NCBI GenBank assembly: GCA_963802675.1
Contig: CAWDJL010000006.1
Coordinates: forward strand, 322,015-386,014
DNA length: 64,000 nucleotides
Reading direction: 5' to 3'
Source of the DNA: an uncultured Acidobacteriota bacterium
Lineage (GTDB): Bacteria > Acidobacteriota > Vicinamibacteria > Vicinamibacterales > UBA2999
The notes below the pieces were generated by a model. That model was not told where the DNA came from and did not search any database. It saw only the letters and a program-made list of their open reading frames with translations. Made by a program: the position numbers and the translations under genes. Shown here piece after piece: positions 1-64,000 of this stretch; positions within the stretch are counted from its first letter, which is position 1, and each line of letters opens with the position of its first letter.

Positions 1-721
1 TGGGTTGCTCATAGAGAATCGCTCCGCCGATGGCCGCACTCGTGGCTTCGGAGAAGGCCGGTCGTCCGGTCGCCATTTCGTACAGCACCAGGCCGAACGA
101 GAACATATCGGTCCGTGCGTCAACCTCCTTGCCGCGCAACTGCTCGGGTGACATGTAGGCGACCGTGCCGACGGCGACTCCGGCCTCAGTGAGTAGTGCC
201 TCGGCGGGTCGGGTCTGATCGTTCAACCATGCACCCGCGGGCGCCCCGGCGTGCACCTTCGCGAGGCCGAAATCCAGGAGCTTGGAGCCGTGCGAGGTGA
301 GAAAAATATTGGCCGGTTTGATATCGCGATGAATGAACCCGTGGCCGTGCGCGGCATCGAGCCCGTCGGCAGTCGCAATCGCGATGTCCAGCAGGGAGTG
401 GCTATCGAGTGGTCCGCGCAACAGTCGATGCTGAAGCGACTCGCCCTCCAGCAACTCCATCGCGATGAACGGCGGATTGGTTACACCGACGTCGTAGATG
501 GTGCAGATATTCGGATGGTTGAGGATGGAGGCGGTCTGCGCCTCGCGCTGCAACCGCTCCAACGCAGACGCCGATGACGTCAGCTCCTCGGGCAGCACCT
601 TGATCGCGACCGGTCGGTGCAGCCGTGTATCGGTGGCCCGATACACTTCGCCCATACCGCCGCGGCCGATCAGCCACTGAATTTCGTACGGACCGAGTTG
701 CGCGCCCGGTTGGAGCGTCAC
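1..721 (-). CDS. Ser/Thr protein kinase, N-terminal catalytic domain (3' end runs off the window)
   Basis: The frame leaves the window, so it is absent from the ORF track. Reverse translation from GTG 721-719 reads [59 protein letters not shown] (Hanks subdomains I, II, VIb, VII, VIII). Confidence 0.9.
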
Positions 722-808
722 GGTGGAACGGCGTGATTATATCGGCGGTATGGACGGGGGCCTCGATATCATTCCACCGGCATCAACGTGACGCCGGACT
801 GGCGGATC

Positions 809-1999
809 TCAAGCGTGCGCGCTCGCCCGACCGCGCGGGATCGATGTGCCGTCGCCACTGAATACCCCTGCGAGGCTCGCACGAACGCTGTCGTTGTAGC
901 CTGTGGCAAAGCGATAGCCGGCAGCACCTAGTGTCTGCGCCTCCTGCCGATCGACGAGGAGCCTCAAGACCTCGTCAGCGAACGATCTGGCGTCCGCCGC
1001 CACCTTAAAAGCCGTACCGGCTCCCTCCTCGAGGCCCGCCGCTCCGCAAGGCGTGGTGACCAACGCTCGCCCGTAGCCCAAGGCTTCCAACGTTTTCACC
1101 TTGAGGCCCGTGCCGAACTGGATCGGATTGACGACGACCTCAGCACTCGCGTACGCGGGTGCCAGGTCTTCCATCGTGCCGAGCAGCCGTACGCCGGGCG
1201 CCTCCGGGAACCGTCGACACACGATCCCGGCGAGGGCCAACTCGGCGCCCGGCTGCTGCGCGTGTATCAGGGGCAACACCTCCGCCACGAACCATTTGAG
1301 CGATGCGACGTTGATCGAATTCGCCGACCCGACCGAAAGTATCCTCCCCGCGACAACGCCAGTGGCCGGCAACGCCTGCAGTGCGACGGCGTGCCCCACG
1401 GTAACCACCGGGCGAGCGATTCGCGCGCGGAAATCCGCAGCCTCGTCCGGCTGGATGGCCAACACGGTGTGCGCCCGGTTCAGGCCTTTCGCTTCGTCAC
1501 GAGGCGAAAACGAGAACCAAGCTGGAGGTTGGTTGTTACGCAGAAATTGGCGGTGGCGATTCGCGAACACGTCGTGCGTATCGATGACCTTGAGCACGTC
1601 GTTCCGGAACCTAAGCAGGGCGCGAGACATGAACACATATTCAACGATCACCGCATCGAAGCCGACGCGCCCGTCGAGGGTATCAATTGCCGTATCGATC
1701 GCCGGGTCGTAGCACTCGTCGAGGCCCGTGAGGTACGCCCTATCCCTCCAGACGGTCCAAGCAATCCGGCGCGCGACTAGTCGGACGACGGACTGTTGCC
1801 ACGTGTATTCGACGGGCACGTAGCGGTCTCCCCAATTCGCCCGCATCGCTTGAGAGTCGCCCCATTCTTGCTCGACGTGCATGAAGTAAACGTCGTGGCC
1901 GATTTCGCGAAGTATAGTGCTCATCGACAGCACGCGCGCGCGGTTGCCCGCATCGGGTGGGTGAGTCGGAACGGGCGATATCAGGAGAATCCTGCGCAC
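809..1999 (-). CDS. glycosyltransferase, GT-B fold (GT1/GT4-like)
   Basis: 396-aa ORF. The C-terminal NPIQFGTGLKVKTLEALGYGRALVTT and the N-terminal ISPVPTHPPDAGNR are typical of GT4-type enzymes. Confidence 0.8.
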   Translation of the reverse strand: MRRILLISPVPTHPPDAGNRARVLSMSTILREIGHDVYFMHVEQEWGDSQAMRANWGDRYVPVEYTWQQSVVRLVARRIAWTVWRDRAYLTGLDECYDPAIDTAIDTLDGRVGFDAVIVEYVFMSRALLRFRNDVLKVIDTHDVFANRHRQFLRNNQPPAWFSFSPRDEAKGLNRAHTVLAIQPDEAADFRARIARPVVTVGHAVALQALPATGVVAGRILSVGSANSINVASLKWFVAEVLPLIHAQQPGAELALAGIVCRRFPEAPGVRLLGTMEDLAPAYASAEVVVNPIQFGTGLKVKTLEALGYGRALVTTPCGAAGLEEGAGTAFKVAADARSFADEVLRLLVDRQEAQTLGAAGYRFATGYNDSVRASLAGVFSGDGTSIPRGRASAHA

Positions 2000-2084
2000 G
2001 GCGCCGATTATATGGGATCTCTTGAGACTTCCCGTTGCAGTGACTTACCATCCTTCCGCCTGACGTCACGAGTCTGAGGGTGCA

Positions 2085-2990
2085 ATGATCGGAACGCTCA
2101 AGAGAGTGCTAGGGCGGTTCGCGCGATCTGCTCGCAAAGATCTGGACCCCACTCCCGAATCTCACCTCACGGACGATCTCGAATTCCACGTCGCGGACGA
2201 AACCGTTGCACAGAAGGCTCTCATGCAGCAGTACCGCTTACTCGCGTCTTTCGGCACCGATCGGCTACCTGCTCTCGCGGACGTCGGCTTCCGGAAGTAC
2301 TCCGAATTTGAAGAAGATGGGATTTTGCTCTACATCTTTTCGCTGGTTCCTCCTCTCAACCGGACGTGCGTCGAAATTTGTGCCGGCGACGGCCGACAGT
2401 GCAATACCGCCAATCTCATCATCAATCACGGCTGGTGGGGGCATTTGTTCGACGGGGACGAGCGAAATGTAAGGGTCGGTCGAGCGTTCTTCGCGCGACA
2501 CAAGGACACCTTCCTCTATCCGCCACGTTTTACCCACGCTTGGATCACCGCCGAGCATGTCAACGATCTGGTCGCGCAGTCCGGAGCGAGAGGGCCTGTT
2601 GATCTGCTCAGTCTCGATATCGACGGGATGGATTATTGGATATGGAAGGCGATAAGCGTCATCGAGCCTCAGGTCGTCGTTTGCGAGACTCACAATCCCA
2701 TCCCTCCCGACCTGGCGTTGACAGTACCCTACGATCCGCAATTTGTTTTTCAGTCTCGGAACTACGTTGGCGCCTCGCTGGCGGCGATGTGCAAACTTGG
2801 CAGAGAGAAGGGGTATCGGTTGGTGGGAGCGCATCGGTTCGGCTTCAACGCCTTTTTCTTGAAGAACGGAGTTGGAGAGCAGTTCTTTCCGGAGGTCGAC
2901 GCGGCGTCCTGCGTGCAAGACCCCTTTAGCGAGCTGGCGCGGCGGGAAAGATGGCCGCTCGCAAAGCAATTCAATTGGCAGAAAGTGTGA
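2085..2990 (+). CDS. hypothetical protein, possibly an FkbM-like SAM-dependent methyltransferase
   Basis: 301-aa ORF divergent from the GT gene. YSEFEEDGILLYIF..VEICAGDGRQCNTANLI..GWWGHLFDGD resembles the FkbM-type core. The family call is by eye only. Confidence 0.5.
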   Translation: MIGTLKRVLGRFARSARKDLDPTPESHLTDDLEFHVADETVAQKALMQQYRLLASFGTDRLPALADVGFRKYSEFEEDGILLYIFSLVPPLNRTCVEICAGDGRQCNTANLIINHGWWGHLFDGDERNVRVGRAFFARHKDTFLYPPRFTHAWITAEHVNDLVAQSGARGPVDLLSLDIDGMDYWIWKAISVIEPQVVVCETHNPIPPDLALTVPYDPQFVFQSRNYVGASLAAMCKLGREKGYRLVGAHRFGFNAFFLKNGVGEQFFPEVDAASCVQDPFSELARRERWPLAKQFNWQKV

Positions 2991-3007
2991 TCGAAGCCTT
3001 CCGCCTG

Positions 3008-3063
3008 AAGGCGGAAGCCACGAAGCTGAAGGCGGAAGCCACGAAGCTGAAGGCGGAAGCCAG
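3008..3063. repeat. 21-bp (3 x 7) tandem repeat GAAGGCGGAAGCCACGAAGCT, about 2.7 copies
   Basis: Two exact copies at 3008-3028 and 3029-3049, plus a partial third. It also forms the hairpin CTTCCGCC-TGAA-GGCGGAAG at 2998-3017. It lies between convergent genes. Confidence 0.9.
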
Positions 3064-3067
3064 ACGC

Positions 3068-3091
3068 GACGCCCGGCACTCGCCGGGCGTC
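3068..3091. terminator. perfect 10-bp GC hairpin between convergent genes (candidate bidirectional terminator, no U tract)
   Basis: GACGCCCGGC-ACTC-GCCGGGCGTC read directly. It sits between the stop at 2990 (+) and the stop at 3114 (-). Confidence 0.5.
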
Positions 3092-3113
3092 ACGCAACGG
3101 GCAACGGCAAACG

Positions 3114-4505
3114 CTATCGCTTCAACCGAACCCGCAGCCCGTGGGGATCGGGCTGCTGTGCGGGTTGCTGCATCGCGTTCGTCATCGGAATGATGGCTGC
3201 CAGCGTGCCGCTGCGGCCCCCGTGCGTCACCTCGATGATGCCGAGGCCGGGCGTGCTGCCAATCGCGTTGTGCGGATCGCCGCTGAGCGGCACCGGCCCA
3301 CGGAGCGCCACGAACAACCGGTCGCCGGACGGACTCGCGTCAACGAGATCGGGCGCCGCATTGTCGGTCAGCGGACCGTTCAGCGCGATCGTGTTCACGC
3401 GGCGGCCGCTTGGAACGCGGAGGATCTCCGCCACGTCGCCGTGCCGATCCATGACCCACAGGTACCGGCCGCGACCCGTGGCCGCCAGCCCGTGCGAGTC
3501 GGCGGCACCGCTCTTCGAAAACAGGAGCGTCGGCGCGGGCTTGTTTGGCCGGCCACCGGTCACGTAACCCTTCAGCGGGAAGCGATAGACATCGAACCCG
3601 TACAGCGTGGCGTGGTGAGGATCGCTGGACGACACGTTCACCGGACTCCCGCCCGAGTTGATGTACATCTCCTTCCCGACCTGCACGCCGCCGCAGCCGT
3701 TGCCTTTGACAGTGGCCTTGTCGTACTCGCTGACAATCGCCATGGGCGTGGCCTTCGTGTCCACGACGAACAAGCCGCCGCCACGCAACGTCACGAATCC
3801 GTAGCGGCTGCTGTCATCGATGATCGGACAGAGCGGCCAGTTGATGGGACGCAGGTCGGGATGCTCGCAGGGCTGTCCGCTGGGCGTCGTACAGGTCGCC
3901 AGGTCGAGCGTGGCCGCGGCGTTGTGCGTGAACGTGTTGGTTCGGAAGTTCGTGTCGATACGTTCCAGGCGCTTGCCGTTCTGGTTCGCAACCAGTATGA
4001 ACGACCCGTCCGGCGCCGGATAGGCAGCGTGCGCCTGACGTGTCTTGGTGCTGTCGCTGACCGTCGTTTCGAAGCTGTTCAACGGCGTGCGTGACTCCGC
4101 GTCGAAGATCACAACGTGTCCGCTCGCCACGAACGACACGATGGCATGCGTGTGCTCGGTGTTGAAGAGCACCATGTGCGGCCGTACCGGATTGCGGCCC
4201 GTCGCAGCCCGGCACACGTCGGCGGTGTTCGCGCCCAGGTCCACGCGCTGGATTGGCGTCGCGGCCCATGCGAAAGGCCCCGCGAGATCGGCGCCATCGA
4301 AGATCAGGATCTGGCCACCGAAGCCCGGCCGCGTGTCGGACTGATCGGCGATCCACACTTCGAAACTGTTCGAATGAAGATCGTGACCCGCGAGCGCCTG
4401 TGTCACGGCCGCGAAAGGCCGTCCGCTCTCCGATGCGGCGGAGAGGAGCACGGCAACGATGACCATCCCCAAGGTGCCGTGTGCAAAGGCGAAACGCGTT
4501 CTCAA
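3114..4505 (-). CDS. secreted beta-propeller-like protein (YncE/lactonase-like), function unknown
   Basis: 463-aa ORF with an N-terminal hydrophobic signal (GTLGMVIVAVLLSAASESG) and repeated strand-rich segments. TTG start overlaps the upstream stop (TTGA). Confidence 0.65.
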   Translation of the reverse strand: MRTRFAFAHGTLGMVIVAVLLSAASESGRPFAAVTQALAGHDLHSNSFEVWIADQSDTRPGFGGQILIFDGADLAGPFAWAATPIQRVDLGANTADVCRAATGRNPVRPHMVLFNTEHTHAIVSFVASGHVVIFDAESRTPLNSFETTVSDSTKTRQAHAAYPAPDGSFILVANQNGKRLERIDTNFRTNTFTHNAAATLDLATCTTPSGQPCEHPDLRPINWPLCPIIDDSSRYGFVTLRGGGLFVVDTKATPMAIVSEYDKATVKGNGCGGVQVGKEMYINSGGSPVNVSSSDPHHATLYGFDVYRFPLKGYVTGGRPNKPAPTLLFSKSGAADSHGLAATGRGRYLWVMDRHGDVAEILRVPSGRRVNTIALNGPLTDNAAPDLVDASPSGDRLFVALRGPVPLSGDPHNAIGSTPGLGIIEVTHGGRSGTLAAIIPMTNAMQQPAQQPDPHGLRVRLKR

Positions 4506-5170
4506 GGGCGGCCTCCTTCGATGCCGCCGGTGTTGGACGTCGCAGGGGCGGGAACGTAGCGCAGATAGGGCCTGGGGGCGCGCCAGCCTCTCGGATAGCG
4601 TTGGCGTGCGATCTCATCCGAGACCGCGGGGACGATGATCACGTCCTCGCCCTGCCGCCAGTTCACGGGAGTGGCCACCTGGTGCCGGGCCGTGAGCTGC
4701 AGCGAGTCGATGACGCGGAGCACCTCGTCGAAGCTGCGTCCGGTACTCGCAGGGTAGGTGATGGTGAGCTTGATGCGCTTGTCGGGTCCGATCACGAACA
4801 CCGATCGGACGGTCGCGGTGTCGCCGGCCTGCGGATCGAGCATGCCGTACTGCATTGCCACCTTCCGGTCGTGGTCCGCAATCATGGGAAAGTTGGGTGC
4901 GGTGCCCGTCACCGCCTGGATGTCTTTCGACCACTCGCGGTGCGCATCCAGGCCATCCACGCTGAGACCCATGAGGCGCACGCCGCGACGGTCGAACTCG
5001 GGCTTCAGCTGCGCCAGAATGCCCAGCTCCGTCGTGCACACCGGCGTGAAGTCTTTCGGGTGAGAGAAGAGCACTCCCCACGAGTCGCCGAGCCACGTGT
5101 GAAAGTCGATGTTGCCATCTGTGGTCTCTGCGGTGAACGTTGGGGCCACATCGCCCAGCTTCAGGGACAT
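4502..5170 (-). CDS. 1-Cys peroxiredoxin (Prx6-type)
   Basis: MSLKLGDVAPTFTAETTDGNIDFHTWLGDSWGVLFSHPKDFTPVCTTELG carries the canonical PVCTTE peroxidatic-Cys motif. Confidence 0.95.
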   Translation of the reverse strand: MSLKLGDVAPTFTAETTDGNIDFHTWLGDSWGVLFSHPKDFTPVCTTELGILAQLKPEFDRRGVRLMGLSVDGLDAHREWSKDIQAVTGTAPNFPMIADHDRKVAMQYGMLDPQAGDTATVRSVFVIGPDKRIKLTITYPASTGRSFDEVLRVIDSLQLTARHQVATPVNWRQGEDVIIVPAVSDEIARQRYPRGWRAPRPYLRYVPAPATSNTGGIEGGRP

Positions 5171-5260
5171 GACACACTCGTTTCGGCACGCTACTTGTCC
5201 GCGGTATGCGGAAGGACGCGTGCTCCTATTCCCTTAGGCAGAACTGGTGGATGGATTAGC

Positions 5261-7936
<2,676 letters not shown>

Positions 7937-7956
<20 letters not shown>

Positions 7957-8431
7957 GTTCCCTGGCCAACCAGGCGCGCGCCAGTTCCCAGTGCCGCTTC
8001 ACTGTCGCGGGCGAGACCTCGAGTGCGGCCGCGGTCTCGTCGATGGTCATGCCGGCGAACACTCGACACTCGACGATGCGTGCGGCGCCCGCATGGACGT
8101 GTTCGAGGCGCGCGAGCGCGTCGTGCATGTGGAGGACGTCGTCGAGCCGCTCGTCGGCGACCAGACCCGTCAGGTCGAGCTCCATCGGCGGCACGCCGCC
8201 GCCGCGCTTTTGTGCGTTCCGCGCGACCGCGTAGTCGATGAGCACCCGTCGCATCGCGCCGGCTGCCGCCGCAAAGAAGTGCGCGCGGTCCCGCCATTCG
8301 ATCCGTGTCAATCCCACGAGCCTGGCGTAGGCCTCGTGTGCAAGCGCTGTGGCGCTCAGGGTATGCCCGCGGCGCTCGCCGGCAAGCTGCTGACGGGCGA
8401 TGTGGCGCAACGCGTCGTACACCAGCGGCAT
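7937..8431 (-). CDS. ECF-type sigma-70 factor (kinase-associated subfamily); the true start is probably ATG 8520, through a 1-nt frame break at 8511-8514
   Basis: LMPLVYDALRHIARQQL..HEAYARL..region-4 HTH MTIDETAAALEVSPATVKRHWELARAWL. The in-frame upstream sequence VTLLLRDARR..LDAL belongs to the family but has no ATG/GTG/TTG. An ATG with an upstream GAGG lies one frame over, across a C4 run. Confidence 0.85.
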
Positions 8432-8753
8432 CAGGGCATCGAGCCTCTCGCGCGCGCATCGGCGAGCGTCACGCAGCAGGAGCGTGACTCGCTCCTCGCC
8501 CAGGCCGTTCGGGGCGACATCGTGGGTTCCGCCTCAGCCGCCATCGCCTTGCCTGGAAAGGGGGTGGAAAGCAGAGTCGGCGACCCGACGGGCAGGATGG
8601 CACTGCCGGGAGATCGCACGTCCGGCTCAGGCGCATACATGATCCGCACATAGGTGTAGGCGGAATCGAGCGGAAATTCAGCTCACTGACTCCGAGCCAC
8701 GTCTTCTGGGGCACGCCAGCGTTCGTAGGCCTGCACGGTAAACTGCGGATGAC

Positions 8754-11700
8754 GTGAAAGCCGTCGGTGACACCCTCGTACTCTCCGCTACCGACCTCTC
8801 GATCTTCCTTGGTTGCCGCCACCGTACGGCACTGGACCTCGCGGTTGCACTCGGCGAGCGTGAGAAGCCGACTTGGGTGGATCCCTTCGCCGAGGTCCTG
8901 CGCGAGCGCGGGCGAGAGCACGAGCGGAAATACGTCGAGTCGTTGCGAGCGAGTGGGCTGACCGTCGTTGATCTCGGCGGGACCGATAACGCTCATCAGC
9001 TCACGATCGAGGCGATGCGCGCCGGCACGGGGGCCATCGTGCAAGCCTGCCTCAGGAACGACAAGTGGCTGGGTTACGCCGACATCCTGCAGCGCGTCGA
9101 GGTCCCCAGCGCCCTCGGGGCCTGGTCATACGAGGTGTACGACACCAAGCTCGCGCGGCAAACGAAAGCCGGCACGATTCTGCAGCTCGCCGTCTACTCT
9201 GACTTGCTCGCCGACGTCCAAGGCTTGCGCCCCACACACTTCCACGTCGTCACGCCCGACGTCACCAGTCCGCTGCAGCGCTATCGGCTGGCCGACTACG
9301 AGGCGTATTTCCGCCAGATCCGCTGGGAGCTGGAAGGGCAGGTCGTTCACGACGAGCGAGTTACGGCCAGTATCACGTATCCCGAGCCCGTCGATCACTG
9401 CGAGGTGTGCCGGTGGTTCTTGCAGTGCGAGGCGCAGCGGAGAACGGACGATCACCTTTCGTACGTCGCCGGTCTGTCGCGTTTGCATCGGCGAGAGCTG
9501 CATTCTCACGGGATCACGACGCTCACCGAGCTGGCGCAGATGCCAGTGCCACTGACGTTCAAGCCCTCGCGCGGGTCGAAGGCGACGCTCGAGCGGCTGC
9601 AGGATCAGGCGCGGCTGCAGGATCTGAGTCGGCAAACGAAGCGTCCCGAGTTTGCGCTGCTGCCGCCTGGAGTAGAGCAGGGGCTGTGCCGGTTGCCGGA
9701 GCCGAGCAACGGCGACGTGTTTCTCGATATCGAAGGCGATCCGTTCGCCCGCGAGGGAGGGCGGGAATACCTGTTTGGGACGGCGACGGCAGGTGCGATG
9801 GGGGCAGCCCCGCCTTCGCGGCCCGACGGGCCGCTGCGGCGAGGTCGCGCCGAAGCTCGCGCGCATCATGAGCGAGCGACGGCGGAAGCGTTGCCGCCGC
9901 TTCTGGCGATTGCGGAGGCGGCGGACGAGGCGGCGCTCGACTCCACCGCGCATTGGGCGTTCGATGATCGCGAGGAGCGCGCGGCGTTCGAGGCCGTCGT
10001 CGATCGCATCATGGCGCGATGGGCGACCGACCACAACATGCACGTGTACCACTTTGGCCATTACGAGCCCTCCGCCCTCAAGCGACTGATGGGACGCTAT
10101 GCGAGCCGCGAAGACGCCATCGATCAGCTGCTGCGTGCGGAGCGGTTCGTGGACCTTCATCAGGTGGTCCGTCACGCCGTGCGCGCCGGGGTCGAGAGCT
10201 ATTCGATCAAGCAGCTCGAACGCTTTTACGACTTCGTCCGAGAGGTTCCTCTCGGCGAGGCCGCCCTGCATCGACGCACGCTGGAGATCGCGCTCGAGAC
10301 GCACGCCATCGGAGCCGTCGGCGACGCTGTCAAGGAAACAGTCGAGCAATACAACCGCGACGACTGTCGCTCGACGCTGGCCCTGCGTCAGTGGTTGGAG
10401 TCGCTGCGGGCACGTGTGATTGCGGACGGTCACGTGCTCGCACGGCCGACGTCGAAGCCGCCGGAGCCACCGCAGAGGGTCAGCGACCTGCAGGCGCACG
10501 TCGCGGCACTGCGCTCGCGATTGCTGGCCGACGTTCCAGAGGATCCCGTGCAGCGCACCGACGCGCAACAGACGCGATGGCTGCTGGCGTACCTGCTCGA
10601 CTGGCATCGTCGCGAGGACAAGGTGGGGTGGTGGGAGTACTACAGGCTTCGCGACCTACCCGAAGAGGATCTCGTTGACGAGCCTCAGGCCATTGCCGGG
10701 CTCGAGTTCGTCGCTCGCATCGGCGACGTGCTCAACAAGAAGACTGGCCGGCCGACCGGTACCGTCGTCGATCGCTATCGCTATCCGCCCCAGGAAATGG
10801 AAATCCGCGAAGACGATGAGCTGAAACTGAAGGACGAAAGCAAGTTCGGCGAGGTGGATGACGTTGATCGCACCGAGCGTGTGATCGACGTGCGCAAAAG
10901 CCGTGGGATGGCTGAGGAGCATCCGTCGGTCGTCTTCGCGCACAAGCATTTTCCAACCGACACGATGCAGAGTGCGTTGCTTCGACTCGGTGACCGAGTG
11001 CTGAGCGACGCGACTCAGGGTTGTGGCCTCGACCTCCTGTTTCGCCGTCCGCCACGGCTCAAGGCGACCGCCGCAGATGGGTTCGTGCGTCAGCGTGATG
11101 AGACCTCTCTCGAGTTTGCGATCAGATGCGGCCTCGACCTCGATGGCAGCACGTTGGCGATTCAAGGGCCGCCGGGGTCGGGCAAAACGTTCACTGGCGC
11201 CCGGATGATCTGCCGGCTCGTGCAGGCGGGGCAGCGGGTGGGAGTCACAGCGGTCAGTCACAAAGTGATCCGCAATCTGCTCGATGCGGTGAGACGCGAA
11301 GCCGCGATCCTCGACATCGTTGTGCAGTGTGGTCACAAGACCAAGCCTCACGAGAATGACCCGAAGGAGCTGCGAGTTGCCGAGACGTCCTCGGACGCAT
11401 TGGAGTTGTTGCGCAACGGCGAGATTGAAGTGCTCGGCGGCACGTCCTGGCTGTGGGCGCGCCCTGAGGCCGCGGACGCCGTCGACGTGCTATTCGTGGA
11501 CGAGGCCGGGCAGATGTCTCTTGCGAATGTGCTCGCCGCATCGCAGGCGGCACGTAATCTCGTGCTCCTCGGCGATCCGCAGCAGCTCGAACAGCCGCAG
11601 AAGGGCAGTCATCCGGACGGCGTCGACGCCTCGGCGCTGGACCACGTGCTCGGCGGTGCCCATACGATGCCCGACGATCGTGGCATCTTTCTCCCGGTGA

Positions 11701-12317
11701 CGTGGCGGCTCGCGCCTGCCATCTGCACCTTCACCTCGTCGGTCTTCTATGACGGAAGACTCACGTCGCTCGAGGGCCTCGAGCATCAGCGGCTCCTCGG
11801 GAGCGGAGCGTACGACGAGCCCGGTCTGTACCTGGCGCTCGTGAATCACGACCGCAATCGCAACTGGTCCGCGGAGGAGATTGACGTCATCGATCGCATC
11901 GTGACGCGGTTGTTGAATCCCGACGTCGCCTGGATCGACCGTGCCCAGACGACGCGACGGGTCGAGTCGACGGATATCCTGGTCGTCGCGCCCTATAACG
12001 CTCAGGTGAGTCGGCTGGCCGATCGTCTCGCGTCGCGGGGGGTGCCGGTCGGGACCGTCGACAAGTTCCAGGGGCAGGAAGCGCCGGTTGTGATCTACTC
12101 GATGGCGACGTCGCGGCCGGAGGATGCCCCGCGCGGGATGGAGTTCCTGTACAGCCTGAATCGCCTCAACGTTGCGACCTCGCGGGCGCGGTGCGCGGTC
12201 GTCCTGGTCGCGTCGCCGGCGCTGTTCGAGCCGGAGTGTCGGACGCCGAGGCAGTTGCAGCTCGCGAACGCCTTGTGTCGGTATCGCGAGTTTGCCCGAG
12301 TCGTCAGCCCCGACTGA
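8754..12317 (+). CDS. fusion protein: Cas4/RecB-like PD-(D/E)XK nuclease with 4-Cys cluster + RNase-H-like exonuclease-like domain + SF1 (Upf1/Dna2-like) helicase
   Basis: 1187-aa ORF with a GTG start. The nuclease has YDTKLARQTK, QLAVYS, and cysteines C21 plus CEVCRWFLQC. The middle has DIEGDPF..YHFGHYE..YNRDDC. The helicase has Walker A IQGPPGSGKT, Walker B LFVDEAGQ, LLGDPQQL, VDKFQGQE and NVATSRAR. Confidence 0.9.
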   Translation: MKAVGDTLVLSATDLSIFLGCRHRTALDLAVALGEREKPTWVDPFAEVLRERGREHERKYVESLRASGLTVVDLGGTDNAHQLTIEAMRAGTGAIVQACLRNDKWLGYADILQRVEVPSALGAWSYEVYDTKLARQTKAGTILQLAVYSDLLADVQGLRPTHFHVVTPDVTSPLQRYRLADYEAYFRQIRWELEGQVVHDERVTASITYPEPVDHCEVCRWFLQCEAQRRTDDHLSYVAGLSRLHRRELHSHGITTLTELAQMPVPLTFKPSRGSKATLERLQDQARLQDLSRQTKRPEFALLPPGVEQGLCRLPEPSNGDVFLDIEGDPFAREGGREYLFGTATAGAMGAAPPSRPDGPLRRGRAEARAHHERATAEALPPLLAIAEAADEAALDSTAHWAFDDREERAAFEAVVDRIMARWATDHNMHVYHFGHYEPSALKRLMGRYASREDAIDQLLRAERFVDLHQVVRHAVRAGVESYSIKQLERFYDFVREVPLGEAALHRRTLEIALETHAIGAVGDAVKETVEQYNRDDCRSTLALRQWLESLRARVIADGHVLARPTSKPPEPPQRVSDLQAHVAALRSRLLADVPEDPVQRTDAQQTRWLLAYLLDWHRREDKVGWWEYYRLRDLPEEDLVDEPQAIAGLEFVARIGDVLNKKTGRPTGTVVDRYRYPPQEMEIREDDELKLKDESKFGEVDDVDRTERVIDVRKSRGMAEEHPSVVFAHKHFPTDTMQSALLRLGDRVLSDATQGCGLDLLFRRPPRLKATAADGFVRQRDETSLEFAIRCGLDLDGSTLAIQGPPGSGKTFTGARMICRLVQAGQRVGVTAVSHKVIRNLLDAVRREAAILDIVVQCGHKTKPHENDPKELRVAETSSDALELLRNGEIEVLGGTSWLWARPEAADAVDVLFVDEAGQMSLANVLAASQAARNLVLLGDPQQLEQPQKGSHPDGVDASALDHVLGGAHTMPDDRGIFLPVTWRLAPAICTFTSSVFYDGRLTSLEGLEHQRLLGSGAYDEPGLYLALVNHDRNRNWSAEEIDVIDRIVTRLLNPDVAWIDRAQTTRRVESTDILVVAPYNAQVSRLADRLASRGVPVGTVDKFQGQEAPVVIYSMATSRPEDAPRGMEFLYSLNRLNVATSRARCAVVLVASPALFEPECRTPRQLQLANALCRYREFARVVSPD

Positions 12318-12321
12318 CTGC

Positions 12322-12434
12322 GTTTACAGGGCCGGTCCCCCGGACTGTTCCAATTCCAGTTTCTGCCACTCTCGGGCGAGATTTTGAAAAAAAGGGGCCT
12401 GTCCCCTTTTATGCAGAGTGACAGTCCTTGTCAC
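12322..12434. repeat. REP-family copies (variant GTTTACAGGGCCGGTCCCC plus a full unit with an 8-bp-stem hairpin)
   Basis: The full unit at 12387-12434 is AAAAGGGG-CCTGT-CCCCTTTT ATGCA GA GTGACA-GTCCT-TGTCAC. The same unit occurs at 20158-20205, 26858-26899 and 27655-27692. Confidence 0.85.
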
Positions 12435-12788
12435 AGCGTCGGACGGAACCTGATTTCGAGGCCATCGAGTACCTGAGGGCCGGTAGGGTGGGTGAATAAA
12501 GACCTAGTGGTGTGACGCCGCGGACTCGGTCCTGACGGCGAGGACAGTTCTGTAATCACGTGGAACTGGCTCAGCCATCAGCACGGGCACGGCTGCGACG
12601 GCTCCGCAGCCAAACGTTTGTCACACCATCGGTGTACGGTGACCGGATTCGCGTGCACGTCGCACCGCCCCGTGGCAGACTAACAGGTCCCACCCACGGC
12701 AGCAGGCACTCGGCGGGTGACCCTTGATCATGGTCATCTGCGCGCCGTGAGTGCGACTCGCACACCGCTTTTTGTCAGGAGGGTTTCG

Positions 12789-13571
12789 ATGACCGCGACC
12801 GCTTCTCCCGTCTTGGGACGCCCGCTCTGGTACGAACTGATGACGACGGACATGAAGGCCGCCGAGAAGTTCTACAAGACCGTTGTAGGATGGACCTCCG
12901 CGCCATTCGACGGCGCGCCCCAGCCCTACACCATGTTCAACCGCAACTCTGACATCCCCGTCGGCGGCGTGATGAATCGTCCTGAGGGGATGAACGCTCC
13001 GCCCTTCTGGGCGATGTACGTCGGCGTGCCCAAGCTCGACGAGGGGCTCGCGCACGTCAAGCGTCTCGGTGGCAGCGAGCTGTCACCGGTGATCGACGTC
13101 CCCAATGTCGGTCGCATGCAAATGGTCAAGGATCCGCAGGGCGCAGCGTTTTACATCTACGAGCCGGCCAGCGAAGACCAGCTGCCCGAAGCGCTTCCCG
13201 AGCTCGGCGAGGCTTCCTGGCACGAGCTGATGACGACCGACGCGGAAGCGGCCATGAAGTTCTACGGTGAGCTGTTCGGATGGAAGCCCACCGAGACGAT
13301 GGACATGGGCCCGATGGGCAAGTACCACATGTTTGGTCGTCACCTCGGGTCGATCGGCGGAATGATGAACAAGGCGCCCGAGATGGCGCAGGTACCGCCC
13401 AACTGGGGGATCTACTTCCGGGTGCCCGATATCAACCAGGCGGCCGAGAAGATCAAGGCCAACGGCGGTCAAGTTACCAATGGGCCCATGGAAGTGCCCG
13501 GCGGCGACTGGATCGTGAACGGGATGGATCCGCAAGGCGCTCACTTTGCCGTGCACGCGAAGAAGGCGTAA
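12789..13571 (+). CDS. VOC (glyoxalase/bleomycin-resistance fold) family protein, two-domain
   Basis: ATG 12789 is preceded by AGGAGG (12776-12781). An internal duplication is visible (WYELMTTDMKAAEKFY / WHELMTTDAEAAMKFY). The 284-aa track ORF has a spurious 5' extension. Confidence 0.85.
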   Translation: MTATASPVLGRPLWYELMTTDMKAAEKFYKTVVGWTSAPFDGAPQPYTMFNRNSDIPVGGVMNRPEGMNAPPFWAMYVGVPKLDEGLAHVKRLGGSELSPVIDVPNVGRMQMVKDPQGAAFYIYEPASEDQLPEALPELGEASWHELMTTDAEAAMKFYGELFGWKPTETMDMGPMGKYHMFGRHLGSIGGMMNKAPEMAQVPPNWGIYFRVPDINQAAEKIKANGGQVTNGPMEVPGGDWIVNGMDPQGAHFAVHAKKA

Positions 13572-13573
13572 CC

Positions 13574-13909
13574 CTATCGCAGCCAGCCGATCAGGATTGC
13601 CACGAGCCCAAGCACACAGCCGACCAGCGCCAGGATGAACGCCTGGCGCGTTCGGACCGCAGTTTCGCGGGCGGCGACGGCAAGGGCACTGGTCTGATCG
13701 GCGAGCTGTTTTGCCAACTCCGCGTTGGCTCGCTGGTGCTGTTCGAGCTCGGAGACGCGCTTGCGCAGCGCGTCGAGATCACCGCTCGACTGGCTTTCGG
13801 CGCGTACTCGTGAGTGCGCGCGAAGCGCGTCGGCGGCCGCGATGACGACCGTTGCGCGCTTCAGGATGGTCCCCCACGGCAGCGCCGTCAGCGCCTTCCA
13901 CGCCAGCAT
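13574..13909 (-). CDS. hypothetical small protein with a coiled-coil segment and a C-terminal TM anchor
   Basis: 111-aa ORF with LDALRKRVSELEQHQRANAELAKQLADQ followed by the hydrophobic FILALVGCVLGLVAILIGWL. Confidence 0.45.
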   Translation of the reverse strand: MLAWKALTALPWGTILKRATVVIAAADALRAHSRVRAESQSSGDLDALRKRVSELEQHQRANAELAKQLADQTSALAVAARETAVRTRQAFILALVGCVLGLVAILIGWLR

Positions 13910-13985
13910 GTCCTAACCTTCCCATGTAGCAAGGCAAACGTCCAGCCGTCTTATCGGACAGCGGCTCTGCGATGATGAGGCTGGC

Positions 13986-14573
13986 ATGAACCCTCTCGAG
14001 ATTGCCGCCAACGCGTTCAACGCGGTCTCCATTTTCCTGGCCGCACGCAACAGCGTCCACGTCTGGTGGACGAGCATCGTTGGCTGCACGCTGTTTGCCT
14101 GGGTCTTCTTCGGCGCCAAGCTGTACGCCGACGTAACCTTGCAGGGCTTCTTCATCGTCGCCAGCGTCATCGGCTGGTGGCGCTGGCTCCACGGGGCGTT
14201 CGGCCAGGAACTGCCGGTGCGTTTCAGTCCGCGGCTGTTGATCGTGTGGGCAACGTGTGCAGGCGCCATCGTGGCGGTCGGCTACGGCTGGCTGCTGTAT
14301 CGCTTTACGGATGCGTATGCGCCGTTTCTCGACTCGATCGTGCTCGCGTTCAGCGTGGTAGGGCAGTTGCTGCTGGTCGCCCGGCGTGTGGAGAACTGGT
14401 GGTTCTGGTTGTTGGTGAATACGATTGCTGTGCCCCTCTATTTTTCGCGTGGCTTGTACGTCACGTCGGCGCTCTACGTCGCGTTCTGGGTCAATGCGAT
14501 CGTCGCGCTGATCAAGTGGAGGCAGCTGGCGGCCACACACCTCGCTCACCGGTCATCTCTTCCAGTGTCGTAA
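13986..14573 (+). CDS. pnuC: nicotinamide riboside transporter PnuC
   Basis: 195-aa polytopic ORF. NAVSIFLAARNSVHVWWTSIVGC..QGFFIVASVIGWWRW is the characteristic PnuC pattern. Confidence 0.85.
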   Translation: MNPLEIAANAFNAVSIFLAARNSVHVWWTSIVGCTLFAWVFFGAKLYADVTLQGFFIVASVIGWWRWLHGAFGQELPVRFSPRLLIVWATCAGAIVAVGYGWLLYRFTDAYAPFLDSIVLAFSVVGQLLLVARRVENWWFWLLVNTIAVPLYFSRGLYVTSALYVAFWVNAIVALIKWRQLAATHLAHRSSLPVS

Positions 14574-15156
14574 CCGCTCGACTCAGTTCGTGGCTCAACG
14601 CGCCCGGCAGTCGGCGGCCGAGCACATCCGCAAGCGCGCGGTAGTATCCGATCACGCCTGACTTGCCGGCCTCCGGGTTGAAGCGCGCCCACAGCGCGTC
14701 GCCCTCACGACGATAGTCGCGCAAGAGTGACCGCACGTTGTGGAGTTTGTCCGCGGCCGACACCAGCAGCGCGGGCTCGTGCGCGTGCTCCAGATCCGCG
14801 ACGTATTTCGTCTTGCGGGTGAGCCACGACGGCTTGTCGCGTTCGGTGGCATCCGTCATGTGCTCGACAATGTCCATGACCTTGGCGCCAAAGCTGCGCC
14901 GAATCTCGTCCCGAAGCCAATCGACCGTCACCTCTTGCGCTGCGTGTTCGGCCGCGTCTTCGAGGACGTCATGCAGGATGGCACCGATCGCCTCGTCCTC
15001 GCCGCCGCCAAACTCGAGCACGAGTGCTGCGACGCCGAGAATGTGCGCGATGTACGGAATTTGTGTCCCCTTCCGCGACTGTCGGCGATGGACCCTGTGC
15101 GCGAGGGTTAGCGCACGATCGAAGCGGTCGGAAAGCGGGTGGGCGAGGGCCGCCAT
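14512..15156 (-). CDS. HD-domain phosphohydrolase (RelA/SpoT-type HD_4-like)
   Basis: KGTQIPYIAHILGVAALV..AILHDVLEDA gives the H..HD metal-binding signature. It overlaps pnuC convergently by 62 bp. Confidence 0.8.
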   Translation of the reverse strand: MAALAHPLSDRFDRALTLAHRVHRRQSRKGTQIPYIAHILGVAALVLEFGGGEDEAIGAILHDVLEDAAEHAAQEVTVDWLRDEIRRSFGAKVMDIVEHMTDATERDKPSWLTRKTKYVADLEHAHEPALLVSAADKLHNVRSLLRDYRREGDALWARFNPEAGKSGVIGYYRALADVLGRRLPGALSHELSRAVTTLEEMTGERGVWPPAAST

Positions 15157-15210
15157 GCCGGGATGCTACTTGAAAACCCGTGACCTGAACCCGAGTTGCG
15201 CTCTAGGGTT

Positions 15211-16269
15211 TCAACGTCGATCGGTCTCAGTCTCCGGTTGCCGGTCAGCCTTCGACGGGTTGGGTTCGCGCCGTTTTTTCATCTGAACCTCACGCCCGCC
15301 GTCGCGGAACGCGACTTCGTCCATCAGCTGATTGATGAGAAAAACGCCGCGTCCGCTCGCCTTCATGATGTTGTCGGCTTCGAGTGGATTGGGGACGGCC
15401 GCGCAGTCGAACCCGGACCCGGGATCCCGGACGACGATGACCAAGTCGCCCGCCGCGTCGAACGTGACGGTGCACTGCACGTGCTTGGTCGGGTCGCCCT
15501 TGCAGCCGTGGCGGATGCCGTTAGCAAGCGCCTCCTGAAGGGCGAGGTCGACTTTGATGACTTCGTCCTCCGGCCACTGCTTATTCTGAAGCAGCTGAGC
15601 CACGCCCTCGCACACGGTCTGAATGCCGGCCGGCGTGGCGGGAACCGTCAGGTTGATTTCGCAGTTCGAGGACAACGGAATCAGCTCGCTCAATTTGTCC
15701 ACCTTTTGAAGCGCCCGTCGAAGCTCGCCGACCAGCGCATCCTTGGCCGCTTCGGCCCGGTTGCGTTCGGCAAGCGCCTTGCCAAGTTCGATCAAGTTGC
15801 GTCGCAGGTCGAGCTGCGCCTCCGCTTGACGTCGGAGGGCGTCGAGCGCGCGTCGCTGGCCGTCGGTCAGTGTGCGTGGGACGTGATCGACAATGCACAG
15901 AGTGCCAAGCGCATGACCGTCGCTCGTAATGAGCGGCGCACCGGCATAGAAGCGGATGTGCGGCTCGCCGTGCACGATCGGGTTTTCGCGGAAGCGCACA
16001 TCCTGGAGAGCATCGTCGACGACGAAAATCCCGCGACCCCTGATGGCGTGAGAACAGAACGACACGCTGCGCGACGTCTCGGCAATCGACACCCCAAGAC
16101 GCGCCTTGAACCACTGCCGATCCTCGTCCACGAGCGTGATGAGCGAAATCGGCGTGCTGCAAATCTGCGCCGCGAGCAGGACGATGTCGTCGAAGGCCTG
16201 CTCCGGCTCCGTGTCGAGGATCCGGTAGCTGCGCAGCGCCGCCAGACGAGCGGACTCGCTCGTGTCCAT
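15211..16269 (-). CDS. GAF domain + RsbW/SpoIIAB-like serine kinase (HATPase_c_2) protein
   Basis: Start is ATG 16269 (MDTSESARLAALRSYRILDTEPE, a GAF opening). The C-terminus has ALANGIRHG..VRDPGSGFD..GRGVFLINQLMDEV. The track ORF to 16821 overlaps the upstream gene and is an artefact. Confidence 0.85.
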   Translation of the reverse strand: MDTSESARLAALRSYRILDTEPEQAFDDIVLLAAQICSTPISLITLVDEDRQWFKARLGVSIAETSRSVSFCSHAIRGRGIFVVDDALQDVRFRENPIVHGEPHIRFYAGAPLITSDGHALGTLCIVDHVPRTLTDGQRRALDALRRQAEAQLDLRRNLIELGKALAERNRAEAAKDALVGELRRALQKVDKLSELIPLSSNCEINLTVPATPAGIQTVCEGVAQLLQNKQWPEDEVIKVDLALQEALANGIRHGCKGDPTKHVQCTVTFDAAGDLVIVVRDPGSGFDCAAVPNPLEADNIMKASGRGVFLINQLMDEVAFRDGGREVQMKKRREPNPSKADRQPETETDRR

Positions 16270-16298
16270 CACCCGATCGTAGCTCTTCACGGCCTGGC

Positions 16299-17549
16299 TC
16301 ACACGGCGCCTGCCACTGAGGTGCGCTGAGCTCTGAAGACGTCGACGACGCGATCGATGTCGTCGTGAGTGTTGAAGACCGAAACCGACAGCCGCAAGCG
16401 GCTTTCGTTGGCCACAATCGTGCCCGTCACGTTGGCGGCCCGCAGCATCTTGCCAGTGGCCGCGGCGTCCTTGAGTCCAAACGCCAGAATCGGCGTTTCG
16501 GTGCCGGTGGGCGTGAGCGGCGTCAATCCCAGCGGCGGCAGCTCGCGCTGGAGTCGAGCGGTCAGCAGGCGTGCGTGGGCGCGAATCTTGTCCAGGCCGA
16601 GCGCCTGCACGTAGTTGATGCCTTCGAACACGCAGGCGGCGAGCATGACCGGGATACTGCCGGTCTCGTATTTTGCCGCGCCAGGTAACGGCTCCCATGT
16701 CATCGCCGCGCGATTGAAGTTGGTGACCTGCCGATGTCCATAGCGCGTGGTCGGCAGCACTGTATCCTGCAAGTCGCGTCGGACGTAGAGGAATCCGAAC
16801 CCACGTTCTCCCATCAACCACTTGTAGGTGCCGGCGGCCGCGAAATCGATGCCGAGCGTCCTGACATCAACCGGTACTGCGCCAACCGCTTGGATGATGT
16901 CGGCGAAGACGTGCGCACCACGCGAATGCGCCAGTGCGCTGACCGCCTTGCAGTCGTGCATGTAGCCGTTGACGTTCGACACCAGGGCCAGCGAGACGAG
17001 CCTCGTGTTCTTGTCGATGGCGCGATCCATGTCATTGACATCGATTGCCCAATCGCGATGCTTGACAATCCGGAGCTCGATACCTTTCTTCTCGAGTTCC
17101 TTGTACATGTAGAGCGAGGTCGTGAAGTGGAGCTCGTCGATCACGACGTTGCCTCCTCGCTTGGGGAGGTCAAGCCCCATCACGACGATGTTCTCGCCGT
17201 CAGAGGTGCTGGAGGTGAACGCGATTTCCTCCGGCGTCGCGCCGATCAGCTGACCAAACCGCTTCTTGAGATCCGCCTGCTTGTCGGCTCCGAAGTCGCC
17301 ACGATTGTCACCCGGACCGCGCAGTCGGTACGCCAGCGACTGTTCCACGGCGCGCGCCGCGAACGTCCCAAGGGGGTGGATAGCCGCGGCATTCAGATAG
17401 GTTTCCTGCAACGCGAGCGGGAAGTCCGCGCGCACCGTCGCGGGAAAGATCGCACCGGGGCGAGCGTCCTGGAGCGCCGCGAGCGCTGGTCGGGCAGAAG
17501 CGACGAGTGTGCCAGCACCGATGAGGAATTCGCGTCGGCCAACCGCCAT
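16299..17549 (-). CDS. class V aminotransferase-fold PLP enzyme with a twin-arginine signal
   Basis: MAVGRREFLIGAGTLVASARPALAA is a Tat motif (RREFL). The body resembles the cysteine desulfurase / isopenicillin-N epimerase family (AGTYKWLMGERGFGFLYV). Confidence 0.8.
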   Translation of the reverse strand: MAVGRREFLIGAGTLVASARPALAALQDARPGAIFPATVRADFPLALQETYLNAAAIHPLGTFAARAVEQSLAYRLRGPGDNRGDFGADKQADLKKRFGQLIGATPEEIAFTSSTSDGENIVVMGLDLPKRGGNVVIDELHFTTSLYMYKELEKKGIELRIVKHRDWAIDVNDMDRAIDKNTRLVSLALVSNVNGYMHDCKAVSALAHSRGAHVFADIIQAVGAVPVDVRTLGIDFAAAGTYKWLMGERGFGFLYVRRDLQDTVLPTTRYGHRQVTNFNRAAMTWEPLPGAAKYETGSIPVMLAACVFEGINYVQALGLDKIRAHARLLTARLQRELPPLGLTPLTPTGTETPILAFGLKDAAATGKMLRAANVTGTIVANESRLRLSVSVFNTHDDIDRVVDVFRAQRTSVAGAV

Positions 17550-17595
17550 GCAGCCTCCTTCAGTCAGGGATTATCGCAGCAGCCCGTGGTGAAAG

Positions 17596-18372
17596 TCACG
17601 GCTGCTCTGGCGGGGCGCCCTTCAAGCGTGCCCGCGCACGCTCGACGTCACGGTGAAACACGAACAGGCGGTCGGCGTTGCCGTCCGGGTCGGTAAAGTC
17701 ATACCGCTTCCCACGCCGGGGCTGAATCCTGAGGTTTTTGTTGAGATAGTCCACCTGGAAGGTCTCGAGATCCGGCAGCGCCGCCAAGAACACGTCGTCC
17801 TTGTCGCTGGTGTCGTAACGGAGTCCCGCGGGCGTGGCCACCAGCTTCCCTCGGCAGGACCCCACGCGGTGCTTGTGAATCACGTCGAGAGACGCGTCGA
17901 GTCGCACGGTGCGAAAGTTGACCGCAATTTCACGCGAGCCGGCTGCGACCTCGATCGTTTCGGCGTGGGAGTCGAAGCCCTGCGCGGACACGTTCAATTG
18001 ATAGGTGCCGGGCTTGAGGTCGTTGGCCGTGACCGGCGCCGCGCCGATGAACTGCCGGTCGAGAAACACCTGTGCGCCAGGCACGTCACTCACGATGTGC
18101 AGGCTGCCCGTCCCACCTGTTGACGCCGGGGGCGCGGGCGTGGCCTCGGCGCGTTTGGATGTCGGCGCTCGCTTGGCCGAAGGGCGTAGGTCGCGAGGTG
18201 GCGTTGGTGTTGGCGCGGGAAGTGAGGTGGCGCTGGTGGCGTTGGTCGGGCGTTCAGCGGCGACGTCCGGGTGCGAAGTCTCGCGTGGTGAGTCGGCGTT
18301 GCGGACGAGCCTGATGCCAAGAGCGAGAGCCGCCAATCCTGTTACAGCGGCGATCACAGCGACTCGATTCAC
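17596..18372 (-). CDS. PEGA domain-containing membrane-anchored protein
   Basis: GTG 18372 gives MNRVAVIAAVTGLAALALG (TM), a Pro/Thr-rich linker, then LHIVSDVPGAQVFLDRQFIGAAPVTANDLKPGTYQLNV (PEGA). The upstream part of the 564-aa track ORF conflicts with the + strand gene at 18520-18906. Confidence 0.7.
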   Translation of the reverse strand: MNRVAVIAAVTGLAALALGIRLVRNADSPRETSHPDVAAERPTNATSATSLPAPTPTPPRDLRPSAKRAPTSKRAEATPAPPASTGGTGSLHIVSDVPGAQVFLDRQFIGAAPVTANDLKPGTYQLNVSAQGFDSHAETIEVAAGSREIAVNFRTVRLDASLDVIHKHRVGSCRGKLVATPAGLRYDTSDKDDVFLAALPDLETFQVDYLNKNLRIQPRRGKRYDFTDPDGNADRLFVFHRDVERARARLKGAPPEQP

Positions 18373-18519
18373 GCGCCGAGATGGTATCAGAGTCCGCGAA
18401 TCAATCGACGTGGCTTCCGGCTTCAGCCGGAAGATCAACCCTCCGCTGGCATCCTCGCGCTGTTGACGAAGCGGCAGGACGATGGCATCGTCGTCCCGAG
18501 GTCGGATTGAGAGGCGGTC

Positions 18520-18906
18520 GTGATTGACGGGTTGAAAGTGACGATGAGCGGGGAAGAATTGAAGGGAAAGTTGGACGAGCGCATCGAGTCGCATGCGAGA
18601 CAGGCGGCACACTGGGCGAGGCAGCTCAAAGCGCCCGGTTCGGATGAGAGCGTCCCCATGCCAGCGCATATCGTGGAGAACGAGATCGAGCGAGCCCACG
18701 ATCAAGTCGAAACGCTGACCTTCATACGTGACCACATCATTGGGGAGGAGACCTATCGGCTGGGGGAGTACGACCTGCGCTTTGCGGATCTGTTGCCGGA
18801 CTTCGATCCGATGGATTGTGGTTGCCTTGCGCGCGACTGGAATCGACGAAGGCAAGAGGAGCCGGGTCTCTTCGACGATCGTGATCCCGAGTCCGTGAAG
18901 ACGTGA
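18520..18906 (+). CDS. hypothetical protein
   Basis: 128-aa ORF with a GTG start 6 nt after GAGAGG. The composition looks protein-like, and third-position GC is lower than in neighbouring genes. Confidence 0.5.
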   Translation: MIDGLKVTMSGEELKGKLDERIESHARQAAHWARQLKAPGSDESVPMPAHIVENEIERAHDQVETLTFIRDHIIGEETYRLGEYDLRFADLLPDFDPMDCGCLARDWNRRRQEEPGLFDDRDPESVKT

Positions 18907-18908
18907 GG

Positions 18909-19709
18909 TCAGCGTCGCAGGCAATCGCCGGCCGGTGTGAAGCCGGCCGCGCGTGCCTCGGCCTCGGTGGAGAAGAGCCGAGTGCAGTTGCGACAGGTGG
19001 CGTTGGGACAGCTCGGAGCGTGATACAGGCGGCTGTTGACGTTGCCGCGGAATGCGGTCGTCTTCGGTCTGGCGTTGTCGCGAGCGGTTGGGTTCGTATC
19101 TGCGCGTGGGGCGGAGCCTGTCCCTGCATCCCGGGAGGCGCTTGACCGAGTACCCGCTCCTGCTGGCGTCGCGAGCCGAGTGCATTGGGGCTTCGCCGCC
19201 GCGGGCGACCAGAATCCCTGCCTCGCAGCACGGGCCTGCCGCTCCGCGGTGGCGAGGACCGGGTCGTTGGCGAATCGCGTGAAATGACACGCGAGGCCGG
19301 CTTCGAGCAGCGCGCGGCTGGCGTCGCGTCCGCCGACGGTGACGCGCGCGACCAGTCGGCCATAGCTGTCCACGTCTCGCCCCTCGACTCGCACGCGTTG
19401 CTGGTTGAGCAGTCGACGTGTGTACGTCGTCGCTTCTTTGCCGAAGGCTTCGTTCAGCTCGGGCGCGTCGATGCCTTCGAGTCGGATGCGAATGGGCTGC
19501 GATTCTCCTGACGGGATCAGCTCGAGGGTGTCGCCGTCGGCGACGACGACGACGCGGGCGTCGAAGGGGCGTCCGACGCGGTCCTGCGGAGGCTTCGGTT
19601 TCAGCAGCTGAGTCCGCGCTTGATCGTCGACGCTGGCGGTGCGCGCGGCTGGCGAGGGCGCGCAGGCGAGCGTCGAGAGGAGTAGCGCGAGGATCGTAGG
19701 TCGTGACAC
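18909..19709 (-). CDS. thermonuclease (SNase) family lipoprotein with a C-terminal Ada-like metal-binding motif
   Basis: Lipobox LSTLAC; VADGDTLELI..RLEGIDAPE..YGRLVARV; C-terminus YHAPSCPNATCRNCTRLFSTEAEARAAGFTPAGDC. Confidence 0.85.
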   Translation of the reverse strand: MSRPTILALLLSTLACAPSPAARTASVDDQARTQLLKPKPPQDRVGRPFDARVVVVADGDTLELIPSGESQPIRIRLEGIDAPELNEAFGKEATTYTRRLLNQQRVRVEGRDVDSYGRLVARVTVGGRDASRALLEAGLACHFTRFANDPVLATAERQARAARQGFWSPAAAKPQCTRLATPAGAGTRSSASRDAGTGSAPRADTNPTARDNARPKTTAFRGNVNSRLYHAPSCPNATCRNCTRLFSTEAEARAAGFTPAGDCLRR

Positions 19710-19738
19710 GAGCTCAGTGTATCCGCAGAAAATGCGAG

Positions 19739-19969
19739 CTAGCCGCGGCGGCGTAACCCATCGCGATCATCGATCGCCCGTACGCGCCCACCCCAGAAAG
19801 TGATCGCCTGCTTCAATTGACGAAACTCGGAGTCGCTCATCTTCCTGGCGTCGGCAAACCCCGCCTCGACGTCGTCGGCCATTCGGCCAACGAGATCGGC
19901 GAGTTGCTCGATCTTCTCTTCGAGTCGATCGAGGCGGTCCGTCATTGTTCCGAAGCCGCTGTCGCGCAT
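19739..19969 (-). CDS. hypothetical small coiled-coil protein
   Basis: 76-aa ORF (MTDRLDRLEEKIEQLADLVGRMADDVEAG). There is no family assignment. Confidence 0.35.
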   Translation of the reverse strand: MRDSGFGTMTDRLDRLEEKIEQLADLVGRMADDVEAGFADARKMSDSEFRQLKQAITFWGGRVRAIDDRDGLRRRG

Positions 19970-20106
19970 ACTGTCCTCCGCGAGCGGGGCGATGCGAGCG
20001 GCCTGCCAGGCCGAGATCCACGTCGATTGTTGAGGATCGAGGAGCGGGACGCGTGGGTGGTTGCAGTATCTGCGCGATGCCAGGCCCGTCGATCGCGCAG
20101 ATTCCG

Positions 20107-20205
20107 CGTCGTTACAGGGCCTGTCCCCGCGTGAGAGGGCCTGTCCTCGCTTTCGCTGGTGACAATTGTCGTCACTTGCATAAAAGGGGACAGGCCCCTT
20201 TTATG
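20107..20205. repeat. REP cluster: two forward cores (GGGCCTGTCCCC, GGGCCTGTCC) plus one full inverted unit
   Basis: The cores are at 20117-20128 and 20137-20146. The full unit at 20158-20205 is GGTGACAATTGTCGTCAC TTG CATAAAAGGGG-ACAGG-CCCCTTTTATG (11-bp perfect stem). Confidence 0.85.
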
Positions 20206-20223
20206 AAAAGGTCACGCGCGTTG

Positions 20224-21000
20224 TCACATCAGCTCGTAGGTGATGCGCGTCCCGGGGCCCTGCAGAATGACGGTCCGCACCACGTATGGCGGCAGGTCGG
20301 TCACCCACACCTTGTAGAAGCCATACGGCGTGTTCGCCTCGACTCGCCACGCCTTGATGACCTTACCCGCGCCACGAGCGACATCGTCGCCGAGCGACTC
20401 GACGAGCGGCCAATCGAGCCCGTCCACCGCCGCGCCCGCGCCTGCCGTCACGACCATCGCCGGAAACGAGTAGACACCCACCTGTCGCGGGAGCGTAGCG
20501 AGAAACAAGTCCATCATGCCGCCGTAATAGTCAAACGCTGGTTGCCACACCGAGCCCGCAATCTTTACTGGAGACGCCCCGGAGTCGTTGATGCGAACCC
20601 CCGCGATGTTCTGCCCTTGGAAGTCGAACTCGAAGGATCGTCCTCCGCCACGCCATTCGGTGCGAACCGGCGCGAAGGTGGCGCCGTCCACGACGATTCG
20701 CATCGACTCGCGAACACTGCCGTCCGGCGCAGAGGCGACGACCGTTCGGACCAGTACCTGGCGGCCGTCGATCGTCTCGCGCTGCAGGTGATCGTCACGC
20801 ACTCCACGATCGATCACCTGATGCACCGGGTCGACCAGCGTCTCCTTCCACCGAACTTTGTACGGCTGCAGCGCTCGTGCGTTGACGCGCGCATCGCCAA
20901 CCCGCAGCAAGGCGGGCGTCCTCGGTTGGGCGTCGACCAGCAGGCTCGTCCCCATCAACAGACCAGCGACGACGATCCTCACCGCGTCAGCATATGCCAA
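20224..21000 (-). CDS. hypothetical secreted protein
   Basis: 258-aa ORF (TTG start). The alternative GTG 20982 gives the signal-like MRIVVAGLLMGTSLLVDAQ. There is no recognisable family. Confidence 0.55.
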   Translation of the reverse strand: MAYADAVRIVVAGLLMGTSLLVDAQPRTPALLRVGDARVNARALQPYKVRWKETLVDPVHQVIDRGVRDDHLQRETIDGRQVLVRTVVASAPDGSVRESMRIVVDGATFAPVRTEWRGGGRSFEFDFQGQNIAGVRINDSGASPVKIAGSVWQPAFDYYGGMMDLFLATLPRQVGVYSFPAMVVTAGAGAAVDGLDWPLVESLGDDVARGAGKVIKAWRVEANTPYGFYKVWVTDLPPYVVRTVILQGPGTRITYELM

Positions 21001-21012
21001 CCCCGGGAGGTC

Positions 21013-21123
21013 ACCTTCGCGGCGGTCGTCGCTCTCGTCATCGGGAGCGCGCTGGTCGCGTCCCTGTTGCCTGCGCGCCGAGCGGCGCGGATCGATCCGG
21101 CGATCACGTTGAGGGCGGAATAA
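21013..21123 (+). pseudogene. 3' remnant (last ~36 codons) of an FtsX/MacB-type (ADOP-like) ABC permease gene
   Basis: TFAAVVALVIGSALVASLLPARRAARIDPAITLRAE* is the stereotyped last TM plus C-terminus of FtsX-family permeases. Everything upstream is occupied by the opposite-strand gene. Confidence 0.55.
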
Positions 21124-21131
21124 CGCGGGAA

Positions 21132-21230
21132 GTTACAAGTTACAAGTTACAAGTTACAAGCTGCGGCGCCTGCTGGCGCCGCAGCTTAACTCCGCACTCA
21201 ACTTTGAACTTGTAACCTGTAACTTGTAAC
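21132..21230. repeat. composite hairpin: (GTTACAA)x4, central GC hairpin, (TTGTAAC)x3
   Basis: The left arm at 21132-21159 is four exact heptamers. The core at 21160-21185 is GCTGCGGCGCC-TGCT-GGCGCCGCAGC. The right arm at 21204-21230 (TTGAACTTGTAACCTGTAACTTGTAAC) is complementary to the left arm. Confidence 0.9.
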
Positions 21231-21263
21231 TAACGTGGACAGCGTTCTTGCCAGCTGCAGCCC

Positions 21264-21809
21264 TCACCGCCCCGCTGCCTCCGCCGCCGACATCCGCTGC
21301 TGTCGGATCCGCGTCAGGTGGGGGACGATGCCGAGCAGGCGTTCGATGACCATCAGCTTGGCGCGATGGTGCATTTCATGCTCCTTGACGCCGAGCAGCA
21401 TCTCGAAGCGTGTGCGGCTCGAAGGCTGGACCGGGGGTGGAAAGCTGACGGTTTCGGCCAGCTGCTCGGGGGTCATCGCGTCGAGGAACTGGGCGAAGTC
21501 ATCGCCGCCCTTACGCAGCGCCTCGACGATCTGCGACTTCGTTGTCAGGCCCTTCTCGATTTCGACGCTCTTGCTCATGTAGTGGCTGAAGTCTTCGAAT
21601 GAGATGAACGTCTTCTTGTCGACTGCATGAGCTTTCGGGTGCCACCACGTAGCCGCCGCAACGTGCGCCAGCTCCTGGGCCACGGTCCGCATGTCCGGCG
21701 TCGCCTGATAACCATACTTGTCGTCCGGAATGTCTTCCGCAATTTGTATGGTGTTCCGGCGCACCGTGCGGAAGGCTTCGGCCATTTCCTTGCCGCCGTA
21801 GTAAGTCAT
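21264..21809 (-). CDS. DinB family protein
   Basis: ATG 21809 is preceded by GGAGG. ELAHVAAATWWH..LLGVKEHEMHHRAKLMVIERL gives the DinB His triad. Confidence 0.85.
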   Translation of the reverse strand: MTYYGGKEMAEAFRTVRRNTIQIAEDIPDDKYGYQATPDMRTVAQELAHVAAATWWHPKAHAVDKKTFISFEDFSHYMSKSVEIEKGLTTKSQIVEALRKGGDDFAQFLDAMTPEQLAETVSFPPPVQPSSRTRFEMLLGVKEHEMHHRAKLMVIERLLGIVPHLTRIRQQRMSAAEAAGR

Positions 21810-21908
21810 CTCCGACCTCCGAGTCTCTCCTAATGTAGCGCACCCCGGCCGTGGGGAATAGCCGGACGAATCCGGGGTTCTCTGGGTGGAGCCTTTCTGG
21901 AGGGTCAC

Positions 21909-22349
21909 ATGCGACACACGGTCCGATTAGTGGCGGTCATCTCGTTCGTGGTTGTTGCCGCGTCCTCGACCGCCGGCCAATCCAAGCCCGATTCCCTCTA
22001 CAAGCGTCTTGGCGGCTACGATGCCATTGCCGCGGTCGTGGACAATTTCGTGCCGCGCCTCGTCAAGGATCCGATGCTCGGGAAGTATTTCGTCCATTCC
22101 CAGGACACGCTGATGCACATCCGGCAGCTGGTCGTCGACCAGATTTGCGCGGCAACCGGTGGGCCGTGCGTCAACATTGGACGGGACATGAAGACGGCCC
22201 ACAAGGGTCTGGGAATTTCCGGTGCGGAGTGGGACACGGCGGTCAAGCACCTCGTCGCAACGCTCGATCAATTCAAGGTGCCGTCAGCCGAAAAGGACGA
22301 GCTCCTGAAGACTGTCGGGACGCTATGGGCCGACATCGTCGAGAAGTAG
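21909..22349 (+). CDS. group-1 truncated haemoglobin with an N-terminal signal peptide
   Basis: MRHTVRLVAVISFVVVAASSTAGQ is followed by SLYKRLGGYDAIAAVVDNFVPRLVKDPMLGKYF, the trHbN signature. Confidence 0.85.
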   Translation: MRHTVRLVAVISFVVVAASSTAGQSKPDSLYKRLGGYDAIAAVVDNFVPRLVKDPMLGKYFVHSQDTLMHIRQLVVDQICAATGGPCVNIGRDMKTAHKGLGISGAEWDTAVKHLVATLDQFKVPSAEKDELLKTVGTLWADIVEK

Positions 22350-22369
22350 GTGCCGAGCGGTGGCCACGT

Positions 22370-22444
22370 CAGTTTTTCAGTTGTCAATTGCCAGTTCAAA
22401 GAGCCGCGCACTGCTTTGAACTGGAAACTGGAAACTGACAACTG
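22370..22444. repeat. composite hairpin with CAGTTNN heptamer arms
   Basis: Left arm: CAGTTTT TCAGTTG TCAATTG CCAGTTC AAAG. Loop: AGCCGCGCACTG. Right arm: CTTTGAACTGGAAACTGGAAACTGACAACTG. It starts 20 nt after the stop at 22349. Confidence 0.85.
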
Positions 22445-22500
22445 ATGCCGTCTCTCACGGGGACCAGTCCTGTAGTTTGGGACAGCCTCGATTGCGGCGG

Positions 22501-23856
22501 TCAGCCGGCGTCGAGTGCGTCGCGCACCTTTTGCGCGAGAGCTGCCGGAGTAAACGGCTTGGCCAGGAAGTTCGCGTCGCACTGCACCGGGTCGCCCGAT
22601 GAATGGGCGTCAGCATAACCGGACATGAACAGCACCTTGACGCCGGGGGTGAGCCGTCCCAGCTCGCGGATCAGCTGTCGCCCGTCCATGCCCGGCATGA
22701 CGAGGTCCGAGACGATGAGGTCGAAGCGGCGGCCTTCGCGGGTGAGCCGAATGGCCGCGTCGGGATCGGCGGCGTCGGTCACGCGATAGCCGAGACGTCC
22801 GAGGAGCGCGCGGGTCAGTTCGCGCACGGCAGGTTCATCCTCGACGAGCAGGACTGTCTCGCTACCGCCGCGCAGCGGACTGGCGGCTGGCGGATGCAGT
22901 GAGTCGAGCGGTCTGCTCGTCAGCGGAATGCGGAGTGTCATCGTCGTGCCGCGACTGGGCGCCGTTGAGACGTCGACGAACCCGCCCGCCTGTTCGACCA
23001 ATCCCTTGATGATGGCCAGTCCAAGTCCGGCCCCGGTGCCCAAGCGCTTGGTCGTGAAGAACGGCTCGAACAGGCGCGCACGGACGGCTTCGTCCATGCC
23101 GGCGCCGGTATCTGTGACCGACAGACGCAGATGCGGTTGTGTCGCTTGTGCGTTTGGCGCGTCCACCCATGCATCCGCTTCCACCACCGTCCCGATGGTC
23201 AGGATACCTCCGGCGGGCATGGCATCGCGCGCGTTGAGGACGAGGCTGGTGAGCATCTGCATCAACTCCGACGGGTCGATGTGAATGCTCGCGCCGCGCG
23301 CAGTTAGCTTGGTGGCGACTGTCACGCGCGCGCCCGCCAATTGCTCGAGTGGCTTGACGGCTTCGTCGCGGAGGAACTGATCAATCTCGATCACGCGGGG
23401 GTGCGATGCCTGCTTGCGGCTCAGCACCAGCAACTTCTGGGTGAGTTCCTTTGCGCCAGTGCACGCGCGAAGTATTTCGCCGAGACGCTCGCGAGAGCCA
23501 GCCGGCGTCTGCTCATCCTCATTGAGGAGCATCGCGTAGCCCGTGATGATCGTCAGCAGGTTGTTGAAGTCATGCGCCATCCCCCCGGCGAGTCGACCGA
23601 CGACTTGCTGCAATCGGTCGTCGTGCCGGGCGAGTTCGCCGCGCAGTCGCTCTCCTTCGGCACGTGCGGCGGCGAGGTCGGCGTGGAGTGAAGCGATCTC
23701 GTCCTGCGGGGCGTCAGAGGCCCCGCAATGGCTCCCGGCCTTGGGGGGAAGGAGTTCCGCCGAGCAGCGACGACAAGGACATGGGTCGGGGCGGAATTGA
23801 CGACTGGTGAGCGAATCGGGGCGATCTTGACGCTCCCCGACTCGCTTTTTCGTCAA
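22501..23856 (-). CDS. hybrid sensor histidine kinase / response regulator (start uncertain)
   Basis: H-box GGMAHDFNNLLTII; N/G boxes LNARDAMP, DTGAGM, GTGAGLGLA; C-terminal REC VLLVEDEP..DLVMPGMDG..AKPF. TTG 23856 is the first start that does not overlap the M14 gene. Confidence 0.85.
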   Translation of the reverse strand: MTKKRVGERQDRPDSLTSRQFRPDPCPCRRCSAELLPPKAGSHCGASDAPQDEIASLHADLAAARAEGERLRGELARHDDRLQQVVGRLAGGMAHDFNNLLTIITGYAMLLNEDEQTPAGSRERLGEILRACTGAKELTQKLLVLSRKQASHPRVIEIDQFLRDEAVKPLEQLAGARVTVATKLTARGASIHIDPSELMQMLTSLVLNARDAMPAGGILTIGTVVEADAWVDAPNAQATQPHLRLSVTDTGAGMDEAVRARLFEPFFTTKRLGTGAGLGLAIIKGLVEQAGGFVDVSTAPSRGTTMTLRIPLTSRPLDSLHPPAASPLRGGSETVLLVEDEPAVRELTRALLGRLGYRVTDAADPDAAIRLTREGRRFDLIVSDLVMPGMDGRQLIRELGRLTPGVKVLFMSGYADAHSSGDPVQCDANFLAKPFTPAALAQKVRDALDAG

Positions 23857-23905
23857 TCCCGCCCGTCGGCAGCAAAGAGGGTGCCGGGGATCGGCCCCTC
23901 CGTGG

Positions 23906-26771
23906 CTAGCGCTGACCGGCGGTGGTTTCGCGCGACGGGACGCCGACGGGCGATGCCGTGCCGTAGTAGATCCCGTTGAACAACAACTTGAATGTCCCGT
24001 GCGGTTGCGAACGGAACGTAATCTCCGGACCGAAGAGGAAGACCTTGCCCTTTCCCAGTGCGGCCTCCGCTGCCGCGACGCCACCCTCGAGGTAGTGCTG
24101 GCCCCAGGCCCACCCGGAGCGCAATGGTGCCTTGCTGTCGAACCACGCGACCGGCCGCACGCCGCGGAGCGACGCGTCGGGCGCGAGGTGCAGCACCGGG
24201 CTGTTGTCGAACATCACATCCACTTGCTTTGGCATGCCAAACGCAACGGGGTTGGTGTTGTCCACTGCCACGCGCAGCAGCGATCCTGGAATGTAGAACT
24301 TGTCGTTCGGGAGCCGTCGTTCGGTGCCATCCGGTTGCGACTCGACGAGATGGTCGCCCACAGGCAGCCCCAAGTGATACCCCAGAACGGCCGACCCTCC
24401 GAACGCCACGATCGCTCCCCCGGCCTCCACGAACTGCTTGATCTGAGGGATCGTCTGCTTGACGGTGACGCGCCCTAGGTGGCTCTTATATTCGGCCGGA
24501 ATGTCCGTCGCAGTGGGTTGCCCGCCACCGAAGCCTCCACCTCCACCTCCACTGCCTCCGCCCTCACCCTCAGGAATTCCGCCGTCCGGGAAAAGCAGGA
24601 CGTCGTACTTCGCCTTCAGGTTGCCTGCATCGAGCGTCCCCGGGAACACGACCTCGAACGGGAACTCGAACTGCTCGAGCATGAAGCGAACCCATCCCGA
24701 GGGCATCGAGCCGCCGTACTGATCCCACAATCCGATCCTCACGGGGTTGAGTTTGTAGAGCGCGCCCGGCGGCTTTTGCGTCACGGCCGTGAACGTCAAG
24801 CCGAGATCGTTCGCGGCGGTCTTCAGCACCGCGAGGGTCGACGGCTTGGCGGCGATGTACATGACCCCGATGCCGTCCGTGCTTTGCCACGTCCGATCGC
24901 CGACGAAGAACACTTCTTCGTTGCGCCTTCAACAGACGGTTGACGGCGATGAACGCATCGTTCACGCCGTGGCTGACGACATACCCCGTCGCGTTGCCGA
25001 GCTTCGACGACGCGTCCGGGCGGGGGCTTGATGGGCTCGGGTCCGAGCTTGACGAGCGGGCCATCGACGTCTTCGAGGATCGCGATCGAACTGAACGCCC
25101 ATCTGATACGCGAGCGTCCAGCCGGCGCTGTCATACGGCGGAATCGGAGGACCGCCGGGGAATTGGAAATCGTTCGGATGATCCTGCGGCTCGAACATGT
25201 CGAGAACGTGCGGCCGGAACGCCTGCGCCATCTTCACGACATACGAACCGGCGGGGTATTGTTTCCCACCCGCGGTGAAGGGAGCGCTTGCGCGATGGAT
25301 CTGGATGCCGGTCTTGATCAGCGCATTCATGAATTTCGTTGCGGTCAGGAAGTCGGTCTGATCGGCAGGCAGGACATACGCGCGCGCATCACGCCACTCG
25401 GGCCGCTTCATGAGCTTGTCGTACTGATCCATCGGGACCGGGCGCTGGCCGCCGAAGCCGCCTCCGCCACCCGGTCCGGCCGCAGGCGTCGCCGGCTTGT
25501 TCCGCGCGATCTCGTCCTTCACCGCCTGGATGCGCTTCGGATACATCGTCCAGGTATCTTTCGATCCTTTCTCGATGGAGTCCTTGCCCATCTTGTAGAT
25601 GTTGTAGAGGAAGTGCTCCTTGTTGCGGGACGCCACGTCGAGGACCGCGCGGTTGGCGGTAATCGAATACTCGATCGACTGGCGGAAGTGCCACGTCTGC
25701 GGAGCGATCGGGAAGCGGCAGATCGGCGCTCATGATCTGTCGATCGGGCACGAATGCCACTTCGATCGGGGTGGGATTGCCGATGCTTTCGGTGAGTAGC
25801 CCAATCATGTTGTGGAAGTACACCGTCGTTCGTAGACCGCCGTTCCACCAGGTCGAATAGTTCGCGCCGCGCCTCATCGTGGCGCCGGGCTTGTTCTCGG
25901 CCACGAAGCGGTTGTGCATCGCCGAGCCGACGACGTCGAGGCCGGTGATGATGAGCGGGTGATAGACGTAGTTGGCCGGATCGCGGAAGGGAGGCGCGAA
26001 CAGAATCGTGCCGGTTGGTCCTGTCTGGTGGTGGTTGTACATGATCTGCGGGAACCACTCGTAGTACAGGATGCGATTCATGTTGGTCGACTCGGGCTGC
26101 GCCGACATGTAGAAGTCGCGGTTGTTGTCGTGCCCGACGTACTTCTGATAGAGGCGCGGGATGCCGCTGGTTGATCGCCGCTTGGGATCCTGATTGCGCA
26201 TGTACCAGTCGGAGACGAGCTCCATGCCGTCGGGATTCGCATGGACGGCCAGGACGATCACGTCTCGGAGGAACCTCATCGTCTCTTCGTCGGTGCGGCT
26301 GACGAGCTGATAGACCGTTTCCATCAACTGCTGCGCGCCGAGGACCTCGGTGGCGTGCAGGCCGCCGTCGATCCACACGACGGCCTTGCCGTCGCGAGCG
26401 AGCTGCCGTGCCTGTTCGTCGGTCAGGCCCTCGGCGAGCGCCAGCCGCTTGGCGATGTCCTTGTATTTCTGCAGGTTCTTGTGGTTCTCCGGCGCGGTGA
26501 TGATGGCCATCAGCTGATCGCGGCCCTCGGCGGTCTTGCCGATGCTCTGCAGGATCATGCGGTCGGAATCGGCGTCGAGCTTGCGGAAGAACTCGCCGAA
26601 CTTGGTGTAGTTCGGCAGGACGTAGTCGGCGCCGATCGGATGGCCGAAGAGCTGCTCCGGCGTGGTGACCTTGACCGCGGGTTGGGCGGTGGGGGTCGCG
26701 GACGCGAGGGAGAGCGTCAGCAGGAGAAAGAGGATCGCGGATGGACGGCGTCTGCGGTGCATACGGTGCAT
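23906..26771 (-). pseudogene. large secreted M14-family metallocarboxypeptidase-like protein, frame broken at four points
   Basis: Signal plus HATEVLG..HANPDG..GHDNNRDF (zinc site) run to ~25712. Next comes PIAPQTWHFRQSIEYS..NIYKMGKDSIEKG..AGWTLAYQMGVQFDR, then ILEDVDGPLVKLGPEPIKPPP, then PDASSKLGNATGYVVSHGVNDAFIAVNRLLKA, then NEEVFFVGDRTWQ..to 23906. The breaks are at ~25710-25712 (GGG), 25081-25084 (CGCG), 25018-25026 (G runs) and ~24923-24927. Confidence 0.85.
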
Positions 26772-26842
26772 GGCAAGTCCTTGGGCAATACCGTTGGGAA
26801 GGGACCACTGTATCGCGATTGGCGGGCGTGGGGTGTCGCCAA

Positions 26843-27692
26843 TTGTCAGTCGGGGTTAAGGGGCCTGTCCCCTTTTATGCATGAGACACTTCTTGTCAGT
26901 CGGTAGGCGGGAACCTTCAGACCAAACAGCGCCTTTTTCAATCGTCGTGGTGTTCAAGAATGCTGCTGTGCGGCGGAATCGCAGGGTCCTGATGCCAGGC
27001 CGTCCGCGCGGGCCGTCCCCGTACGTCGGGATTCCGAATGTGCCTGATCTCTGCGATCGGCTGCGCGGCGTTCACGACATCGGCCCAACAGTCCGGCAAC
27101 CAGTAGGGTAGCGGGTCCAGCAGTTGGTCGATGTCGATCGCCCGGAGCGTCAGGCTGCTCCATATCCAGTCTTCTGCCTTCTCGACCAACTGAGCGCGGA
27201 GCGGATTGGCCTCGATGTAGCGGAGCACCGCTAAAAAGTGTCGCGCGTCCGTAATCCCGTCGCTCCAGAATCGTCGTTGGAAGACGTGACCCTGGCCGGT
27301 CGTCTTGGTCATCGATCGAAAGTCGCAGGCATAGCAACCTTGAACCCAGTGCATGTACGCAGATAGTGCGCCGTCGCTCACGGGCGACAAGAGAGCGTGA
27401 AAGTGATTGGGCATGAGGCAGACACCATAGATGTTGATGTCAAAGCGTTGCTTCCCTCGCGCAAGTAGACCGAGAAACGCTTCATAATCAGCATCTTTTA
27501 AGAAGATGCGGCGACGGTCATTTCCACGATTCAAGACGTGGAACGACTCGCCAGCCGGCGCGAATCGGCGGTGTCGTGGTGACATCGGCTCCTCTGAACC
27601 CAGGAGCAGAGGCAAGGCCGATGCCGCGAGAGAGTCCTGTCTCATTTGTTCATCGACAGTTCTTGTCACTTGCATAAAAGGGGACAGGCCCC
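26843..27692 (-). mobile_element. REPtron: RAYT gene flanked by inverted REP units
   Basis: The REP unit at 26858-26899 (GGGGCCTGTCCCCTTTTATGCA..) and the REP unit at 27655-27692 (..TGCATAAAAGGGGACAGGCCCC) are in opposite orientation on either side of the transposase gene. An 11-bp direct repeat TTGTCAGTCGG occurs at 26843-26853 and 26893-26903. Confidence 0.8.
26938..27585 (-). CDS. REP-associated tyrosine transposase (RAYT, IS200/IS605 Y1 superfamily)
   Basis: ATG 27585 follows GAGGAG. FHVLNRGNDRRRIF..YGVCLMPNHFHALL (HuH)..VFQRRFWS..LRYIEANPLRAQLV..WIWSS. GC content is visibly lower than in neighbouring genes. Confidence 0.85.
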   Translation of the reverse strand: MSPRHRRFAPAGESFHVLNRGNDRRRIFLKDADYEAFLGLLARGKQRFDINIYGVCLMPNHFHALLSPVSDGALSAYMHWVQGCYACDFRSMTKTTGQGHVFQRRFWSDGITDARHFLAVLRYIEANPLRAQLVEKAEDWIWSSLTLRAIDIDQLLDPLPYWLPDCWADVVNAAQPIAEIRHIRNPDVRGRPARTAWHQDPAIPPHSSILEHHDD

Positions 27693-27696
27693 GAAC

Positions 27697-28884
27697 TCAG
27701 CGAATTGCGCCGGTTGATCGCAAGGACCGCAACTCCTCCTCCCCATACCCAGCCGCGCGCAGGACCTCCTCCGTGTGCTCCCCCAACATCGGCGCGCGTC
27801 GACGAGGGTCGAGCGGTGTCGCCGACATCTTGATCGGCGTCCCGAGCGCGCGTAGGTGCCCGAGCGTGGGGTGCTCGACCTCCACCGCCAATTCCCGTGC
27901 GGCGACTTGCGGGTCGGCAAAGACTTCAGCGTAAGTATTGATAGGGCCGCACGGGATCCCCGCGGCCTCGAGCTTTTGCAGCCAGTCCGCGCACCTCGAC
28001 CCCAGCGTGGCCGCCTCGATCTGAGTGGCCAACGCGACGCGGTGCTGAACACGTGACGCATCGCTCGCAAACCGCGGATCGCGTGCCCACTCTGCGTGAC
28101 CAAGAACCGTCGCGAGCTTCGAGAACGTCCGATCGTTGGCGGCCCCGATCGTGATGAAGCCATCCGCGCAACGAAACGCCTGATACGGCGCACTCATGCG
28201 ATGGGCCGATCCCAGACGCTGCGGATCCTGACCCGCAAAGAACTCGGTCGCCTCCCACACCGACAACGCGACCCCCGCATCGAGCAGCGAGGTGTCGATG
28301 TGCTGCCCACGTCCAGTCGAGGTGCGCCAATGAATTGCGGCGAGAATCGCCGCCAACGCGAACAGGCCCGCGCCGAGGTCTGTCAGCGGCAGCCCGGCCT
28401 TTACCGGCGGTCGATCCGGCTCGCCCGTGACCGACATGATGCCTGAGACGCCTTGCGCCACCAGATCAAAGCCGCCTTTGCCCGCTGCGGGGCCGGTTTG
28501 CCCGTATCCGGAGATCGAGGCGTAAACCAGACGAGGGTTGTGCCGTGACAGCGTGGCGAAGTCGAGCCCGAGCCTGGTCATCACTCCAGGCCGATAGTTC
28601 TCGATCAACACATCAGCTGTCCCAGCGAGGCGCCGCAACACCTCGCGACCCTCGGTGCGCTGGAGATCGAGGACAACCCCGAGCTTGCCCCGGTTGACCG
28701 CGTTGAACGCGGCACTGTCGGTGCCGCTCGCGCCGGCCATGGCACGCGTGGAGTCGCCGCTGGGCGGCTCGATCTTGATCACACGCGCGCCCATGTCACA
28801 CAGTAGCATCGCGCAGTACGGCCCAGCCATCACTTGGGTCACGTCGAGCACAACTATGCCTTCGAGCAACGTTTTGTGGGACAT
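27697..28884 (-). CDS. family III CoA-transferase (CaiB/BaiF)
   Basis: Start is ATG 28884 (MSHKTLLEGIVVLDVTQVMAGPYCAMLLCDMGARVIKIEPP). The longer track ORF overlaps the divergent gene. Confidence 0.9.
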   Translation of the reverse strand: MSHKTLLEGIVVLDVTQVMAGPYCAMLLCDMGARVIKIEPPSGDSTRAMAGASGTDSAAFNAVNRGKLGVVLDLQRTEGREVLRRLAGTADVLIENYRPGVMTRLGLDFATLSRHNPRLVYASISGYGQTGPAAGKGGFDLVAQGVSGIMSVTGEPDRPPVKAGLPLTDLGAGLFALAAILAAIHWRTSTGRGQHIDTSLLDAGVALSVWEATEFFAGQDPQRLGSAHRMSAPYQAFRCADGFITIGAANDRTFSKLATVLGHAEWARDPRFASDASRVQHRVALATQIEAATLGSRCADWLQKLEAAGIPCGPINTYAEVFADPQVAARELAVEVEHPTLGHLRALGTPIKMSATPLDPRRRAPMLGEHTEEVLRAAGYGEEELRSLRSTGAIR

Positions 28885-29632
28885 CGATGGATCGATTGGC
28901 ACGCTAACCTTCAATCGCCCGCAGGCGCGTAATGCACTCACCTGGGAGATGTACGACGCACTGAAAGCAGCCTGCGACCAGGTGGATGCGACGCCATCGC
29001 TGCGGGTGCTGGTCATTCGTGGCGCCGGGGACGCATTTGCGGCTGGCACCGACATCGGTCAGTTTCGCGAATTCTCGACCGGTGACGATGGTGTCGCCTA
29101 CGAGCGCCGGCTCGATGCCGTCATCGATCGCCTCGAACGTGTCACCCGTCCCACCCTCGCCGTCGTCGACGGACCAGCGGCGGGAGGCGGCTGCGCCATC
29201 GCGCTCGCGTGCGACCTGCGACTCTGCACGGCACGCGCGAAATTCGGGGTCCCCGTCGCCCGCACGCTGGGCAACTGCCTGTCGATCGCCAACACCGCGC
29301 GGCTCGTCGATCTGATTGGTCCCGCCCGCGCCCGGGACCTTCTCTTCACCGGTCGCCTGATCGATGCAGACGAGGCGATGACGCTTGGACTCGTGACCCG
29401 AATGATCGGCGTGGACGGCATCGATGCCGAAGTGCGCCTGCTCGCGCTCGAGCTGAGCCAGCGCGCCCCCTCGACGATTGCCGCGTCGAAAGCGCTCCTC
29501 CAGGCGATTCGTGCTCACCGCTGCCCACCGCCCGCCGACGACATCATTGCCAAATGTTACGCGAGCAACGAGTTCAAGGAGGGCGTGAAGGCGTTCCTCG
29601 AAGGTCGCAAACCGCGATGGGGCTCTGAATAG
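28856..29632 (+). CDS. enoyl-CoA hydratase/isomerase (crotonase) family protein
   Basis: IGTLTFNRPQARNALT..VIRGAGDAFAAGTDI..AVVDGPAAGGGCAIALACD. ATG 28856 would overlap the divergent gene's 5' end by 29 bp, and the in-frame TTG 28874 is an alternative start. Confidence 0.85.
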   Translation: MPSSNVLWDIDGSIGTLTFNRPQARNALTWEMYDALKAACDQVDATPSLRVLVIRGAGDAFAAGTDIGQFREFSTGDDGVAYERRLDAVIDRLERVTRPTLAVVDGPAAGGGCAIALACDLRLCTARAKFGVPVARTLGNCLSIANTARLVDLIGPARARDLLFTGRLIDADEAMTLGLVTRMIGVDGIDAEVRLLALELSQRAPSTIAASKALLQAIRAHRCPPPADDIIAKCYASNEFKEGVKAFLEGRKPRWGSE

Positions 29633-29653
29633 GATTGCAGAATGTTTGCGGTC

Positions 29654-29731
29654 GGGGACAGGTTCCGTCATCGGGGGACAGGCCCTGTCATCGGGGGACA
29701 GACCCTGTCATCGGGGCCAGGCCCTGTTAAA
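29654..29731. repeat. tandem array (period 20, ~4 copies) of a REP-related palindromic unit GGGGACAGGCCCTGTCATCG
   Basis: Copies lie at 29654-29673, 29674-29693 and 29694-29713, with a degenerate copy at 29714-29731. Each contains GACAGG-C-CCTGTC. The array sits between convergent gene ends. Confidence 0.9.
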
Positions 29732-29778
29732 TCCACGTAAGGTCGCGGCCTCCAGTTTGCGCACGCCAGCCACGACCC

Positions 29779-31017
29779 TCAAAACAGCACCCAGCACAAC
29801 ACTGCGCCGACCACGGTCATCGACAGGCCCCACGCCAAAAGCTGATTGAACACCTGACGCGCGTCGGTCGTCGGCGGCAACGCGGCGAGGCAGAGCGCCC
29901 CGATCGTGGACAGCGGCGACAAATCCACGAGATGACCGCCGACGTTCATGGCCGACGCAATCGCCAGCGCGTCTCCGCCACCGAGGCGTTCCACCAGCCC
30001 CGGCACGGTCGGCAGAAATGCCGGCAGCACTACGCCAGACGTGCTGCTGTAGACCGACACGATGCCGGTCACAAACGCGATCACCCCCGTGACCGTCCCC
30101 GGCGTCGACACGCGCGCCAGCAGGTCGGTGAACAAGTCCATGCCTTGCGTCCGTTCCAGGACACCAATAAGGACCGTGACGCCACAGACCATGAGGACGA
30201 CGTTCCACGGCATCCGCTTGATCGTCTCTTTCTCGTCGGCGGCACCTGCCAGCGAGAGAATCGTCGCGCCCGTGAGCGCAGCCATCCCCACCTGCATGTC
30301 GAACACAACGACGACGAAGACCAGCAGCGCCAGGATGGCAACCGTCAGCCAGTGACGATGATCGAATGGCTCGGTCTCGACCACGTCGGCTCCGTCGGTA
30401 TGCCCGCGACGTTTGAACAGCCGCCAGCCGCCAAATGCGAAATAGGCGACGAACGTGATTACGAGATGCGCGAAGAGATTGTTGGCGTAGGTTTGCCATT
30501 CGACGCCCGCAAGGCCAATGCGAGCCATGACCCCATTGACGATGACGCCGGTCGGCGCGAAAGGTGACAACGCCCCCGCTTGCGCACCGTTGCCAACCAT
30601 CAGGATCATCAGGAACGGCGGTACACCGGCGCGATGGCCAATCGCCATGGCCATCGGCGCCAGCAGGGCCGCGGTCGCAATGTTGCCCGGACCGATCGTC
30701 GAAAGCACCAGCGCCACGAGAAAGAACATCAACGGGATGATGCCGGCATTGCCGTAACACAGGCTCACGGCGCGCGCCGCCAGGCGTTCGAGCGTCCCAT
30801 TGACGTGAGCCATGCCGAAGAGGAGCGTGACGCCCGTCAGTGTGAGAAAGAGCTGGATCGGAAAGGCGCCAATCACGGTGTTCAGCGGCAGTCCACCGAG
30901 GTACACGCCGACTATCCACGCGAGCGCCAGCGACACGATGCCGACGTTCACCTTGGTGAACATGCTGAGGGTGACGGCGGCCAGCAGCGCCACCAGCGAA
31001 ATCCAGGCAATCGACAT
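29779..31017 (-). CDS. anion/organic-acid permease (ArsB/NhaD - CitMHS/DASS-like superfamily)
   Basis: 412-aa polytopic ORF. Its ATG directly abuts the TAG of the upstream oxidase gene (TAG|ATG at 31020-31015), which implies an operon. Confidence 0.75.
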   Translation of the reverse strand: MSIAWISLVALLAAVTLSMFTKVNVGIVSLALAWIVGVYLGGLPLNTVIGAFPIQLFLTLTGVTLLFGMAHVNGTLERLAARAVSLCYGNAGIIPLMFFLVALVLSTIGPGNIATAALLAPMAMAIGHRAGVPPFLMILMVGNGAQAGALSPFAPTGVIVNGVMARIGLAGVEWQTYANNLFAHLVITFVAYFAFGGWRLFKRRGHTDGADVVETEPFDHRHWLTVAILALLVFVVVVFDMQVGMAALTGATILSLAGAADEKETIKRMPWNVVLMVCGVTVLIGVLERTQGMDLFTDLLARVSTPGTVTGVIAFVTGIVSVYSSTSGVVLPAFLPTVPGLVERLGGGDALAIASAMNVGGHLVDLSPLSTIGALCLAALPPTTDARQVFNQLLAWGLSMTVVGAVLCWVLF

Positions 31018-33958
31018 CTATGTGTGACCCCTGAGAAGGGACTGCAGCAGAACCGCCGGGTGTCTCGCCTTCACACCGGTGAAGTGCGCCACCTGATGCC
31101 GGCACGACGTGCCCGACGCAGCGAGCACGGCGTCGGGCGGCAACGCGCGCGCCGCGGGAAGTAATGTGAGCTCGCCGATTGCGCGCGAGACATCGTAATG
31201 CTCGCGGGTGTACCCAAACGAACCGGCCATCCCGCAACAGCCGGCGTCCAGGTCCTTCACGGCCGCGCCGGGGACGCGCGACAGCAACGCCTTGGCTGGT
31301 CCCACCAGTCCCATGGCACGTTGATGGCAATGCGAATGGAGCGCGATCGTCCGGGGTCCTGCGCCCAGTGTCAATGCGGCCCGGCCGGCGTCCCACTCGC
31401 GCTCGAGGTACTCCTCGAACAGTGCCGAGGCCGCCGCGACGGTACGGGCTTTGCGCTGCACGTCCCCACGAAGCAGATCGGGGGCGTCCTCACGAACCGC
31501 CGACAAGCAGCTTGGCTCGAGAAACAGAATGGCGCCGCCCGCGCGTGCCGCATCGTACAGGCGATCGGCATTGAGCGCCGCGAGATCGCGCGCCTCTTCG
31601 AGCATCCCCTGCGAGATCAAAGGACGGCCGCAGCACCCGTGACGCACCAGCCGCGGTCGCATCCCGGCGGCTTCGAGCACATCGATGGCGGCCAGCCCAA
31701 TGTCGGGATCGGAGTACTCAGTGAACGTGTCACAAAAGATCACGGGAGACTGGGTCGCTGAACCTTCAGAGGGATTCGAGCCCCGAGGTCGGAGGTCGTC
31801 CCCACCACGACCCATCAATCGGTCGCTCCTGCGCCGCTCGAGCTGCTTGCTGAACGTGTGGCGGGACCATTCCGGCAGCGTCCGGCGTTGGTCGACGCCA
31901 ATCACGGCTTCGGCCAGCCAGCGCCCAGGCGCGCTGGCCGCCAGTCGATTCGACAGGGGCGCCAGGCGGCTCGCCCATCGCGCGGCCTCGTGGACGTGCC
32001 CGAAGGCCCGCGCGCGCAGAGGCACGCCGTGCCGCCGCCAGTAATCAGCGAGAAACTCGCTTTTCCAGCGCGCCACATCCACACCGACCGGGCATTCGGC
32101 CTTGCACGCCCGACACTCGAGACACAGATCGAGCACCTCGCGTACACCATCGTCGCCGAGGCCGGATTCGCCGAGGCGGCCGGTCATGGCGAGGCGGAGG
32201 ACATTCGCCCGCCCACGCGTCGAGTGCTTTTCCTCCCACGTCGCTCGATACGAGGGGCACATCGTCCCTTCCAGCTTCTTGCGACATGCGCCAACGCCGC
32301 TGCACATCTCCACGGCGCGGCCCAGGCCCCCGTGCGCTGTGTAGTCGAAGACCGTGTCGGGATTCGGTGTCGAGTAGCCAGCCCCATAGCGAAGGTTGGC
32401 CGTGATGGGAGGCGAGTCGACGATCTTGCCTGGATTGAAGAGGCCCTCGGGATCGAACGTCCGCTTGACTTCGCGGAAGGCTTGATACAGCACGGGGCCG
32501 AACATTTTCTCCGTAAATGCGCCACGGACGATGCCGTCGCCGTGCTCCCCGGAGAGCGCACCGCCAAATTCCAGGACCAGATTCGCGACCTCGTTGGCAA
32601 TCGATTCGAAGCGGCGCACGCCAGCGGCGGTCTTGAGATCGATGACCGGCCGGACGTGGAGGCAGCCGACTGACGCGTGCGCATACACTCCGGCCACACT
32701 GTCGTGGCGCTTCACGATGTCCGTAAATCGTTCGATGTAGTCCCGTAACTTGTCGGGCGCAACGGCGGTGTCCTCGACGAACGAGATGGTCTTCGAGTCG
32801 CCTTTCATCGCCATCGACAGGCCCAGAGCGGCTTCGCGCAGACTCCAGACTCGCGCCTGCGCCACGGGGTCGATTGCGCGCGACGTCTGACACCGAAAGC
32901 CCTGACGTCGCAGGTCGGCCTCGAGCGCCTCGAGCCGCGGCAGAAGCTCGTCAGCCTGCTCACCAGCGAATTCGATGCACAACACTCCAGCCGCTTCGGT
33001 GGTCAGAATCGATTCGACGCAAGGCATCGAGCGTCGCGCTCTCGCGGGTGTGGCCGAGGATGAAGTCGTCCATCACCTCGACGGCGGATGGACCGTGGCG
33101 GAGCGCCGTCGGTGTGGCCGCCAGCGCTTCGAGAAGATCATCGAAAGCGACGACGAGCACGACGCGAGCCTTGGGGAGGGGAACGAGCCGAATTTTGGCC
33201 TCGACCACGATGCCAAGGGTGCCCTCTGAGCCGACCATGATCTTCGTCAGGTTCACTGGTCGATCAGGTTTCGTGAGCTCATCAAGGTTGTAACCTCCGA
33301 CACGACGCAGCACCTTCGGGAACCGGCGGTCGATCTCTTCGGCGTGCTGCGCCGCCAGCCGTGGCACGACGCGATACACGTCGGCCTCGATCCCTCGCCC
33401 TCCAGAGGCCGCGGTGAGCTCAGACGCTGAGAGCGGGCGAAGATGCGACACGGTGCCATCCGCAAGGACCACGTGCTGCTCGAGCACGTGGTCGATGGTC
33501 TTGCCGTACACGACCGATCGCGCGCCACTCGAATTGTTGGCCATCATGCCGCCGACGGTGGCTCGACTGGCCGACGACAGATCAGGCGCGAATCGCAGCC
33601 CCGCCGGCCGCAGATGGGCGTTCAAATCGTCCAGGACCACGCCGGGCTCGACGCGTGCCCAGCGTTCACCCGCTTTGACTTCCAGAATGCGGTTCAGGTA
33701 CTTCGAGGTATCGAGGACCAGGCCGGCGCCGATGGCCTGGCCGGCCTGCGACGTGCCGCCACCGCGTGGCGTGATTGAGGTTCCGTGTGCGGCGGCAATC
33801 CTGACCACACGCACGACGTCTTCGGCCGATCGAGGCACGACGACACCCAGAGGGTCGATCTGGTAGATGCTCGCGTCAGTCGAGTACAAGGCACGCGACA
33901 CGCGATCGAACCGCACCTCGCCGTCGATCGCGGCCGACAATTCCTGCTCCAGGCTCAT
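31018..33958 (-). pseudogene. FAD-linked oxidase fused to a (Fe-S)-binding / CCG domain (YdiJ / GlcD-GlcF-fusion-like), frame broken near 33016-33024
   Basis: The 33958 frame carries FAD_binding_4 (PRGGGTSQAGQAIG) up to ..GHTRESATLDAL. The 33027 frame carries VESILTTEAAGVLCIEFAG..HASVGCLHVRP..SGEHGDGIVRG, then CxxCxxCxxxCP and CCG motifs. The split falls inside the FAD-oxidase C domain, so it is not a natural gene boundary. Confidence 0.85.
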
Positions 33959-34125
33959 TCAGCGTAGCCTCGCAGCCGCACCTGTCGCATCCGCCTCCCA
34001 TCGAGAGCTATCCAGGCGAGCCCCCTCGCTGAGCTTGGCGACGTCGGGGGTCGGGTCTAGTCGGAAAGACGTCGCCACGCGGCGTCACTCGCCTAAAAAA
34101 TCGCTTGTCGCGTCGCCGCGACGTC

Positions 34126-34154
34126 TTGCAGGAACGTGTCAGGTGCAATATACT
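34126..34154 (+). promoter_or_regulatory. candidate sigma-70-type promoter TTGCAG-N17-TATACT
   Basis: Read directly at 34126-34131 and 34149-34154, about 160 nt upstream of the GTG at 34315. There is no experimental support. Confidence 0.3.
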
Positions 34155-34314
34155 CGCGTCCTCCATCGTTAGCAGCCAGTGGCGAAAGGCACGAACCAGC
34201 CACAGATACTCGGAATCGCGGAAAGAGGGGGGTTTTGGCTTTCCCGGCATCCGTGGCTCTCTGACTCTGTTGGAAGTGTCGTCTCTTGCAACGGAATGTG
34301 AGGGGAGGCCACGC

Positions 34315-34746
34315 GTGACCAGGGAAGACACGGTCGCCTTGTTCAGCCGCCGCAATCAGAGTTGGGCGCGGCGGGATGCAGTGGCGCTCGCGGCGGATTA
34401 CGCAGAGGATTCGGTGGCGGAAAGCCCGATGCAGGGACGCATCGAGGGCCGCCAACAGATTCAAGAGGTCTTCGCCAACTGGTTCGAGTCGTTCGGGGAC
34501 CTGACCTTCACGAGCCGTGATGTCCTGATCGATGGCGATCGGGTGGCGCAGTTCTTTGCGATCCGTGGCACGCAGTCCGCGCCCTTCGGCGGAATCCCCT
34601 CCACTGGTCGCAAGATTGACTTCAAGGGGGCCGCGCTGTTCACGTTCGGGCCCGACGGGAAGATTACGCACGAACTCCGTGTGTACGACGTGACGGCGGT
34701 CCTCGTGCAGCTCGGCGTCCTGCGCGGCAAACCGCTCACAACCTAG
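34315..34746 (+). CDS. SnoaL-like / ester cyclase (NTF2-fold) protein
   Basis: GTG 34315 lies 7 nt after GGGGAGG. VALFSRRNQSWARRD..IDGDRVAQFFAIRGTQSAPFGGIPSTGRKIDFKGAALFTF. Confidence 0.75.
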   Translation: MTREDTVALFSRRNQSWARRDAVALAADYAEDSVAESPMQGRIEGRQQIQEVFANWFESFGDLTFTSRDVLIDGDRVAQFFAIRGTQSAPFGGIPSTGRKIDFKGAALFTFGPDGKITHELRVYDVTAVLVQLGVLRGKPLTT

Positions 34747-34794
34747 GGAAGCTGCGCCTGCAACCGGAGAGAAGAGCCGCGTCGGCTCCGCATC

Positions 34795-35136
34795 CTACGT
34801 TTCTTGCGCGTAGCTCTCGAGGGCCGCTGCCACCGATTCGTAGGCGTCGAACACCGTGATGAGCCGGGTGGTCATCAGCAGGTCGTTGATACGGCGTCCG
34901 GCATTCGCCAGCTTGAGGGAGACCCCGGCCCGAATCGTTCGCAGCTGACACGCCACGAGTTCGCCGAGCGCCGTGCTATCGAGGTACTCGAGATCCTCGA
35001 AGTTGAAAACGATCCGACGATGACCCGTATCGATCAGCTGCGCAATCGTGTCGCGCAGGGCCCCGTCAGTATCCGTTGCACGCCCCGAGAAGTCGACGAT
35101 GATGACGCCGTCCTGTTGACGGCTGATCAACTTCAT
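34795..35136 (-). CDS. STAS-domain anti-sigma-factor antagonist (paralogue 1)
   Basis: MKLISRQQDGVIIVDFSGR..FNFEDLEYLDSTALGELV..LKLANAGRRINDLLMTTRL. Confidence 0.85.
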   Translation of the reverse strand: MKLISRQQDGVIIVDFSGRATDTDGALRDTIAQLIDTGHRRIVFNFEDLEYLDSTALGELVACQLRTIRAGVSLKLANAGRRINDLLMTTRLITVFDAYESVAAALESYAQET

Positions 35137-35222
35137 GCGGTGACCTTTGCCTGCCAAACCTGGCCCCGCCGCATCGTGCGCGACGGGAGCGAGCGTCGTC
35201 ACCCTCAGGGGTGACGTCGTGA

Positions 35223-35567
35223 TTAGGCGCGGGGGAAGCTCGCGACTGCTGCGTCCTCGCTGTCATGCGATTCGAAGACGCTGAGCAGTTTGGTCATGAT
35301 CAGCAAGTCCTTGAGCCGCTTGCCAAGGTTTGCCAACTTGACGGTGCTGCCACCCTTGGCCGCCACGCCGTGTGAGGCTACAAACTCGCCCAATCCGGCG
35401 CTGTCGACGTAGCTCAGGTCGGCCACATTGAGGACGATCTGCTTTTCGCCTTGAAACACCAGACTGGTGACCTTGTCCTTCAACCGTCCGGTTCCGTCAC
35501 CGGCTGCAAGCCGTCCGGAAAGGTCGATGATGGTTACGCCGCCAACTTTCCGCTCGGACATCTGCAT
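35223..35567 (-). CDS. STAS-domain anti-sigma-factor antagonist (paralogue 2)
   Basis: MQMSERKVGGVTIIDLSGRL..LNVADLSYVDSAGLGEFV..VKLANLGKRLKDLLIMTKL. Confidence 0.9.
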   Translation of the reverse strand: MQMSERKVGGVTIIDLSGRLAAGDGTGRLKDKVTSLVFQGEKQIVLNVADLSYVDSAGLGEFVASHGVAAKGGSTVKLANLGKRLKDLLIMTKLLSVFESHDSEDAAVASFPRA

Positions 35568-35677
35568 GACAAGCCCTCTGGGTCAGACTTTACCGTTCAG
35601 GTGCCGAATCGTAGCGAAGCCTCGCCTCAAACCGCAAGGAAAGAAGGTTGGCTCAGTCTAAAGGGAGGGGGCTTCCC

Positions 35678-36073
35678 TTAGAAAATCCGGGACCAGAGGA
35701 CTTCCCGGGTTTCCTGGACGGGGGGGAGAGCCGTCCGGGAAAAGCTGTCGATTGCCGCGGCTTCGGAGCGGTGCGATTCGAAAATGGTCAGGAGCTTCGT
35801 CAACACGAGCAGATCCTGCATGCGATACCCGGCGTTGGCGAGCTTGATCCGTCCGCCGCCACGTTCGGCCGTGAGGTGGCAGGCAACCAGTTCACCCAGA
35901 CCTGAGCTGTCGACATAGGTAATTTCCGCTAGATTGAGCACGATCTGCCGGTGACCCTGGTAGACGAGGCTGGTGATCTTGTCCTTGACTCGGCCCGGGC
36001 CATCCGTGAGGGTGAGCTTGCCGACCAAATCCAATACCGTTATGTCCCGCACGTGTCTTTCACTGATCCGCAT
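35678..36073 (-). CDS. STAS-domain anti-sigma-factor antagonist (paralogue 3)
   Basis: Start is ATG 36073: MRISERHVRDITVLDLVGKL..LNLAEITYVDSSGLGELV..IKLANAGYRMQDLLVLTKL. The track ORF to 36358 is a 5' over-extension. Confidence 0.85.
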   Translation of the reverse strand: MRISERHVRDITVLDLVGKLTLTDGPGRVKDKITSLVYQGHRQIVLNLAEITYVDSSGLGELVACHLTAERGGGRIKLANAGYRMQDLLVLTKLLTIFESHRSEAAAIDSFSRTALPPVQETREVLWSRIF

Positions 36074-36240
36074 GTCGTCCTCCGCGTCCGACGCTGTTAT
36101 TGCATTAGACGGACTCACTCGCCTCTTTTCACCTCGACCTTGGAAAACGCCCGGCGGTCTCGACTCCCGAGCTGGCCCGAACGGCCGAGCTGCCCGAAAC
36201 CGCTCGAGCTGTTCGATACTGATTGCGCGATATGGCCATG

Positions 36241-38367
36241 ATGAGAATTGCCTGCATCTCGGTGCTCCTCCTGACGCCGCCTGCCACAGCAAACGCAGAT
36301 ACCGCGGCGCGGCTCCGTCATCTCGTCGCTCAGCCAGGAGTTTCCGGATACGAGGCACCAGTTCGTGAGGCCATCGAGATGCTGTTGCCGAGCGGCGCGC
36401 GCGTCCGCGCCGACAATCTCGGCAACATCGTGTTGCGAACCGGCAACGGATCTCCGCACACGATGATCGTGGCGCCGCTCGACGAAAGCGGGCTGGTCAT
36501 CTCGGCGATCACGGATGACGGTTATCTCCGTGTGCACCGGCACACCTCCGCGCCGACTGCGCGACTCGCGACGCAGTTCTTGATCGGGCAACCAATTTTC
36601 GTCGGCACTGCGAGGGCGGGCGCCGTGCCCGGCGTCATCGCGACACCCTCCACGCACCTGCGGGCGCTGCGCGATTCTCAGGACGAAACTCGAATCAAGA
36701 CGATCGATGACATCTGGATAGACCTTGGAGTCGAGTCGCGTGCGGAGGTGGACAAGCTCGGCGTCCGGCTCCTGGACAGCATCACGCTCAGGGACCGATC
36801 GACAGCCCTCGCTGGTAACCGGGTGAGTGGCGTCGCCGCGGCGAGTCGTGGTGCGGCGCTCGCACTGGCCGAAATCATCCAGCGCAGTTCGGGCCGCGGC
36901 GCCATGGGCAGTGTGACGTTCGTCTGGGTGGTGCAGGCCGAGTACGGCAACCGGGGTCTGCTCCGAGCACTCGAGACCTACAAGCCGGATCGCGTCATCC
37001 TGCTTCGTGGCGCATCGCATCCTGGCGACGATCCGGCGGGCGCCGTGGGGCGACTCGGCGGAGGACCGCTCGTCGCAAGCAGCAGTGCCTTCCTTCACGC
37101 GGCTGCCGCCACCGCTGGCGTTGCCACCCAATCGCTGCCCGATGGCTGGCTCCGACTCAATCTGCCGGACCAGTGGAAGGCCCTGGACCTTCACGTCGCG
37201 AGCCTGCCGGTCCGTTACGCCCAGACCCCCGTCGAGACGGTTGATGCCGACGATGTCGACGCCCTTGCGGCGGTTCTCACCGCGTCGGTAGTCTTGCCGC
37301 CACTTGGTTCCTCGCCGGCTTTTGACGTTTCGCCGGGTGTCCCGCGCCTGCCAGACGAGCAGCCACTCAGCACGCTCCGGCCGTTAATCGAGCTTTACGG
37401 CGTCTCCGGTCACGAGGGGCCGGTTCGCGACCACCTGACCAAGCACATGCCTGAGTGGGCGAAGCCGACGGTTGATGATCTCGGAAACGTCACGGTCTCG
37501 TTCGGCAAAGGCGGCAAGCCGCTGATCTTCGTCGCACACATGGACGAAGTCGGCTTCGAAATCACCGGCCTGGCCGACAACGGCACGGCCGCCGCGCGAG
37601 CGCGTGGAGGCATGTACCTGTCGGTGTACGAGGCTCATCCCGTGAACGTCGTCACACCGAAAGGCCTGGTGCCCGCGATTCTCACGCCTCGACACGGATA
37701 CACGACGGCTACGGAGTCGCAACCTGACGTGAAAGAGCTGGCGTTGTACTTCGGCACCGATTCGGCCGCCGAAACGAGCGCCCTCGGCGTGGCGGTGGGG
37801 CAGAGCGCGACGGTTCGCAAGCAGTTCATGTCGCTCGGCACTCAGCGTGCGACGGGCCGATCGATGGACGATCGGAACGGATCGGCGGCGCTGTTGCTGG
37901 CGCTGCAGCAGATCGATCCAGCCGCGGTCGAAAACCAAGTGACGTTCGCGTGGTCGGTCGAGGAAGAGACCGGCCTGACTGGCGCGCAGCATCTCGCCAA
38001 GCGCTTTCAGCCTGACACCGCGTTTGCAGTCGACACGTTCGTGTCAACCGACACACCGGTTGATATTCAGCGGCTGGCCGGAGCCAAGCTCGGTCAGGGT
38101 GCGGTCCTTCGCGTTCTCGACAGTCGCACCATCGTCCCTCCCCACATCGTCGATCGCATTGTTGGCATTGCGCGGGTCGGCAAGATCCCGTTGCAGCTCG
38201 GGACGACGAGCGGCGGGACCGATTCGAGCGCGTTCAGCGCGCGGGGTGCGATCGATGTGGGACTCTCGTGGCCCGGACGGTACTCGCACTCGCCGGTCGA
38301 AATCATGGACCAGCGAGATCTCGAAGCGCTCGTCCGCCTCATCGTCGCATTGGCGCGAAACTACTGA
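36241..38367 (+). CDS. secreted tandem M42 (TET/FrvX-type) aminopeptidase: degenerate N-terminal copy + intact C-terminal copy
   Basis: Signal MRIACISVLLLTPPATANA (the ORF is open from 36223). Copy 1 has APLDESG, VVQAEYG and YAQTPVE, so the ligands are lost. Copy 2 has AHMDEVGF, SMDDRNG, SVEEETG and YSHSPVE, so the ligands are intact. Confidence 0.8.
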   Translation: MRIACISVLLLTPPATANADTAARLRHLVAQPGVSGYEAPVREAIEMLLPSGARVRADNLGNIVLRTGNGSPHTMIVAPLDESGLVISAITDDGYLRVHRHTSAPTARLATQFLIGQPIFVGTARAGAVPGVIATPSTHLRALRDSQDETRIKTIDDIWIDLGVESRAEVDKLGVRLLDSITLRDRSTALAGNRVSGVAAASRGAALALAEIIQRSSGRGAMGSVTFVWVVQAEYGNRGLLRALETYKPDRVILLRGASHPGDDPAGAVGRLGGGPLVASSSAFLHAAAATAGVATQSLPDGWLRLNLPDQWKALDLHVASLPVRYAQTPVETVDADDVDALAAVLTASVVLPPLGSSPAFDVSPGVPRLPDEQPLSTLRPLIELYGVSGHEGPVRDHLTKHMPEWAKPTVDDLGNVTVSFGKGGKPLIFVAHMDEVGFEITGLADNGTAAARARGGMYLSVYEAHPVNVVTPKGLVPAILTPRHGYTTATESQPDVKELALYFGTDSAAETSALGVAVGQSATVRKQFMSLGTQRATGRSMDDRNGSAALLLALQQIDPAAVENQVTFAWSVEEETGLTGAQHLAKRFQPDTAFAVDTFVSTDTPVDIQRLAGAKLGQGAVLRVLDSRTIVPPHIVDRIVGIARVGKIPLQLGTTSGGTDSSAFSARGAIDVGLSWPGRYSHSPVEIMDQRDLEALVRLIVALARNY

Positions 38368-38369
38368 AC

Positions 38370-40421
38370 GTGACCACCGCTCCGTATGGCACCTGGAAAT
38401 CTCCGCTGACCGCTGCACGGGCGACGGCCGGCGCGCTCCGGTTCGATCACCCGATGATCGACGGCGATGACGTGTATTGGGTCGAAGGCCGCGCGTCGGA
38501 GGGCGGTCGCAACGTCATCGTGCGGCATTCCCGCGACGGGCGCCTCTCGGATGTCACGCCACTTGGCTACAACGTGCGCTCGCGAGTCCATGAGTACGGT
38601 GGCGCCGCATACACCGTTTACAAGGAGACGGTGTACTTTTCAAACTTCGCCGATCAGCGGCTGTATCGCCAAACCCGGACCAGCTCGCCTCAGCCGATGA
38701 CGGCCGAGGGCTACTTTTACGCGGACAGCTCGATGGATGCTGTCCGCAACCGGCTGCTCTGTGTTCGAGAGGATCACACCACGAGCGCCGCCGAAGCGAT
38801 CAACACGATCGTTGCCGTGCCCACCGATGGTGGTGTCGAATCGGTGCTCGTCTCGGGCGCGGATTTCTACTCGGATCCCATCCTCAGTCCTGATGGATCA
38901 CGCCTCGCCTGGTTGGAGTGGAACCATCCCAACATGCCGTGGGACGGCACCGAGCTTTGGGTCGCTGAAATGGACGCGAACGGCGCGATCGGTCCGGCGC
39001 AGAGAATGGCTGGCGGGCCACGTGAATCGATCTTCCAACCGGTGTGGTCGACTGACGGAGCGTTGTTCTTCGTGTCGGACAGGACGGGGTGGTGGAATCT
39101 GTACCGTGCCTATGGTGCCGAGAGTGCCGATCGTGCCGGAGGTGCGGGTGCGAATGGCGCAGGGGGTGCCGATCGTGCCGGGGGTGCGGGTGCACATGGT
39201 GTCGAGGGTGCGTGGCGGGTCGAAGCGCTTCTTCCGATGCAGGTGGAGTTCGGGAAACCGCAATGGGTGTTCAGCGATCGCACCTACGCGTGTGTCACGG
39301 CCAACCGACTGGTCGTGACCTATACGGAAAGGGGACGGTGGAAGCTTGCGGTCCTCGATCTCGAGCCCCGGCGGTTTCAACCCATTGACCTTCCGATCGA
39401 AGCCCTCGATGGGATTTGCGCCACGCCCCGCGAGGCCTACTTCATTGGAGGGTCTCCGACGGTGCCGCCATCGATCGTCCGCTTGGAGATCGACGGTTCG
39501 TCGTCCGCCGGCCTCGCAAACAGCTTCGAAATTGTTCGGTCCGCGAAGGAGGATGGCATCGATGCGGAGTGGGTGTCCGTGCCAGAAGCCATCAGCTACC
39601 AGTCCTCGGCGACCGGTGCGAATGGCGAGTGGAGCGTTCATGCCGGTTACTACCCACCGCGCAACCCTCATTATCAAGCGCCCTCCGGCCAGCGTCCGCC
39701 GCTCCTCGTCGTGAGTCACGGCGGTCCAACGACGGCAACGTGGGATGTGCTCGACGAGGAGTTGCAGTTTTGGACCAGCCGCGGGTTTGCCGTGCTCGAT
39801 GTGAACTACAGCGGCAGCACTGGCTATGGCCGCGCCTATCGCGAACGTCTCAACGGTGCCTGGGGCATCGTGGATGTCGCCGACTGCGTCAACGGGGCCC
39901 GACACCTGGTCGAGTCTGGAAAGGCCGATCCATCGCGACTCATTATTCGTGGCGGTAGTGCGGGCGGCTACACGACGCTGGCCGCGCTGACGTTTCACGA
40001 CACCTTCAAGGCCGGCGCCAGCTACTACGGCATCAGTGATATCGAGGTGCTGGCACGCGATACTCACAAGTTCGAGTCGCGGTATCTCGACTCGCTCGTT
40101 GGTCCCTACCCGGCCGCGCGCGAAATCTATCGTGCACGTTCGCCGATTCATTTCACGGAACGACTGTCAGCAGCGCTGATTCTGTTCCAGGGTCTCGAAG
40201 ACAAGGTTGTTCCGCCCAATCAATCAGAGATGATGGCGGCAGCGATGCGCCGGAAAGGCCTACCGGTGGCCTACGTAACCTTCGAGGGTGAGCAGCACGG
40301 CTTTCGCAAGGCCGAGAACATCGTACGAAGCCTCGAAGCCGAGCTGTTCTTCTACGGCGCGGTGTTCGGGTTCTCGCCGGCGGACCCGATTGAGCCGGTT
40401 CCGATCGACAACCTGCGCTGA
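38370..40421 (+). CDS. S9 family serine peptidase (prolyl oligopeptidase / dipeptidyl-peptidase type)
   Basis: GTG 38370 lies 2 nt after the upstream stop (MTTAPYGTWKSPL). A propeller region is followed by the nucleophile elbow RGGSAGGYTT, then QGLEDKVVPP and GEQHGF. Confidence 0.9.
   Translation: MTTAPYGTWKSPLTAARATAGALRFDHPMIDGDDVYWVEGRASEGGRNVIVRHSRDGRLSDVTPLGYNVRSRVHEYGGAAYTVYKETVYFSNFADQRLYRQTRTSSPQPMTAEGYFYADSSMDAVRNRLLCVREDHTTSAAEAINTIVAVPTDGGVESVLVSGADFYSDPILSPDGSRLAWLEWNHPNMPWDGTELWVAEMDANGAIGPAQRMAGGPRESIFQPVWSTDGALFFVSDRTGWWNLYRAYGAESADRAGGAGANGAGGADRAGGAGAHGVEGAWRVEALLPMQVEFGKPQWVFSDRTYACVTANRLVVTYTERGRWKLAVLDLEPRRFQPIDLPIEALDGICATPREAYFIGGSPTVPPSIVRLEIDGSSSAGLANSFEIVRSAKEDGIDAEWVSVPEAISYQSSATGANGEWSVHAGYYPPRNPHYQAPSGQRPPLLVVSHGGPTTATWDVLDEELQFWTSRGFAVLDVNYSGSTGYGRAYRERLNGAWGIVDVADCVNGARHLVESGKADPSRLIIRGGSAGGYTTLAALTFHDTFKAGASYYGISDIEVLARDTHKFESRYLDSLVGPYPAAREIYRARSPIHFTERLSAALILFQGLEDKVVPPNQSEMMAAAMRRKGLPVAYVTFEGEQHGFRKAENIVRSLEAELFFYGAVFGFSPADPIEPVPIDNLR
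39124..39207 (+). repeat. in-frame 42-bp tandem duplication inside the S9 peptidase gene
   Basis: Units at 39124-39165 and 39166-39207 share 27 of their first 28 nt. They encode SADRAGGAGANGAG / GADRAGGAGAHGVE. Confidence 0.85.
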
Positions 40422-40445
40422 GCTCGTTTTGGCCCCGGTTCTCAT

Positions 40446-40473
40446 CAGTGACCAGTGATCAGTGGCCAGTGGC
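40446..40473. repeat. heptamer tandem block CAGTGAC CAGTGAT CAGTGGC CAGTGGC
   Basis: Read directly, 25 nt after the stop at 40421. The reverse complement of 44526-44553 matches it at 25 of 28 positions. Confidence 0.9.
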
Positions 40474-40521
40474 CGGGTTGATCGCCCGGGATTCGGTTCA
40501 GATTTCCGCGTTAGTTTCGAC

Positions 40522-41220
40522 CTACAGCCCAAAGAAGACGAGCGGCAGCCACTGGTCGGCTTTGTCCAGGTGTGGTTTGACGAGTGCTCGATTCTTTTCG
40601 GGGACTTCGAGAGTCGGGACACGAGGCGCCTTGAAATCCTCGAGACCCGTGCCGTCGCGCACGGCGTCCTCCAGTTGTTTCAAGTCAATCTTCGACGTGA
40701 CCTCCATGCCGGCGGCCTGAAACACGCGATCGCGGACCCACGAGTACTCGGCCTGCGAGAATCCTTGCTTGTTGAGTGCGTCGACCTGGTAGCGTTTCGC
40801 CTGGACGAACAGGTTGCCGAGATCGCTGAGCGCACCAATCAAGTCGCCGATCGAAGGCTGCGCCGGACGGTCGCCAGTGCCTTTCAAGTGCTGGTACTTC
40901 GCTTCGATCTCGTCGAACCGCTGGCCAAGGGCCGCGCGAATACCATCTTGCACTTTGACAAACCGATCGACCTGCGCCTCGGTCAATTCGCCGCTTGCCG
41001 GAGCGGTATACGCTGATTTGTTCGTGACCTGCTCGTCAAGCTCCGTGATTTCCGCCATTCCCTCGAGGTAATTCTTGGCGTTCTGGAGCAGTGGACTGGC
41101 AGCGCGGTACAGGAAGTAGCCGCCAACCACGGCCACGATGACACCAAGGACAAGGACAACGAGGCAACCGGCGAGGAGCTTTTTCACTGCAGCGGGAGGG
41201 TACCACGGCCTACGGTCCAC
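40522..41220 (-). CDS. hypothetical membrane-anchored protein (start uncertain; GTG 41187 is an alternative)
   Basis: 232-aa ORF with the TM segment LLAGCLVVLVLGVIVAVVGGYFLY followed by a helical soluble part. Its first 11 codons lie inside the heptamer repeat. Confidence 0.55.
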   Translation of the reverse strand: MDRRPWYPPAAVKKLLAGCLVVLVLGVIVAVVGGYFLYRAASPLLQNAKNYLEGMAEITELDEQVTNKSAYTAPASGELTEAQVDRFVKVQDGIRAALGQRFDEIEAKYQHLKGTGDRPAQPSIGDLIGALSDLGNLFVQAKRYQVDALNKQGFSQAEYSWVRDRVFQAAGMEVTSKIDLKQLEDAVRDGTGLEDFKAPRVPTLEVPEKNRALVKPHLDKADQWLPLVFFGL

Positions 41221-41376
41221 GGCCTACGGTCCACGGTCCACGGTTCTCGATGGCAACTGAAAATGGAAAACGAAGCCACGAAGTCACGAAGTCACGAAGA
41301 AAACCTGCTTCGCTCCTTGGTGTCTTAGGGCCCTTCGTAGCAACCGTAGACCGTAGACCGTGCGACCGTGGACCGT
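41203..41376. repeat. nested composite hairpin: outer ACGGTCC-type heptamer arms, inner CACGAAG block
   Basis: The left arm at 41203-41244 is CCACGGC CTACGGT CCACGGC CTACGGT CCACGGT CCACGGT. The inner block at 41276-41299 is (YCACGAAG)x3, with partial CTTCG complements. The right arm at 41341-41376 (CAACCGTAGACCGTAGACCGTGCGACCGTGGACCGT) is complementary to the left arm. Confidence 0.9.
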
Positions 41377-41377
41377 T

Positions 41378-42229
41378 TTACCGCTTATTGATCCGCAAGC
41401 CGCCGTTCGTGGTTCGCACACGCACGGGAGCGCCGCCCGAGCCGAGCGTCGTGGTGATCCCCTGTCGCGGCGACAGCTCACCCTGGATTGTCATCGGGAA
41501 GTCGGTTCGGAAGCCTCCGTTGACCGTGCGGGTCGTCAGTTCAGCGTTATAGCCTTCGGGGATTGTGAGGTTGACGCCGCCGTTCGAGGTCTCGACGTCG
41601 AGCCCAACGCCCTCCCAGCGATCCCCGCTCAGGACGACGTCGACGCCGCCATTGCGTGTCTCCCCGCGAACGTCGCCGGCCACAGCGTTGAGACGCACAC
41701 CGCCGTTGGTGGTATCGAAGCGGAGGGTGCCGGACACGCCGACAATGCTCACGCCGCCGTTGTTGGCGTGAAGATCGAGATCGTTGCGGCGCGGAACGTT
41801 GATGCGGTAGCTGACCGACCACCACTGTCGCCGCTCGGCCGTGGGACCGACAGCCGTGACCTTGCCGCTGCCGACGTGGATCTGCACGGCGGACGCAAGC
41901 TGTTTGGCGTCCGTTTCGCTGCCGGCACTTGCCGTGACCACGGCTCTGACGCGGATCTCATTGCGATCCCAGCCTTCGACCTGGATGCCGCCGTTGCGAC
42001 CGGCGTCAACCGTCAGCGGGCCGGCTGCCATCGATTCCTCACGCACCTCGCAGGTCCGGTAGTGGTCGTCGTCCCACCCCGAGTCTCGGCACGGGTCTTG
42101 GTTGAACGATATTCGCTCGCGATCCTGGCTTCGATCGCTACGTGACTGAGCCGTGGGTGTCGCGGCGACGAGCAGCGCGCCGACCAGGCCAAGGGTGAAA
42201 GCAACACGAAAATTCATGAGAAGCTCCAA
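41378..42229 (-). CDS. DUF4097-like beta-strand-repeat protein (putative adhesin fold) with a signal peptide
   Basis: Signal MNFRVAFTLGLVGALLVAATPTAQS; repeated NGG(V/I/L) strand motif (NGGIQV, NGGVSI, NGGVRL, NGGVDV, NGGVNL, NGGFRT, NGGLRI). Confidence 0.8.
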   Translation of the reverse strand: MELLMNFRVAFTLGLVGALLVAATPTAQSRSDRSQDRERISFNQDPCRDSGWDDDHYRTCEVREESMAAGPLTVDAGRNGGIQVEGWDRNEIRVRAVVTASAGSETDAKQLASAVQIHVGSGKVTAVGPTAERRQWWSVSYRINVPRRNDLDLHANNGGVSIVGVSGTLRFDTTNGGVRLNAVAGDVRGETRNGGVDVVLSGDRWEGVGLDVETSNGGVNLTIPEGYNAELTTRTVNGGFRTDFPMTIQGELSPRQGITTTLGSGGAPVRVRTTNGGLRINKR

Positions 42230-42265
42230 GTCCTTGGACGGAAGCCAGGGTCCGGGCGTTGGTTG

Positions 42266-43108
42266 TCAGCCCGTTTCGATGGGACGGTCGGGATCGGCGC
42301 TCCATTCGCTCCATGAGCCGGGGTAGAGTCGGGCGCCGTGCAGGCCGGCGTGCTCCAGGGCCAGCAGGTTGTGACAGGCCGTCACTCCTGAACCGCAGTA
42401 GACGACCGCGTCGGGGACCGACGCGCTTCCGAGAGTGTTCAGCCACTCGGCTCGCAGCTCATCCGCCGCCTTGAATGTCTTCTCGTCGGTCAGGTTGCTC
42501 TGAAAGAAGTGATTCCGGGCGCCTGGAATGTGGCCCGCGACTCGGTCCAGCGTCTCGCTTTCGCCTCGAAAGCGCGCCGCGGCTCTCGCGTCGATGAGCA
42601 CTCGACTTCGGTCGCCGAGCCGCGCGGCCACCTCGTCGACATCGACCTGCCAATTCGCTCGCGGCCGGCCCGCGAAGGTCGTCGAGGGCCCGACTTCGCG
42701 CCCGCCGCTGACGTTGTGCCCGGCGCGGACCCAGGCGGCCAACCCTCCGTCAAGCACGGCCGCGGGATCGTGACCCATGAAGCGCAACATCCACCAGAGG
42801 CGCGCCGCGTACATGCCGCTGTCGGCGTCGTAGGCCACCACCTGCACACCGGGCCCGATGCCAAGCGCCCCAAACCGCTCTTCCATCTGCGCCGGGGTGG
42901 GGAGGGGATGCCGGCCGTTCTTGCCTGTCTTCGTGCCTGCCAGGTCGCGATCGAGATGCGCGTAGCGCGCGCCAGGGATGTGCGATTCGAGGTAGAGCTG
43001 CTCGCCTCGGGCAGGATCGGTGAGATCGAACCGACAGTCGACGATCACCCAGTCAGGCTCCGCGAGATGTTGTGACAGGGTGGCAGGATCGATGAGAGTT
43101 TTGAACAT
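42266..43108 (-). CDS. thiosulfate/3-mercaptopyruvate sulfurtransferase (tandem rhodanese, SseA-like)
   Basis: Start is ATG 43108 (MFKTLIDPATLSQHL..IVDCRF..SHIPGA). The active-site loop is YCGSGVTACH. Confidence 0.9.
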   Translation of the reverse strand: MFKTLIDPATLSQHLAEPDWVIVDCRFDLTDPARGEQLYLESHIPGARYAHLDRDLAGTKTGKNGRHPLPTPAQMEERFGALGIGPGVQVVAYDADSGMYAARLWWMLRFMGHDPAAVLDGGLAAWVRAGHNVSGGREVGPSTTFAGRPRANWQVDVDEVAARLGDRSRVLIDARAAARFRGESETLDRVAGHIPGARNHFFQSNLTDEKTFKAADELRAEWLNTLGSASVPDAVVYCGSGVTACHNLLALEHAGLHGARLYPGSWSEWSADPDRPIETG

Positions 43109-43135
43109 ACAGTCCGGGTCATGGCAACAACGGGA

Positions 43136-43275
43136 GCACGGAACCACGGAACCGTAGCCACGAAGGGCACGAAGGCACGAAGGTTATTTCGATTTTGTCT
43201 TCGTGGTTTTCGTGTTCTTCGTGGCTGCGTTCCTGACGCGTAGTCCCGTGCTTCTGTGCTTCTGCGCTTCTGCGC
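43136..43275. repeat. composite hairpin with CACGAAG(G) arms plus a (YGCTTCTG)x3 block
   Basis: Left arm 43136-43183: ..CCACGAAGGGCACGAAGGCACGAAGG. Loop: TTATTTCGATTTTGT. Right arm 43199-43233: CTTCGTGGTTTTCGTGTTCTTCGTGG... The octamer block is at 43249-43275. Confidence 0.9.
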
Positions 43276-44488
43276 CCAGCTTCTTTGGCAACGCTCGTAC
43301 CAGCTGATGTAAGAACAACCCCACATCCGTCACGATCCCGATCGTCTGCGTCGACCCGCGGTCTGACAACTTCGTGACGACCGCCGGGTTGATATCGACA
43401 CACACGACCTTCACCCACGACGGCAGCAGGTTGCCGACGCCTATGCTGTGGAGCATTGACGACAGCATGATGACCATCTCCACACCGGCGAGCGCATCCG
43501 CGTAAGCATCCTGCGCCGCGACGAGATCCATCATCGTTTCGGGCAGCGGACCGTCATCTCGGATCGACCCGGCGAGGAGGTAGCGAACGCCGTGCGTGTG
43601 ACACGCGTGCATGACCCCGGACGTCAGGACACCGGCCTCGACCGCCTTGGCAATGCCGCCGGCTCGCCTCACCGTATTGATCGCGCGCATGTGGTTGCGA
43701 TGGCCGTGCTCGACCGGATGGCCCGTGCTCAAATCGATTCCGAGCGACGTGCCCGACAACGCGAACTCGATGTCATGCACGGCGAGGGCGTTGCCCGACA
43801 GCAGGAGGTCGACATACCCGCGCCGGATCAGTTCGCAAAAGTAGTCTGCGCCGCCGGTATGAATCAGGACGGGACCGGCGACAAACGCAATCGGGCCGCC
43901 GTGCTCCCGCGTTTCGCGCATCAAAGCGGCCACGCGCGCCACCGCGGTCTCAACGCGGCGCTCCGACGACACTTCGTTGCTCATGAAGCCGAAGGTGGGC
44001 CGATCGCGCGACTGCACGTCGGGCATCACGCGCACACCATGCATGCCGCACACGACCTGTTCCCCCCTTCGCAGATCGCGAAGTTTGCGGCACGAGGCCC
44101 GGCCGTCAGCGACGACGATCGCAGCATCCATGCGTTGCTGCTCGACCGGCCCCCACTGCCCCGCCAGCCGAACCTCGGTCCGATGGTTGGTCGTCGAGTA
44201 GAAGTCCTCTGGCGCCGCACCCTCGATGTCCACCGCTCGGAGGACGGCGTCGGGCAGACTCCGCACATAGCACCCATAGGGCGATAGTTTCTCCAGCAGG
44301 TGGTCGAGGGACTCGCGGTTGTGGGCGCTGACCTTGATCGTCAGCCGGGAGGCGTCTTCGTTGGTGCGGCCAACGTCGAAGTGCTCAATCTCGTAGCTCG
44401 CGCCATGCTCGACGATGGTCGTCAGAATGGCTTGAAGGTCACCTGAGTCGATCAGGTGACCTCGAGCTTCGACCGTTTCAGCAGGCAT
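43184..44488 (-). CDS. LOR/SDH bifunctional-enzyme conserved-domain protein (TIGR00300-like; ornithine cyclodeaminase / arginine-dihydrolase-C-domain-like)
   Basis: Start is ATG 44488 (MPAETVEARGHLIDSGDLQAIL). GPVLIHTGGADYF..LLSGNALAVHDIE..HGHRNHMRAIN. The last ~30 codons (..AEAQKHRSTGLRVRNAATKNTKTTKTKSK) are read out of the repeat element. Confidence 0.75.
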   Translation of the reverse strand: MPAETVEARGHLIDSGDLQAILTTIVEHGASYEIEHFDVGRTNEDASRLTIKVSAHNRESLDHLLEKLSPYGCYVRSLPDAVLRAVDIEGAAPEDFYSTTNHRTEVRLAGQWGPVEQQRMDAAIVVADGRASCRKLRDLRRGEQVVCGMHGVRVMPDVQSRDRPTFGFMSNEVSSERRVETAVARVAALMRETREHGGPIAFVAGPVLIHTGGADYFCELIRRGYVDLLLSGNALAVHDIEFALSGTSLGIDLSTGHPVEHGHRNHMRAINTVRRAGGIAKAVEAGVLTSGVMHACHTHGVRYLLAGSIRDDGPLPETMMDLVAAQDAYADALAGVEMVIMLSSMLHSIGVGNLLPSWVKVVCVDINPAVVTKLSDRGSTQTIGIVTDVGLFLHQLVRALPKKLGAEAQKHRSTGLRVRNAATKNTKTTKTKSK

Positions 44489-44519
44489 CGCATCAGGGAG
44501 CGACCCGCCGTGTGCTTTG

Positions 44520-44556
44520 AACTGGCCCACTGGCCACCGACCACTGGTCACTGGGC
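44520..44556. repeat. heptamer tandem block AACTGGC CCACTGG CCACCGA CCACTGG TCACTGG
   Basis: Read directly between the htpX stop and the LOR/SDH start. It is the inverted partner of 40446-40473. Confidence 0.9.
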
Positions 44557-44565
44557 CCTGCGAAG

Positions 44566-45438
44566 TTAGCGACCCTCGAGCGCGCGGATGCGATCCTCGA
44601 GCGGGGGGTGCGTCGAGATGAGGGCCATCATGCGCGACCCGCTGATCTTGAGTGTCGCCAGTGCCGGCTCACTGTTGTCAACCAGTTGCTTGGTGCCCTG
44701 CAGCCGGCGCAGGGCGGCGATCATGTTGCCCCGCCCCGCGAGTGACGCGCCTCCCGCGTCGGCCCGGAACTCGCGCGCTCGCGAGAACCACGCGACCACC
44801 ATCATCCCCAGGAACCCCAGGAGGATATCCAACATGATCGTCACCAGGAAACTCAGCATGTAGGCGAATCGTTCGTCGGCCGTCTGCCGGACGATCGAAC
44901 CGACAATGCGCGCCAGGAACAGGACGAATGCGTTGACGACACCCTGGATCAGCGTCATGGTGACCATGTCGCCGTTCTGGATATGCGCGACTTCGTGGGC
45001 GAGGACGCCCTCGACTTCCTCGGCCTTCATCGTACGCAGCAAGCCGCTGGACACCGCGACGAGGCTGCGGCTCTTGCTCGGCCCGGTCGCAAAGGCGTTG
45101 ACTTCGGGCGAGTCGTAGACACCGACCTCGGGCATCGGCAACTGCGCTTGCTGCGCGAGGCGAGCGACCGTTCGATATAACCAGTCGAGCTCCGGCCGTC
45201 CTGTCTGCCCGTCCACGAGCTGGACACCCATGGCGCGCTTGGCCATCCACCGCGAGATCAGCAACGACACGAAGGCGCCGCCCATGCCCCAGACAAAGCA
45301 GAAGACCATCAGCGCGCCGTAGTCGACGCCCCCGCCCGGGAGGATGTAGCCGGACACTCCCAGCAGCCCCAGGACGATCGAGAGCGTCACCATGATGGCG
45401 AGGTTGGTGACGACGAACAGCATTACCCGCTTGGCCAT
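44566..45438 (-). CDS. htpX: membrane zinc protease HtpX (M48)
   Basis: Start is ATG 45438 (MAKRVMLFVVTNLAIMV). HEVAHIQNGD is the HExxH motif; four TM segments; C-terminus THPPLEDRI. Confidence 0.95.
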   Translation of the reverse strand: MAKRVMLFVVTNLAIMVTLSIVLGLLGVSGYILPGGGVDYGALMVFCFVWGMGGAFVSLLISRWMAKRAMGVQLVDGQTGRPELDWLYRTVARLAQQAQLPMPEVGVYDSPEVNAFATGPSKSRSLVAVSSGLLRTMKAEEVEGVLAHEVAHIQNGDMVTMTLIQGVVNAFVLFLARIVGSIVRQTADERFAYMLSFLVTIMLDILLGFLGMMVVAWFSRAREFRADAGGASLAGRGNMIAALRRLQGTKQLVDNSEPALATLKISGSRMMALISTHPPLEDRIRALEGR

Positions 45439-45575
45439 ACGATCAGCATAGCAAAACTGCAAAATCCGGGGTGCCGGGTGCCAGTTCTGAACTTCGGTGT
45501 TCGTAATGCTACGATTTCGCCCGTGTCGGTCTTCAAACGCGGCACCCCGACGCATGTCCACGTCCGAACCCCCGT

Positions 45576-45647
45576 GATGATCCTGGTGGTCGGGTTGCTG
45601 GTGGTGTTACTGTCCGCCGTCTGTTACTACCGCGTTGGCGCACTGTA
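45576..45647 (+). CDS. candidate small hydrophobic ORF (23 aa; 31 aa if joined to ATG 45553 across a C5 run)
   Basis: MILVVGLLVVLLSAVCYYRVGAL*, ending 11 nt before the ATP-grasp ATG. There is no RBS or homology evidence, so this is speculative. Confidence 0.2.
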
Positions 45648-45658
45648 GGCACTGACAT

Positions 45659-46858
45659 ATGCCCCTGACCCTCCTGTGCCTCGCGTCGTATCACAAGGGC
45701 TTCGAGTTCCTCCGCGAGGCCAAACGGCAGGGGTGCCGTGTGCTGCTCGTGACGTCCAGCAGCTTGCGCGACGCCGAGTGGCCGCGCGACAGTCTGGATG
45801 ACATCTATTACATCAACGACGACAAGAAGCGCTGGAAGATGGAAGACCTCATCCTGGGTGCATCGCATCTCGCGCGCAAGGCCACGATCGACCGCATCGT
45901 CCCGCTGGACGACTTCGATCTCGAAAAGGCCTCGGCGCTGCGTGAGCATTTGCGCGTGCCGGGGATGGGCGAAACGACCATGCGGCATTTTCGAGACAAG
46001 CTCGCGATGCGCGTCAAGGCGCAGGACGATGGGCTGCCAGTGCCGGCGTTCGTGCACGTGTTGAACGAGGAGCGCATGCGCGAGTTCTGTCGTCGCGTGC
46101 CGCCGCCCTGGTTCCTGAAGCCGCGGCATCAGGCGGGTGCGATTGGGATCCGCAAGATCGACGACGAAGCCCGGATGTGGGAGGTCACCGACGGGCTGGG
46201 CGATGAGCGCTCCTACTTCCTGCTCGAAGAGTATGTCGCTGGCGATGTGTTCCATGTCGACTCGATCGTGTACGAGCGCCAGGTCCGCGCCGCCATCCCG
46301 AGTCAATACGGCACGCCACCGTTCGACGTGTCGCATGGCGGGGGTGTCTTCACCACCCGCCTGATCCCACGCGACTCGCACGAAGCCGCCGAACTGCTCG
46401 CCCTGAACGGGCGTGTGTTGACCTCCCTAGGCCTCGTTCGTGGTGTCTCTCACAGCGAGTACATTCGCGGTCGCGATGGACGGCTCGTGTTTCTCGAGAC
46501 TTCGGCGCGAGTCGGTGGAGCGCACATCGCGGAGCTGATCGAGGCCGCCACCGGCGTCAACATGTGGGCCGAGTGGGCCAAGATCGAGGTGGCCGGGGGC
46601 CGTGAGCCTTACGCCGTGCCTGCGATGCGCACGGATTATGCCGGCTTGATCGTCTCGCTGGCGCGCCAGGATGCTCCCGACCTGAACGCCTATGTGGACC
46701 CCGAAATCGTGTGGCGGCTGGAGAAGCCGAACCACGCCGGTCTCATCGTGCGATCCCCCACAGTGGCTCGCGTAAATGAGCTGTTGGCCAGCTACTCCGA
46801 GCGTTTCAAACAGGACTTCATGGCCACCTTGCCGGCAGCGCTCACGCCGTTTGATTGA
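45659..46858 (+). CDS. ATP-grasp domain enzyme (ligase), substrate unknown
   Basis: 399-aa ORF with DKLAMRVKAQDDGLPVP..WFLKPRHQAGAIGIRKI..LLEEYVAGDVFHVDS..LETSARVGGAHI, the ATP-grasp layout. Confidence 0.75.
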   Translation: MPLTLLCLASYHKGFEFLREAKRQGCRVLLVTSSSLRDAEWPRDSLDDIYYINDDKKRWKMEDLILGASHLARKATIDRIVPLDDFDLEKASALREHLRVPGMGETTMRHFRDKLAMRVKAQDDGLPVPAFVHVLNEERMREFCRRVPPPWFLKPRHQAGAIGIRKIDDEARMWEVTDGLGDERSYFLLEEYVAGDVFHVDSIVYERQVRAAIPSQYGTPPFDVSHGGGVFTTRLIPRDSHEAAELLALNGRVLTSLGLVRGVSHSEYIRGRDGRLVFLETSARVGGAHIAELIEAATGVNMWAEWAKIEVAGGREPYAVPAMRTDYAGLIVSLARQDAPDLNAYVDPEIVWRLEKPNHAGLIVRSPTVARVNELLASYSERFKQDFMATLPAALTPFD

Positions 46859-46863
46859 TCGGC

Positions 46864-46912
46864 AGCCGGCCACCGGCCACCGGTCACCGGCAACTGGTCA
46901 CCGGCCACCGGC
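46864..46912. repeat. heptamer tandem block (CACCGGY)x7
   Basis: CAGCCGG CCACCGG CCACCGG TCACCGG CAACTGG TCACCGG CCACCGG C, starting 6 nt after the stop at 46858. Confidence 0.9.
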
Positions 46913-46944
46913 CAGAACGAACCGTCCAGCGTAATATCAGAATC

Positions 46945-48195
46945 ATGCGCACGTTGATTGTCTTGGCAGCCGTCACGATGAGCCTGTTGTCGCTCCCGAT
47001 CAGCTCGGGCGTCGTGGTCACAGGATTTGCGCAGTCGGTGGACTGGTTCCAGTGGCGGGGCCCGAATCGTGACGGCCACTCGGCTGAAATCGGGCTGCTC
47101 GAGGAGTGGCCGTCCGGCGGACCCAGGGAAATCTGGCGTGCAACGGGAGCCGGAACCGGTTTTTCCTCGTTCTCGGCGTCGAACAACCGACTGTTCACCT
47201 TGGGGGCGCGCGCTAACGTCGAGTACGTCATTGCGTTCGACGCGACGAACGGCAACCGCTTGTGGGAAGTGCCGAACGGGCAACGCTTCCGCAACGATAT
47301 GGGCGACGGACCGCGGAGCACGCCGACCGTGGACGGCGATCGTGTCTATGCCTTTGGCGGTACGGGCGAGCTCGTCTGTCTCGAGGCCGCGAGCGGAAAG
47401 AAGTTGTGGTCGTTGAACGTGGTGAACCAGTTCGGTGGCAACACACCGTACTGGGGCTACAGCGAATCGCCGCTCATCGTCGGTGACCGCATCATCCTGA
47501 ACGCCGGCGGCCGGCGAGCGTCGATCGTCGCCATCAACAAGCTGAATGGCCAAACGATCTGGCAGCAACACAACGACGATGCGGGGTATTCGTCGCCGAT
47601 GCTGTTGCGAACGGGAAGTTTGCAGCAGGTGGTGTTTTTCACCGGACAGCGTGGCCTGGCCGTGGACCCTCGCGACGGGCGCCTGCTGTGGAGTTACAAC
47701 CGCGCATCGAACAGCACCGCCAACATTGCCACCCCCATCGTCCGCGGCAATCGCGTGTTCTTTTCATCCGACTACGGTACGGGAGCCGCGCTCGTCGAAG
47801 TGCGTGCGGCGGGCAATATCGCGTCGGCGCAAGAGGTTTACTTCACCCGCGACATGCGGAACCACCACGCGTCGTCTGTCGTCGTCGGTGATCACATCTA
47901 CGGGTTTTCGAGCAGCATCCTGACGGCGCTGAAATTCGATACCGGAGAAATGGCGTGGCGCAACCGCAGCGTCGGGAAGGGCTCGCTCATCTACGCGGAC
48001 GAGCGTTTGTATCTCTACAGCGAACAGGGCACGGTTGGCCTGGCCGAGGCCACACCCACCGAGTACCGCGAGCGCGGGCGCTTCAGCATCAAGGCCAGCG
48101 GTCCCCCGACGTGGAGCCACCCGATCATCACCGACGGCCGTCTGATCATCCGGGATCAGGACACCGTCTACGCGTACGACGTGAAGGCGAAGTAG
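46945..48195 (+). CDS. PQQ-like beta-propeller repeat protein with a signal peptide
   Basis: Start is ATG 46945 (MRTLIVLAAVTMSLLSLPISS). DWFQWRGPNRDGHS..GDGPRSTPTVDGDRVY..YSSPML, typical of the outer-membrane/BamB-like PQQ-propeller family. The 5' end of the track ORF lies in the heptamer block. Confidence 0.8.
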   Translation: MRTLIVLAAVTMSLLSLPISSGVVVTGFAQSVDWFQWRGPNRDGHSAEIGLLEEWPSGGPREIWRATGAGTGFSSFSASNNRLFTLGARANVEYVIAFDATNGNRLWEVPNGQRFRNDMGDGPRSTPTVDGDRVYAFGGTGELVCLEAASGKKLWSLNVVNQFGGNTPYWGYSESPLIVGDRIILNAGGRRASIVAINKLNGQTIWQQHNDDAGYSSPMLLRTGSLQQVVFFTGQRGLAVDPRDGRLLWSYNRASNSTANIATPIVRGNRVFFSSDYGTGAALVEVRAAGNIASAQEVYFTRDMRNHHASSVVVGDHIYGFSSSILTALKFDTGEMAWRNRSVGKGSLIYADERLYLYSEQGTVGLAEATPTEYRERGRFSIKASGPPTWSHPIITDGRLIIRDQDTVYAYDVKAK

Positions 48196-48244
48196 GCGGG
48201 TGGGGCGAGTAGGTCGGGACCCCACCTGCCCTACCCGCCCGACC
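48193..48244. repeat. imperfect GC-rich inverted repeat with 7-nt phasing between convergent genes
   Basis: TAGGCGGGTGGGG CGAGTAGGTCGGGA CCCCACCTGCCCTA CCCGCCCGACC. TAGGCGGGTGGGG pairs with CCCCACCTGCCCTA with mismatches. Confidence 0.7.
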
Positions 48245-48251
48245 AGACCAA

Positions 48252-48695
48252 CTACTTTCCCTCACTCGACGGCGGGACGATCTTGTTGATTCGCATATAG
48301 GTCACGAGATTGCCGTAGTGCTCGTAGTCGTGCGCGGTGTTGAACGCGAACACCATCGCGCGGGGGTTCATCCCGCCGAAGAACTTGACGCTCTCCATCG
48401 CCGTCTTGTCGTCCATTGCTGCCATCACCTTGTCACAATAGGCGAATGAATCCGCGAGGGCCTTCGAGAGCTGCGCCTTCGTGGTCATGGACTTCTCGGC
48501 ATTGGGCGGCGTCGCTTTGTCGCCGGACGCCGCGCCGCAGATCGCCGTGTTGGCGTCGGCGATGTGTCCCACGATTTGACCGAAGGTGCGGACGTCGGGC
48601 GTCGGTCTGAACTCCCAGATCGGTTCGGGGACCTTATCGGCAGTCTTCAGCAACACGCCCTTGACATTGCCGAACTGTGCCTTGACGGAGTCCAT
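48252..48695 (-). CDS. DinB-family (DinB_2) protein; probably starts at ATG 48771 with a signal peptide, separated by a frame break near 48731-48738
   Basis: FGQIVGHIADANT..NTAHDYEHYGNLVTYMR. Upstream, ATG 48771 has the RBS AAGGAG and reads MKRLLVAALATAVS. The DinB frame upstream of 48695 reads LAPSTVAAQSPL, and together these make a classic signal peptide. Confidence 0.8.
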   Translation of the reverse strand: MDSVKAQFGNVKGVLLKTADKVPEPIWEFRPTPDVRTFGQIVGHIADANTAICGAASGDKATPPNAEKSMTTKAQLSKALADSFAYCDKVMAAMDDKTAMESVKFFGGMNPRAMVFAFNTAHDYEHYGNLVTYMRINKIVPPSSEGK

Positions 48696-48860
48696 GAGTG
48701 GGCTTTGGGCAGCAACGGTCGAAGGGGCAAGAGACAGCCGTCGCGAGCGCGGCGACCAGCAGACGTTTCATAAGATGCTCCTTGAAGGGAAACTGATCCG
48801 ATACCTTACTTCGTTCGAGCACCGGAAAAGTATCACCGTCTCGCGCAGCCCTGGTGAGAC

Positions 48861-49592
48861 TTATGGGCCGGGTTCTGGGATGAACTTGTAGCCGACCCCG
48901 CGGACCGTCAGCACGTGCCGCGGCTTGGCCGGGTCTTCGTTGAGGAAGCGGCGTAGCCGCACGATGAAGTTGTCGATTGCGCGAGTATCGGTCTCTTCGT
49001 GCAGATTCCACACGTCTTCGAGGATCGCCTTCCGCGACACGGCCTTGCCCGCATTTTTCAGCAGGTAGCGGAGGAGTTCTGCCTCCATCAACGTCAGGTG
49101 ATACGGCATCGTCCCCACCCGCAGTTCGAGGGCCGACATGTCGAGCGTGTTGCCGGCGAAGGCGATGATATCGGCAGAGGTGGTCGGATTAGTTGAGCTT
49201 CGTTGATCCGTTGTCCGACTCCACGCGCTCCGGCGGAGCAGTCCACGGACACGTGCCAGCAGGATTTGCAACTCGAATGGTTTGGGCAGGTAGTCATCCG
49301 CGCCCGACTCGAATCCCTGAAGGACGTCCTCGGGCCGGCCGCGGGCTGTCAACATCAGAATCGGGATGAAGTCGCCGGATCGCCGCAGCTCGGTTGCGAC
49401 TTCGAAGCCGTCCCGCCCGGGAAGCATGACATCCAGCAACACCAGGTCGAACTGCCCGGGCTTGGCGCGCACCTGTTGCAGCGCTGCGTCACCGTCGCCG
49501 ATCACACTGACATCGTGACCGTCGGCTTCGAGATTGAACGACAAGCCCTGCGCGAGGTGATGTTCGTCTTCGACGACCAGAATGCGTGCCAT
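48861..49592 (-). CDS. OmpR/PhoB-family response regulator
   Basis: Start is ATG 49592: MARILVVEDEHHL..LLDVMLPGRDG..YLPKPF. The winged helix has TLMEAELLRYL..TVRGVGYKF. Confidence 0.9.
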   Translation of the reverse strand: MARILVVEDEHHLAQGLSFNLEADGHDVSVIGDGDAALQQVRAKPGQFDLVLLDVMLPGRDGFEVATELRRSGDFIPILMLTARGRPEDVLQGFESGADDYLPKPFELQILLARVRGLLRRSAWSRTTDQRSSTNPTTSADIIAFAGNTLDMSALELRVGTMPYHLTLMEAELLRYLLKNAGKAVSRKAILEDVWNLHEETDTRAIDNFIVRLRRFLNEDPAKPRHVLTVRGVGYKFIPEPGP

Positions 49593-49602
49593 GACGGGAA
49601 CG

Positions 49603-50506
49603 TTACGTCTGAACGAATCGTGGCAACTCCACGGTGAATGTCGAGCCCTTGCCCTCGCCCTCGCTGGCCGCGAACACCCGGCCGCCATGCTGCTTGACGA
49701 TTGACCGAACGATGTAGAGCCCCAATCCGGTGCCTTTGATTTTGAAGCCGTGCGCCTGGAAACGATAGAAGCGATGGAATATGCGCTTCAGTTGCGACCG
49801 CGGGATGCCGATGCCGGTGTCGCGCACTCGCACCCATACCGTGTCTGGCGATGGTGCGGCAACCTCGACGGCGACCTGCACGGCATCGCGCGAATACTTG
49901 ACCGCGTTGTCGATCAGGTTTGAAAGGACGGTGCGCAACTCGTCGGCGTCGCCATCCACGAACAGGCCTTCGGCAGTTGGTGTAGCGATCGTCAGCGTCA
50001 TCTTCTCGGTCGACAGGTGATGGCGGAGCCGTGCCGTGTCGAGGACCTCGCCCGCGAGCGCTGCGATGTCCACCGGCGCGCGCTGTTGGAGCGCGAGCCG
50101 TTGCCCGGCGACACCCGCCTTGAGCACTTGTTCGACGGTCCTCTGCAAGCGCTCGGTGTCGTCGAGCATGAGCGCGATAGAAGTCGCGGCGTTGTGATTC
50201 GGATACGTCACGAGACTGGAGTGTTTCGAGGAAGAGTCGAATCGACGCGATCGGTGTCTTGAGCTCGTGGGTGACGGAGTTGATGAACGCGTCGTGGGCG
50301 TCGTTGCGACGGATCTCCCGCACGAGGAACACGGTGTAGACAATGATGCCGGCAATGATGAGGGCAAAGGTCAGGATCCCGAAAACGAGCGGCAGCACGC
50401 GCCGCGCGTTGACGATAATCCAGCCGATGTTGAGCGTGACCGCGGCGGCGACCAGGATCACGCAGAGCCCGACGATCAGGGCCGTGGCGGTGCGGCGACG
50501 GTTCAC
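49603..50506 (-). pseudogene. sensor histidine kinase (partner of 48861-49592), frame broken near 50170-50176
   Basis: The GTG 50506 frame has two TM segments, then the H-box SVTHELKTPIASI..QRRDFYR. The 50367 frame has MLDDTERLQRTVEQVL..NLIDNAVKY..DTGIGIP..GTGLGLYIV. The junction sits at a CGCGCTC stretch. Confidence 0.85.
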
Positions 50507-50530
50507 GCTGGAATTCTAGCCCGCTGGCGG

Positions 50531-50622
50531 GAAGGCCGCTCCGCGAAGCGCCCTTCCGGCGAAGGCCGCTCGCCTTCCGCGAAGCGGCCGTGCGGCGAAG
50601 CTGGCCCTTCCGCGAAGCGGCC
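50531..50622. repeat. GC-rich spacer with a 17-bp perfect direct repeat CCTTCCGCGAAGCGGCC and degenerate copies
   Basis: Exact copies lie at 50573-50589 and 50606-50622, the latter touching the desaturase stop. Related GAAGGCCGCT occurs at 50531-50540 and 50561-50570. Confidence 0.85.
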
Positions 50623-51530
50623 TAGTCGGCCATCGCCGGTTCGGCGGCGGTGATGTCCACGGCGTCGTTGGTCTGCTGGGGCATGCGGTGGACGTGTTCG
50701 AGCGTTGCCGACTTGACGTCCCAGGCCAAACCGAGCGCCTGCAAGGTGCGGATGCCGAGCCAGTTGAAGTCGAACTCATACCAGGCCAGGCCGTGGCGGG
50801 CCGACACCGGATGGGCGTGATGATTGTTGTGCCAGCCCTCGCCGAAGGTGAGCATCGCCACCCACCAGTTGTTCGTCGAATCATCGCGCGTCTTGAATCG
50901 TCTGGAGCCCCAGAGATGCGTAGCCGAGTTCACCAGCCATGTGCAGTGCAGGCCAAACGTCGTGCGGAAGAACACCGCCCAGAGCACGTACGGGATACCG
51001 CCAAAGGCGAGCAGAGCGAACCCGACGACGACTTGCGAGACCCAGTGCCACTTGGTGAGCGCAACGTGGAACGGGTCGCGGCTCAAGTCGGGCACGTAGC
51101 GGCGCAACACATCAGTGTCGTGATGCATCGCCCTGCCGGTGAAGATCCACCCCATGTGCGCCCAGAACGTGCCCTCGCGCGGGGTATGGGGGTCGCCCTC
51201 CTTGTCCGAGTGCTGATGATGAATGCGATGAGTGGCGACCCAGAAGATCGGTCCGCCTTCGAGCGCCAACGTGCCGCAGGTGGTCAGGACGTACTCGACC
51301 CATTTCGGTGTCTTGAAGCCGCGATGCGTGAGGAGGCGGTGATAGCCCATGCCGATCCCAAACGAACCGGCAATGATCCAGAGAGCGACGGCCGCGAGAA
51401 TGGCGCCGGCATCGATCACGAAGAAGGCGGCCACCGAGCCGACGTGGAACGCCGACATCGCAATGACGGTGATCCAGTTGATGGTGCCTTCAGAAGCTTT
51501 GCGCCCGTAGAGCGCGGTTACGGGTGTCAT
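50622..51530 (-). CDS. acyl-CoA/acyl-lipid delta-9-type fatty acid desaturase
   Basis: Three His boxes: HRLLTH, HRIHHQHSD and GEGWHNNHHAHP. The protein is membrane-embedded. Confidence 0.9.
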   Translation of the reverse strand: MTPVTALYGRKASEGTINWITVIAMSAFHVGSVAAFFVIDAGAILAAVALWIIAGSFGIGMGYHRLLTHRGFKTPKWVEYVLTTCGTLALEGGPIFWVATHRIHHQHSDKEGDPHTPREGTFWAHMGWIFTGRAMHHDTDVLRRYVPDLSRDPFHVALTKWHWVSQVVVGFALLAFGGIPYVLWAVFFRTTFGLHCTWLVNSATHLWGSRRFKTRDDSTNNWWVAMLTFGEGWHNNHHAHPVSARHGLAWYEFDFNWLGIRTLQALGLAWDVKSATLEHVHRMPQQTNDAVDITAAEPAMAD

Positions 51531-51629
51531 GTCGCCTGCAACGGTAACAGGTCGGCCCGCGACGCTCTGTAATACTTCTGTCAGCGACTGGAAGTGCGCA
51601 TACTGTCAGCAGTTGGCGCGTGCACGGCT

Positions 51630-51650
51630 GCGCGCCGCTGCGCGGCGCGC
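51630..51650 (-). terminator. perfect 9-bp GC hairpin immediately 3' of the VWA operon (no U tract)
   Basis: GCGCGCCGC-TGC-GCGGCGCGC at 51630-51650, 2 nt beyond the stop at 51652-51654. Confidence 0.4.
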
Positions 51651-51651
51651 A

Positions 51652-54494
51652 CTACCGAAACACGTACCGGCGCCAGGTCTCCACGAGCGCGGCTTCGGAA
51701 CCGTGAGCGGCGGTGTAGCGCTTGCTGTAGTCGTCGAAGCGCGTGCGGTCCTCGGCCGACAGTTCACGTGTGAGGTGCTGTCGATACATCACCTGCAACG
51801 CGACGAACAACAGATCCGTGTCCCCGGCGCCGCGCGCGAGGAGCGCGTGAAGCGTCGCGAGCGCCGGCTCGAACTGCCCGAGCATGGCCTGTGCCGTCGC
51901 CACGCGGCGTAGTCGCGCCTCGTCGCTCGGCCACGCGTCAGGCGCTTCCGCGATCAACTCGAGCGCGCCCTGGCCGTCGCCGATGCGCAACGTCGCATCC
52001 ACGAGCATCGGGTACGCGGTCTTGCCGCCGTTGAGCAGCGACATCTGCCACGCGCCAACCGCGTCGTTGTCGCGGCCATTCGCCGCGTGCACAGCCCCGA
52101 GGTAGAACGCGGCGCCGAGAAAGTCCGACGCGCCTTTCAGCGACAACTGGAACCACGCCGCCGCCTGTGCGTACTGCTTCTTCTGCAATTGCGCCAGTCC
52201 GCGAATGAACGACAGTGTCGGCTCGTCACCGTCCGGCGTCCGGCTGTCAGGAGGCGCGCTGAGATACGTGCCGTTGCGCGCCTGCTGAACAATCGGCGCG
52301 CTGGCGGCTGAGACGGGATGCGACTGCTGCAGGTCGTCGAGGAACCCGCGCACGACCGCGGGCGCCAACACGTCATCCACGACAAACTTCGTCACCGGAG
52401 CGACGATCCGCGCGATTGGCAGTGGCGCTGGCGCCTCGTCGCCCGCCACGCGAAGCGCGATCGGTGAGGCGTCTGCCGCGCTGGCGACCGGTGCCAGCCT
52501 GAACGACCGGGTCACGTGCGCGTCGGCGTGACCGGGGAACGTCACCACCGCGCGCGCGACGTACTCGCCCGGTGGCAGCACGCCAAGCTTGAGCGAGGCG
52601 ACGAAGCTACGCTGCCCGGTTACGCGCGGAATGGCCTGGGCGGGAACGGTCACCAGCGCCGGCCCTTTCTCAGATTCCGCGATCTGCACCGACACGCGCG
52701 ACTCCGCCAGTCGTTTCGGATCTGCGCCGACCAGTTCGAGAACCGCCGCGATGGTTTCGCTGTAGAGGACAGACGAGGGAATCGGCCGTGGCGCCTCGCC
52801 GGCGTTCACCATCGGACTGAGAATCAGGTCGGAGACCCGCACCGAGTCGCCATCGAGTTCGGGGAGCCGCGCGGTGATGATGTGGTGAACGCTGCCGGCA
52901 GCGCCGGTGCCATCAACCGCCGCAAGCCGGAGCGTGTACTCCCCTGGTTCGAGCACGACCGACATCAGGAACAGCCGCGACGTCGCGGTCCGATCGCTGG
53001 CCGGCGCCAGCTTCATCGGCGTGGCGTTACTGACCAGTACCTTCCCCCGATCGTCGGCGACGAGCATGCCGACCGGCCATTCTGCGGGCTCGGTGGCGGC
53101 GTCACCGATCTCCGCCGCGACGATCACGCGCACACGTTCGTCTTGCGGGTTTGCGACCGAATACGTCGCCACCCGCATCTTGAGGCCGGCCATCGGCAAC
53201 GGCGCGGCCAGCAGCGACTTGACCTGTTCGAGCGGCGGCAGCGCGGCGAGGCTTGTGGCGGCGTCCGTTACGGCGTAGGTCGAGCGCGCACGAACCGTCA
53301 GGCCGCGGCGTTTGACCTCCACTTTGATGCGTCGATCGCGCGACGTCTTATCCGCCTCCGTCGGCTCGAACGCGAGCAGATAGTAGCCGGTCAATTCGCG
53401 CGCGATCCGATCGAAGGCGCCGTCACCACTGGTGCTCACGCGATAGTACGAGCCGCGCGTGAGCCCGGCGAGCTGCTCCAGGCCTTGCGACAGCGCCGAC
53501 TCCTGCGGCAGGCCGCCGACGGTGCGTGGAGAATCCATGTCGAAGATCGATTCGTCTGGCTGGACGACGAAAAAGCTGAGCCGCGCCTGCGCCGCCAACC
53601 GTGCCAGGTGGGTCAGGTCGTTCGTGATCGCGCCCGATATACAAGCCTTCGCTGAGCAACACCATGTTCACCGGCGTTTTCATCAGGGCGAGCTGCTGCG
53701 CCAACTGCTCGAATGCACTGATCGACAAACGCGTGCGAGCACTGGCCTCCGTCACGACGTACTTCGCCTGGGCTTCGAGCTCGTTGATGCAGGCTCATCG
53801 GCCCATGCCGCCACCGCGCCGCCGACTCCGGGCGACTCGACGCCGCACTCGCGATCGACGACCTGCTGCCACGTCCGTTGGTCGTTGACTTCGAACGCGT
53901 GCCCCTCGCTCAGTCGCACCCGATCAGTGGAGCGTGAAGGCTGAGCGCCCATCGTTCCCGACAGCGCCCGGCGAATGCGCTCGCGGTCGGTGGTGAACTC
54001 GACGCCGCCGCGGCCGGTTGGCAACCGCGCCAATCCGACCATGTCCCCCGCAGGGAGTTTGGCCATCACGCGCTCCGCCGTGCGAAGCACGGCGCGGGCG
54101 CTGCCGACCCGGAGGTAGTTTTCATCAACGACAAACAGGAGCAGCCGTCCAGTCGACGGTCCATCGTTGCTGCTCACGCTGGCGAGGCGTGGCGCGTCGG
54201 CGACTGTCTTCATCCCCAACGACGAGATGAACTGGACGGTGTGCACGCTGCGCGGCTGACCGTTGACCTCCAGCGCGAAGTCTGCCGCGGTGAGTCCTGT
54301 CACCGGATCGCCGTTGCCGCTCACGACGGTCACGTCCACCAGGACGACGTCGGCGCGGGCCTCGAATTGTGGCGGTGGAGGCACCTGCGGTGTCGGCGCG
54401 CTCGGGGATGGCGGCGTCGGCTGCTGCGCGGCCGCGATCCCAAGACACCCCACCAGAGGAGACCGACCACGCCGAACGTTCTCTTCATCGCCAT
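51652..54494 (-). pseudogene. acidobacterial-type VWA-domain protein with a long C-terminal region ending in TPR-like repeats; three frame breaks
   Basis: ATG 54494/54488 gives MAMKRTFGVVGLLWWGVLG. A break follows at the CCC run 54439-54441. Next comes IAAAQQPTPP..ADVVLVDVTVVSGNGDPVTGLTAADF..LLLFVVDENYL. A break follows at ~53789-53796, then INELEAQAKYVVTEA..VLLSEGLYI. A break follows at ~53630-53635, then GAITNDLTHLARLAAQARLSFFVV..to 51652. Confidence 0.8.
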
Positions 54495-54503
54495 GACGAG
54501 GCT

Positions 54504-55647
54504 CTACTTCTCAGGCGCGCGATAACCCTGTCGAGCGCGGACTGAATGCGAGTGATTGGGAAGCTCCAGTTCGATCTCGCGCCAGGCGCCGTCGCGCTTC
54601 GTGTTGGTTGACTGATACCCGATCAGATATTGGTTCGCAAGCTCTTCGAGGATCTCGGCAAAGGGTCCATCGAGCCGATCGCTGCGCTCGACGAACAGCG
54701 CTCGCCCACCACTGAGATCGACGAGCTTCTCGATGCCGCTCTTCAGGTGAGCGCGCTGCACGCCGCTGCCAAGCGCCACCATGAACAATGTGGCGTCACT
54801 GGCGCGCACCGCTTGCTCGACCGATTCCAAGCGTGGCATGGCTGGTCCGATCGTCACCGTCGCTGAACACCACCAGCACTCGGCGTCCCGGCTGCTTGGA
54901 CAGCTGCTGCAAGCCCCGCACGATGACATCGTAGAGGGCAGTGCCTCCCCAGGGTTTGAGCCGATCGACGGCGCGGAGCCGTTGTTCCGGGCTGGTCTCG
55001 GGACCGGTCAGCGTGAACAGGTTGTCGTTGAACGCGGTCAACGTCACTTGATCCTGCGGCCTCAGCGCGGCGAGGAACCGTTTGACGGAGTTCTTCAGCT
55101 GCGGCATCGCGTCGGTCATGCTCTCGCTGACGTCAATCGCAATCACGAGCTCGAGCGGCGTTCCCTCGGAGGAGAAGTGAGTGATCGTTTGCGGGACATT
55201 GTCTTCGCGCAGCCGAAAGTCGGCCTTGGTCAGTCCCTTGACGAAGGAATTACGATTGGCGACGACCGCGGTCACTTGAACAACCTCGACGTTCACGACA
55301 TCCACGATGTCGAGGCCCTTCGTGCGAATGCTGGTGACCGCGCGACCGCCTCCCACGAGCTCGGCGACAGCGCGGATCACGTGCTCTTTGATGTTGGCGC
55401 CCGAATCCCACGGACACTCGGCGCGGGCGGGGTCCATCAGCGTGCACACCAACCGGCCGTCGGCGTAGAACATCACGCGTGCCACGTCGCGCACGCGTCG
55501 CGCCGGCTCGATGGCGGCCCGCAGTCGCACCGAACCGACCAGGTAAGTGTCGGGTTCGGGCGACACGATCCGGATCGTCACATCCCGCGGCGGCGACTGG
55601 GCGACGCGAAGGCTGAGGCGATCAGCAACGGCAGCAACGCGAGTCAT
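54504..55647 (-). pseudogene. VWA-domain protein (acidobacterial VWFA-related type), frame broken at 54840-54841
   Basis: ATG 55647 overlaps the upstream stop (ATGA). VEVVQVTAVVANRNSFVKGLTKADFRLREDN..LVIAIDVSESM..GGTALYDV..VLVVFSDGDDRTS is followed, in another frame, by MPRLESVEQAVRASDATLFMVALG..YLIGYQS. Confidence 0.8.
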
Positions 55648-58193
55648 TGTTTTCGCAGTGGGCCATTGCCCGTGAGCGCGGCGACATAATCTTCGACGCG
55701 TGCCGGTGTCAGCGTCTGCGCTTGACGCGACAGCCGTGGCCAGTCGTCGGCAAAGCGGACCGGCACGTCGTGCCAGTAATCGTTGACGGCAAACGCAAGC
55801 AGTGATGGCACCAGCAGCGCCGGCAGACCGAGCCGGGCCGTTTCTTCGACGATCCGCAACGTCAGATCGGGCGTCTGGGTGGTGATTTGTCCCGCATCGG
55901 CCCGCCCGGCGAAGTCTTCCCAAGGGGCGGGCGGCGGCATCGCGGTCACGCGCCGGCCATCGATGCCGTCCGCGGCGAGTCCCCACCGATCGAGTTGGCG
56001 GCGAGAGAGCTTCGGCTGACCGAGCCACATCAGATCCCGCAGTGTGAAGAGATCGTTCAGCGCATCCGGCTGGCGCGCGACCAACCAGGGGATCAGCTGG
56101 CGTGCGATGGCCGAAATGCGTGCCTCACGCGCCAACGCGTCGAGCGCCCGAGCGCTCGCTCCGGCCTCGCGCACCCGCTCGCGGCCGCGCGCGATTGCGC
56201 TCGCGATCTCGTTGCGGTCTGCGTCGGTCAAGTCGAGCGCCGTCATCGACACCACGGTTCGCGTCAAGGTCGAGAAGTCGTTCAGCGTGAGCGTCGGCGC
56301 AGGCGGCATCTCGTCGCCCGTCAAGCGTCGCAAGGCGAGGCGCGAGAGGCCGAGATCGAGGCCAATCAGCGAGCCCGCGACCCGCCACGGGCCGCGACCT
56401 TGTTGCTCTTCGGGCAACGACCAGGGCCGAAGGTCCCGCACGAGGGTCGTGGCCTCGAGCCCCAGATCGTGGCGCATGGCCACGTCCCGGCTGAGCGCGA
56501 CTGCGCCCTCCGGTTCGCCGAGCGCTGGCGCGTACACGAGCGCAGTGAGTGCGAGTGACAAATCACGCGGCCGGTCGTGTGCGATGGCCGCGTCGAGTCC
56601 AGGAGAGGGCAGCTGCGCACGAACCGCGCGCAGCCGCTCATGCTCAGCCTCGACGATGTCCACGCGATACGTCAGACCTTCCCATTCGATCGCCGGTGTG
56701 GGCCGGTCGCGAGGCCCGGCGAGTGCCTGCAGAATCGTGGACTCGTACGCCGTCTTTCCGGTCAAGGCGTCGGGTCGTTCGAGCCGGGGCAGCGAGGCCA
56801 TCAGCGTCGACTGGATCCACTCGGTGATCGATCGCGTCACCCGCGGGTTGCGCTGGACGGCCTCGCTCAGTGTTCGGAGCAGGCGGTCGGTCGTCGCGAC
56901 GTCGATGGTGCGCACATGACGCATCCGCTCTATCAGGCTCACGACTGCCTGGAACGCCGTCACCGCATCGCGCCGATCATCGCTCCGATCGGAAGCGTGA
57001 CGAGCGGCTGTCACCAGCGCCGCCCACGTCGCGGCCTCTTCAATTTGCATCCGTTCGAGCGCAAGGAGCAACGAGCGAAATCGTGCGTACCCACTGAGGG
57101 CAACCGCAAGATCCGGCAGCGCCGCGGGCGATGGAGAGGGGAACACCCGTTGGCCGAGTCGAAACACTTCGATCTTGTCTCGTCGCGGTCGAGCCGTCGT
57201 CGATGCGATCGTGCGCGTCAACCAGGTCAACCCCGCTGGCCGCATCCCGTCGCGCATTGGTGGTGGGGGACCGGCGCTGCCCGAGAACACGTACTCCCAA
57301 AACACTTCGGGAGACGGTCCAAGCAGCCGGCCGGCCTGGACGTCGGCGGTCATCACGATCGTCCATGGATCCGCGATGGTTCGACGATACGGCTGCTCCG
57401 GGATGATCCACTGAACATCGCTCTCGCGAAACGCCGCGTAAAGCGCCGCCGCGTTGTCGCGGCGCGCATCGAGACCGTTGTCCGGCCACGCGGCCGCGAG
57501 TCGCCCATCGTCCATCTGCGCCAGGCAGTCGAAGTACCACGCCAGTCGACCGCGATCGCGAGAGACCAGCGCGCGTAGAAATGCCGACGGCTGGTCGGTG
57601 GAACTGCCGGCGAGTCTCTGCCAGATCGTCTCCGCGCCCTGGCCGCCCGGCACCACCACACGATCACGATCGATGCGTAGCGAGCGCGCCACGATGGCGA
57701 ACGCTGACGCACCTTCGCGGTGCACGAACGACAGCAGATCCCGATCGCGAGCCATCAACGATCGAATCGAGTCGTCAGTTGCCATCAGCCCGACCGCGAC
57801 CATCAGGGCGCGTCGATTGCCGCTCAGACGGCGAAAGAGGTCGTCCTGCGGCGCAACCTCCAGCAGCTCGCGCCAGACCTCGGCGCTGAGCGGTGCCGGC
57901 ACCACGGTGGCTTCAGCATCGGGCGTACCGCCAAGCGTCCCGGCGGTCGTCTGATCAAGAATCCGCTGCAGGGCGTCGGGCGCCCGGCCGAGACGACTCT
58001 GGCGATCCTCGAGCGCGCGCGACAGCACGGGCAGCGTCAACGCGCGTTCGTCAGGCTCGATGCCGAGTGCCGCCAGCGTGGCCTCGCCTCCAGCGATTGG
58101 CAGGTCGAACCACCCTGGAAGGCGCGTGTCGCGGGCCTCGACACCAACGACCACGGCCGTGAGGCCCAGCAGCGCGGCAACCGTCCGACGCAT
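55644..58193 (-). CDS. hypothetical secreted 849-aa protein, mostly helical, no recognisable domain
   Basis: Signal MRRTVAALLGLTAVVVGVEA. The long ORF is uninterrupted and is translationally coupled to the downstream VWA gene. Confidence 0.7.
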   Translation of the reverse strand: MRRTVAALLGLTAVVVGVEARDTRLPGWFDLPIAGGEATLAALGIEPDERALTLPVLSRALEDRQSRLGRAPDALQRILDQTTAGTLGGTPDAEATVVPAPLSAEVWRELLEVAPQDDLFRRLSGNRRALMVAVGLMATDDSIRSLMARDRDLLSFVHREGASAFAIVARSLRIDRDRVVVPGGQGAETIWQRLAGSSTDQPSAFLRALVSRDRGRLAWYFDCLAQMDDGRLAAAWPDNGLDARRDNAAALYAAFRESDVQWIIPEQPYRRTIADPWTIVMTADVQAGRLLGPSPEVFWEYVFSGSAGPPPPMRDGMRPAGLTWLTRTIASTTARPRRDKIEVFRLGQRVFPSPSPAALPDLAVALSGYARFRSLLLALERMQIEEAATWAALVTAARHASDRSDDRRDAVTAFQAVVSLIERMRHVRTIDVATTDRLLRTLSEAVQRNPRVTRSITEWIQSTLMASLPRLERPDALTGKTAYESTILQALAGPRDRPTPAIEWEGLTYRVDIVEAEHERLRAVRAQLPSPGLDAAIAHDRPRDLSLALTALVYAPALGEPEGAVALSRDVAMRHDLGLEATTLVRDLRPWSLPEEQQGRGPWRVAGSLIGLDLGLSRLALRRLTGDEMPPAPTLTLNDFSTLTRTVVSMTALDLTDADRNEIASAIARGRERVREAGASARALDALAREARISAIARQLIPWLVARQPDALNDLFTLRDLMWLGQPKLSRRQLDRWGLAADGIDGRRVTAMPPPAPWEDFAGRADAGQITTQTPDLTLRIVEETARLGLPALLVPSLLAFAVNDYWHDVPVRFADDWPRLSRQAQTLTPARVEDYVAALTGNGPLRKQ

Positions 58194-58232
58194 CGCGGAC
58201 AGCCTACCCCAGGGCTGCTGTGTACAGTTCTG

Positions 58233-59894
58233 CTATTTCGGTGGAGCTTCGAACAGTTGAACGTTCCGACGCTGGCCGCTGGGAAGCCAGTGACCGGTAT
58301 TCAACACAGGTCCGTGGCGCGCCTCGAAAATCGCCTTCTCTTCCGCGCTATCGATGACGAGGAAAATGGGGAATCCTTGGGCGGCCAAGGCATTCACACT
58401 GTGGTCGAAACTTCCGGCCGGAATCTGATCCCAGTTCACGGTCTGACGGTCGGCATAGTAGCGAAGGCTCCCGCTGTGCTGCAGCGCGAGCACGACCGCG
58501 TTGGTCGGCGTGACCTGCGCGACCAGCTCACCAACGAGGCGGTGACGTGCTTCCTGGGCGGGCATCGTGAACACCTGGTTGACGGCCAGCCACGACATCC
58601 ACGACCACGCGATCGCGACGGCGACACTTGACGCGACCATCGAACCGGCGACCACTCCCGCCAGACGACGAGCGACTTCGATGAGTCCCGCGGCGGCGAC
58701 GATTGTCGCCACTACGATGACCGGCAGGAGAAAGCGCAAGGTCTCCCAATGATCATACGGCCGATAAAACAGGTAGGGTGTGATCACACCGAGTGCGACC
58801 AATGCGAGCGCTGCGCGCGGTACCGTCTTCGATGTGACGATCCCGAGGACGACCGCTGCCAGCCACACCGGACCAAGCGCGAGATACCCCCAATAGAGAT
58901 AGCTTCGCGTGTTGAGCCACGCCGTTTCGATTGAGAAGAGGCCCGCGATGTAGCCATAGCCGCTCGCGAAGGCGTCACCGTAGAGATACCACTGCGTCCA
59001 ACCCTGGATGAGAATGCCCGCGGTGACCGGCGCCAGGTACCACAAGGTGATCGATCCGGCTTTTCGTCCCCTCGCGATCAACGGCAGCGCGGCGAGCAGA
59101 ATCGCCGCAGGTGCGAGGGCCGGCCTGGTGATCAACGCCACGGCGGCTGCGATGCCCGCCAGGAGTGGTAGCGGTCGCGTCGTCGAGAGCGCGGCGACCG
59201 CCACCATCAGTGCCGCGGCCGCCGGCACATCGCTCATGGCTTGAATGGAGTACGTGAACACCAGCGGGTTGACCGCGAGCAGCGCACTCGCGAGCAGCGC
59301 CGTCATCCGGTCGCCGTACCACGCTCGCGTGATCACAGACGACGCGGCCAACAAGATGAGCCCGCAGAGCGGGGCGACGTAGAAGGCTCCCGATCGCCCG
59401 AAGAACGTGGTGGCAATCGCCATGACCGCGGACAGGCCAAGAGGATACGCAGGCACCGACGCGTTCGGAATCCTTCCCGCAGGCACGTAGCCCAACGGAG
59501 TGGCGGCCCGAACTCCGTTTGCAGGCAGAATCTCGGCGAGCGGCTCGTTCTGGACGATGGCGCCGGCAAGAAGACGCTCGGCGGCGCTGACATAGCCGTA
59601 GCTATCGGCGCCGCCACACGTCATTGAGAGATAGCTGATCCAGCCAATCGTTCCGGCGGTGATCAGCGCGCCACACGTCACCTTCGCTAATGCCTCGAGT
59701 GCGGCGGTCGCGAGCGGTCGCCCGCCAAGGCCGATTCGAGCGGCGAACACCATGGCCGCGGCGATCAGCGGTCGTGACAACGTGCGAATGCTTATGGTCG
59801 TGCCGAAAGCCTCGAATCGCAGCGGCCCCGCGTAAGCGGCTGCGAGCGCTGCTCCGAGCAGTATCGCGGTGAGAATCTCCAGCGCAACATTCAA
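58233..59894 (-). CDS. polytopic membrane protein, GT-C-fold glycosyltransferase-like (GT39/GT83-like)
   Basis: 553-aa ORF with more than 10 predicted TM segments, an early-loop acidic motif GGADSYGY, and a soluble C-terminal domain. The family call is tentative. Confidence 0.6.
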   Translation of the reverse strand: MNVALEILTAILLGAALAAAYAGPLRFEAFGTTISIRTLSRPLIAAAMVFAARIGLGGRPLATAALEALAKVTCGALITAGTIGWISYLSMTCGGADSYGYVSAAERLLAGAIVQNEPLAEILPANGVRAATPLGYVPAGRIPNASVPAYPLGLSAVMAIATTFFGRSGAFYVAPLCGLILLAASSVITRAWYGDRMTALLASALLAVNPLVFTYSIQAMSDVPAAAALMVAVAALSTTRPLPLLAGIAAAVALITRPALAPAAILLAALPLIARGRKAGSITLWYLAPVTAGILIQGWTQWYLYGDAFASGYGYIAGLFSIETAWLNTRSYLYWGYLALGPVWLAAVVLGIVTSKTVPRAALALVALGVITPYLFYRPYDHWETLRFLLPVIVVATIVAAAGLIEVARRLAGVVAGSMVASSVAVAIAWSWMSWLAVNQVFTMPAQEARHRLVGELVAQVTPTNAVVLALQHSGSLRYYADRQTVNWDQIPAGSFDHSVNALAAQGFPIFLVIDSAEEKAIFEARHGPVLNTGHWLPSGQRRNVQLFEAPPK

Positions 59895-59920
59895 TTTCCT
59901 GATCTTCGTGTTCCTCTGGT

Positions 59921-61324
59921 CTATTTCTTCGCCGCCAGATCAACCACGGCGTCGTAATGGAACCGCACGAATCGATGGAGTTCGGTCTCGAGGATGCGCT
60001 CCTGATCGCTGTGCGCGCCAAACCCCTTGGGACCATCCTCGACGTCGGTGGCGGGTCCGATGCCATAGCAGTGGATGCCTTTCGCGCGCAGGTACGCCAT
60101 ATCCGTCGCCCCAGTGCTCATCGTCGGAAGCGTGATCGCCTTGTAGTGCTTCGTGATGTTGGCCTCGAGGGCGGCAAACGCTTCTGTATTCAACCGGGTT
60201 GTTCCGGCGGGGCGCACGTCCCGAGCCGTGAAGGCGACTTCAACCGCAGGGTCATTGACGATTGTCTTGACCTGTTCCAGAAATGCCTGCGGATCCTCAT
60301 CGGGCAGCATTCGCACGTCGAGCGTCGCCGTCGCGTCGGATGGGATGACGTTGACGCGATAGCCTCCCGTGAACATATTTGGCGACACCGAGGTTCGCAG
60401 CATCGACGCGTGACGCGGTTCGTGCTCACGGAAGTACTCGTCGGCCGCGCCGCTCACTTTCGGGTCGGGGCTGAGCGCATTGCGATAGCGCTCCGCTTCT
60501 TCCGGCGACGAGATCGACGCCAGCCGCTTGAAGTACGCGCCCGTGGTCTCGTTTGGTCTGATGGGCGGGACCCACTTGCCGACCTTTGCGACGGCATCGG
60601 ACAAGTGCACGATGGAGTTGGTTTGCAGGGGAACCGAGCCGTGGCCCGCGACACCGCGCGCGGTGAGCTGGATCGCGCGCGGAATTTTCTCCAACGTCTG
60701 CACCGACGCAAACTTCACCTGGCCGGCTTGACGAGAGACGCCGCCACCTTCGGCGTAACAGAACTCGGCCTCGATGGTGGGGAAGTGCTGATTGGCCATG
60801 AACTGAATCCCGACGCGCGTCGTCCCTTCCTCGCCGGCTTCGAAGAGCGCGATCACGTCCCGGTCGAGCGCAACGTTCTGCCGCTTCAAGATCAGGAGCG
60901 CCATCAGCACAGCCGTCACGTTGTCTTTGTCATCGACCGTGCCTCGTGCGTAGACATACCCGCTCTCGCGGGTCGCCGAAAACGGCGGATGCGTCCACTT
61001 CTTCGGGTCCACATTGACGACATCGGTGTGAGCCATCAACAGGAGTGGTCGCTTGCTGCCGTTGCCTTTCAGCCGCGCAACCACGTTCGGGCGATGAGGC
61101 TCGAGAGCAAGCACCTGTGCCGGAATGCCTTCTTGGTCGAGCACCTGCTTGAGGTAGTCGGCCGCCGGTTTCTCGCCTCCCGGCGGGTCGCTGGTGTCGA
61201 AGCGCAACAGCGCCTGAAAGTGGCGCATGGTCTCGTCTTCGAGCTTGGCCCAGTCCGGCGACGCGGGAGCCTGCGCGCCGAGCGTGACGGTGGTGATGAC
61301 GAAGACAATGGTGGCTCGTCGCAT
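59921..61324 (-). CDS. M20/M25/M40 family metallohydrolase with a signal peptide
   Basis: LLLMAHTDVV..YARGTVDDKDNV..FEAGEEG..HS. The signal is MRRATIVFVITTVTLGAQA. Confidence 0.9.
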   Translation of the reverse strand: MRRATIVFVITTVTLGAQAPASPDWAKLEDETMRHFQALLRFDTSDPPGGEKPAADYLKQVLDQEGIPAQVLALEPHRPNVVARLKGNGSKRPLLLMAHTDVVNVDPKKWTHPPFSATRESGYVYARGTVDDKDNVTAVLMALLILKRQNVALDRDVIALFEAGEEGTTRVGIQFMANQHFPTIEAEFCYAEGGGVSRQAGQVKFASVQTLEKIPRAIQLTARGVAGHGSVPLQTNSIVHLSDAVAKVGKWVPPIRPNETTGAYFKRLASISSPEEAERYRNALSPDPKVSGAADEYFREHEPRHASMLRTSVSPNMFTGGYRVNVIPSDATATLDVRMLPDEDPQAFLEQVKTIVNDPAVEVAFTARDVRPAGTTRLNTEAFAALEANITKHYKAITLPTMSTGATDMAYLRAKGIHCYGIGPATDVEDGPKGFGAHSDQERILETELHRFVRFHYDAVVDLAAKK

Positions 61325-61399
61325 GGCGGGATGGTAGCAGAAGCAGGTGCCTGGGTTCGCACCTGTCGCACCCGTCGGGCGCCGCCGTTATGATGTGCC

Positions 61400-62548
61400 G
61401 TGCATCGACGAGCGCTCCTGAGAGATGGCGGCATGGCGCTCATGGCGCTGGCCTTGACTGGCTGTGCCACCCGCCGAACGGCGCCTCACGTGGCGACGGC
61501 GCGCCAGCCACTGCGGCTCGCGCCCGTTCGAGTCTCCTGGGACCGGGTCATTCGCGCGACGGTAGGGCTGCGGCCGCATCGTCCTTCCGGATTTGTTCTC
61601 CGCGCAGAAAAGCTCGGCGCCAAGACGCTGATTCACAACTACGGGCACGGTGGGGCCGGAATGTCCTTGTCCTGGGGCACGGGGCAAATGGCGTCCGAGA
61701 TGGCGCTCGAGCAGGGTGATCGTCGGGCGGCCGTGCTCGGATCCGGAGTCGTGGGGCTGACGACGGCTCGTCAGCTGCAGCGCCGCGGGTTCGACGTGAC
61801 GATTTACGCCGCGGCTGTGCCTCCTGACACGACATCGAACATGTCGCTGGCGGGCTTCACGCCGACCTCAGGCCTGGTGTCGTTTGCGCAGCGCACGCCG
61901 GAATGGGATGCGCAGTTCCGTCGCGCCGTCGAGATCGCGTATCGTCAGCTTCAACTGCTGGCCGGTCCGAAGTACGGCATCTCGTGGATCTACAACTACT
62001 CGCCCACCGAGCAGCAGGAATCGGCACGCGGCACCAACGAACTGCTGCCCGACTCGGTACGGACAGGATCAGTCGTCCTGGGTCCGGGCGAACATCCGTT
62101 TCCTTCGACTTATGCCATCGAGCGTCCCGAGATGCGCATCGAGCCCTCGATCTATCTCGACGCGCTCGTGCAGGACGTCGTGGCTCACGGGGGCAGAATC
62201 AAGATCCGAACGTTCGAAACGCCTCGCGACGTCGCGGCTCTCGACGAAGCGGTCGTCGTCAATTGCACCGGCCTCGGGGCAAAGGCGTTGTTCGGCGATC
62301 CGGAACTGATCCCCCTGAAGGGTCAGTTGATCGTCTTGATTCCGCAAGATGAAGTGAACTACAGCACGAACGGTGGGGTCATGAATTCACCCCCCGGGGC
62401 CTTTGTTCACATGATGCCTCGACGGGACGGCATCATCCTGGGCGGCACCTCAGAGCGCGACGTGTGGACAACGGAGATCAACGACGTCGAGCGCAAGCGC
62501 GTCGTCGAAGGCCACAGGCAGCTGTTCGACAGCATGCGACGCTCCTAG
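61400..62548 (+). CDS. D-amino-acid-oxidase-like FAD oxidoreductase, Tat/lipoprotein signal, apparently circularly permuted
   Basis: GTG start. MHRRALLRDGGMALMALALTGC, then VGLRPHRPSGFVLRAE..LIHNYGHGGAGMSLSWG (normally the DAO C-terminus), then AAVLGSGVVGLTTARQL (normally the N-terminal Rossmann motif) ..VVNCTGLGA..IILGGTSE..EGHRQLFDSMRRS*. Confidence 0.85.
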   Translation: MHRRALLRDGGMALMALALTGCATRRTAPHVATARQPLRLAPVRVSWDRVIRATVGLRPHRPSGFVLRAEKLGAKTLIHNYGHGGAGMSLSWGTGQMASEMALEQGDRRAAVLGSGVVGLTTARQLQRRGFDVTIYAAAVPPDTTSNMSLAGFTPTSGLVSFAQRTPEWDAQFRRAVEIAYRQLQLLAGPKYGISWIYNYSPTEQQESARGTNELLPDSVRTGSVVLGPGEHPFPSTYAIERPEMRIEPSIYLDALVQDVVAHGGRIKIRTFETPRDVAALDEAVVVNCTGLGAKALFGDPELIPLKGQLIVLIPQDEVNYSTNGGVMNSPPGAFVHMMPRRDGIILGGTSERDVWTTEINDVERKRVVEGHRQLFDSMRRS

Positions 62549-62565
62549 GACTGCTCACGCAGCAG

Positions 62566-62760
62566 TAGGACTCGCCCCTTTGGCGCTCGTAGGGCTCGGC
62601 GGCTTCGCCGCCTCGTGCGGGCCGCGGCCGTTCGGCCGCGGCTTTCGATTGCGTCGACGGTACTTCCCAGCGCGGGCCGCACGGCCCGCGCCCCCCCGAG
62701 GCGCGCAGCGCCGAGTCCGACGAGCGCCGAAGGCGCGAGTCTCACGAGCGAAGCGAGTCC
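62566..62760. repeat. ~195-bp imperfect long palindrome with two perfect internal 10-bp hairpins between convergent genes
   Basis: Outer pairs: GGACTCGC (62568-62575) with GCGAGTCC (62753-62760), and GGCGCTCGT (62582-62590) with ACGAGCGCC (62720-62728). Inner hairpins: GCCGCGGCCG-TT-CGGCCGCGGC (62621-62642) and GCGCGGGCCG-CA-CGGCCCGCGC (62670-62691). Confidence 0.85.
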
Positions 62761-62763
62761 TTC

Positions 62764-63729
62764 TTAGAACCAGTTGGCCTTCCTGAATCTATAGATCAAA
62801 TACAAATCCGCCAGCACCATCGACCCCAGCGCGAGCGGGTAGCCCCACGGCATGCGCAGCTCGGGCATATGGTCGAAGTTCATTCCGTAGATTCCAGCGA
62901 TCAACGTCGGCACGGCGATGAGCGACGCGTATGCCGCCAGTCGCTTGACAACCTCGTTCTCCTGCAACGTGATCAGCGACAAGTTGACCGACATCGCTGT
63001 TGACACCATGTCGCGAAGGTTCTCGATCGACTGCTGCAGCCTCGCCAGATGGTCATGAACATCGCGGAAATAGTCCTGCAAGTTGAAGCACGTCGGCGGC
63101 ACACGACCACCATGTAGCTTGCCCGTCACCTCGAGCAGCGGGACGCTGGCGTGCTCGAGGGTCATCACTTTCCGCTTGAGTCCGTACAAGGCCTCGACGT
63201 TTGCTCGGGTGGTCTGGCCGGCAAAGATGCGCTCTTCGACTTGTTCGATTTCTTCGGTGAGCGCGTCGAGCACGGGAAAGTAACGATCGACGACCGCGTC
63301 CATGAGGGCATACAGAACATAGGCAGGCCCGTGCTTCAGCAGCTCAGGCTCCTCCTCGCAGCGACGACGCACGTCGACAAAGCCGCGTTCGACACCGCGA
63401 CGGGTGGTAATCACGTAGTTTCGACCCACAAAGACCGAAACCTCGCCGGTCCTGAGGTCATCATCTGCCGCCTCGACGGGGTGCATCACCACGAAGAGCG
63501 ACTGCGCGTACTCCTCGATCTTCGGTCGCTGATGGCCGTGCTGCGCGTCTTCGACCGCCAACTCGTGAAGGGTGAACTCCAGTTGCAGCGCCTCGAATTC
63601 GGCCGTCTCTGGATCTTTCAGGGCCACCCAGACAAAACACCCAGGTCGACTCGTGTACGAACGAATCTCGCTGACTTGGATGTCAGCCAGCTTCTGACCG
63701 TCCTGGTAGGCGACGCAATTGACAAGCAT
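62764..63729 (-). CDS. corA: CorA magnesium/cobalt transporter
   Basis: 321-aa ORF with the GMN motif in GIYGMNFDHMPEL and two C-terminal TM helices. Confidence 0.95.
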   Translation of the reverse strand: MLVNCVAYQDGQKLADIQVSEIRSYTSRPGCFVWVALKDPETAEFEALQLEFTLHELAVEDAQHGHQRPKIEEYAQSLFVVMHPVEAADDDLRTGEVSVFVGRNYVITTRRGVERGFVDVRRRCEEEPELLKHGPAYVLYALMDAVVDRYFPVLDALTEEIEQVEERIFAGQTTRANVEALYGLKRKVMTLEHASVPLLEVTGKLHGGRVPPTCFNLQDYFRDVHDHLARLQQSIENLRDMVSTAMSVNLSLITLQENEVVKRLAAYASLIAVPTLIAGIYGMNFDHMPELRMPWGYPLALGSMVLADLYLIYRFRKANWF

Positions 63730-63750
63730 GCAGAGAGTCGCTTCGCTCCT

Positions 63751-63778
63751 CGGTTGCCGGTTGCAACTGGCAACTATC
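63751..63778. repeat. heptamer tandem block CGGTTGC CGGTTGC AACTGGC AACTATC
   Basis: Read directly, 22 nt upstream of the corA start (minus strand). Confidence 0.85.
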
Positions 63779-63923
63779 CTACGCGGTCTCGATTAGTTTC
63801 GAAGGGCGTCGGACGGCGTGAGCCTCAAGGCGCGGCGGGCGGGGACCCAGGTTGCGACCAGGCCAGCGGCAAGCCTGACGGCACCAATGACCGGCAGCTC
63901 CAGCGGGCCACTGTCGATCACGG

Positions 63924-63960
63924 ACCACCGGATCACTGACCACCGACCACCGACCACAGA
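63924..63960. repeat. heptamer tandem block ACCACCG GATCACT GACCACC GACCACC GACCACA
   Basis: Read directly. It abuts a minus-strand stop (CTA at 63961-63963) of a gene that continues off the window. Confidence 0.85.
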
Positions 63961-64000
63961 CTATTGCGCTCCGCCGGCTCTCAAAAAGCCCACGGCATCA

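Follow-up and report, generated by a model that had tools for sequence, protein, structure and literature searches.

Heptamer repeat blocks at gene ends in Vicinamibacterales, probable slippage products of a kind known from Xanthomonas and Nostoc

Repeat blocks in the 64-kb window

The window, meaning the whole 64,000-nucleotide stretch analyzed here, comes from the MAG of an uncultured soil Acidobacteriota bacterium of the Vicinamibacterales; its gene map combines Pfam with the genes called on a contig 98-99% identical to it. TRF identified 9 arrays of period 7 and 5 of period 8 with 2.8 or more copies, against chance means of 0.5 and 0.6 in 30 dinucleotide shuffles of the window; at a TRF score of at least 38, the counts were 10 and 0.07. 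The blocks are therefore real and above chance. All ten listed in a sequence-only reading of this DNA were recovered in place or within a few bases, and the same architecture recurs with different words, as that reading had noticed. The features are as follows, none assigned to a strand.

3005..3063: 21-mer of three heptamers (GAAGGCG GAAGCCA CGAAGCT), 2.8 copies (TRF score 116, 100% matches), beginning 15 nt past the stop at 2990 in convergent spacer 2991-3113, with GC hairpins on both sides (GCCTTCCGCC/GGCGGAAGGC-type at the 5' edge; GACGCCCGGC..GCCGGGCGTC at ~3068-3091)
21130..21160: left arm (AAGTTAC) x4.4 of the DinB block (TRF, sequence), which lies in the tandem spacer 3' of a DinB-family gene (stop at 21264)
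21159..21186: central GC hairpin AGCTGCGGCGCC-TGCT-GGCGCCGCAGCT of the DinB block, inside the heptamer arms (sequence; loop fold z -3.9)
21207..21231: right arm (AACTTGT) x3.6, inverted copy of the left arm, stopping 33 nt from the DinB stop (TRF, partner search, fold)
22370..22444: hairpin block (CAGTTNN)n-GTTCAAAG..CTTTGAAC-(NNAACTG)n (TRF, sequence; z -2.9, -3.3), of one word family with the DinB block, in convergent spacer 22350-22500 between globin (22349) and histidine-kinase (22501) stops
40446..40473: direct array (CAGTGRY) x4 without inverted partner (TRF), in a convergent spacer 25 nt past the peptidase S9 stop (40421)
41203..41244: (CCACGGY CTACGGT) x3, left-hand outer arm of the nested hairpin (41203-41376) occupying the whole tandem spacer 41188-41377 (TRF; spacer fold)
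41262..41341: CACGAAG-type octamers (ACGAAGYC x3.8) that have partial CTTCG partners and make up a hairpin inside the outer arms, within the 133 bp of 41216-41348 that the 98% identical strain lacks (TRF; strain comparison)
41343..41376: (ACCGTRG) x4.7, right-hand outer arm, its end 2 nt away from the DUF4097 stop (41378) (TRF, partner search, fold)
43126..43183: arrays (CACGGAAC) x2-3 and (CACGAAGG) x3 (TRF, sequence, fold), occupying the 75-nt spacer from an ArgZ-like stop (43184-43186) to a rhodanese start (43108)
43197..43275: complementary arm (NCTTCGTG) x3 and array (GCTTCTGY) x3 (TRF, sequence, fold)
44515..44556: degenerate direct heptamers CCACTGG / CCACCGA, the weakest block, visible in sequence and under the TRF threshold, 10 nt from the peptidase M48 stop (44566)
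46864..46914: direct array (CACCGGY) x7 (TRF score 70), in a tandem spacer 6 nt past the ATP-grasp stop (46858)
63751..63778: small 5'-proximal GTTGCCR / YGGCAAC block (sequence), 22 nt upstream of the CorA start (63729)
63915..63961: CGACCAC-type units x6.6, all direct (TRF; gene calls), abutting the upstream gene's stop where a 3' FtsX gene fragment joins

Eight blocks lie 0-33 nt from a stop codon (3005, 21130-21231, 22370, 40446, 41203-41376, 44520, 46864, and 63915) and the block at 43126-43275 straddles one; the sequence-only reading, which placed almost every block near a stop, thus holds for nine of the ten (within ~33 nt or overlapping) but not for 63751-63778, which adjoins a start codon. 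Its statement that blocks fill most 3' spacers was too strong: of the window's convergent and tandem spacers with a length of 30 nt or more, 29 in all, 9 hold a period-7/8 block and three more hold other repeats, as against 1 of 9 divergent spacers with a block, and high block density is restricted to 40-47 kb. Part of the block it had read as a spacer element at 43136-43275, namely 43197-43275, falls inside a called ORF (43184-44488). Because this arm and array lie within the 3' end of the ArgZ-like ORF, the stop codon would sit in the hairpin loop. Most homologues of this 434-aa ORF match residues 1-400 only, and among related loci its length at that end ranges from 398 to 422 codons, stop included.

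Pairing and folding of the arms

Inverted arms are present in four window blocks (21130-21231, 22370-22444, 41203-41376, and 43126-43224), and spacer 2991-3113 folds through its flanking GC hairpins (z -4.2 on both strands). These five have z-scores from -2.9 to -8.3, with significant hairpins in only 4-5 window blocks: the DinB block folds at -69.7 kcal/mol (z -7.4 in the sense orientation, -8.3 for the other fold), spacer 41188-41377 at -98.3 kcal/mol (z -8.1), and the 43126..43183 block with z -5.0 (sense) and -7.1; for 43109-43250 the antisense is more stable than the sense (-70.8 vs -58.8 kcal/mol). Long hairpins built from period-7 and period-8 arms are accordingly found at several gene ends, but the single-arm arrays behave like shuffles: direct-only arrays at 40446, 44520, 46864, and 63915 gave z from +0.6 to -1.25 (+0.6 and 0 at 40446, -0.1 at 44515..44556, -1.25 at 46864). 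Arms enclose a central GC hairpin in the DinB block alone, and the sequence-only reading that inverted arms often surround a GC hairpin was thus too strong as well.

Across related loci, 68 of 199 arrays (34%) show an inverted counterpart no more than 200 nt away, compared with 7 of 199 in a reversed-sequence control, and the search yielded 27 pairs; direct-only arrays make up the other two thirds or so. Several pairs contain GC hairpins, some with T-rich tails (L043, L053, L054, and window 21159-21186). Most paired blocks lie between co-directional genes and end ~5-30 nt ahead of the next start codon. Folding energies of the pairs showed no bias toward the mRNA sense (13 vs 8, p = 0.9).

Distribution and turnover

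The comparison set comprised 84 fetched loci and the window (~1.56 Mb, of which ~1 Mb is Vicinamibacterales-like). Period 7 is the commonest, with 162 arrays as opposed to 61-69 for periods 6, 8, and 9. Per kb, and subject to crude gene calling on the related loci, coding DNA holds 0.053 arrays, convergent spacers 2.47, tandem spacers 1.93, and divergent spacers 0.72, so the proposed enrichment after stops is found in ~1 Mb: array density in spacers is ~40 times that in genes, and in 3' spacers ~3 times that in divergent ones. Single arrays in tandem spacers lie nearer the stop in 33 cases and nearer the start in 17 (p = 0.03; median distance 10.5 nt and 35 nt, respectively). Arrays thus build up with a bias just past stop codons, presumably because expansion there spares promoters, ribosome-binding sites, and reading frames. 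Numerous independent MAGs and metagenome contigs carry them, so they are not assembly artefacts; in ~0.5 Mb of Bryobacterales and Terriglobia loci there are almost none.

Certain words (CACGAAG, AGGGATC, AAGGCAC, AGCCCCC, AGTTNNN) are common to unlinked loci and different genomes, which bears out the recurrence reported at distant loci and the view that local slippage alone is insufficient. Such sharing would also suit sites for an oligomeric protein reading a core every 7 nt in RNA or single-stranded DNA, or arrays phasing a DNA-binding protein (3 x 7 = 21 bp, two helical turns). HutP reads UAG triplets 4 nt apart, and TRAP-like rings read repeated triplets. Conserved cores with variable positions (CAC+NNNN, AGTT+NNN), the 21-mer superperiod at 3005-3063, and CTTCGTG-type words, which many genomes have ~15-30 nt ahead of the rhodanese start, point the same way. 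We nevertheless regard protein sites as very unlikely: cores vary within the genome (CAC.., AGTT.., GAAG.., GTTACAA) and widely between genomes, so a single protein could not read all of them; periods 8 and 9 both occur at one orthologous site; strand preference is not significant (C-rich in the sense strand 31 vs 19, p = 0.07); and no candidate protein was found.

Ten structural differences of 5 nt or more separate the window from the 98-99% identical contig, and six of them are within blocks, which constitute 1.6% of the 43.8 kb aligned; the six are indels of -7, +8, +7, and +11 nt, the loss of 133 bp from within a palindrome, and one remodelled block. Copy number differs between strains: the relative is one unit shorter at 40446..40473, has one extra CACGGAAC unit at 43126..43183 and one extra unit at 46864..46914, and carries 8.6 copies compared with 6.6 at 63915..63961. 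The CorA 5' block takes three forms in near-identical strains, direct x4.7 (L003), direct plus inverted (window), and palindromic (L004). Compared with the window, L005 has a longer left arm 41203..41244, L006 a drifted one, and L001 a collapsed one; the 44515..44556 block is shorter in L005 and absent in L006-L009; spacer 22350-22500 is minimal and blockless in L165-L170, with only a short inverted repeat in L171. A homologous DinB-block allele, with the central hairpin 21159..21186 conserved, is present in JGI contigs L165 and L166, and the allele of 99%-identical strain L002 is remodelled.

Non-autonomous mobile elements of MITE, REP, or BIME type, entering gene-end hairpins with a transposase encoded elsewhere and the heptamer arms as terminal inverted repeats, could account for words recurring at unlinked loci and across genomes. 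They could also account for the module (AGTTNNN)n-AGTTCAAAG..CTTTGAAC-(NNNAACT)n common to two blocks 1.2 kb apart, for the two-layered build of 41203-41376 and 43126-43250 (outer CACGG, inner CACGAAG words), for nested in-hairpin differences (41216-41348, and the CorA 3' spacer relative to L004), and for one site where the block centre differs wholly between strains with 99% identical flanks. We consider this unlikely. Differences are mostly one-unit indels; the 133 bp at 41216-41348, without counterpart in the 98% identical strain, were deleted there rather than inserted in the window, as outgroups L005 and L006 indicate; the one polymorphic site inspected has no target-site duplication; and orthologous spacers show gradual word drift, not presence or absence, with element sequence and length not conserved and words varying by locus and genome. 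Gene calls for 19.8-64 kb, and Pfam on the main ORFs of 1-20 kb, revealed no transposase close to the blocks, a result with little bearing on any trans-acting factor.

Blocks persist from 98% to about 70% flank identity, and orthologous spacers keep hairpins while the words on both arms change. In the ArgZ-rhodanese spacer the words are CACGAAG/CTTCGTG in the window and L014, CACGGAA/TTCCGTG in L007, CACGGAG/CTCCGTG in L027, CACAGAG/CTCTGTG in L009, and AAGAATC/TTCTTGT in L012, and five of seven tested spacers fold with z from -3.7 to -8.4; 3' of the ATP-grasp gene, orthologues carry other words in L006, L007, and L009 and a related one in L005.

If the arrays were neutral debris, slippage products surviving past stops where selection is weakest, with inverted pairs as by-products of palindrome-prone replication, the fast turnover between strains, the unstructured two thirds, and the missing sense-strand folding bias would all be expected. 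In many relatives the ArgZ-like and rhodanese genes overlap or lie 1-9 nt apart, so the block is dispensable at that junction, and the Xanthomonas heptamer repeats are likewise without a found function (PMC4692102). We consider this improbable, because complementary arms were kept through at least five word types at one orthologous spacer and because drift alone is unlikely to preserve blocks over such divergence. Biased arm-to-arm conversion could mimic this retention. In the one pair inspected by eye for it (L051, 13495-13716), variant units are not mirrored between arms, so arm-to-arm copying would be infrequent. Long perfect palindromes are normally unstable, and their abundance here suggests constant regeneration or selection.

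Origin, possible role, and known heptamer repeats

We think it fairly probable that the blocks are Vicinamibacterales-specific simple sequence repeat arrays, born by slippage, and candidate 3' stem-loops when paired. The units are mostly heptanucleotides, some arrays having octa- or nonanucleotide units. Replication slippage as the origin is well supported: whole units are gained and lost, direct arrays become inverted, and long palindromes collapse, and the orthologous spacers indicate that blocks stay long at a given site while words drift. Slippage with a lineage-preferred step of 7-8 nt would add and remove units, GC hairpins resembling terminators at the ends of genes being the likely seeds, and the inverted arm would be created, and kept complementary, by intrastrand template switching at quasi-palindromes. 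The recurrence of identical words at unlinked loci is not explained by slippage, and the unmirrored variant units of the L051 pair speak against frequent copying from arm to arm.

In two-arm blocks, the transcript or single-stranded DNA may fold into a stem of ~25-90 bp, often around a GC hairpin. Such a stem-loop, lacking a U-tract, might work at 3' ends or between cistrons, either making RNA polymerase pause or terminate or keeping 3' exonucleases out. This RNA role is the weakest step of the scheme. Canonical U-tract terminators are not above chance in 40 kb, which leaves room for a U-tract-less terminator as a candidate only. Paired blocks ~5-30 nt before the next start, if they terminated efficiently, would leave no room for a promoter, which argues against termination. 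Stopping at a central terminator-like hairpin would leave the 3' arm untranscribed, a further point against it. The hairpin-free majority counts against a stem-loop role in general, and the lack of strand bias against one in RNA. As for the direct-only arrays, they probably precede paired blocks, derive from them by decay, or are carried along neutrally.

Among long SSRs, heptanucleotides are described as the most frequent class in many bacteria (Mrazek 2007, per PMC4679880). The sequence-only reading took the blocks for a distinct, undescribed class, which they are not: the same syndrome was reported for GGGAATC repeats in GC-rich Xanthomonas and GGGGAYT repeats in Nostoc (Rehm et al. 2015, PMC4692102). 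Those arrays are 89-93% intergenic, lie a mean of 28 nt from the upstream ORF with some overlapping the stop codon, form an inverted pair at about 70 of about 185 repeat sites, and keep their positions between species while lengths and sequences vary (PMC4692102). The Vicinamibacterales blocks are alike in being intergenic, near stops, partly in inverted pairs, and variable, and this match identifies them as a known kind of element, the heptameric intergenic repeats of Xanthomonas and Nostoc, here carried by Vicinamibacterales.

Heptamer arrays in the window and their place among the genes

Tandem Repeats Finder (TRF), with arrays of at least 2.8 copies counted, returned period-7/8 arrays in the window (GC ~64%) at about nine of the ten places where the sequence-only reading had listed repeat blocks, and the remaining ones are visible in the sequence. 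A block here is the array or arrays of one spacer, and a word is its repeat unit. The blocks at 44520-44556 and 63751-63778 were seen by eye and lie under the TRF threshold.

Period-7/8 arrays called by TRF in the window
3005-3063: 2.8 copies of a 21-mer that comprises three heptamers, 100% matches
21130-21160 and 21207-21231: two arrays (DinB block)
22419-22437: one array
40446-40471: one array
41203-41244, 41270-41299 and 41343-41376: three arrays
43126-43153, 43159-43183, 43197-43224 and 43250-43275: four arrays (ArgZ-rhodanese junction)
46866-46914: one array
63915-63961: one array

Nine period-7 and five period-8 arrays were counted in the window, compared with means of 0.5 and 0.6, respectively, in 30 dinucleotide-preserving shuffles. 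At a TRF score of at least 38, the counts were 10 in the window and 0.07 in the shuffles, which places the blocks well past chance.

Gene positions were taken for 19.8-64 kb from the gene calls and Pfam assignments of a 916-kb ENA metagenome contig (ERZ25039555 contig_968, 98-99% identical), recovered by exact-protein look-ups, and for 1-20 kb from ORFs, a codon-position GC3 profile and Pfam. On this map, the proposal that blocks begin near stop codons held for nine of the ten, which lie 0-33 nt from a stop or straddle one; it failed for 63751-63778, the sole start-proximal block, 22 nt upstream of the CorA start. The block at 43126-43275 carries the stop codon of the ArgZ-like gene (43184-43186) in its loop, with one arm within the ORF. 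The further proposal that such repeats fill most 3' spacers was too generous, real as the blocks are: of the convergent and tandem spacers of at least 30 nt in the window, 9/29 hold a period-7/8 block and 3/29 more carry repeats of other types.

Other repeats in 3' spacers of the window
29654-29727: 20-mer GGGGACAGGCCCTGTCATCG, 3.8 copies
50540-50622: mini-hairpins
48196-48251: degenerate inverted repeat

Among the divergent spacers, one of nine contains a repeat, of period 8/18, at 36166-36211; for this contrast between 3' and 5' spacers the window by itself is too small for significance. The repeat (CCGAGCTG..CCCGAAACCG) lies between a STAS gene and a peptidase gene. No other pure 5' spacer of the window holds a tandem repeat, and L005 has this one too (L numbers denote related loci or contigs from other genomes). 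The single-arm arrays of the window all read CAC.. or CAG.. on the + strand, a possible hint of replication-strand bias.

Several other elements occur in the window. A dispersed element unrelated to the heptamers occurs in three copies of ~45 nt, ..GACARTTSTYGTCACTTGCATAAAAGGGGACAGGCCCC(TTTTAT) (12395-12445, 20120-20223, 27650-27696, 29654-29727); its core, GGGGACAGGCCC, also forms the 20-mer array (x3.8) at 29654-29727 and a doublet at ~20120-20155. The element carries runs of A and T and resembles a REP-like or bidirectional terminator-like module. The mini-hairpin array at 50540-50622 (CCGCGAAGCGG-type, period 16/36) occupies a tandem spacer past the stop of a fatty-acid desaturase gene, and the orthologous spacer holds a (GCAGGTR)n inverted-arm block in L009 and CGAAGGN repeats in L007. 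In the convergent spacer past CorA (62549-62763), a ~150-nt cluster of GC-rich hairpins (for example GCGGGCCGTGCGGCCCGC and GCCGCGGCCGAACGGCCGCGGC) sits within a simple hairpin, GACTCGC..GCGAGTC, which is all that L004 has at the same site.

Inverted arms and turnover of words across the lineage

With the ArgZ-like protein (43184-44488) as query, GTDB species genomes gave 80 loci, the closest from Acidobacteriota/Vicinamibacterales MAGs (72-92% protein identity) and the others from Bryobacterales and Terriglobia (55-60%). When TRF was run on these loci together with the window (1.56 Mb, at least 2.8 copies), period 7 was the commonest, with 162 arrays vs 61, 64 and 69 for periods 6, 8 and 9. 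Arrays cluster in the Vicinamibacterales-like loci, and ~0.5 Mb of Bryobacterales/Terriglobia loci is almost without them. Genes of the related loci were called with a simple codon-usage caller trained on the window, a crude instrument for which stops are more reliable than starts.

Period-7/8 array density, Vicinamibacterales-like sequence (~990 kb)
Convergent spacers: 2.47 per kb
Tandem spacers: 1.93 per kb
Divergent spacers: 0.72 per kb
Coding sequence: 0.053 per kb

The enrichment in 3' spacers, on which the sequence-only reading had staked its claim, is thus present (2.47 and 1.93 vs 0.72 and 0.053 per kb). Single arrays in tandem spacers lie nearer the stop in 33 cases and nearer the start in 17 (p = 0.03), at median distances of 10.5 nt and 35 nt, respectively. 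Metagenome contigs carrying distant rhodanese homologues, whose matches of at most 68% identity were used solely as evidence that related environmental contigs commonly carry period-7/8 arrays, contained 21 period-7 and 16 period-8 arrays vs 5 of period 6, inverted pairs included. An assembly artefact was excluded, since blocks or their alleles are found in independent assemblies (ERZ25039555 contig_968; JGI contigs L004 and L165-L167; GTDB MAGs L005-L009). The repeat observation is real and lineage-wide; its density had been overstated.

A strong inverted match within 200 nt was found for 68/199 merged period-7/8 arrays (34%) vs 7/199 in a reversed-sequence control. The 27 inverted pairs comprise 21 in tandem spacers, four in convergent spacers, one in a divergent spacer and one at a contig edge; typically they start a few nt past a stop codon and finish 5-30 nt ahead of the next start. 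Examples are L051 13495-13716 (~15 units of AGGGATC, 28 nt, then ~12 inverted units), L009 3995-4170 ((GCAGGTR) x12, then the inverted arm) and L040 3434-3542. Pairs with long centres often contain a GC-rich hairpin, which in L043, L053 and L054 has a T-rich tail like that of an intrinsic terminator; the window hairpin at 21159-21186 belongs to this type. Folding was assessed as the minimum free energy (MFE) of a region vs shuffles, expressed as a z-score, on sense and antisense strands.

Folding of window regions (MFE in kcal/mol)
21124-21263: MFE -69.7; z -7.4 sense, -8.3 antisense
41188-41377: MFE -98.3; z -8.1
43109-43250: MFE -58.8 sense, -70.8 antisense; z -5.0 sense, -7.1 antisense
22351-22500: MFE -59.3 (+ strand), -57.6 (- strand); z -2.9 and -3.3
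2991-3113: MFE -60.1 (+ strand), -64.1 (- strand); z ~-4.2, chiefly from flanking GC hairpins

For the direct-only arrays (40446, 44520, 46864 and 63915), z was +0.6 to -1.25, no fold beyond that of shuffles. The notion that period-7 arms build long hairpins is therefore limited to the four to five blocks of ten with significant z.

In five relatives, at flank identities of 95% to ~70%, the orthologous spacers still hold blocks, but with drifted words; in spacers S2, S4, S7 and S11, position is kept while length and sequence vary. The ArgZ-rhodanese junction illustrates this, with periods of 7, 8 or 9 among genomes.

Arms at the ArgZ-rhodanese junction (left / right)
Window and L014: CACGAAG(G) / CTTCGTG; z -4.8 in the window, -8.1 in L014
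L007: CACGGAA / TTCCGTG; z -7.3
L027: CACGGAG / CTCCGTG; z -8.4
L009: CACAGAG / CTCTGTG; z -1.5, decayed
L012: AAGAATC / TTCTTGT; z -3.7
L005: words CACGAAG / CTTCGTG, hairpin decayed; z +0.5

In many further relatives the two genes overlap here or stand 1-9 nt apart, so the block is dispensable at this junction. The ArgZ-like ORF (43184-44488) is 434 aa long in the window, of which most homologues match the first 400 residues only; its last ~30 codons consist of CTTCGTG and GCTTCTGY repeats (43187-43275), and its length among relatives ranges over 398-422 codons, stop codon counted. From the repeat-coded end and the varying length it follows that the block has lengthened the reading frame. 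Two tandem spacers, 48772-48860 and 51531-51651, are free of repeats and keep their sequence in relatives from 98% to ~75% identity, including a conserved stretch upstream of the desaturase gene (for example CTCTGTAATACTTCTGTCAGCG); they are probably promoter or operator regions.

Consensus units are highly diverse across genomes, with no single word or motif, so that one conserved word behind the arrays was rejected and the process is tied to period, not to a sequence family. A role of the blocks as binding arrays is a less probable reading than the stem-loop role discussed below. Among 7-mers, those with the strongest enrichment in spacers over coding DNA are for the most part promoter-like words that contain a stop; TAGAATA, AGAATAG and ATTCTAG occur in 13-31 spacers and up to 25 genomes (spacers of L005-L056, L063 and the window), and GTTACAA and CGTTACA are also enriched (19 spacers each), GTTACAA being in addition the word of the 21130 block. 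These five words may be parts of the lineage's promoter boxes. Array words do recur at unlinked loci, as had been noted from the window: AGGGATC arrays were found in L017, L038, L047 and L051, AAGGCAC and AAAAGGC arrays in five genomes, AGCCCCC arrays in L043 and L053, and CACGAAG in this genome at 3005, 41270 and 43159 and past the window end in L003. Recurrence of this kind, within and between genomes, goes beyond what local slippage alone would produce, as the sequence-only reading had concluded.

Strain-level change, proposed function and origin

Alignment of the window with contig_968 over 43.8 kb revealed 10 structural differences of at least 5 nt, six of them in blocks, which make up 1.6% of the sequence.

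Structural differences in blocks, window vs contig_968
40460: -7 (CAGTGGC)
43137: +8 (CACGGAAC)
46899: +7 (CACCGAC)
63944: +11
41216-41348: inner 133 bp between the arms lost in the relative
21128-21245: block remodelled

Copy number thus differs between strains by one-unit indels, and such unit-size changes are consistent with polymerase slippage as their source. At 41203-41376, the outgroups L005 and L006 keep the inner CACGAAG part, which identifies the short form in the relative as a palindrome collapse. At the DinB 3' end, the window allele is common to the more distant JGI contigs L165 and L166; that of the relative has homologous (AGTTNNN)n and (NNNAACT)n arms around another centre and resembles the window block at 22370-22444, with the same inner arms AGTTCAAAG..CTTTGAAC. 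The CorA 5' block (63751-63778) takes three forms among three near-identical strains, namely direct x4.7 in L003, two direct and two inverted units in the window, and the palindrome GTTGCCGGCAAC in L004, so conversion of direct to inverted units is quick. These strain comparisons give direct support to slippage, arm inversion and palindrome collapse as the origin.

Other differences lie outside the blocks. A GTGCCG-rich 42-bp repeat (x2.4) at 39112-39211, coding and close to the end of a Tricorn_N-like gene (38370-39318), is of unequal length in the window and the 98% identical contig. A 41-bp segment at 33974-34014, upstream of an FAD-binding/Fe-S oxidase gene and outside any heptamer block, is missing in the relative strain; bounded by short direct repeats (CCTCGC), it fits a slippage deletion. 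Dozens of 1-bp indels inside genes separate the window from contig_968 across 19.8-64 kb, and a 607-aa gene on the relative (23906-25733; region 23906-26906) is fragmented in the window's ORF list, which together suggest homopolymer-type errors in one long-read assembly. At 63779-63914 lies the 3' end of an FtsX-family gene, of which the last ~130 nt remain in the window vs a 151-aa ORF at L004 353-808. The 63915 array sits exactly at the junction of this fragment with an unrelated upstream gene and so marks a rearrangement breakpoint.

Rfam 15 yielded no match at gathering score in the whole window, and no tRNA genes were found there, so a known RNA family or tRNA-derived element was rejected. 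Scans with terminator-like and sigma-70-like consensus sequences stayed at chance level in 40 kb, with none in 3' spacers; canonical terminators or sigma-70 promoters at blocks were accordingly rejected, and canonical U-tract terminators look scarce. No window block precedes a T run, although stems are present. Among the 21 tandem-spacer pairs, the sense strand was the stabler in 13 and the antisense in 8 (Wilcoxon p = 0.9), so that folding energy showed no asymmetry of the kind looked for as a sign of RNA-level selection. A Rho-utilisation-like C-rich bias of single arrays was rejected (C-rich sense strand in 31 vs 19, p = 0.07, not significant), as was a G-quadruplex reading, window words having no G runs, though some relatives' words have them. 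These outcomes are as DNA-level symmetry would give and point neither for nor against an RNA role.

In the reading that we favour, arrays would be seeded at terminator hairpins, and the blocks would serve as 3' or intercistronic stem-loops. A mobile-element origin is less probable than this: recurrent words stand at unlinked loci, but no transposase was found among the genes called in 19.8-64 kb or when the main ORFs of 1-20 kb were scanned with Pfam, no target-site duplication is visible at the one polymorphic site inspected (21128-21245), and the 133-bp difference at 41216-41348 is, judged by outgroups, a deletion. Of this genome, ~74 kb was covered by the analysis. A neutral origin, in which slippage products would simply persist past stop codons under weak selection, is also rated below the stem-loop reading; the same spacers keep hairpins as words change on both arms, making them good material for weighing structural selection against biased repeat mutation. 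We consider it quite improbable that a dedicated lineage-encoded activity, not generic slippage, writes and disperses the arrays, whether a templated repeat-adding enzyme or a recombinase/transposase targeting terminator hairpins. If true, it would explain the same words at many unlinked 3' spacers, the word differences between genomes, the nesting of blocks within hairpin loops and the joint word change on both arms, and would trace the Xanthomonas, Nostoc and Vicinamibacterales repeats to a single mechanism not yet discovered.

Should the stem-loops end or stabilise transcripts, they would form a major 3' signal class in a phylum in which canonical terminators are seemingly scarce. Vicinamibacterales are abundant soil bacteria, and the comparative series extends from 98% to ~70% identity. 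The blocks are the main source of structural differences between close strains, can lengthen or overlap reading frames, and coincide with at least one rearrangement junction, all of which is relevant to MAG assembly, gene calling and strain typing in soil metagenomes.

Comparison with known repeat systems

REP/BIME elements of enterobacteria and pseudomonads are conserved imperfect palindromes of ~20-40 nt in hundreds of copies, associated with a RAYT transposase; they lie at 3' ends and within operons, cluster and nest, and can stabilise upstream mRNA. The blocks resemble them in being palindromic and in occurring at gene 3' ends and between operon genes, and differ in having no conserved unit, internally periodic arms and words that change from locus to locus. 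Long-stem intrinsic terminators without a U tract have been reported for Actinobacteria (PMC13613805). Like intrinsic terminators, the blocks form stable stem-loops shortly past stops, and some contain a GC-rich hairpin with a T-rich tail; unlike them, window blocks have no U tract and far longer stems, and many end 5-30 nt before the next start.

Among heptamers, the cyanobacterial STRR words are reportedly CCCCAGT, TTGGTCA and CAACAGT, said to have been described by Mazel and co-workers in 1990. They too are tandem heptanucleotides in non-coding DNA, and several window words share their CAGT/ACTG core; however, they belong to heterocystous cyanobacteria, another phylum, and the window has no array of any of the three. 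ACTGGGG, which is CCCCAGT read on the opposite strand, is arrayed only in the relative L053. The TAACTGA repeats of marine Beggiatoaceae, cyanobacteria and Bacteroidetes (MacGregor 2015, PMC4679880) use one fixed word, in 169 direct sets and one inverted, a few nt upstream of starts (PMC4679880). They share with the window arrays an intergenic position, a patchy phylogeny and, with the CAGTTNN family, a similar AACTG core; the allele of the relative L002 contains GGTAACTGAG. They differ in that the words here vary, one-third of arrays are inverted and arrays lie preferentially near stops.

According to the summaries in PMC4679880 and PMC4692102, Mrazek et al. 2007 ranked heptanucleotides first in frequency among the long SSRs of prokaryotes (LSSRs, 5-11 nt) and proposed slippage; dominance of period 7 and a patchy distribution, with arrays in Vicinamibacterales and almost none in Bryobacterales, are features in common. 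In the literature searched, no description of such repeats in Vicinamibacteria was found.

The closest counterparts are the heptamers GGGAATC of Xanthomonas campestris and X. axonopodis and GGGGAYT of Nostoc PCC 7120 (Rehm et al. 2015, PMC4692102). The two Xanthomonas genomes contain 186 and 183 arrays of 2-26 units, 89-93% of them intergenic, at a mean of 28 nt from the upstream and 160 nt from the downstream ORF, with some overlapping a stop codon; 16% lie between convergent and 7-8% between divergent genes, and among ~185 repeat sites there are 70-75 cases of two closely spaced, oppositely oriented arrays (PMC4692102). Of the sites, 83% are common to both species; they show "extensive length and sequence variation" and keep their single or paired type, and for the Xanthomonas/Nostoc repeats both strands are transcribed and no function was found (PMC4692102).

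Our arrays agree with these point by point: they are longer and commoner than chance (9 vs 0.5 in shuffles), tandem heptamers of 2 to >20 units in both cases, ~90% intergenic and rarer between divergent genes, and tens of nt from the upstream stop or overlapping it. About one-third form close inverted pairs able to give stem-loops or cruciforms, position and single or paired type are mostly kept between species while length and sequence vary, and there is no strand preference relative to transcription. They differ in using periods 8 and 9 alongside 7, in blocks that may nest or enclose a terminator-like GC hairpin, and in the compensatory word series at orthologous spacers. Xanthomonas has one G-rich, G-quadruplex-capable word per genome, whereas the window has at least six word families, none G-rich (CACGAAG; CAGTGRY/CACCGRY; CACGGWC; CAGTTNN; GTTACAA; GAAGGCG); some of its relatives do have G-rich words, GGGATCA and GGGGCTA. 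Window words lack G3 runs; the G-rich word is a feature of the Xanthomonas case and not of heptanucleotide LSSRs generally. The sequence-only reading had proposed a distinct, new repeat class; with the same syndrome already described by Rehm et al. 2015 (PMC4692102), the window repeats are instead of the known heptameric-SSR kind, now in Acidobacteriota.

What the first reader, a model, noticed from the sequence alone, without database searches (positions are those of the whole stretch)
61400..62548. D-amino-acid-oxidase-like flavoprotein with its canonical C-terminal segment moved to the N-terminus
Established knowledge: DAO-family enzymes begin with the Rossmann GxGxxG strand-helix and end with ..G(F/L)RPxRP...HNYGHGGxG..WG.

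Seen in sequence: after a Tat/lipobox signal (HRRALL..LTGC), this protein reads first VGLRPHRPSGFVLRAE..LIHNYGHGGAGMSLSWG and only then AAVLGSGVVGLTTARQL. It continues through NCTGLGA and ILGGTSE and stops at EGHRQLFDSM. In canonical DAO that is the point just before the RP..HNYGHGG segment. The N-terminal piece begins RQPLRLAPV, which echoes the C-terminal HRQLFDSM, as a duplicate-then-trim permutation would leave.

Inference: this is a circularly permuted, exported DAO-fold oxidase.
Basis: partly seen in the sequence, partly recalled or inferred. Interest (0 to 1): 0.6.

Follow-up and report, generated by a model that had tools for sequence, protein, structure and literature searches.

The report
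Circularly permuted, exported DAAO-like flavoenzyme
This gene encodes a relative of D-amino-acid oxidase whose normally last ~60 residues come first, behind an export and lipid-anchor signal; it belongs to a large, undescribed family of soil bacteria that databases label only generically.

Summary
ORF 61400-62548 (+, 382 aa) matches D-amino-acid and D-aspartate oxidases in two non-colinear pieces: residues 51-102 match the enzymes' C-terminal GxRP...HNYGHGG segment, and residues 108-371 match their residues ~2-262. Moving residues 24-105 back to the C-terminus in silico turns the Pfam DAO match into one full-length stretch (2-353 of 353). The order is not an artefact. At least 50 species-level genomes of Acidobacteriota and Gemmatimonadota share it, as do thousands of metagenomic proteins, down to ~35% identity. 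About 11-12% of sampled genomes in each phylum carry it. The twin-arginine motif and lipobox cysteine are conserved, and the genome encodes TatC and signal peptidase II. AlphaFold gives a confident DAAO fold. Rhizosphere metatranscriptome contigs cover the gene across the junction. Canonical-order, signal-less DAAO-like proteins occur in the same phylum, about 30% identical and on a long separate branch. The carboxylate-binding Arg and flavin-loop Gly are invariant, but both DAAO active-site tyrosines are replaced, so the substrate and electron acceptor are unknown. No solved structure, named family or paper describing the permutation was found. It is a new variant of a known enzyme kind, of moderate interest.

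The parts
61400..62548 (+). Whole ORF, 382 aa plus stop codon: circularly permuted DAAO-fold flavoprotein precursor
61400..61465 (+). Residues 1-22: twin-arginine signal (M-H-R-R-A-L-L-R-D-G-G), hydrophobic stretch and lipobox L-T-G-C22
   Evidence: The motif is conserved across the family: 164 of 183 full N-termini have RRxx[LIVMF], and 152 also have a Cys 10-40 residues later. TatC and LspA are in the genome.
61466..61516 (+). Residues 23-39: poorly conserved tether of variable length between the lipidated Cys and the folded domain
   Evidence: pLDDT is below 50 for residues 19-31. This part of alignment A1 is variable and gapped.
61517..61714 (+). Residues 40-105: relocated segment equivalent to the canonical C-terminus (three strands and a helix), carrying G56-L-R58-P-x-R61 and H79-N-Y-G-H-G-G85
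   Evidence: Pfam DAO profile 296-353. PDB DDO 280-334 and pig DAAO 274-324. It holds the densest run of invariant columns and has pLDDT 84-97.
61565..61582 (+). G-L-R-P-H-R (residues 56-61); R58 aligns with the carboxylate-binding Arg283 of pig and human DAAO
   Evidence: Alignment; invariant in 41 sequences
61634..61654 (+). H-N-Y-G-H-G-G (residues 79-85); G85 aligns with Gly313 of DAAO
61715..62545 (+). Residues 106-382: equivalent of canonical residues ~1-270, namely the Rossmann beta-alpha-beta start, the substrate-binding domain and the interface helix, ending ...EGHRQLFDSMRRS
   Evidence: Pfam DAO profile 2-297; PDB DAAO 2-262
61739..61756 (+). G114-S-G-V-V-G119: the dinucleotide-binding GxGxxG motif, here 114 residues from the N-terminus instead of ~7
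   Evidence: G114, G116 and G119 are invariant

Best explanation
The gene encodes a functional FAD enzyme with the D-amino-acid-oxidase fold whose chain is naturally circularly permuted. The last three strands and helix of the canonical enzyme, which carry the carboxylate-binding Arg and the HNYGHGG flavin loop, are encoded first. A linker of about 5 residues joins them to the Rossmann beta1 strand. The chain ends in the loop where the canonical enzyme would enter that segment. The precursor carries a twin-arginine signal ending in a lipobox. The inferred route is as follows: the protein folds and binds FAD in the cytoplasm, the Tat system exports it, signal peptidase II cleaves it, and it is lipid-anchored at Cys22 on a ~20-residue flexible tether facing the periplasm or cell surface. 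There it most likely oxidatively deaminates an alpha-amino-acid-type substrate, with D-amino acids as the leading candidate, and passes electrons to O2 or to a periplasmic acceptor. Shown here: the permutation, its conservation, the signal motifs, the fold and the conserved Arg/Gly/FAD motifs. Inferred: FAD loading, Tat export, lipidation, substrate and electron acceptor.
For: Non-colinear matches to Pfam DAO and to DAAO and DDO structures. The un-permuted sequence matches Pfam DAO in one stretch, 5-355 to profile 2-353/353, E 1.3e-33, and matches 9vpf, 1c0i and 7ct4 in single colinear stretches. More than 7,800 related proteins were found at E <= 0.001, and the 120 listed are near full length. 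There are 387 clusters at the 50% level with E <= 1e-30, and the best 150 match the query without rearrangement, down to 35% identity. Of 319 sequences checked, 250 carry all three motifs and all 250 have the permuted order. Fifty species-level loci were recovered. Prevalence is 37 of 301 Acidobacteriota genomes and 23 of 201 Gemmatimonadota genomes. Invariant residues are R58, G56, P59, H79, G82, G85, G114, G116 and G119. Tat motif and lipobox Cys statistics are, and TatC and LspA are present. The AF2 model has pLDDT 86.7 and pTM 0.84 with the expected order of strands and helices. The Foldseek top hits are all DAAO or DDO, E ~1e-15, with only ~285 aligned columns, as expected when a sequential aligner meets a permutation. 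Metatranscriptome contigs 97-99% identical cover most of the ORF and cross the junction at 61714/61715.
Against: No biochemical or structural data exist for any member. The two active-site tyrosines of DAAO align to M328 and H337 (Y224 and Y228 in pig DAAO), so D-amino-acid specificity is not assured. No NCBIfam equivalog reaches its cut-off; the best is ThiO at 52.8 bits against 250.8. The gene neighbourhood is not conserved beyond order level, so context gives only a weak hint (peptidases). RNA libraries can contain DNA.
Confidence: 0.7

Rival explanations
1. The enzyme has the same permuted, exported architecture, but it is not a D-amino-acid oxidase. It acts on another amine or amino-acid-like substrate (glycine, sarcosine, an opine, a peptidoglycan fragment). 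Alternatively it works as a dehydrogenase that hands electrons to a periplasmic cytochrome or quinone rather than to O2.
For: The Y224 and Y228 equivalents are Met and His. The SNMSLAGFTP motif differs from the canonical TTS(D/A)VAAA(L/I)W(Q/Y)P. Weaker fold matches include glycine oxidase, opine dehydrogenase and sarcosine oxidase, and ThiO is the best NCBIfam hit. From established knowledge, periplasmic flavoenzymes such as NicA2 use cytochrome c, and Proteus L-amino-acid deaminase (DAO fold) is a membrane-linked dehydrogenase.
Against: By both sequence and fold, DAAO and DDO are clearly the closest: E 1e-15 to 1e-18 against 1e-8 to 1e-9 for the others. The carboxylate-binding Arg is invariant. 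No cytochrome gene is a conserved neighbour.
Confidence: 0.4
2. The apparent permutation is an artefact. Possible causes would be a mis-assembly, a fusion of the tail of one DAO gene to the head of the next, or a chance resemblance of the N-terminal stretch.
For: None was found. The idea arises only because the window comes from a metagenome-type assembly.
Against: The same order occurs in 50 independent species genomes and in thousands of metagenomic proteins. The upstream gene is a divergent M20 peptidase, not a DAO gene. The N-terminal piece alone passes Pfam's DAO threshold. Independent RNA contigs cross the junction.
Confidence: 0.01
3. The protein is a decaying or catalytically dead DAAO relic that has been kept as a binding or structural lipoprotein.
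For: Two canonical active-site tyrosines are missing. A few family members are frameshifted or truncated (L027, L048, L055).
Against: The FAD-binding and catalytic-loop residues are invariant across sequences that have diverged to less than 50% identity. The ORF is intact in nearly all loci. The model is confident, and the gene is transcribed in situ.
Confidence: 0.05

Closest known systems
Eukaryotic D-amino-acid oxidase (EC 1.4.3.3; pig 1KIF/1DAO, human 2DU8, Rhodotorula 1C0I) and D-aspartate oxidase (human 6RKF, Cryptococcus 9VPF)
   Same: Best matches by sequence (E 1e-15 to 1e-18) and by fold (Foldseek E ~1e-15). The GxGxxG motif, the G-x-R-P arginine (Arg283 equivalent) and the HNYGHGG loop (Gly313 equivalent) are all present.
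   Different: The chain order is permuted: the canonical residues ~270-335 come first. The protein has a Tat signal and lipobox instead of being cytosolic or peroxisomal. Tyr224 and Tyr228 are replaced by Met and His. Identity is only 22-26%.
Canonical-order bacterial DAAO-like proteins of the same phylum (L075-L078, 332-359 aa)
   Same: Same family. They are about 30% identical to the un-permuted query over residues ~3-356 and carry the same C-terminal VGLRP...HNYGHGGAG motif.
   Different: They have the normal order and no signal peptide. They keep the Tyr at the Y228 position. They are separated from the permuted clade by a branch of about 2 substitutions per site, SH-aLRT 100.
Glycine oxidase ThiO, sarcosine oxidase and opine dehydrogenase (other PF01266 members)
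   Same: Same two-domain GR2-type fold (Foldseek E 1e-8 to 1e-9). ThiO is the best NCBIfam hit.
   Different: They are much more distant. The ThiO score is far below its cut-off (52.8 against 250.8 bits). They have the canonical order and are cytoplasmic.
Exported or membrane-associated DAO-fold enzymes, such as Bordetella 'conserved exported protein' 3DME and Proteus L-amino-acid deaminase (the latter recalled from the literature, not tested here)
   Same: They are DAO-fold flavoproteins working outside the cytoplasm. 3DME appears among the fold matches (rank 47).
   Different: They aligned over 316 columns sequentially and so appear to have the canonical order. This suggests export does not require the permutation.

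Membership tests
Pfam DAO (PF01266) FAD-dependent oxidoreductase | Score above the gathering threshold | tested here: met
   112.3 bits against 27.9
Pfam DAO (PF01266) FAD-dependent oxidoreductase | Single colinear match from the N-terminal GxGxxG to the C-terminal G-x-R-P / H-x-x-G-H-G-G | tested here: not met
   There are two stretches in swapped order: residues 40-101 match profile 296-353, and residues 110-376 match profile 2-297. The match is colinear only after in-silico un-permutation.
D-amino-acid oxidase proper (EC 1.4.3.3) | Carboxylate-binding Arg (Arg283) and flavin-loop Gly (Gly313) | tested here: met
   R58 and G85 align to them and are invariant in 41 sequences.
D-amino-acid oxidase proper (EC 1.4.3.3) | Active-site Tyr224 and Tyr228 | tested here: not met
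   They align to M328 and H337. The canonical bacterial relatives keep the Tyr at the second position.
D-amino-acid oxidase proper (EC 1.4.3.3) | Oxidation of D-amino acids with O2 to give the keto acid, NH3 and H2O2 | not testable with these tools
   Requires an enzyme assay.
Glycine oxidase ThiO (TIGR02352) | Score above the equivalog cut-off | tested here: not met
   52.8 bits against 250.8
Tat-exported bacterial lipoprotein | Twin-arginine motif, hydrophobic region and lipobox Cys at the N-terminus | tested here: met
   The window protein reads MHRRALLRDGG...LTGC22. Across the family, 164 of 183 have the RR motif and 152 also have the Cys; the commonest lipoboxes are LTGC, LGGC and LSGC.
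Tat-exported bacterial lipoprotein | Machinery present in the genome (TatC, signal peptidase II) | tested here: met
   TatC 207.9 bits; Peptidase_A8 91.5 bits
Tat-exported bacterial lipoprotein | Demonstrated Tat-dependent export and acylation | not testable with these tools
   Requires reporter fusions, tat mutants, or globomycin or palmitate labelling.
Natural circular permutant of a known fold | Two non-colinear homologous segments that become one colinear match when the termini are re-joined | tested here: met
Natural circular permutant of a known fold | 3D superposition with a permutation-aware aligner shows the same fold with relocated termini | tested here: inconclusive
   The AF2 model is confident and has the expected order of strands and helices. 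Sequential Foldseek aligns only ~285 columns, TMq 0.58.

The most novel reading that the evidence does not exclude
The permuted proteins are an ancient clade with a single origin: extracytoplasmic, lipid-anchored D-amino-acid (or related) oxidases or dehydrogenases. They would be the first natural circular permutation recognised in the DAAO/GR2 flavoenzyme family. They would also be a major, overlooked route by which abundant soil phyla (Acidobacteriota, Gemmatimonadota) scavenge or detoxify D-amino acids outside the cytoplasm, possibly together with exported peptidases.
Probability: 0.3. Interest if true: 0.7.

Novelty: new variant of a known kind. Interest (0 to 1): 0.55.

Why it matters
DAAO is a textbook flavoenzyme that is used heavily in biotechnology and neurobiology. 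A natural, very widespread permuted form shows that its FAD-binding domain tolerates relocation of the strand-helix unit that carries key catalytic residues. That gives protein engineers a ready-made permutation site, and it gives evolutionary biologists a clean case: both topologies occur in one phylum. An exported, lipid-anchored version would also place D-amino-acid-type oxidation, and possibly H2O2 production, outside the cytoplasm in dominant soil bacteria. That bears on D-amino-acid turnover in soil and rhizosphere. Thousands of database entries are currently labelled only 'FAD-dependent oxidoreductase' or 'D-amino-acid oxidase', with no note of the rearrangement.

Tried and rejected
- **Artefact or chance:** rejected.
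- **Evolutionary intermediates:** I looked for proteins with the segment at both ends (A-B-A). None was found among 319 family sequences. The six 'canonical' calls made by my regex were GxGxxG-like matches inside signal peptides. The power is limited, because only the top hits of more than 7,800 could be read.
- **Hits starting at query 84-107:** I suspected canonical relatives, but on inspection they are full-length permuted genes or a frameshifted copy.
- **'Phylum of G301' search:** L015 is titled Acidimicrobiia and the search was meant to sample Actinomycetota. It re-sampled the window's own phylum instead (the contigs are identical), so it gave no second-phylum data. It did reveal canonical-order relatives.
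- **Conserved operon partners:** nothing is conserved beyond order-level synteny. M20 peptidase occurs in 16 of 50 loci and S9 prolyl oligopeptidase in 13 of 50.
- **Organism names for distant members:** the sources give none.
- **Literature:** six searches found no description of a permuted DAAO. Takahashi's 2015 review on bacterial DAAOs is not held.
- **Permutation-aware structure alignment:** model coordinates are not exposed to the Python box.
- **Promoter and terminator scan:** no sites found.

Full report
**Observation.** The window holds an ORF at 61400..62548 on the + strand (382 aa, GTG start). The order is M-H-R-R-A-L-L...L-T-G-C22, then V-G-L-R-P-H-R-P (55-62) and H-N-Y-G-H-G-G (79-85), and only then A-A-V-L-G-S-G-V-V-G (110-119). 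The protein ends ...E-G-H-R-Q-L-F-D-S-M-R-R-S.

**Is it a circular permutation?** The evidence says yes.
- phmmer against all PDB chains gives D-aspartate and D-amino-acid oxidases as the only strong hits (E 5e-18 to 3e-15).
- Each of these hits comes in two stretches in swapped order. For example, query 108-367 aligns to human DDO 13-261, and query 51-102 aligns to DDO 280-334. Query 109-371 aligns to pig DAAO 2-262, and query 49-96 aligns to pig DAAO 274-324.
- Pfam DAO matches residues 110-376 to profile positions 2-297 of 353.
- The first 105 residues alone match profile positions 296-353, above the gathering threshold.
- I then moved residues 24-105 behind residue 382 in silico. This sequence matches Pfam DAO in one stretch (5-355 to 2-353/353, E 1.3e-33).
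- It also matches Cryptococcus DDO, Rhodotorula DAAO and Rasamsonia DAAO in single colinear stretches.
- No PDB entry is colinear with the native order.

**Is it an artefact?** No.
- The upstream gene is a divergently oriented M20 peptidase and the downstream gene is a convergent CorA, so the N-terminal piece is not the tail of a neighbouring DAO gene.
- The word-indexed protein search found 7,862 relatives among 8,000 scored candidates. The 120 listed are 74-98% identical and near full length.
- The exhaustive search of 50%-identity representatives found 387 clusters at E <= 1e-30. The best 150 match the query without rearrangement, most in a single stretch, down to 35% identity.
- A motif-order check on 319 family sequences found the permuted order in all 250 that carry the three motifs. 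The six apparent exceptions were GxGxxG-like matches inside signal peptides.
- Fifty species-representative genomes carry it. They include Vicinamibacterales, Thermoanaerobaculia, Bryobacteraceae, Terriglobia, Gemmatimonadaceae and Longimicrobiales.
- In even samples it occurs in 37 of 301 Acidobacteriota genomes (22 of 186 genera, up to four copies per genome) and in 23 of 201 Gemmatimonadota genomes.
- The window's own genome has one copy and no canonical DAAO paralogue.

**Anatomy.**
- A 41-sequence alignment shows that the relocated segment holds the densest set of invariant residues: R49, G56, L57, R58, P59, R61, G64, F65, H79, G82, G85, G87, W92 and G93.
- A helix of about 16 residues follows, then a linker of about 5 residues leading straight into the Rossmann beta1 strand and GxGxxG (G114, G116 and G119 are invariant).
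- An alignment with four canonical-order relatives places the cut exactly in the loop between the helix ending ...C-R-E-L-E-P and the strand leading to V-G-L-R-P.
- The extra residues at the un-permuted junction are the short C-terminal tail plus the N-terminal tether.
- AlphaFold2 on the alignment gives pLDDT 86.7 and pTM 0.84. The order of elements is E50-60, E67-72, E75-80, H87-102, then E109-113, H117-128 and so on, ending in H362-381. Only residues 19-31 fall below pLDDT 50.
- The top 33 Foldseek matches against the PDB are all DAAO or DDO (E about 1e-15 to 6e-12). They have only about 285 aligned columns and TMq 0.58, which is what a sequential aligner should give on a permuted chain.
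- A permutation-aware superposition could not be run, because coordinates are not exposed.

**Export signal.**
- Orthologue N-termini read (M/V)-[D/N/H]-R-R-x-[F/L]-L-[K/R]-x-G-G, then a hydrophobic stretch ending in a Cys.
- Of 183 sequences with a complete N-terminus, 164 have RRxx[LIVMF] and 152 also have a Cys 10-40 residues later.
- The commonest lipoboxes are LTGC, LGGC and LSGC. The residue after the Cys is Ala in 118 of the 152 sequences that have both the RR motif and the Cys.
- Most sequences lacking RR are gene calls that start at an internal Met and still show the lipobox.
- The genome encodes TatC and signal peptidase II.
- A Tat route fits a protein that must bind FAD before export. 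This last point is an inference from established knowledge of Tat substrates.

**Likely chemistry.**
- R58 aligns with Arg283 and G85 with Gly313 of pig and human DAAO, and both are invariant. An alpha-carboxylate-bearing amine substrate and a DAAO-like flavin environment are therefore likely.
- The two active-site tyrosines align to M328 (in a variable inserted loop) and to H337. Canonical bacterial relatives keep the second Tyr.
- The family also has its own strongly conserved motifs: P-P-D-T-T-S-N-M-S-L-A-G-F-T-P, T-P-E-W-D-A-Q-F and P-R-x-D-G.
- No NCBIfam equivalog is reached. The substrate, and whether the enzyme is an oxidase or a dehydrogenase, therefore remain open.
- Genomic context gives only a weak hint. 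An exported-looking M20 peptidase lies within 6 kb in 16 of 50 loci, and an S9 prolyl oligopeptidase in 13 of 50. All of these loci belong to the window's wider clade.

**Expression.** Contigs from three rRNA-depleted rhizosphere metatranscriptome runs of one study match the gene at about 97-99% identity over most of its length. Several cross the junction at 61714/61715: X15 record 4 covers 61626-61776, X16 record 15 covers 61655-61997, and X5 record 18 covers 61688-61872. DNA carry-over cannot be excluded. The DNA holders are soil and rhizosphere metagenomes.

**Origin.**
- Searching genomes with the un-permuted sequence splits every family member into two matches, with the 'C-terminal' piece lying upstream.
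- The same search uncovered canonical-order, signal-less DAAO-like proteins in the same phylum (L075-L078, 332-359 aa, about 30% identity over residues ~3-356).
- In a tree of un-permuted family members, with these four as outgroup, the permuted proteins form one clade (SH-aLRT 100, branch about 2 substitutions per site). Gemmatimonadota sequences are interspersed among the Acidobacteriota ones.
- This fits a single old origin followed by some transfer or paralogy, but with only four outgroup sequences it is not a strong test.
L375-F376 and L40-A41 map to the same Pfam positions (296-297), and both 'Q-L-F-D' and 'R-L-A-P' align to the canonical 'L-E-P' turn. This is what a duplication-and-trim origin could leave. 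The overlap is too short to be significant, however, and no A-B-A intermediate was seen.

**Comparison with what is known.**
- By sequence and fold, the protein belongs to the DAAO/DDO branch of PF01266.
- It fails the colinearity that defines every described member, and it lacks the two DAAO tyrosines.
- Six full-text searches found no description of a permuted DAAO or DAO-family enzyme.
That is agreement, not independent proof.
- Source databases label members 'D-amino-acid oxidase', 'glycine/D-amino acid oxidase-like deaminating enzyme' or 'FAD-dependent oxidoreductase'.

**Verdict.** This is a new variant of a known kind. Interest is moderate (0.55): it is a clean, very widespread natural circular permutation of a textbook flavoenzyme coupled to Tat-lipoprotein export, and its substrate and physiological role are unknown.

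Noticed in passing
window 62564-62764: A long imperfect palindrome fills the convergent spacer between the oxidase gene and corA. It has 33-nt arms that are 88% complementary, nested 29-nt arms, and two perfect 10-bp GC hairpins. No canonical T-tailed terminator was found. An earlier first-reader note (e1-2841056) flagged the same element.
   Followed up: partly
window 59921-61324 (-): An M20/M25/M40 peptidase with a signal-like N-terminus (MRRATIVFVITTVTLGAQA) is transcribed divergently, 75 bp from the oxidase start. A homologue lies within 6 kb of the permuted oxidase in 16 of 50 related loci. The best NCBIfam models are only generic 'hypothetical protein' subfamilies.
   Followed up: partly
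L013 4632-5816 (-): A second permuted DAO paralogue (Pfam DAO residues 114-391 to profile 1-297) lies divergently next to the first copy (6001-7188). Several genomes hold 2-4 copies.
   Followed up: partly
L013 8201-10387 (-) and 12 other loci: An S9 prolyl oligopeptidase (Peptidase_S9_N plus Peptidase_S9) recurs within 4 kb of the permuted oxidase in 13 of 50 loci.
   Followed up: partly
L015, L027 (record titles 'uncultured Acidimicrobiia'): The genome tool places L015's genome in the window's own phylum: the phylum sample returned the same contigs as for the window. In the tree, L015's oxidase nests inside an Acidobacteriota clade. The Acidimicrobiia labels are probably binning or labelling errors rather than evidence for the family in Actinomycetota.
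   Followed up: partly
L027, L048, L055: These three family members are frameshifted or truncated. They are either occasional pseudogenes or assembly errors.
   Followed up: no
window 55644-58193 (-) and 58233-59894 (-): Two large ORFs (849 and 553 aa) have no Pfam match but clear homologues in related genomes: 11 loci for the first and 4 for the second. They lie next to a VWA-domain ORF (54796-56028).
   Followed up: no
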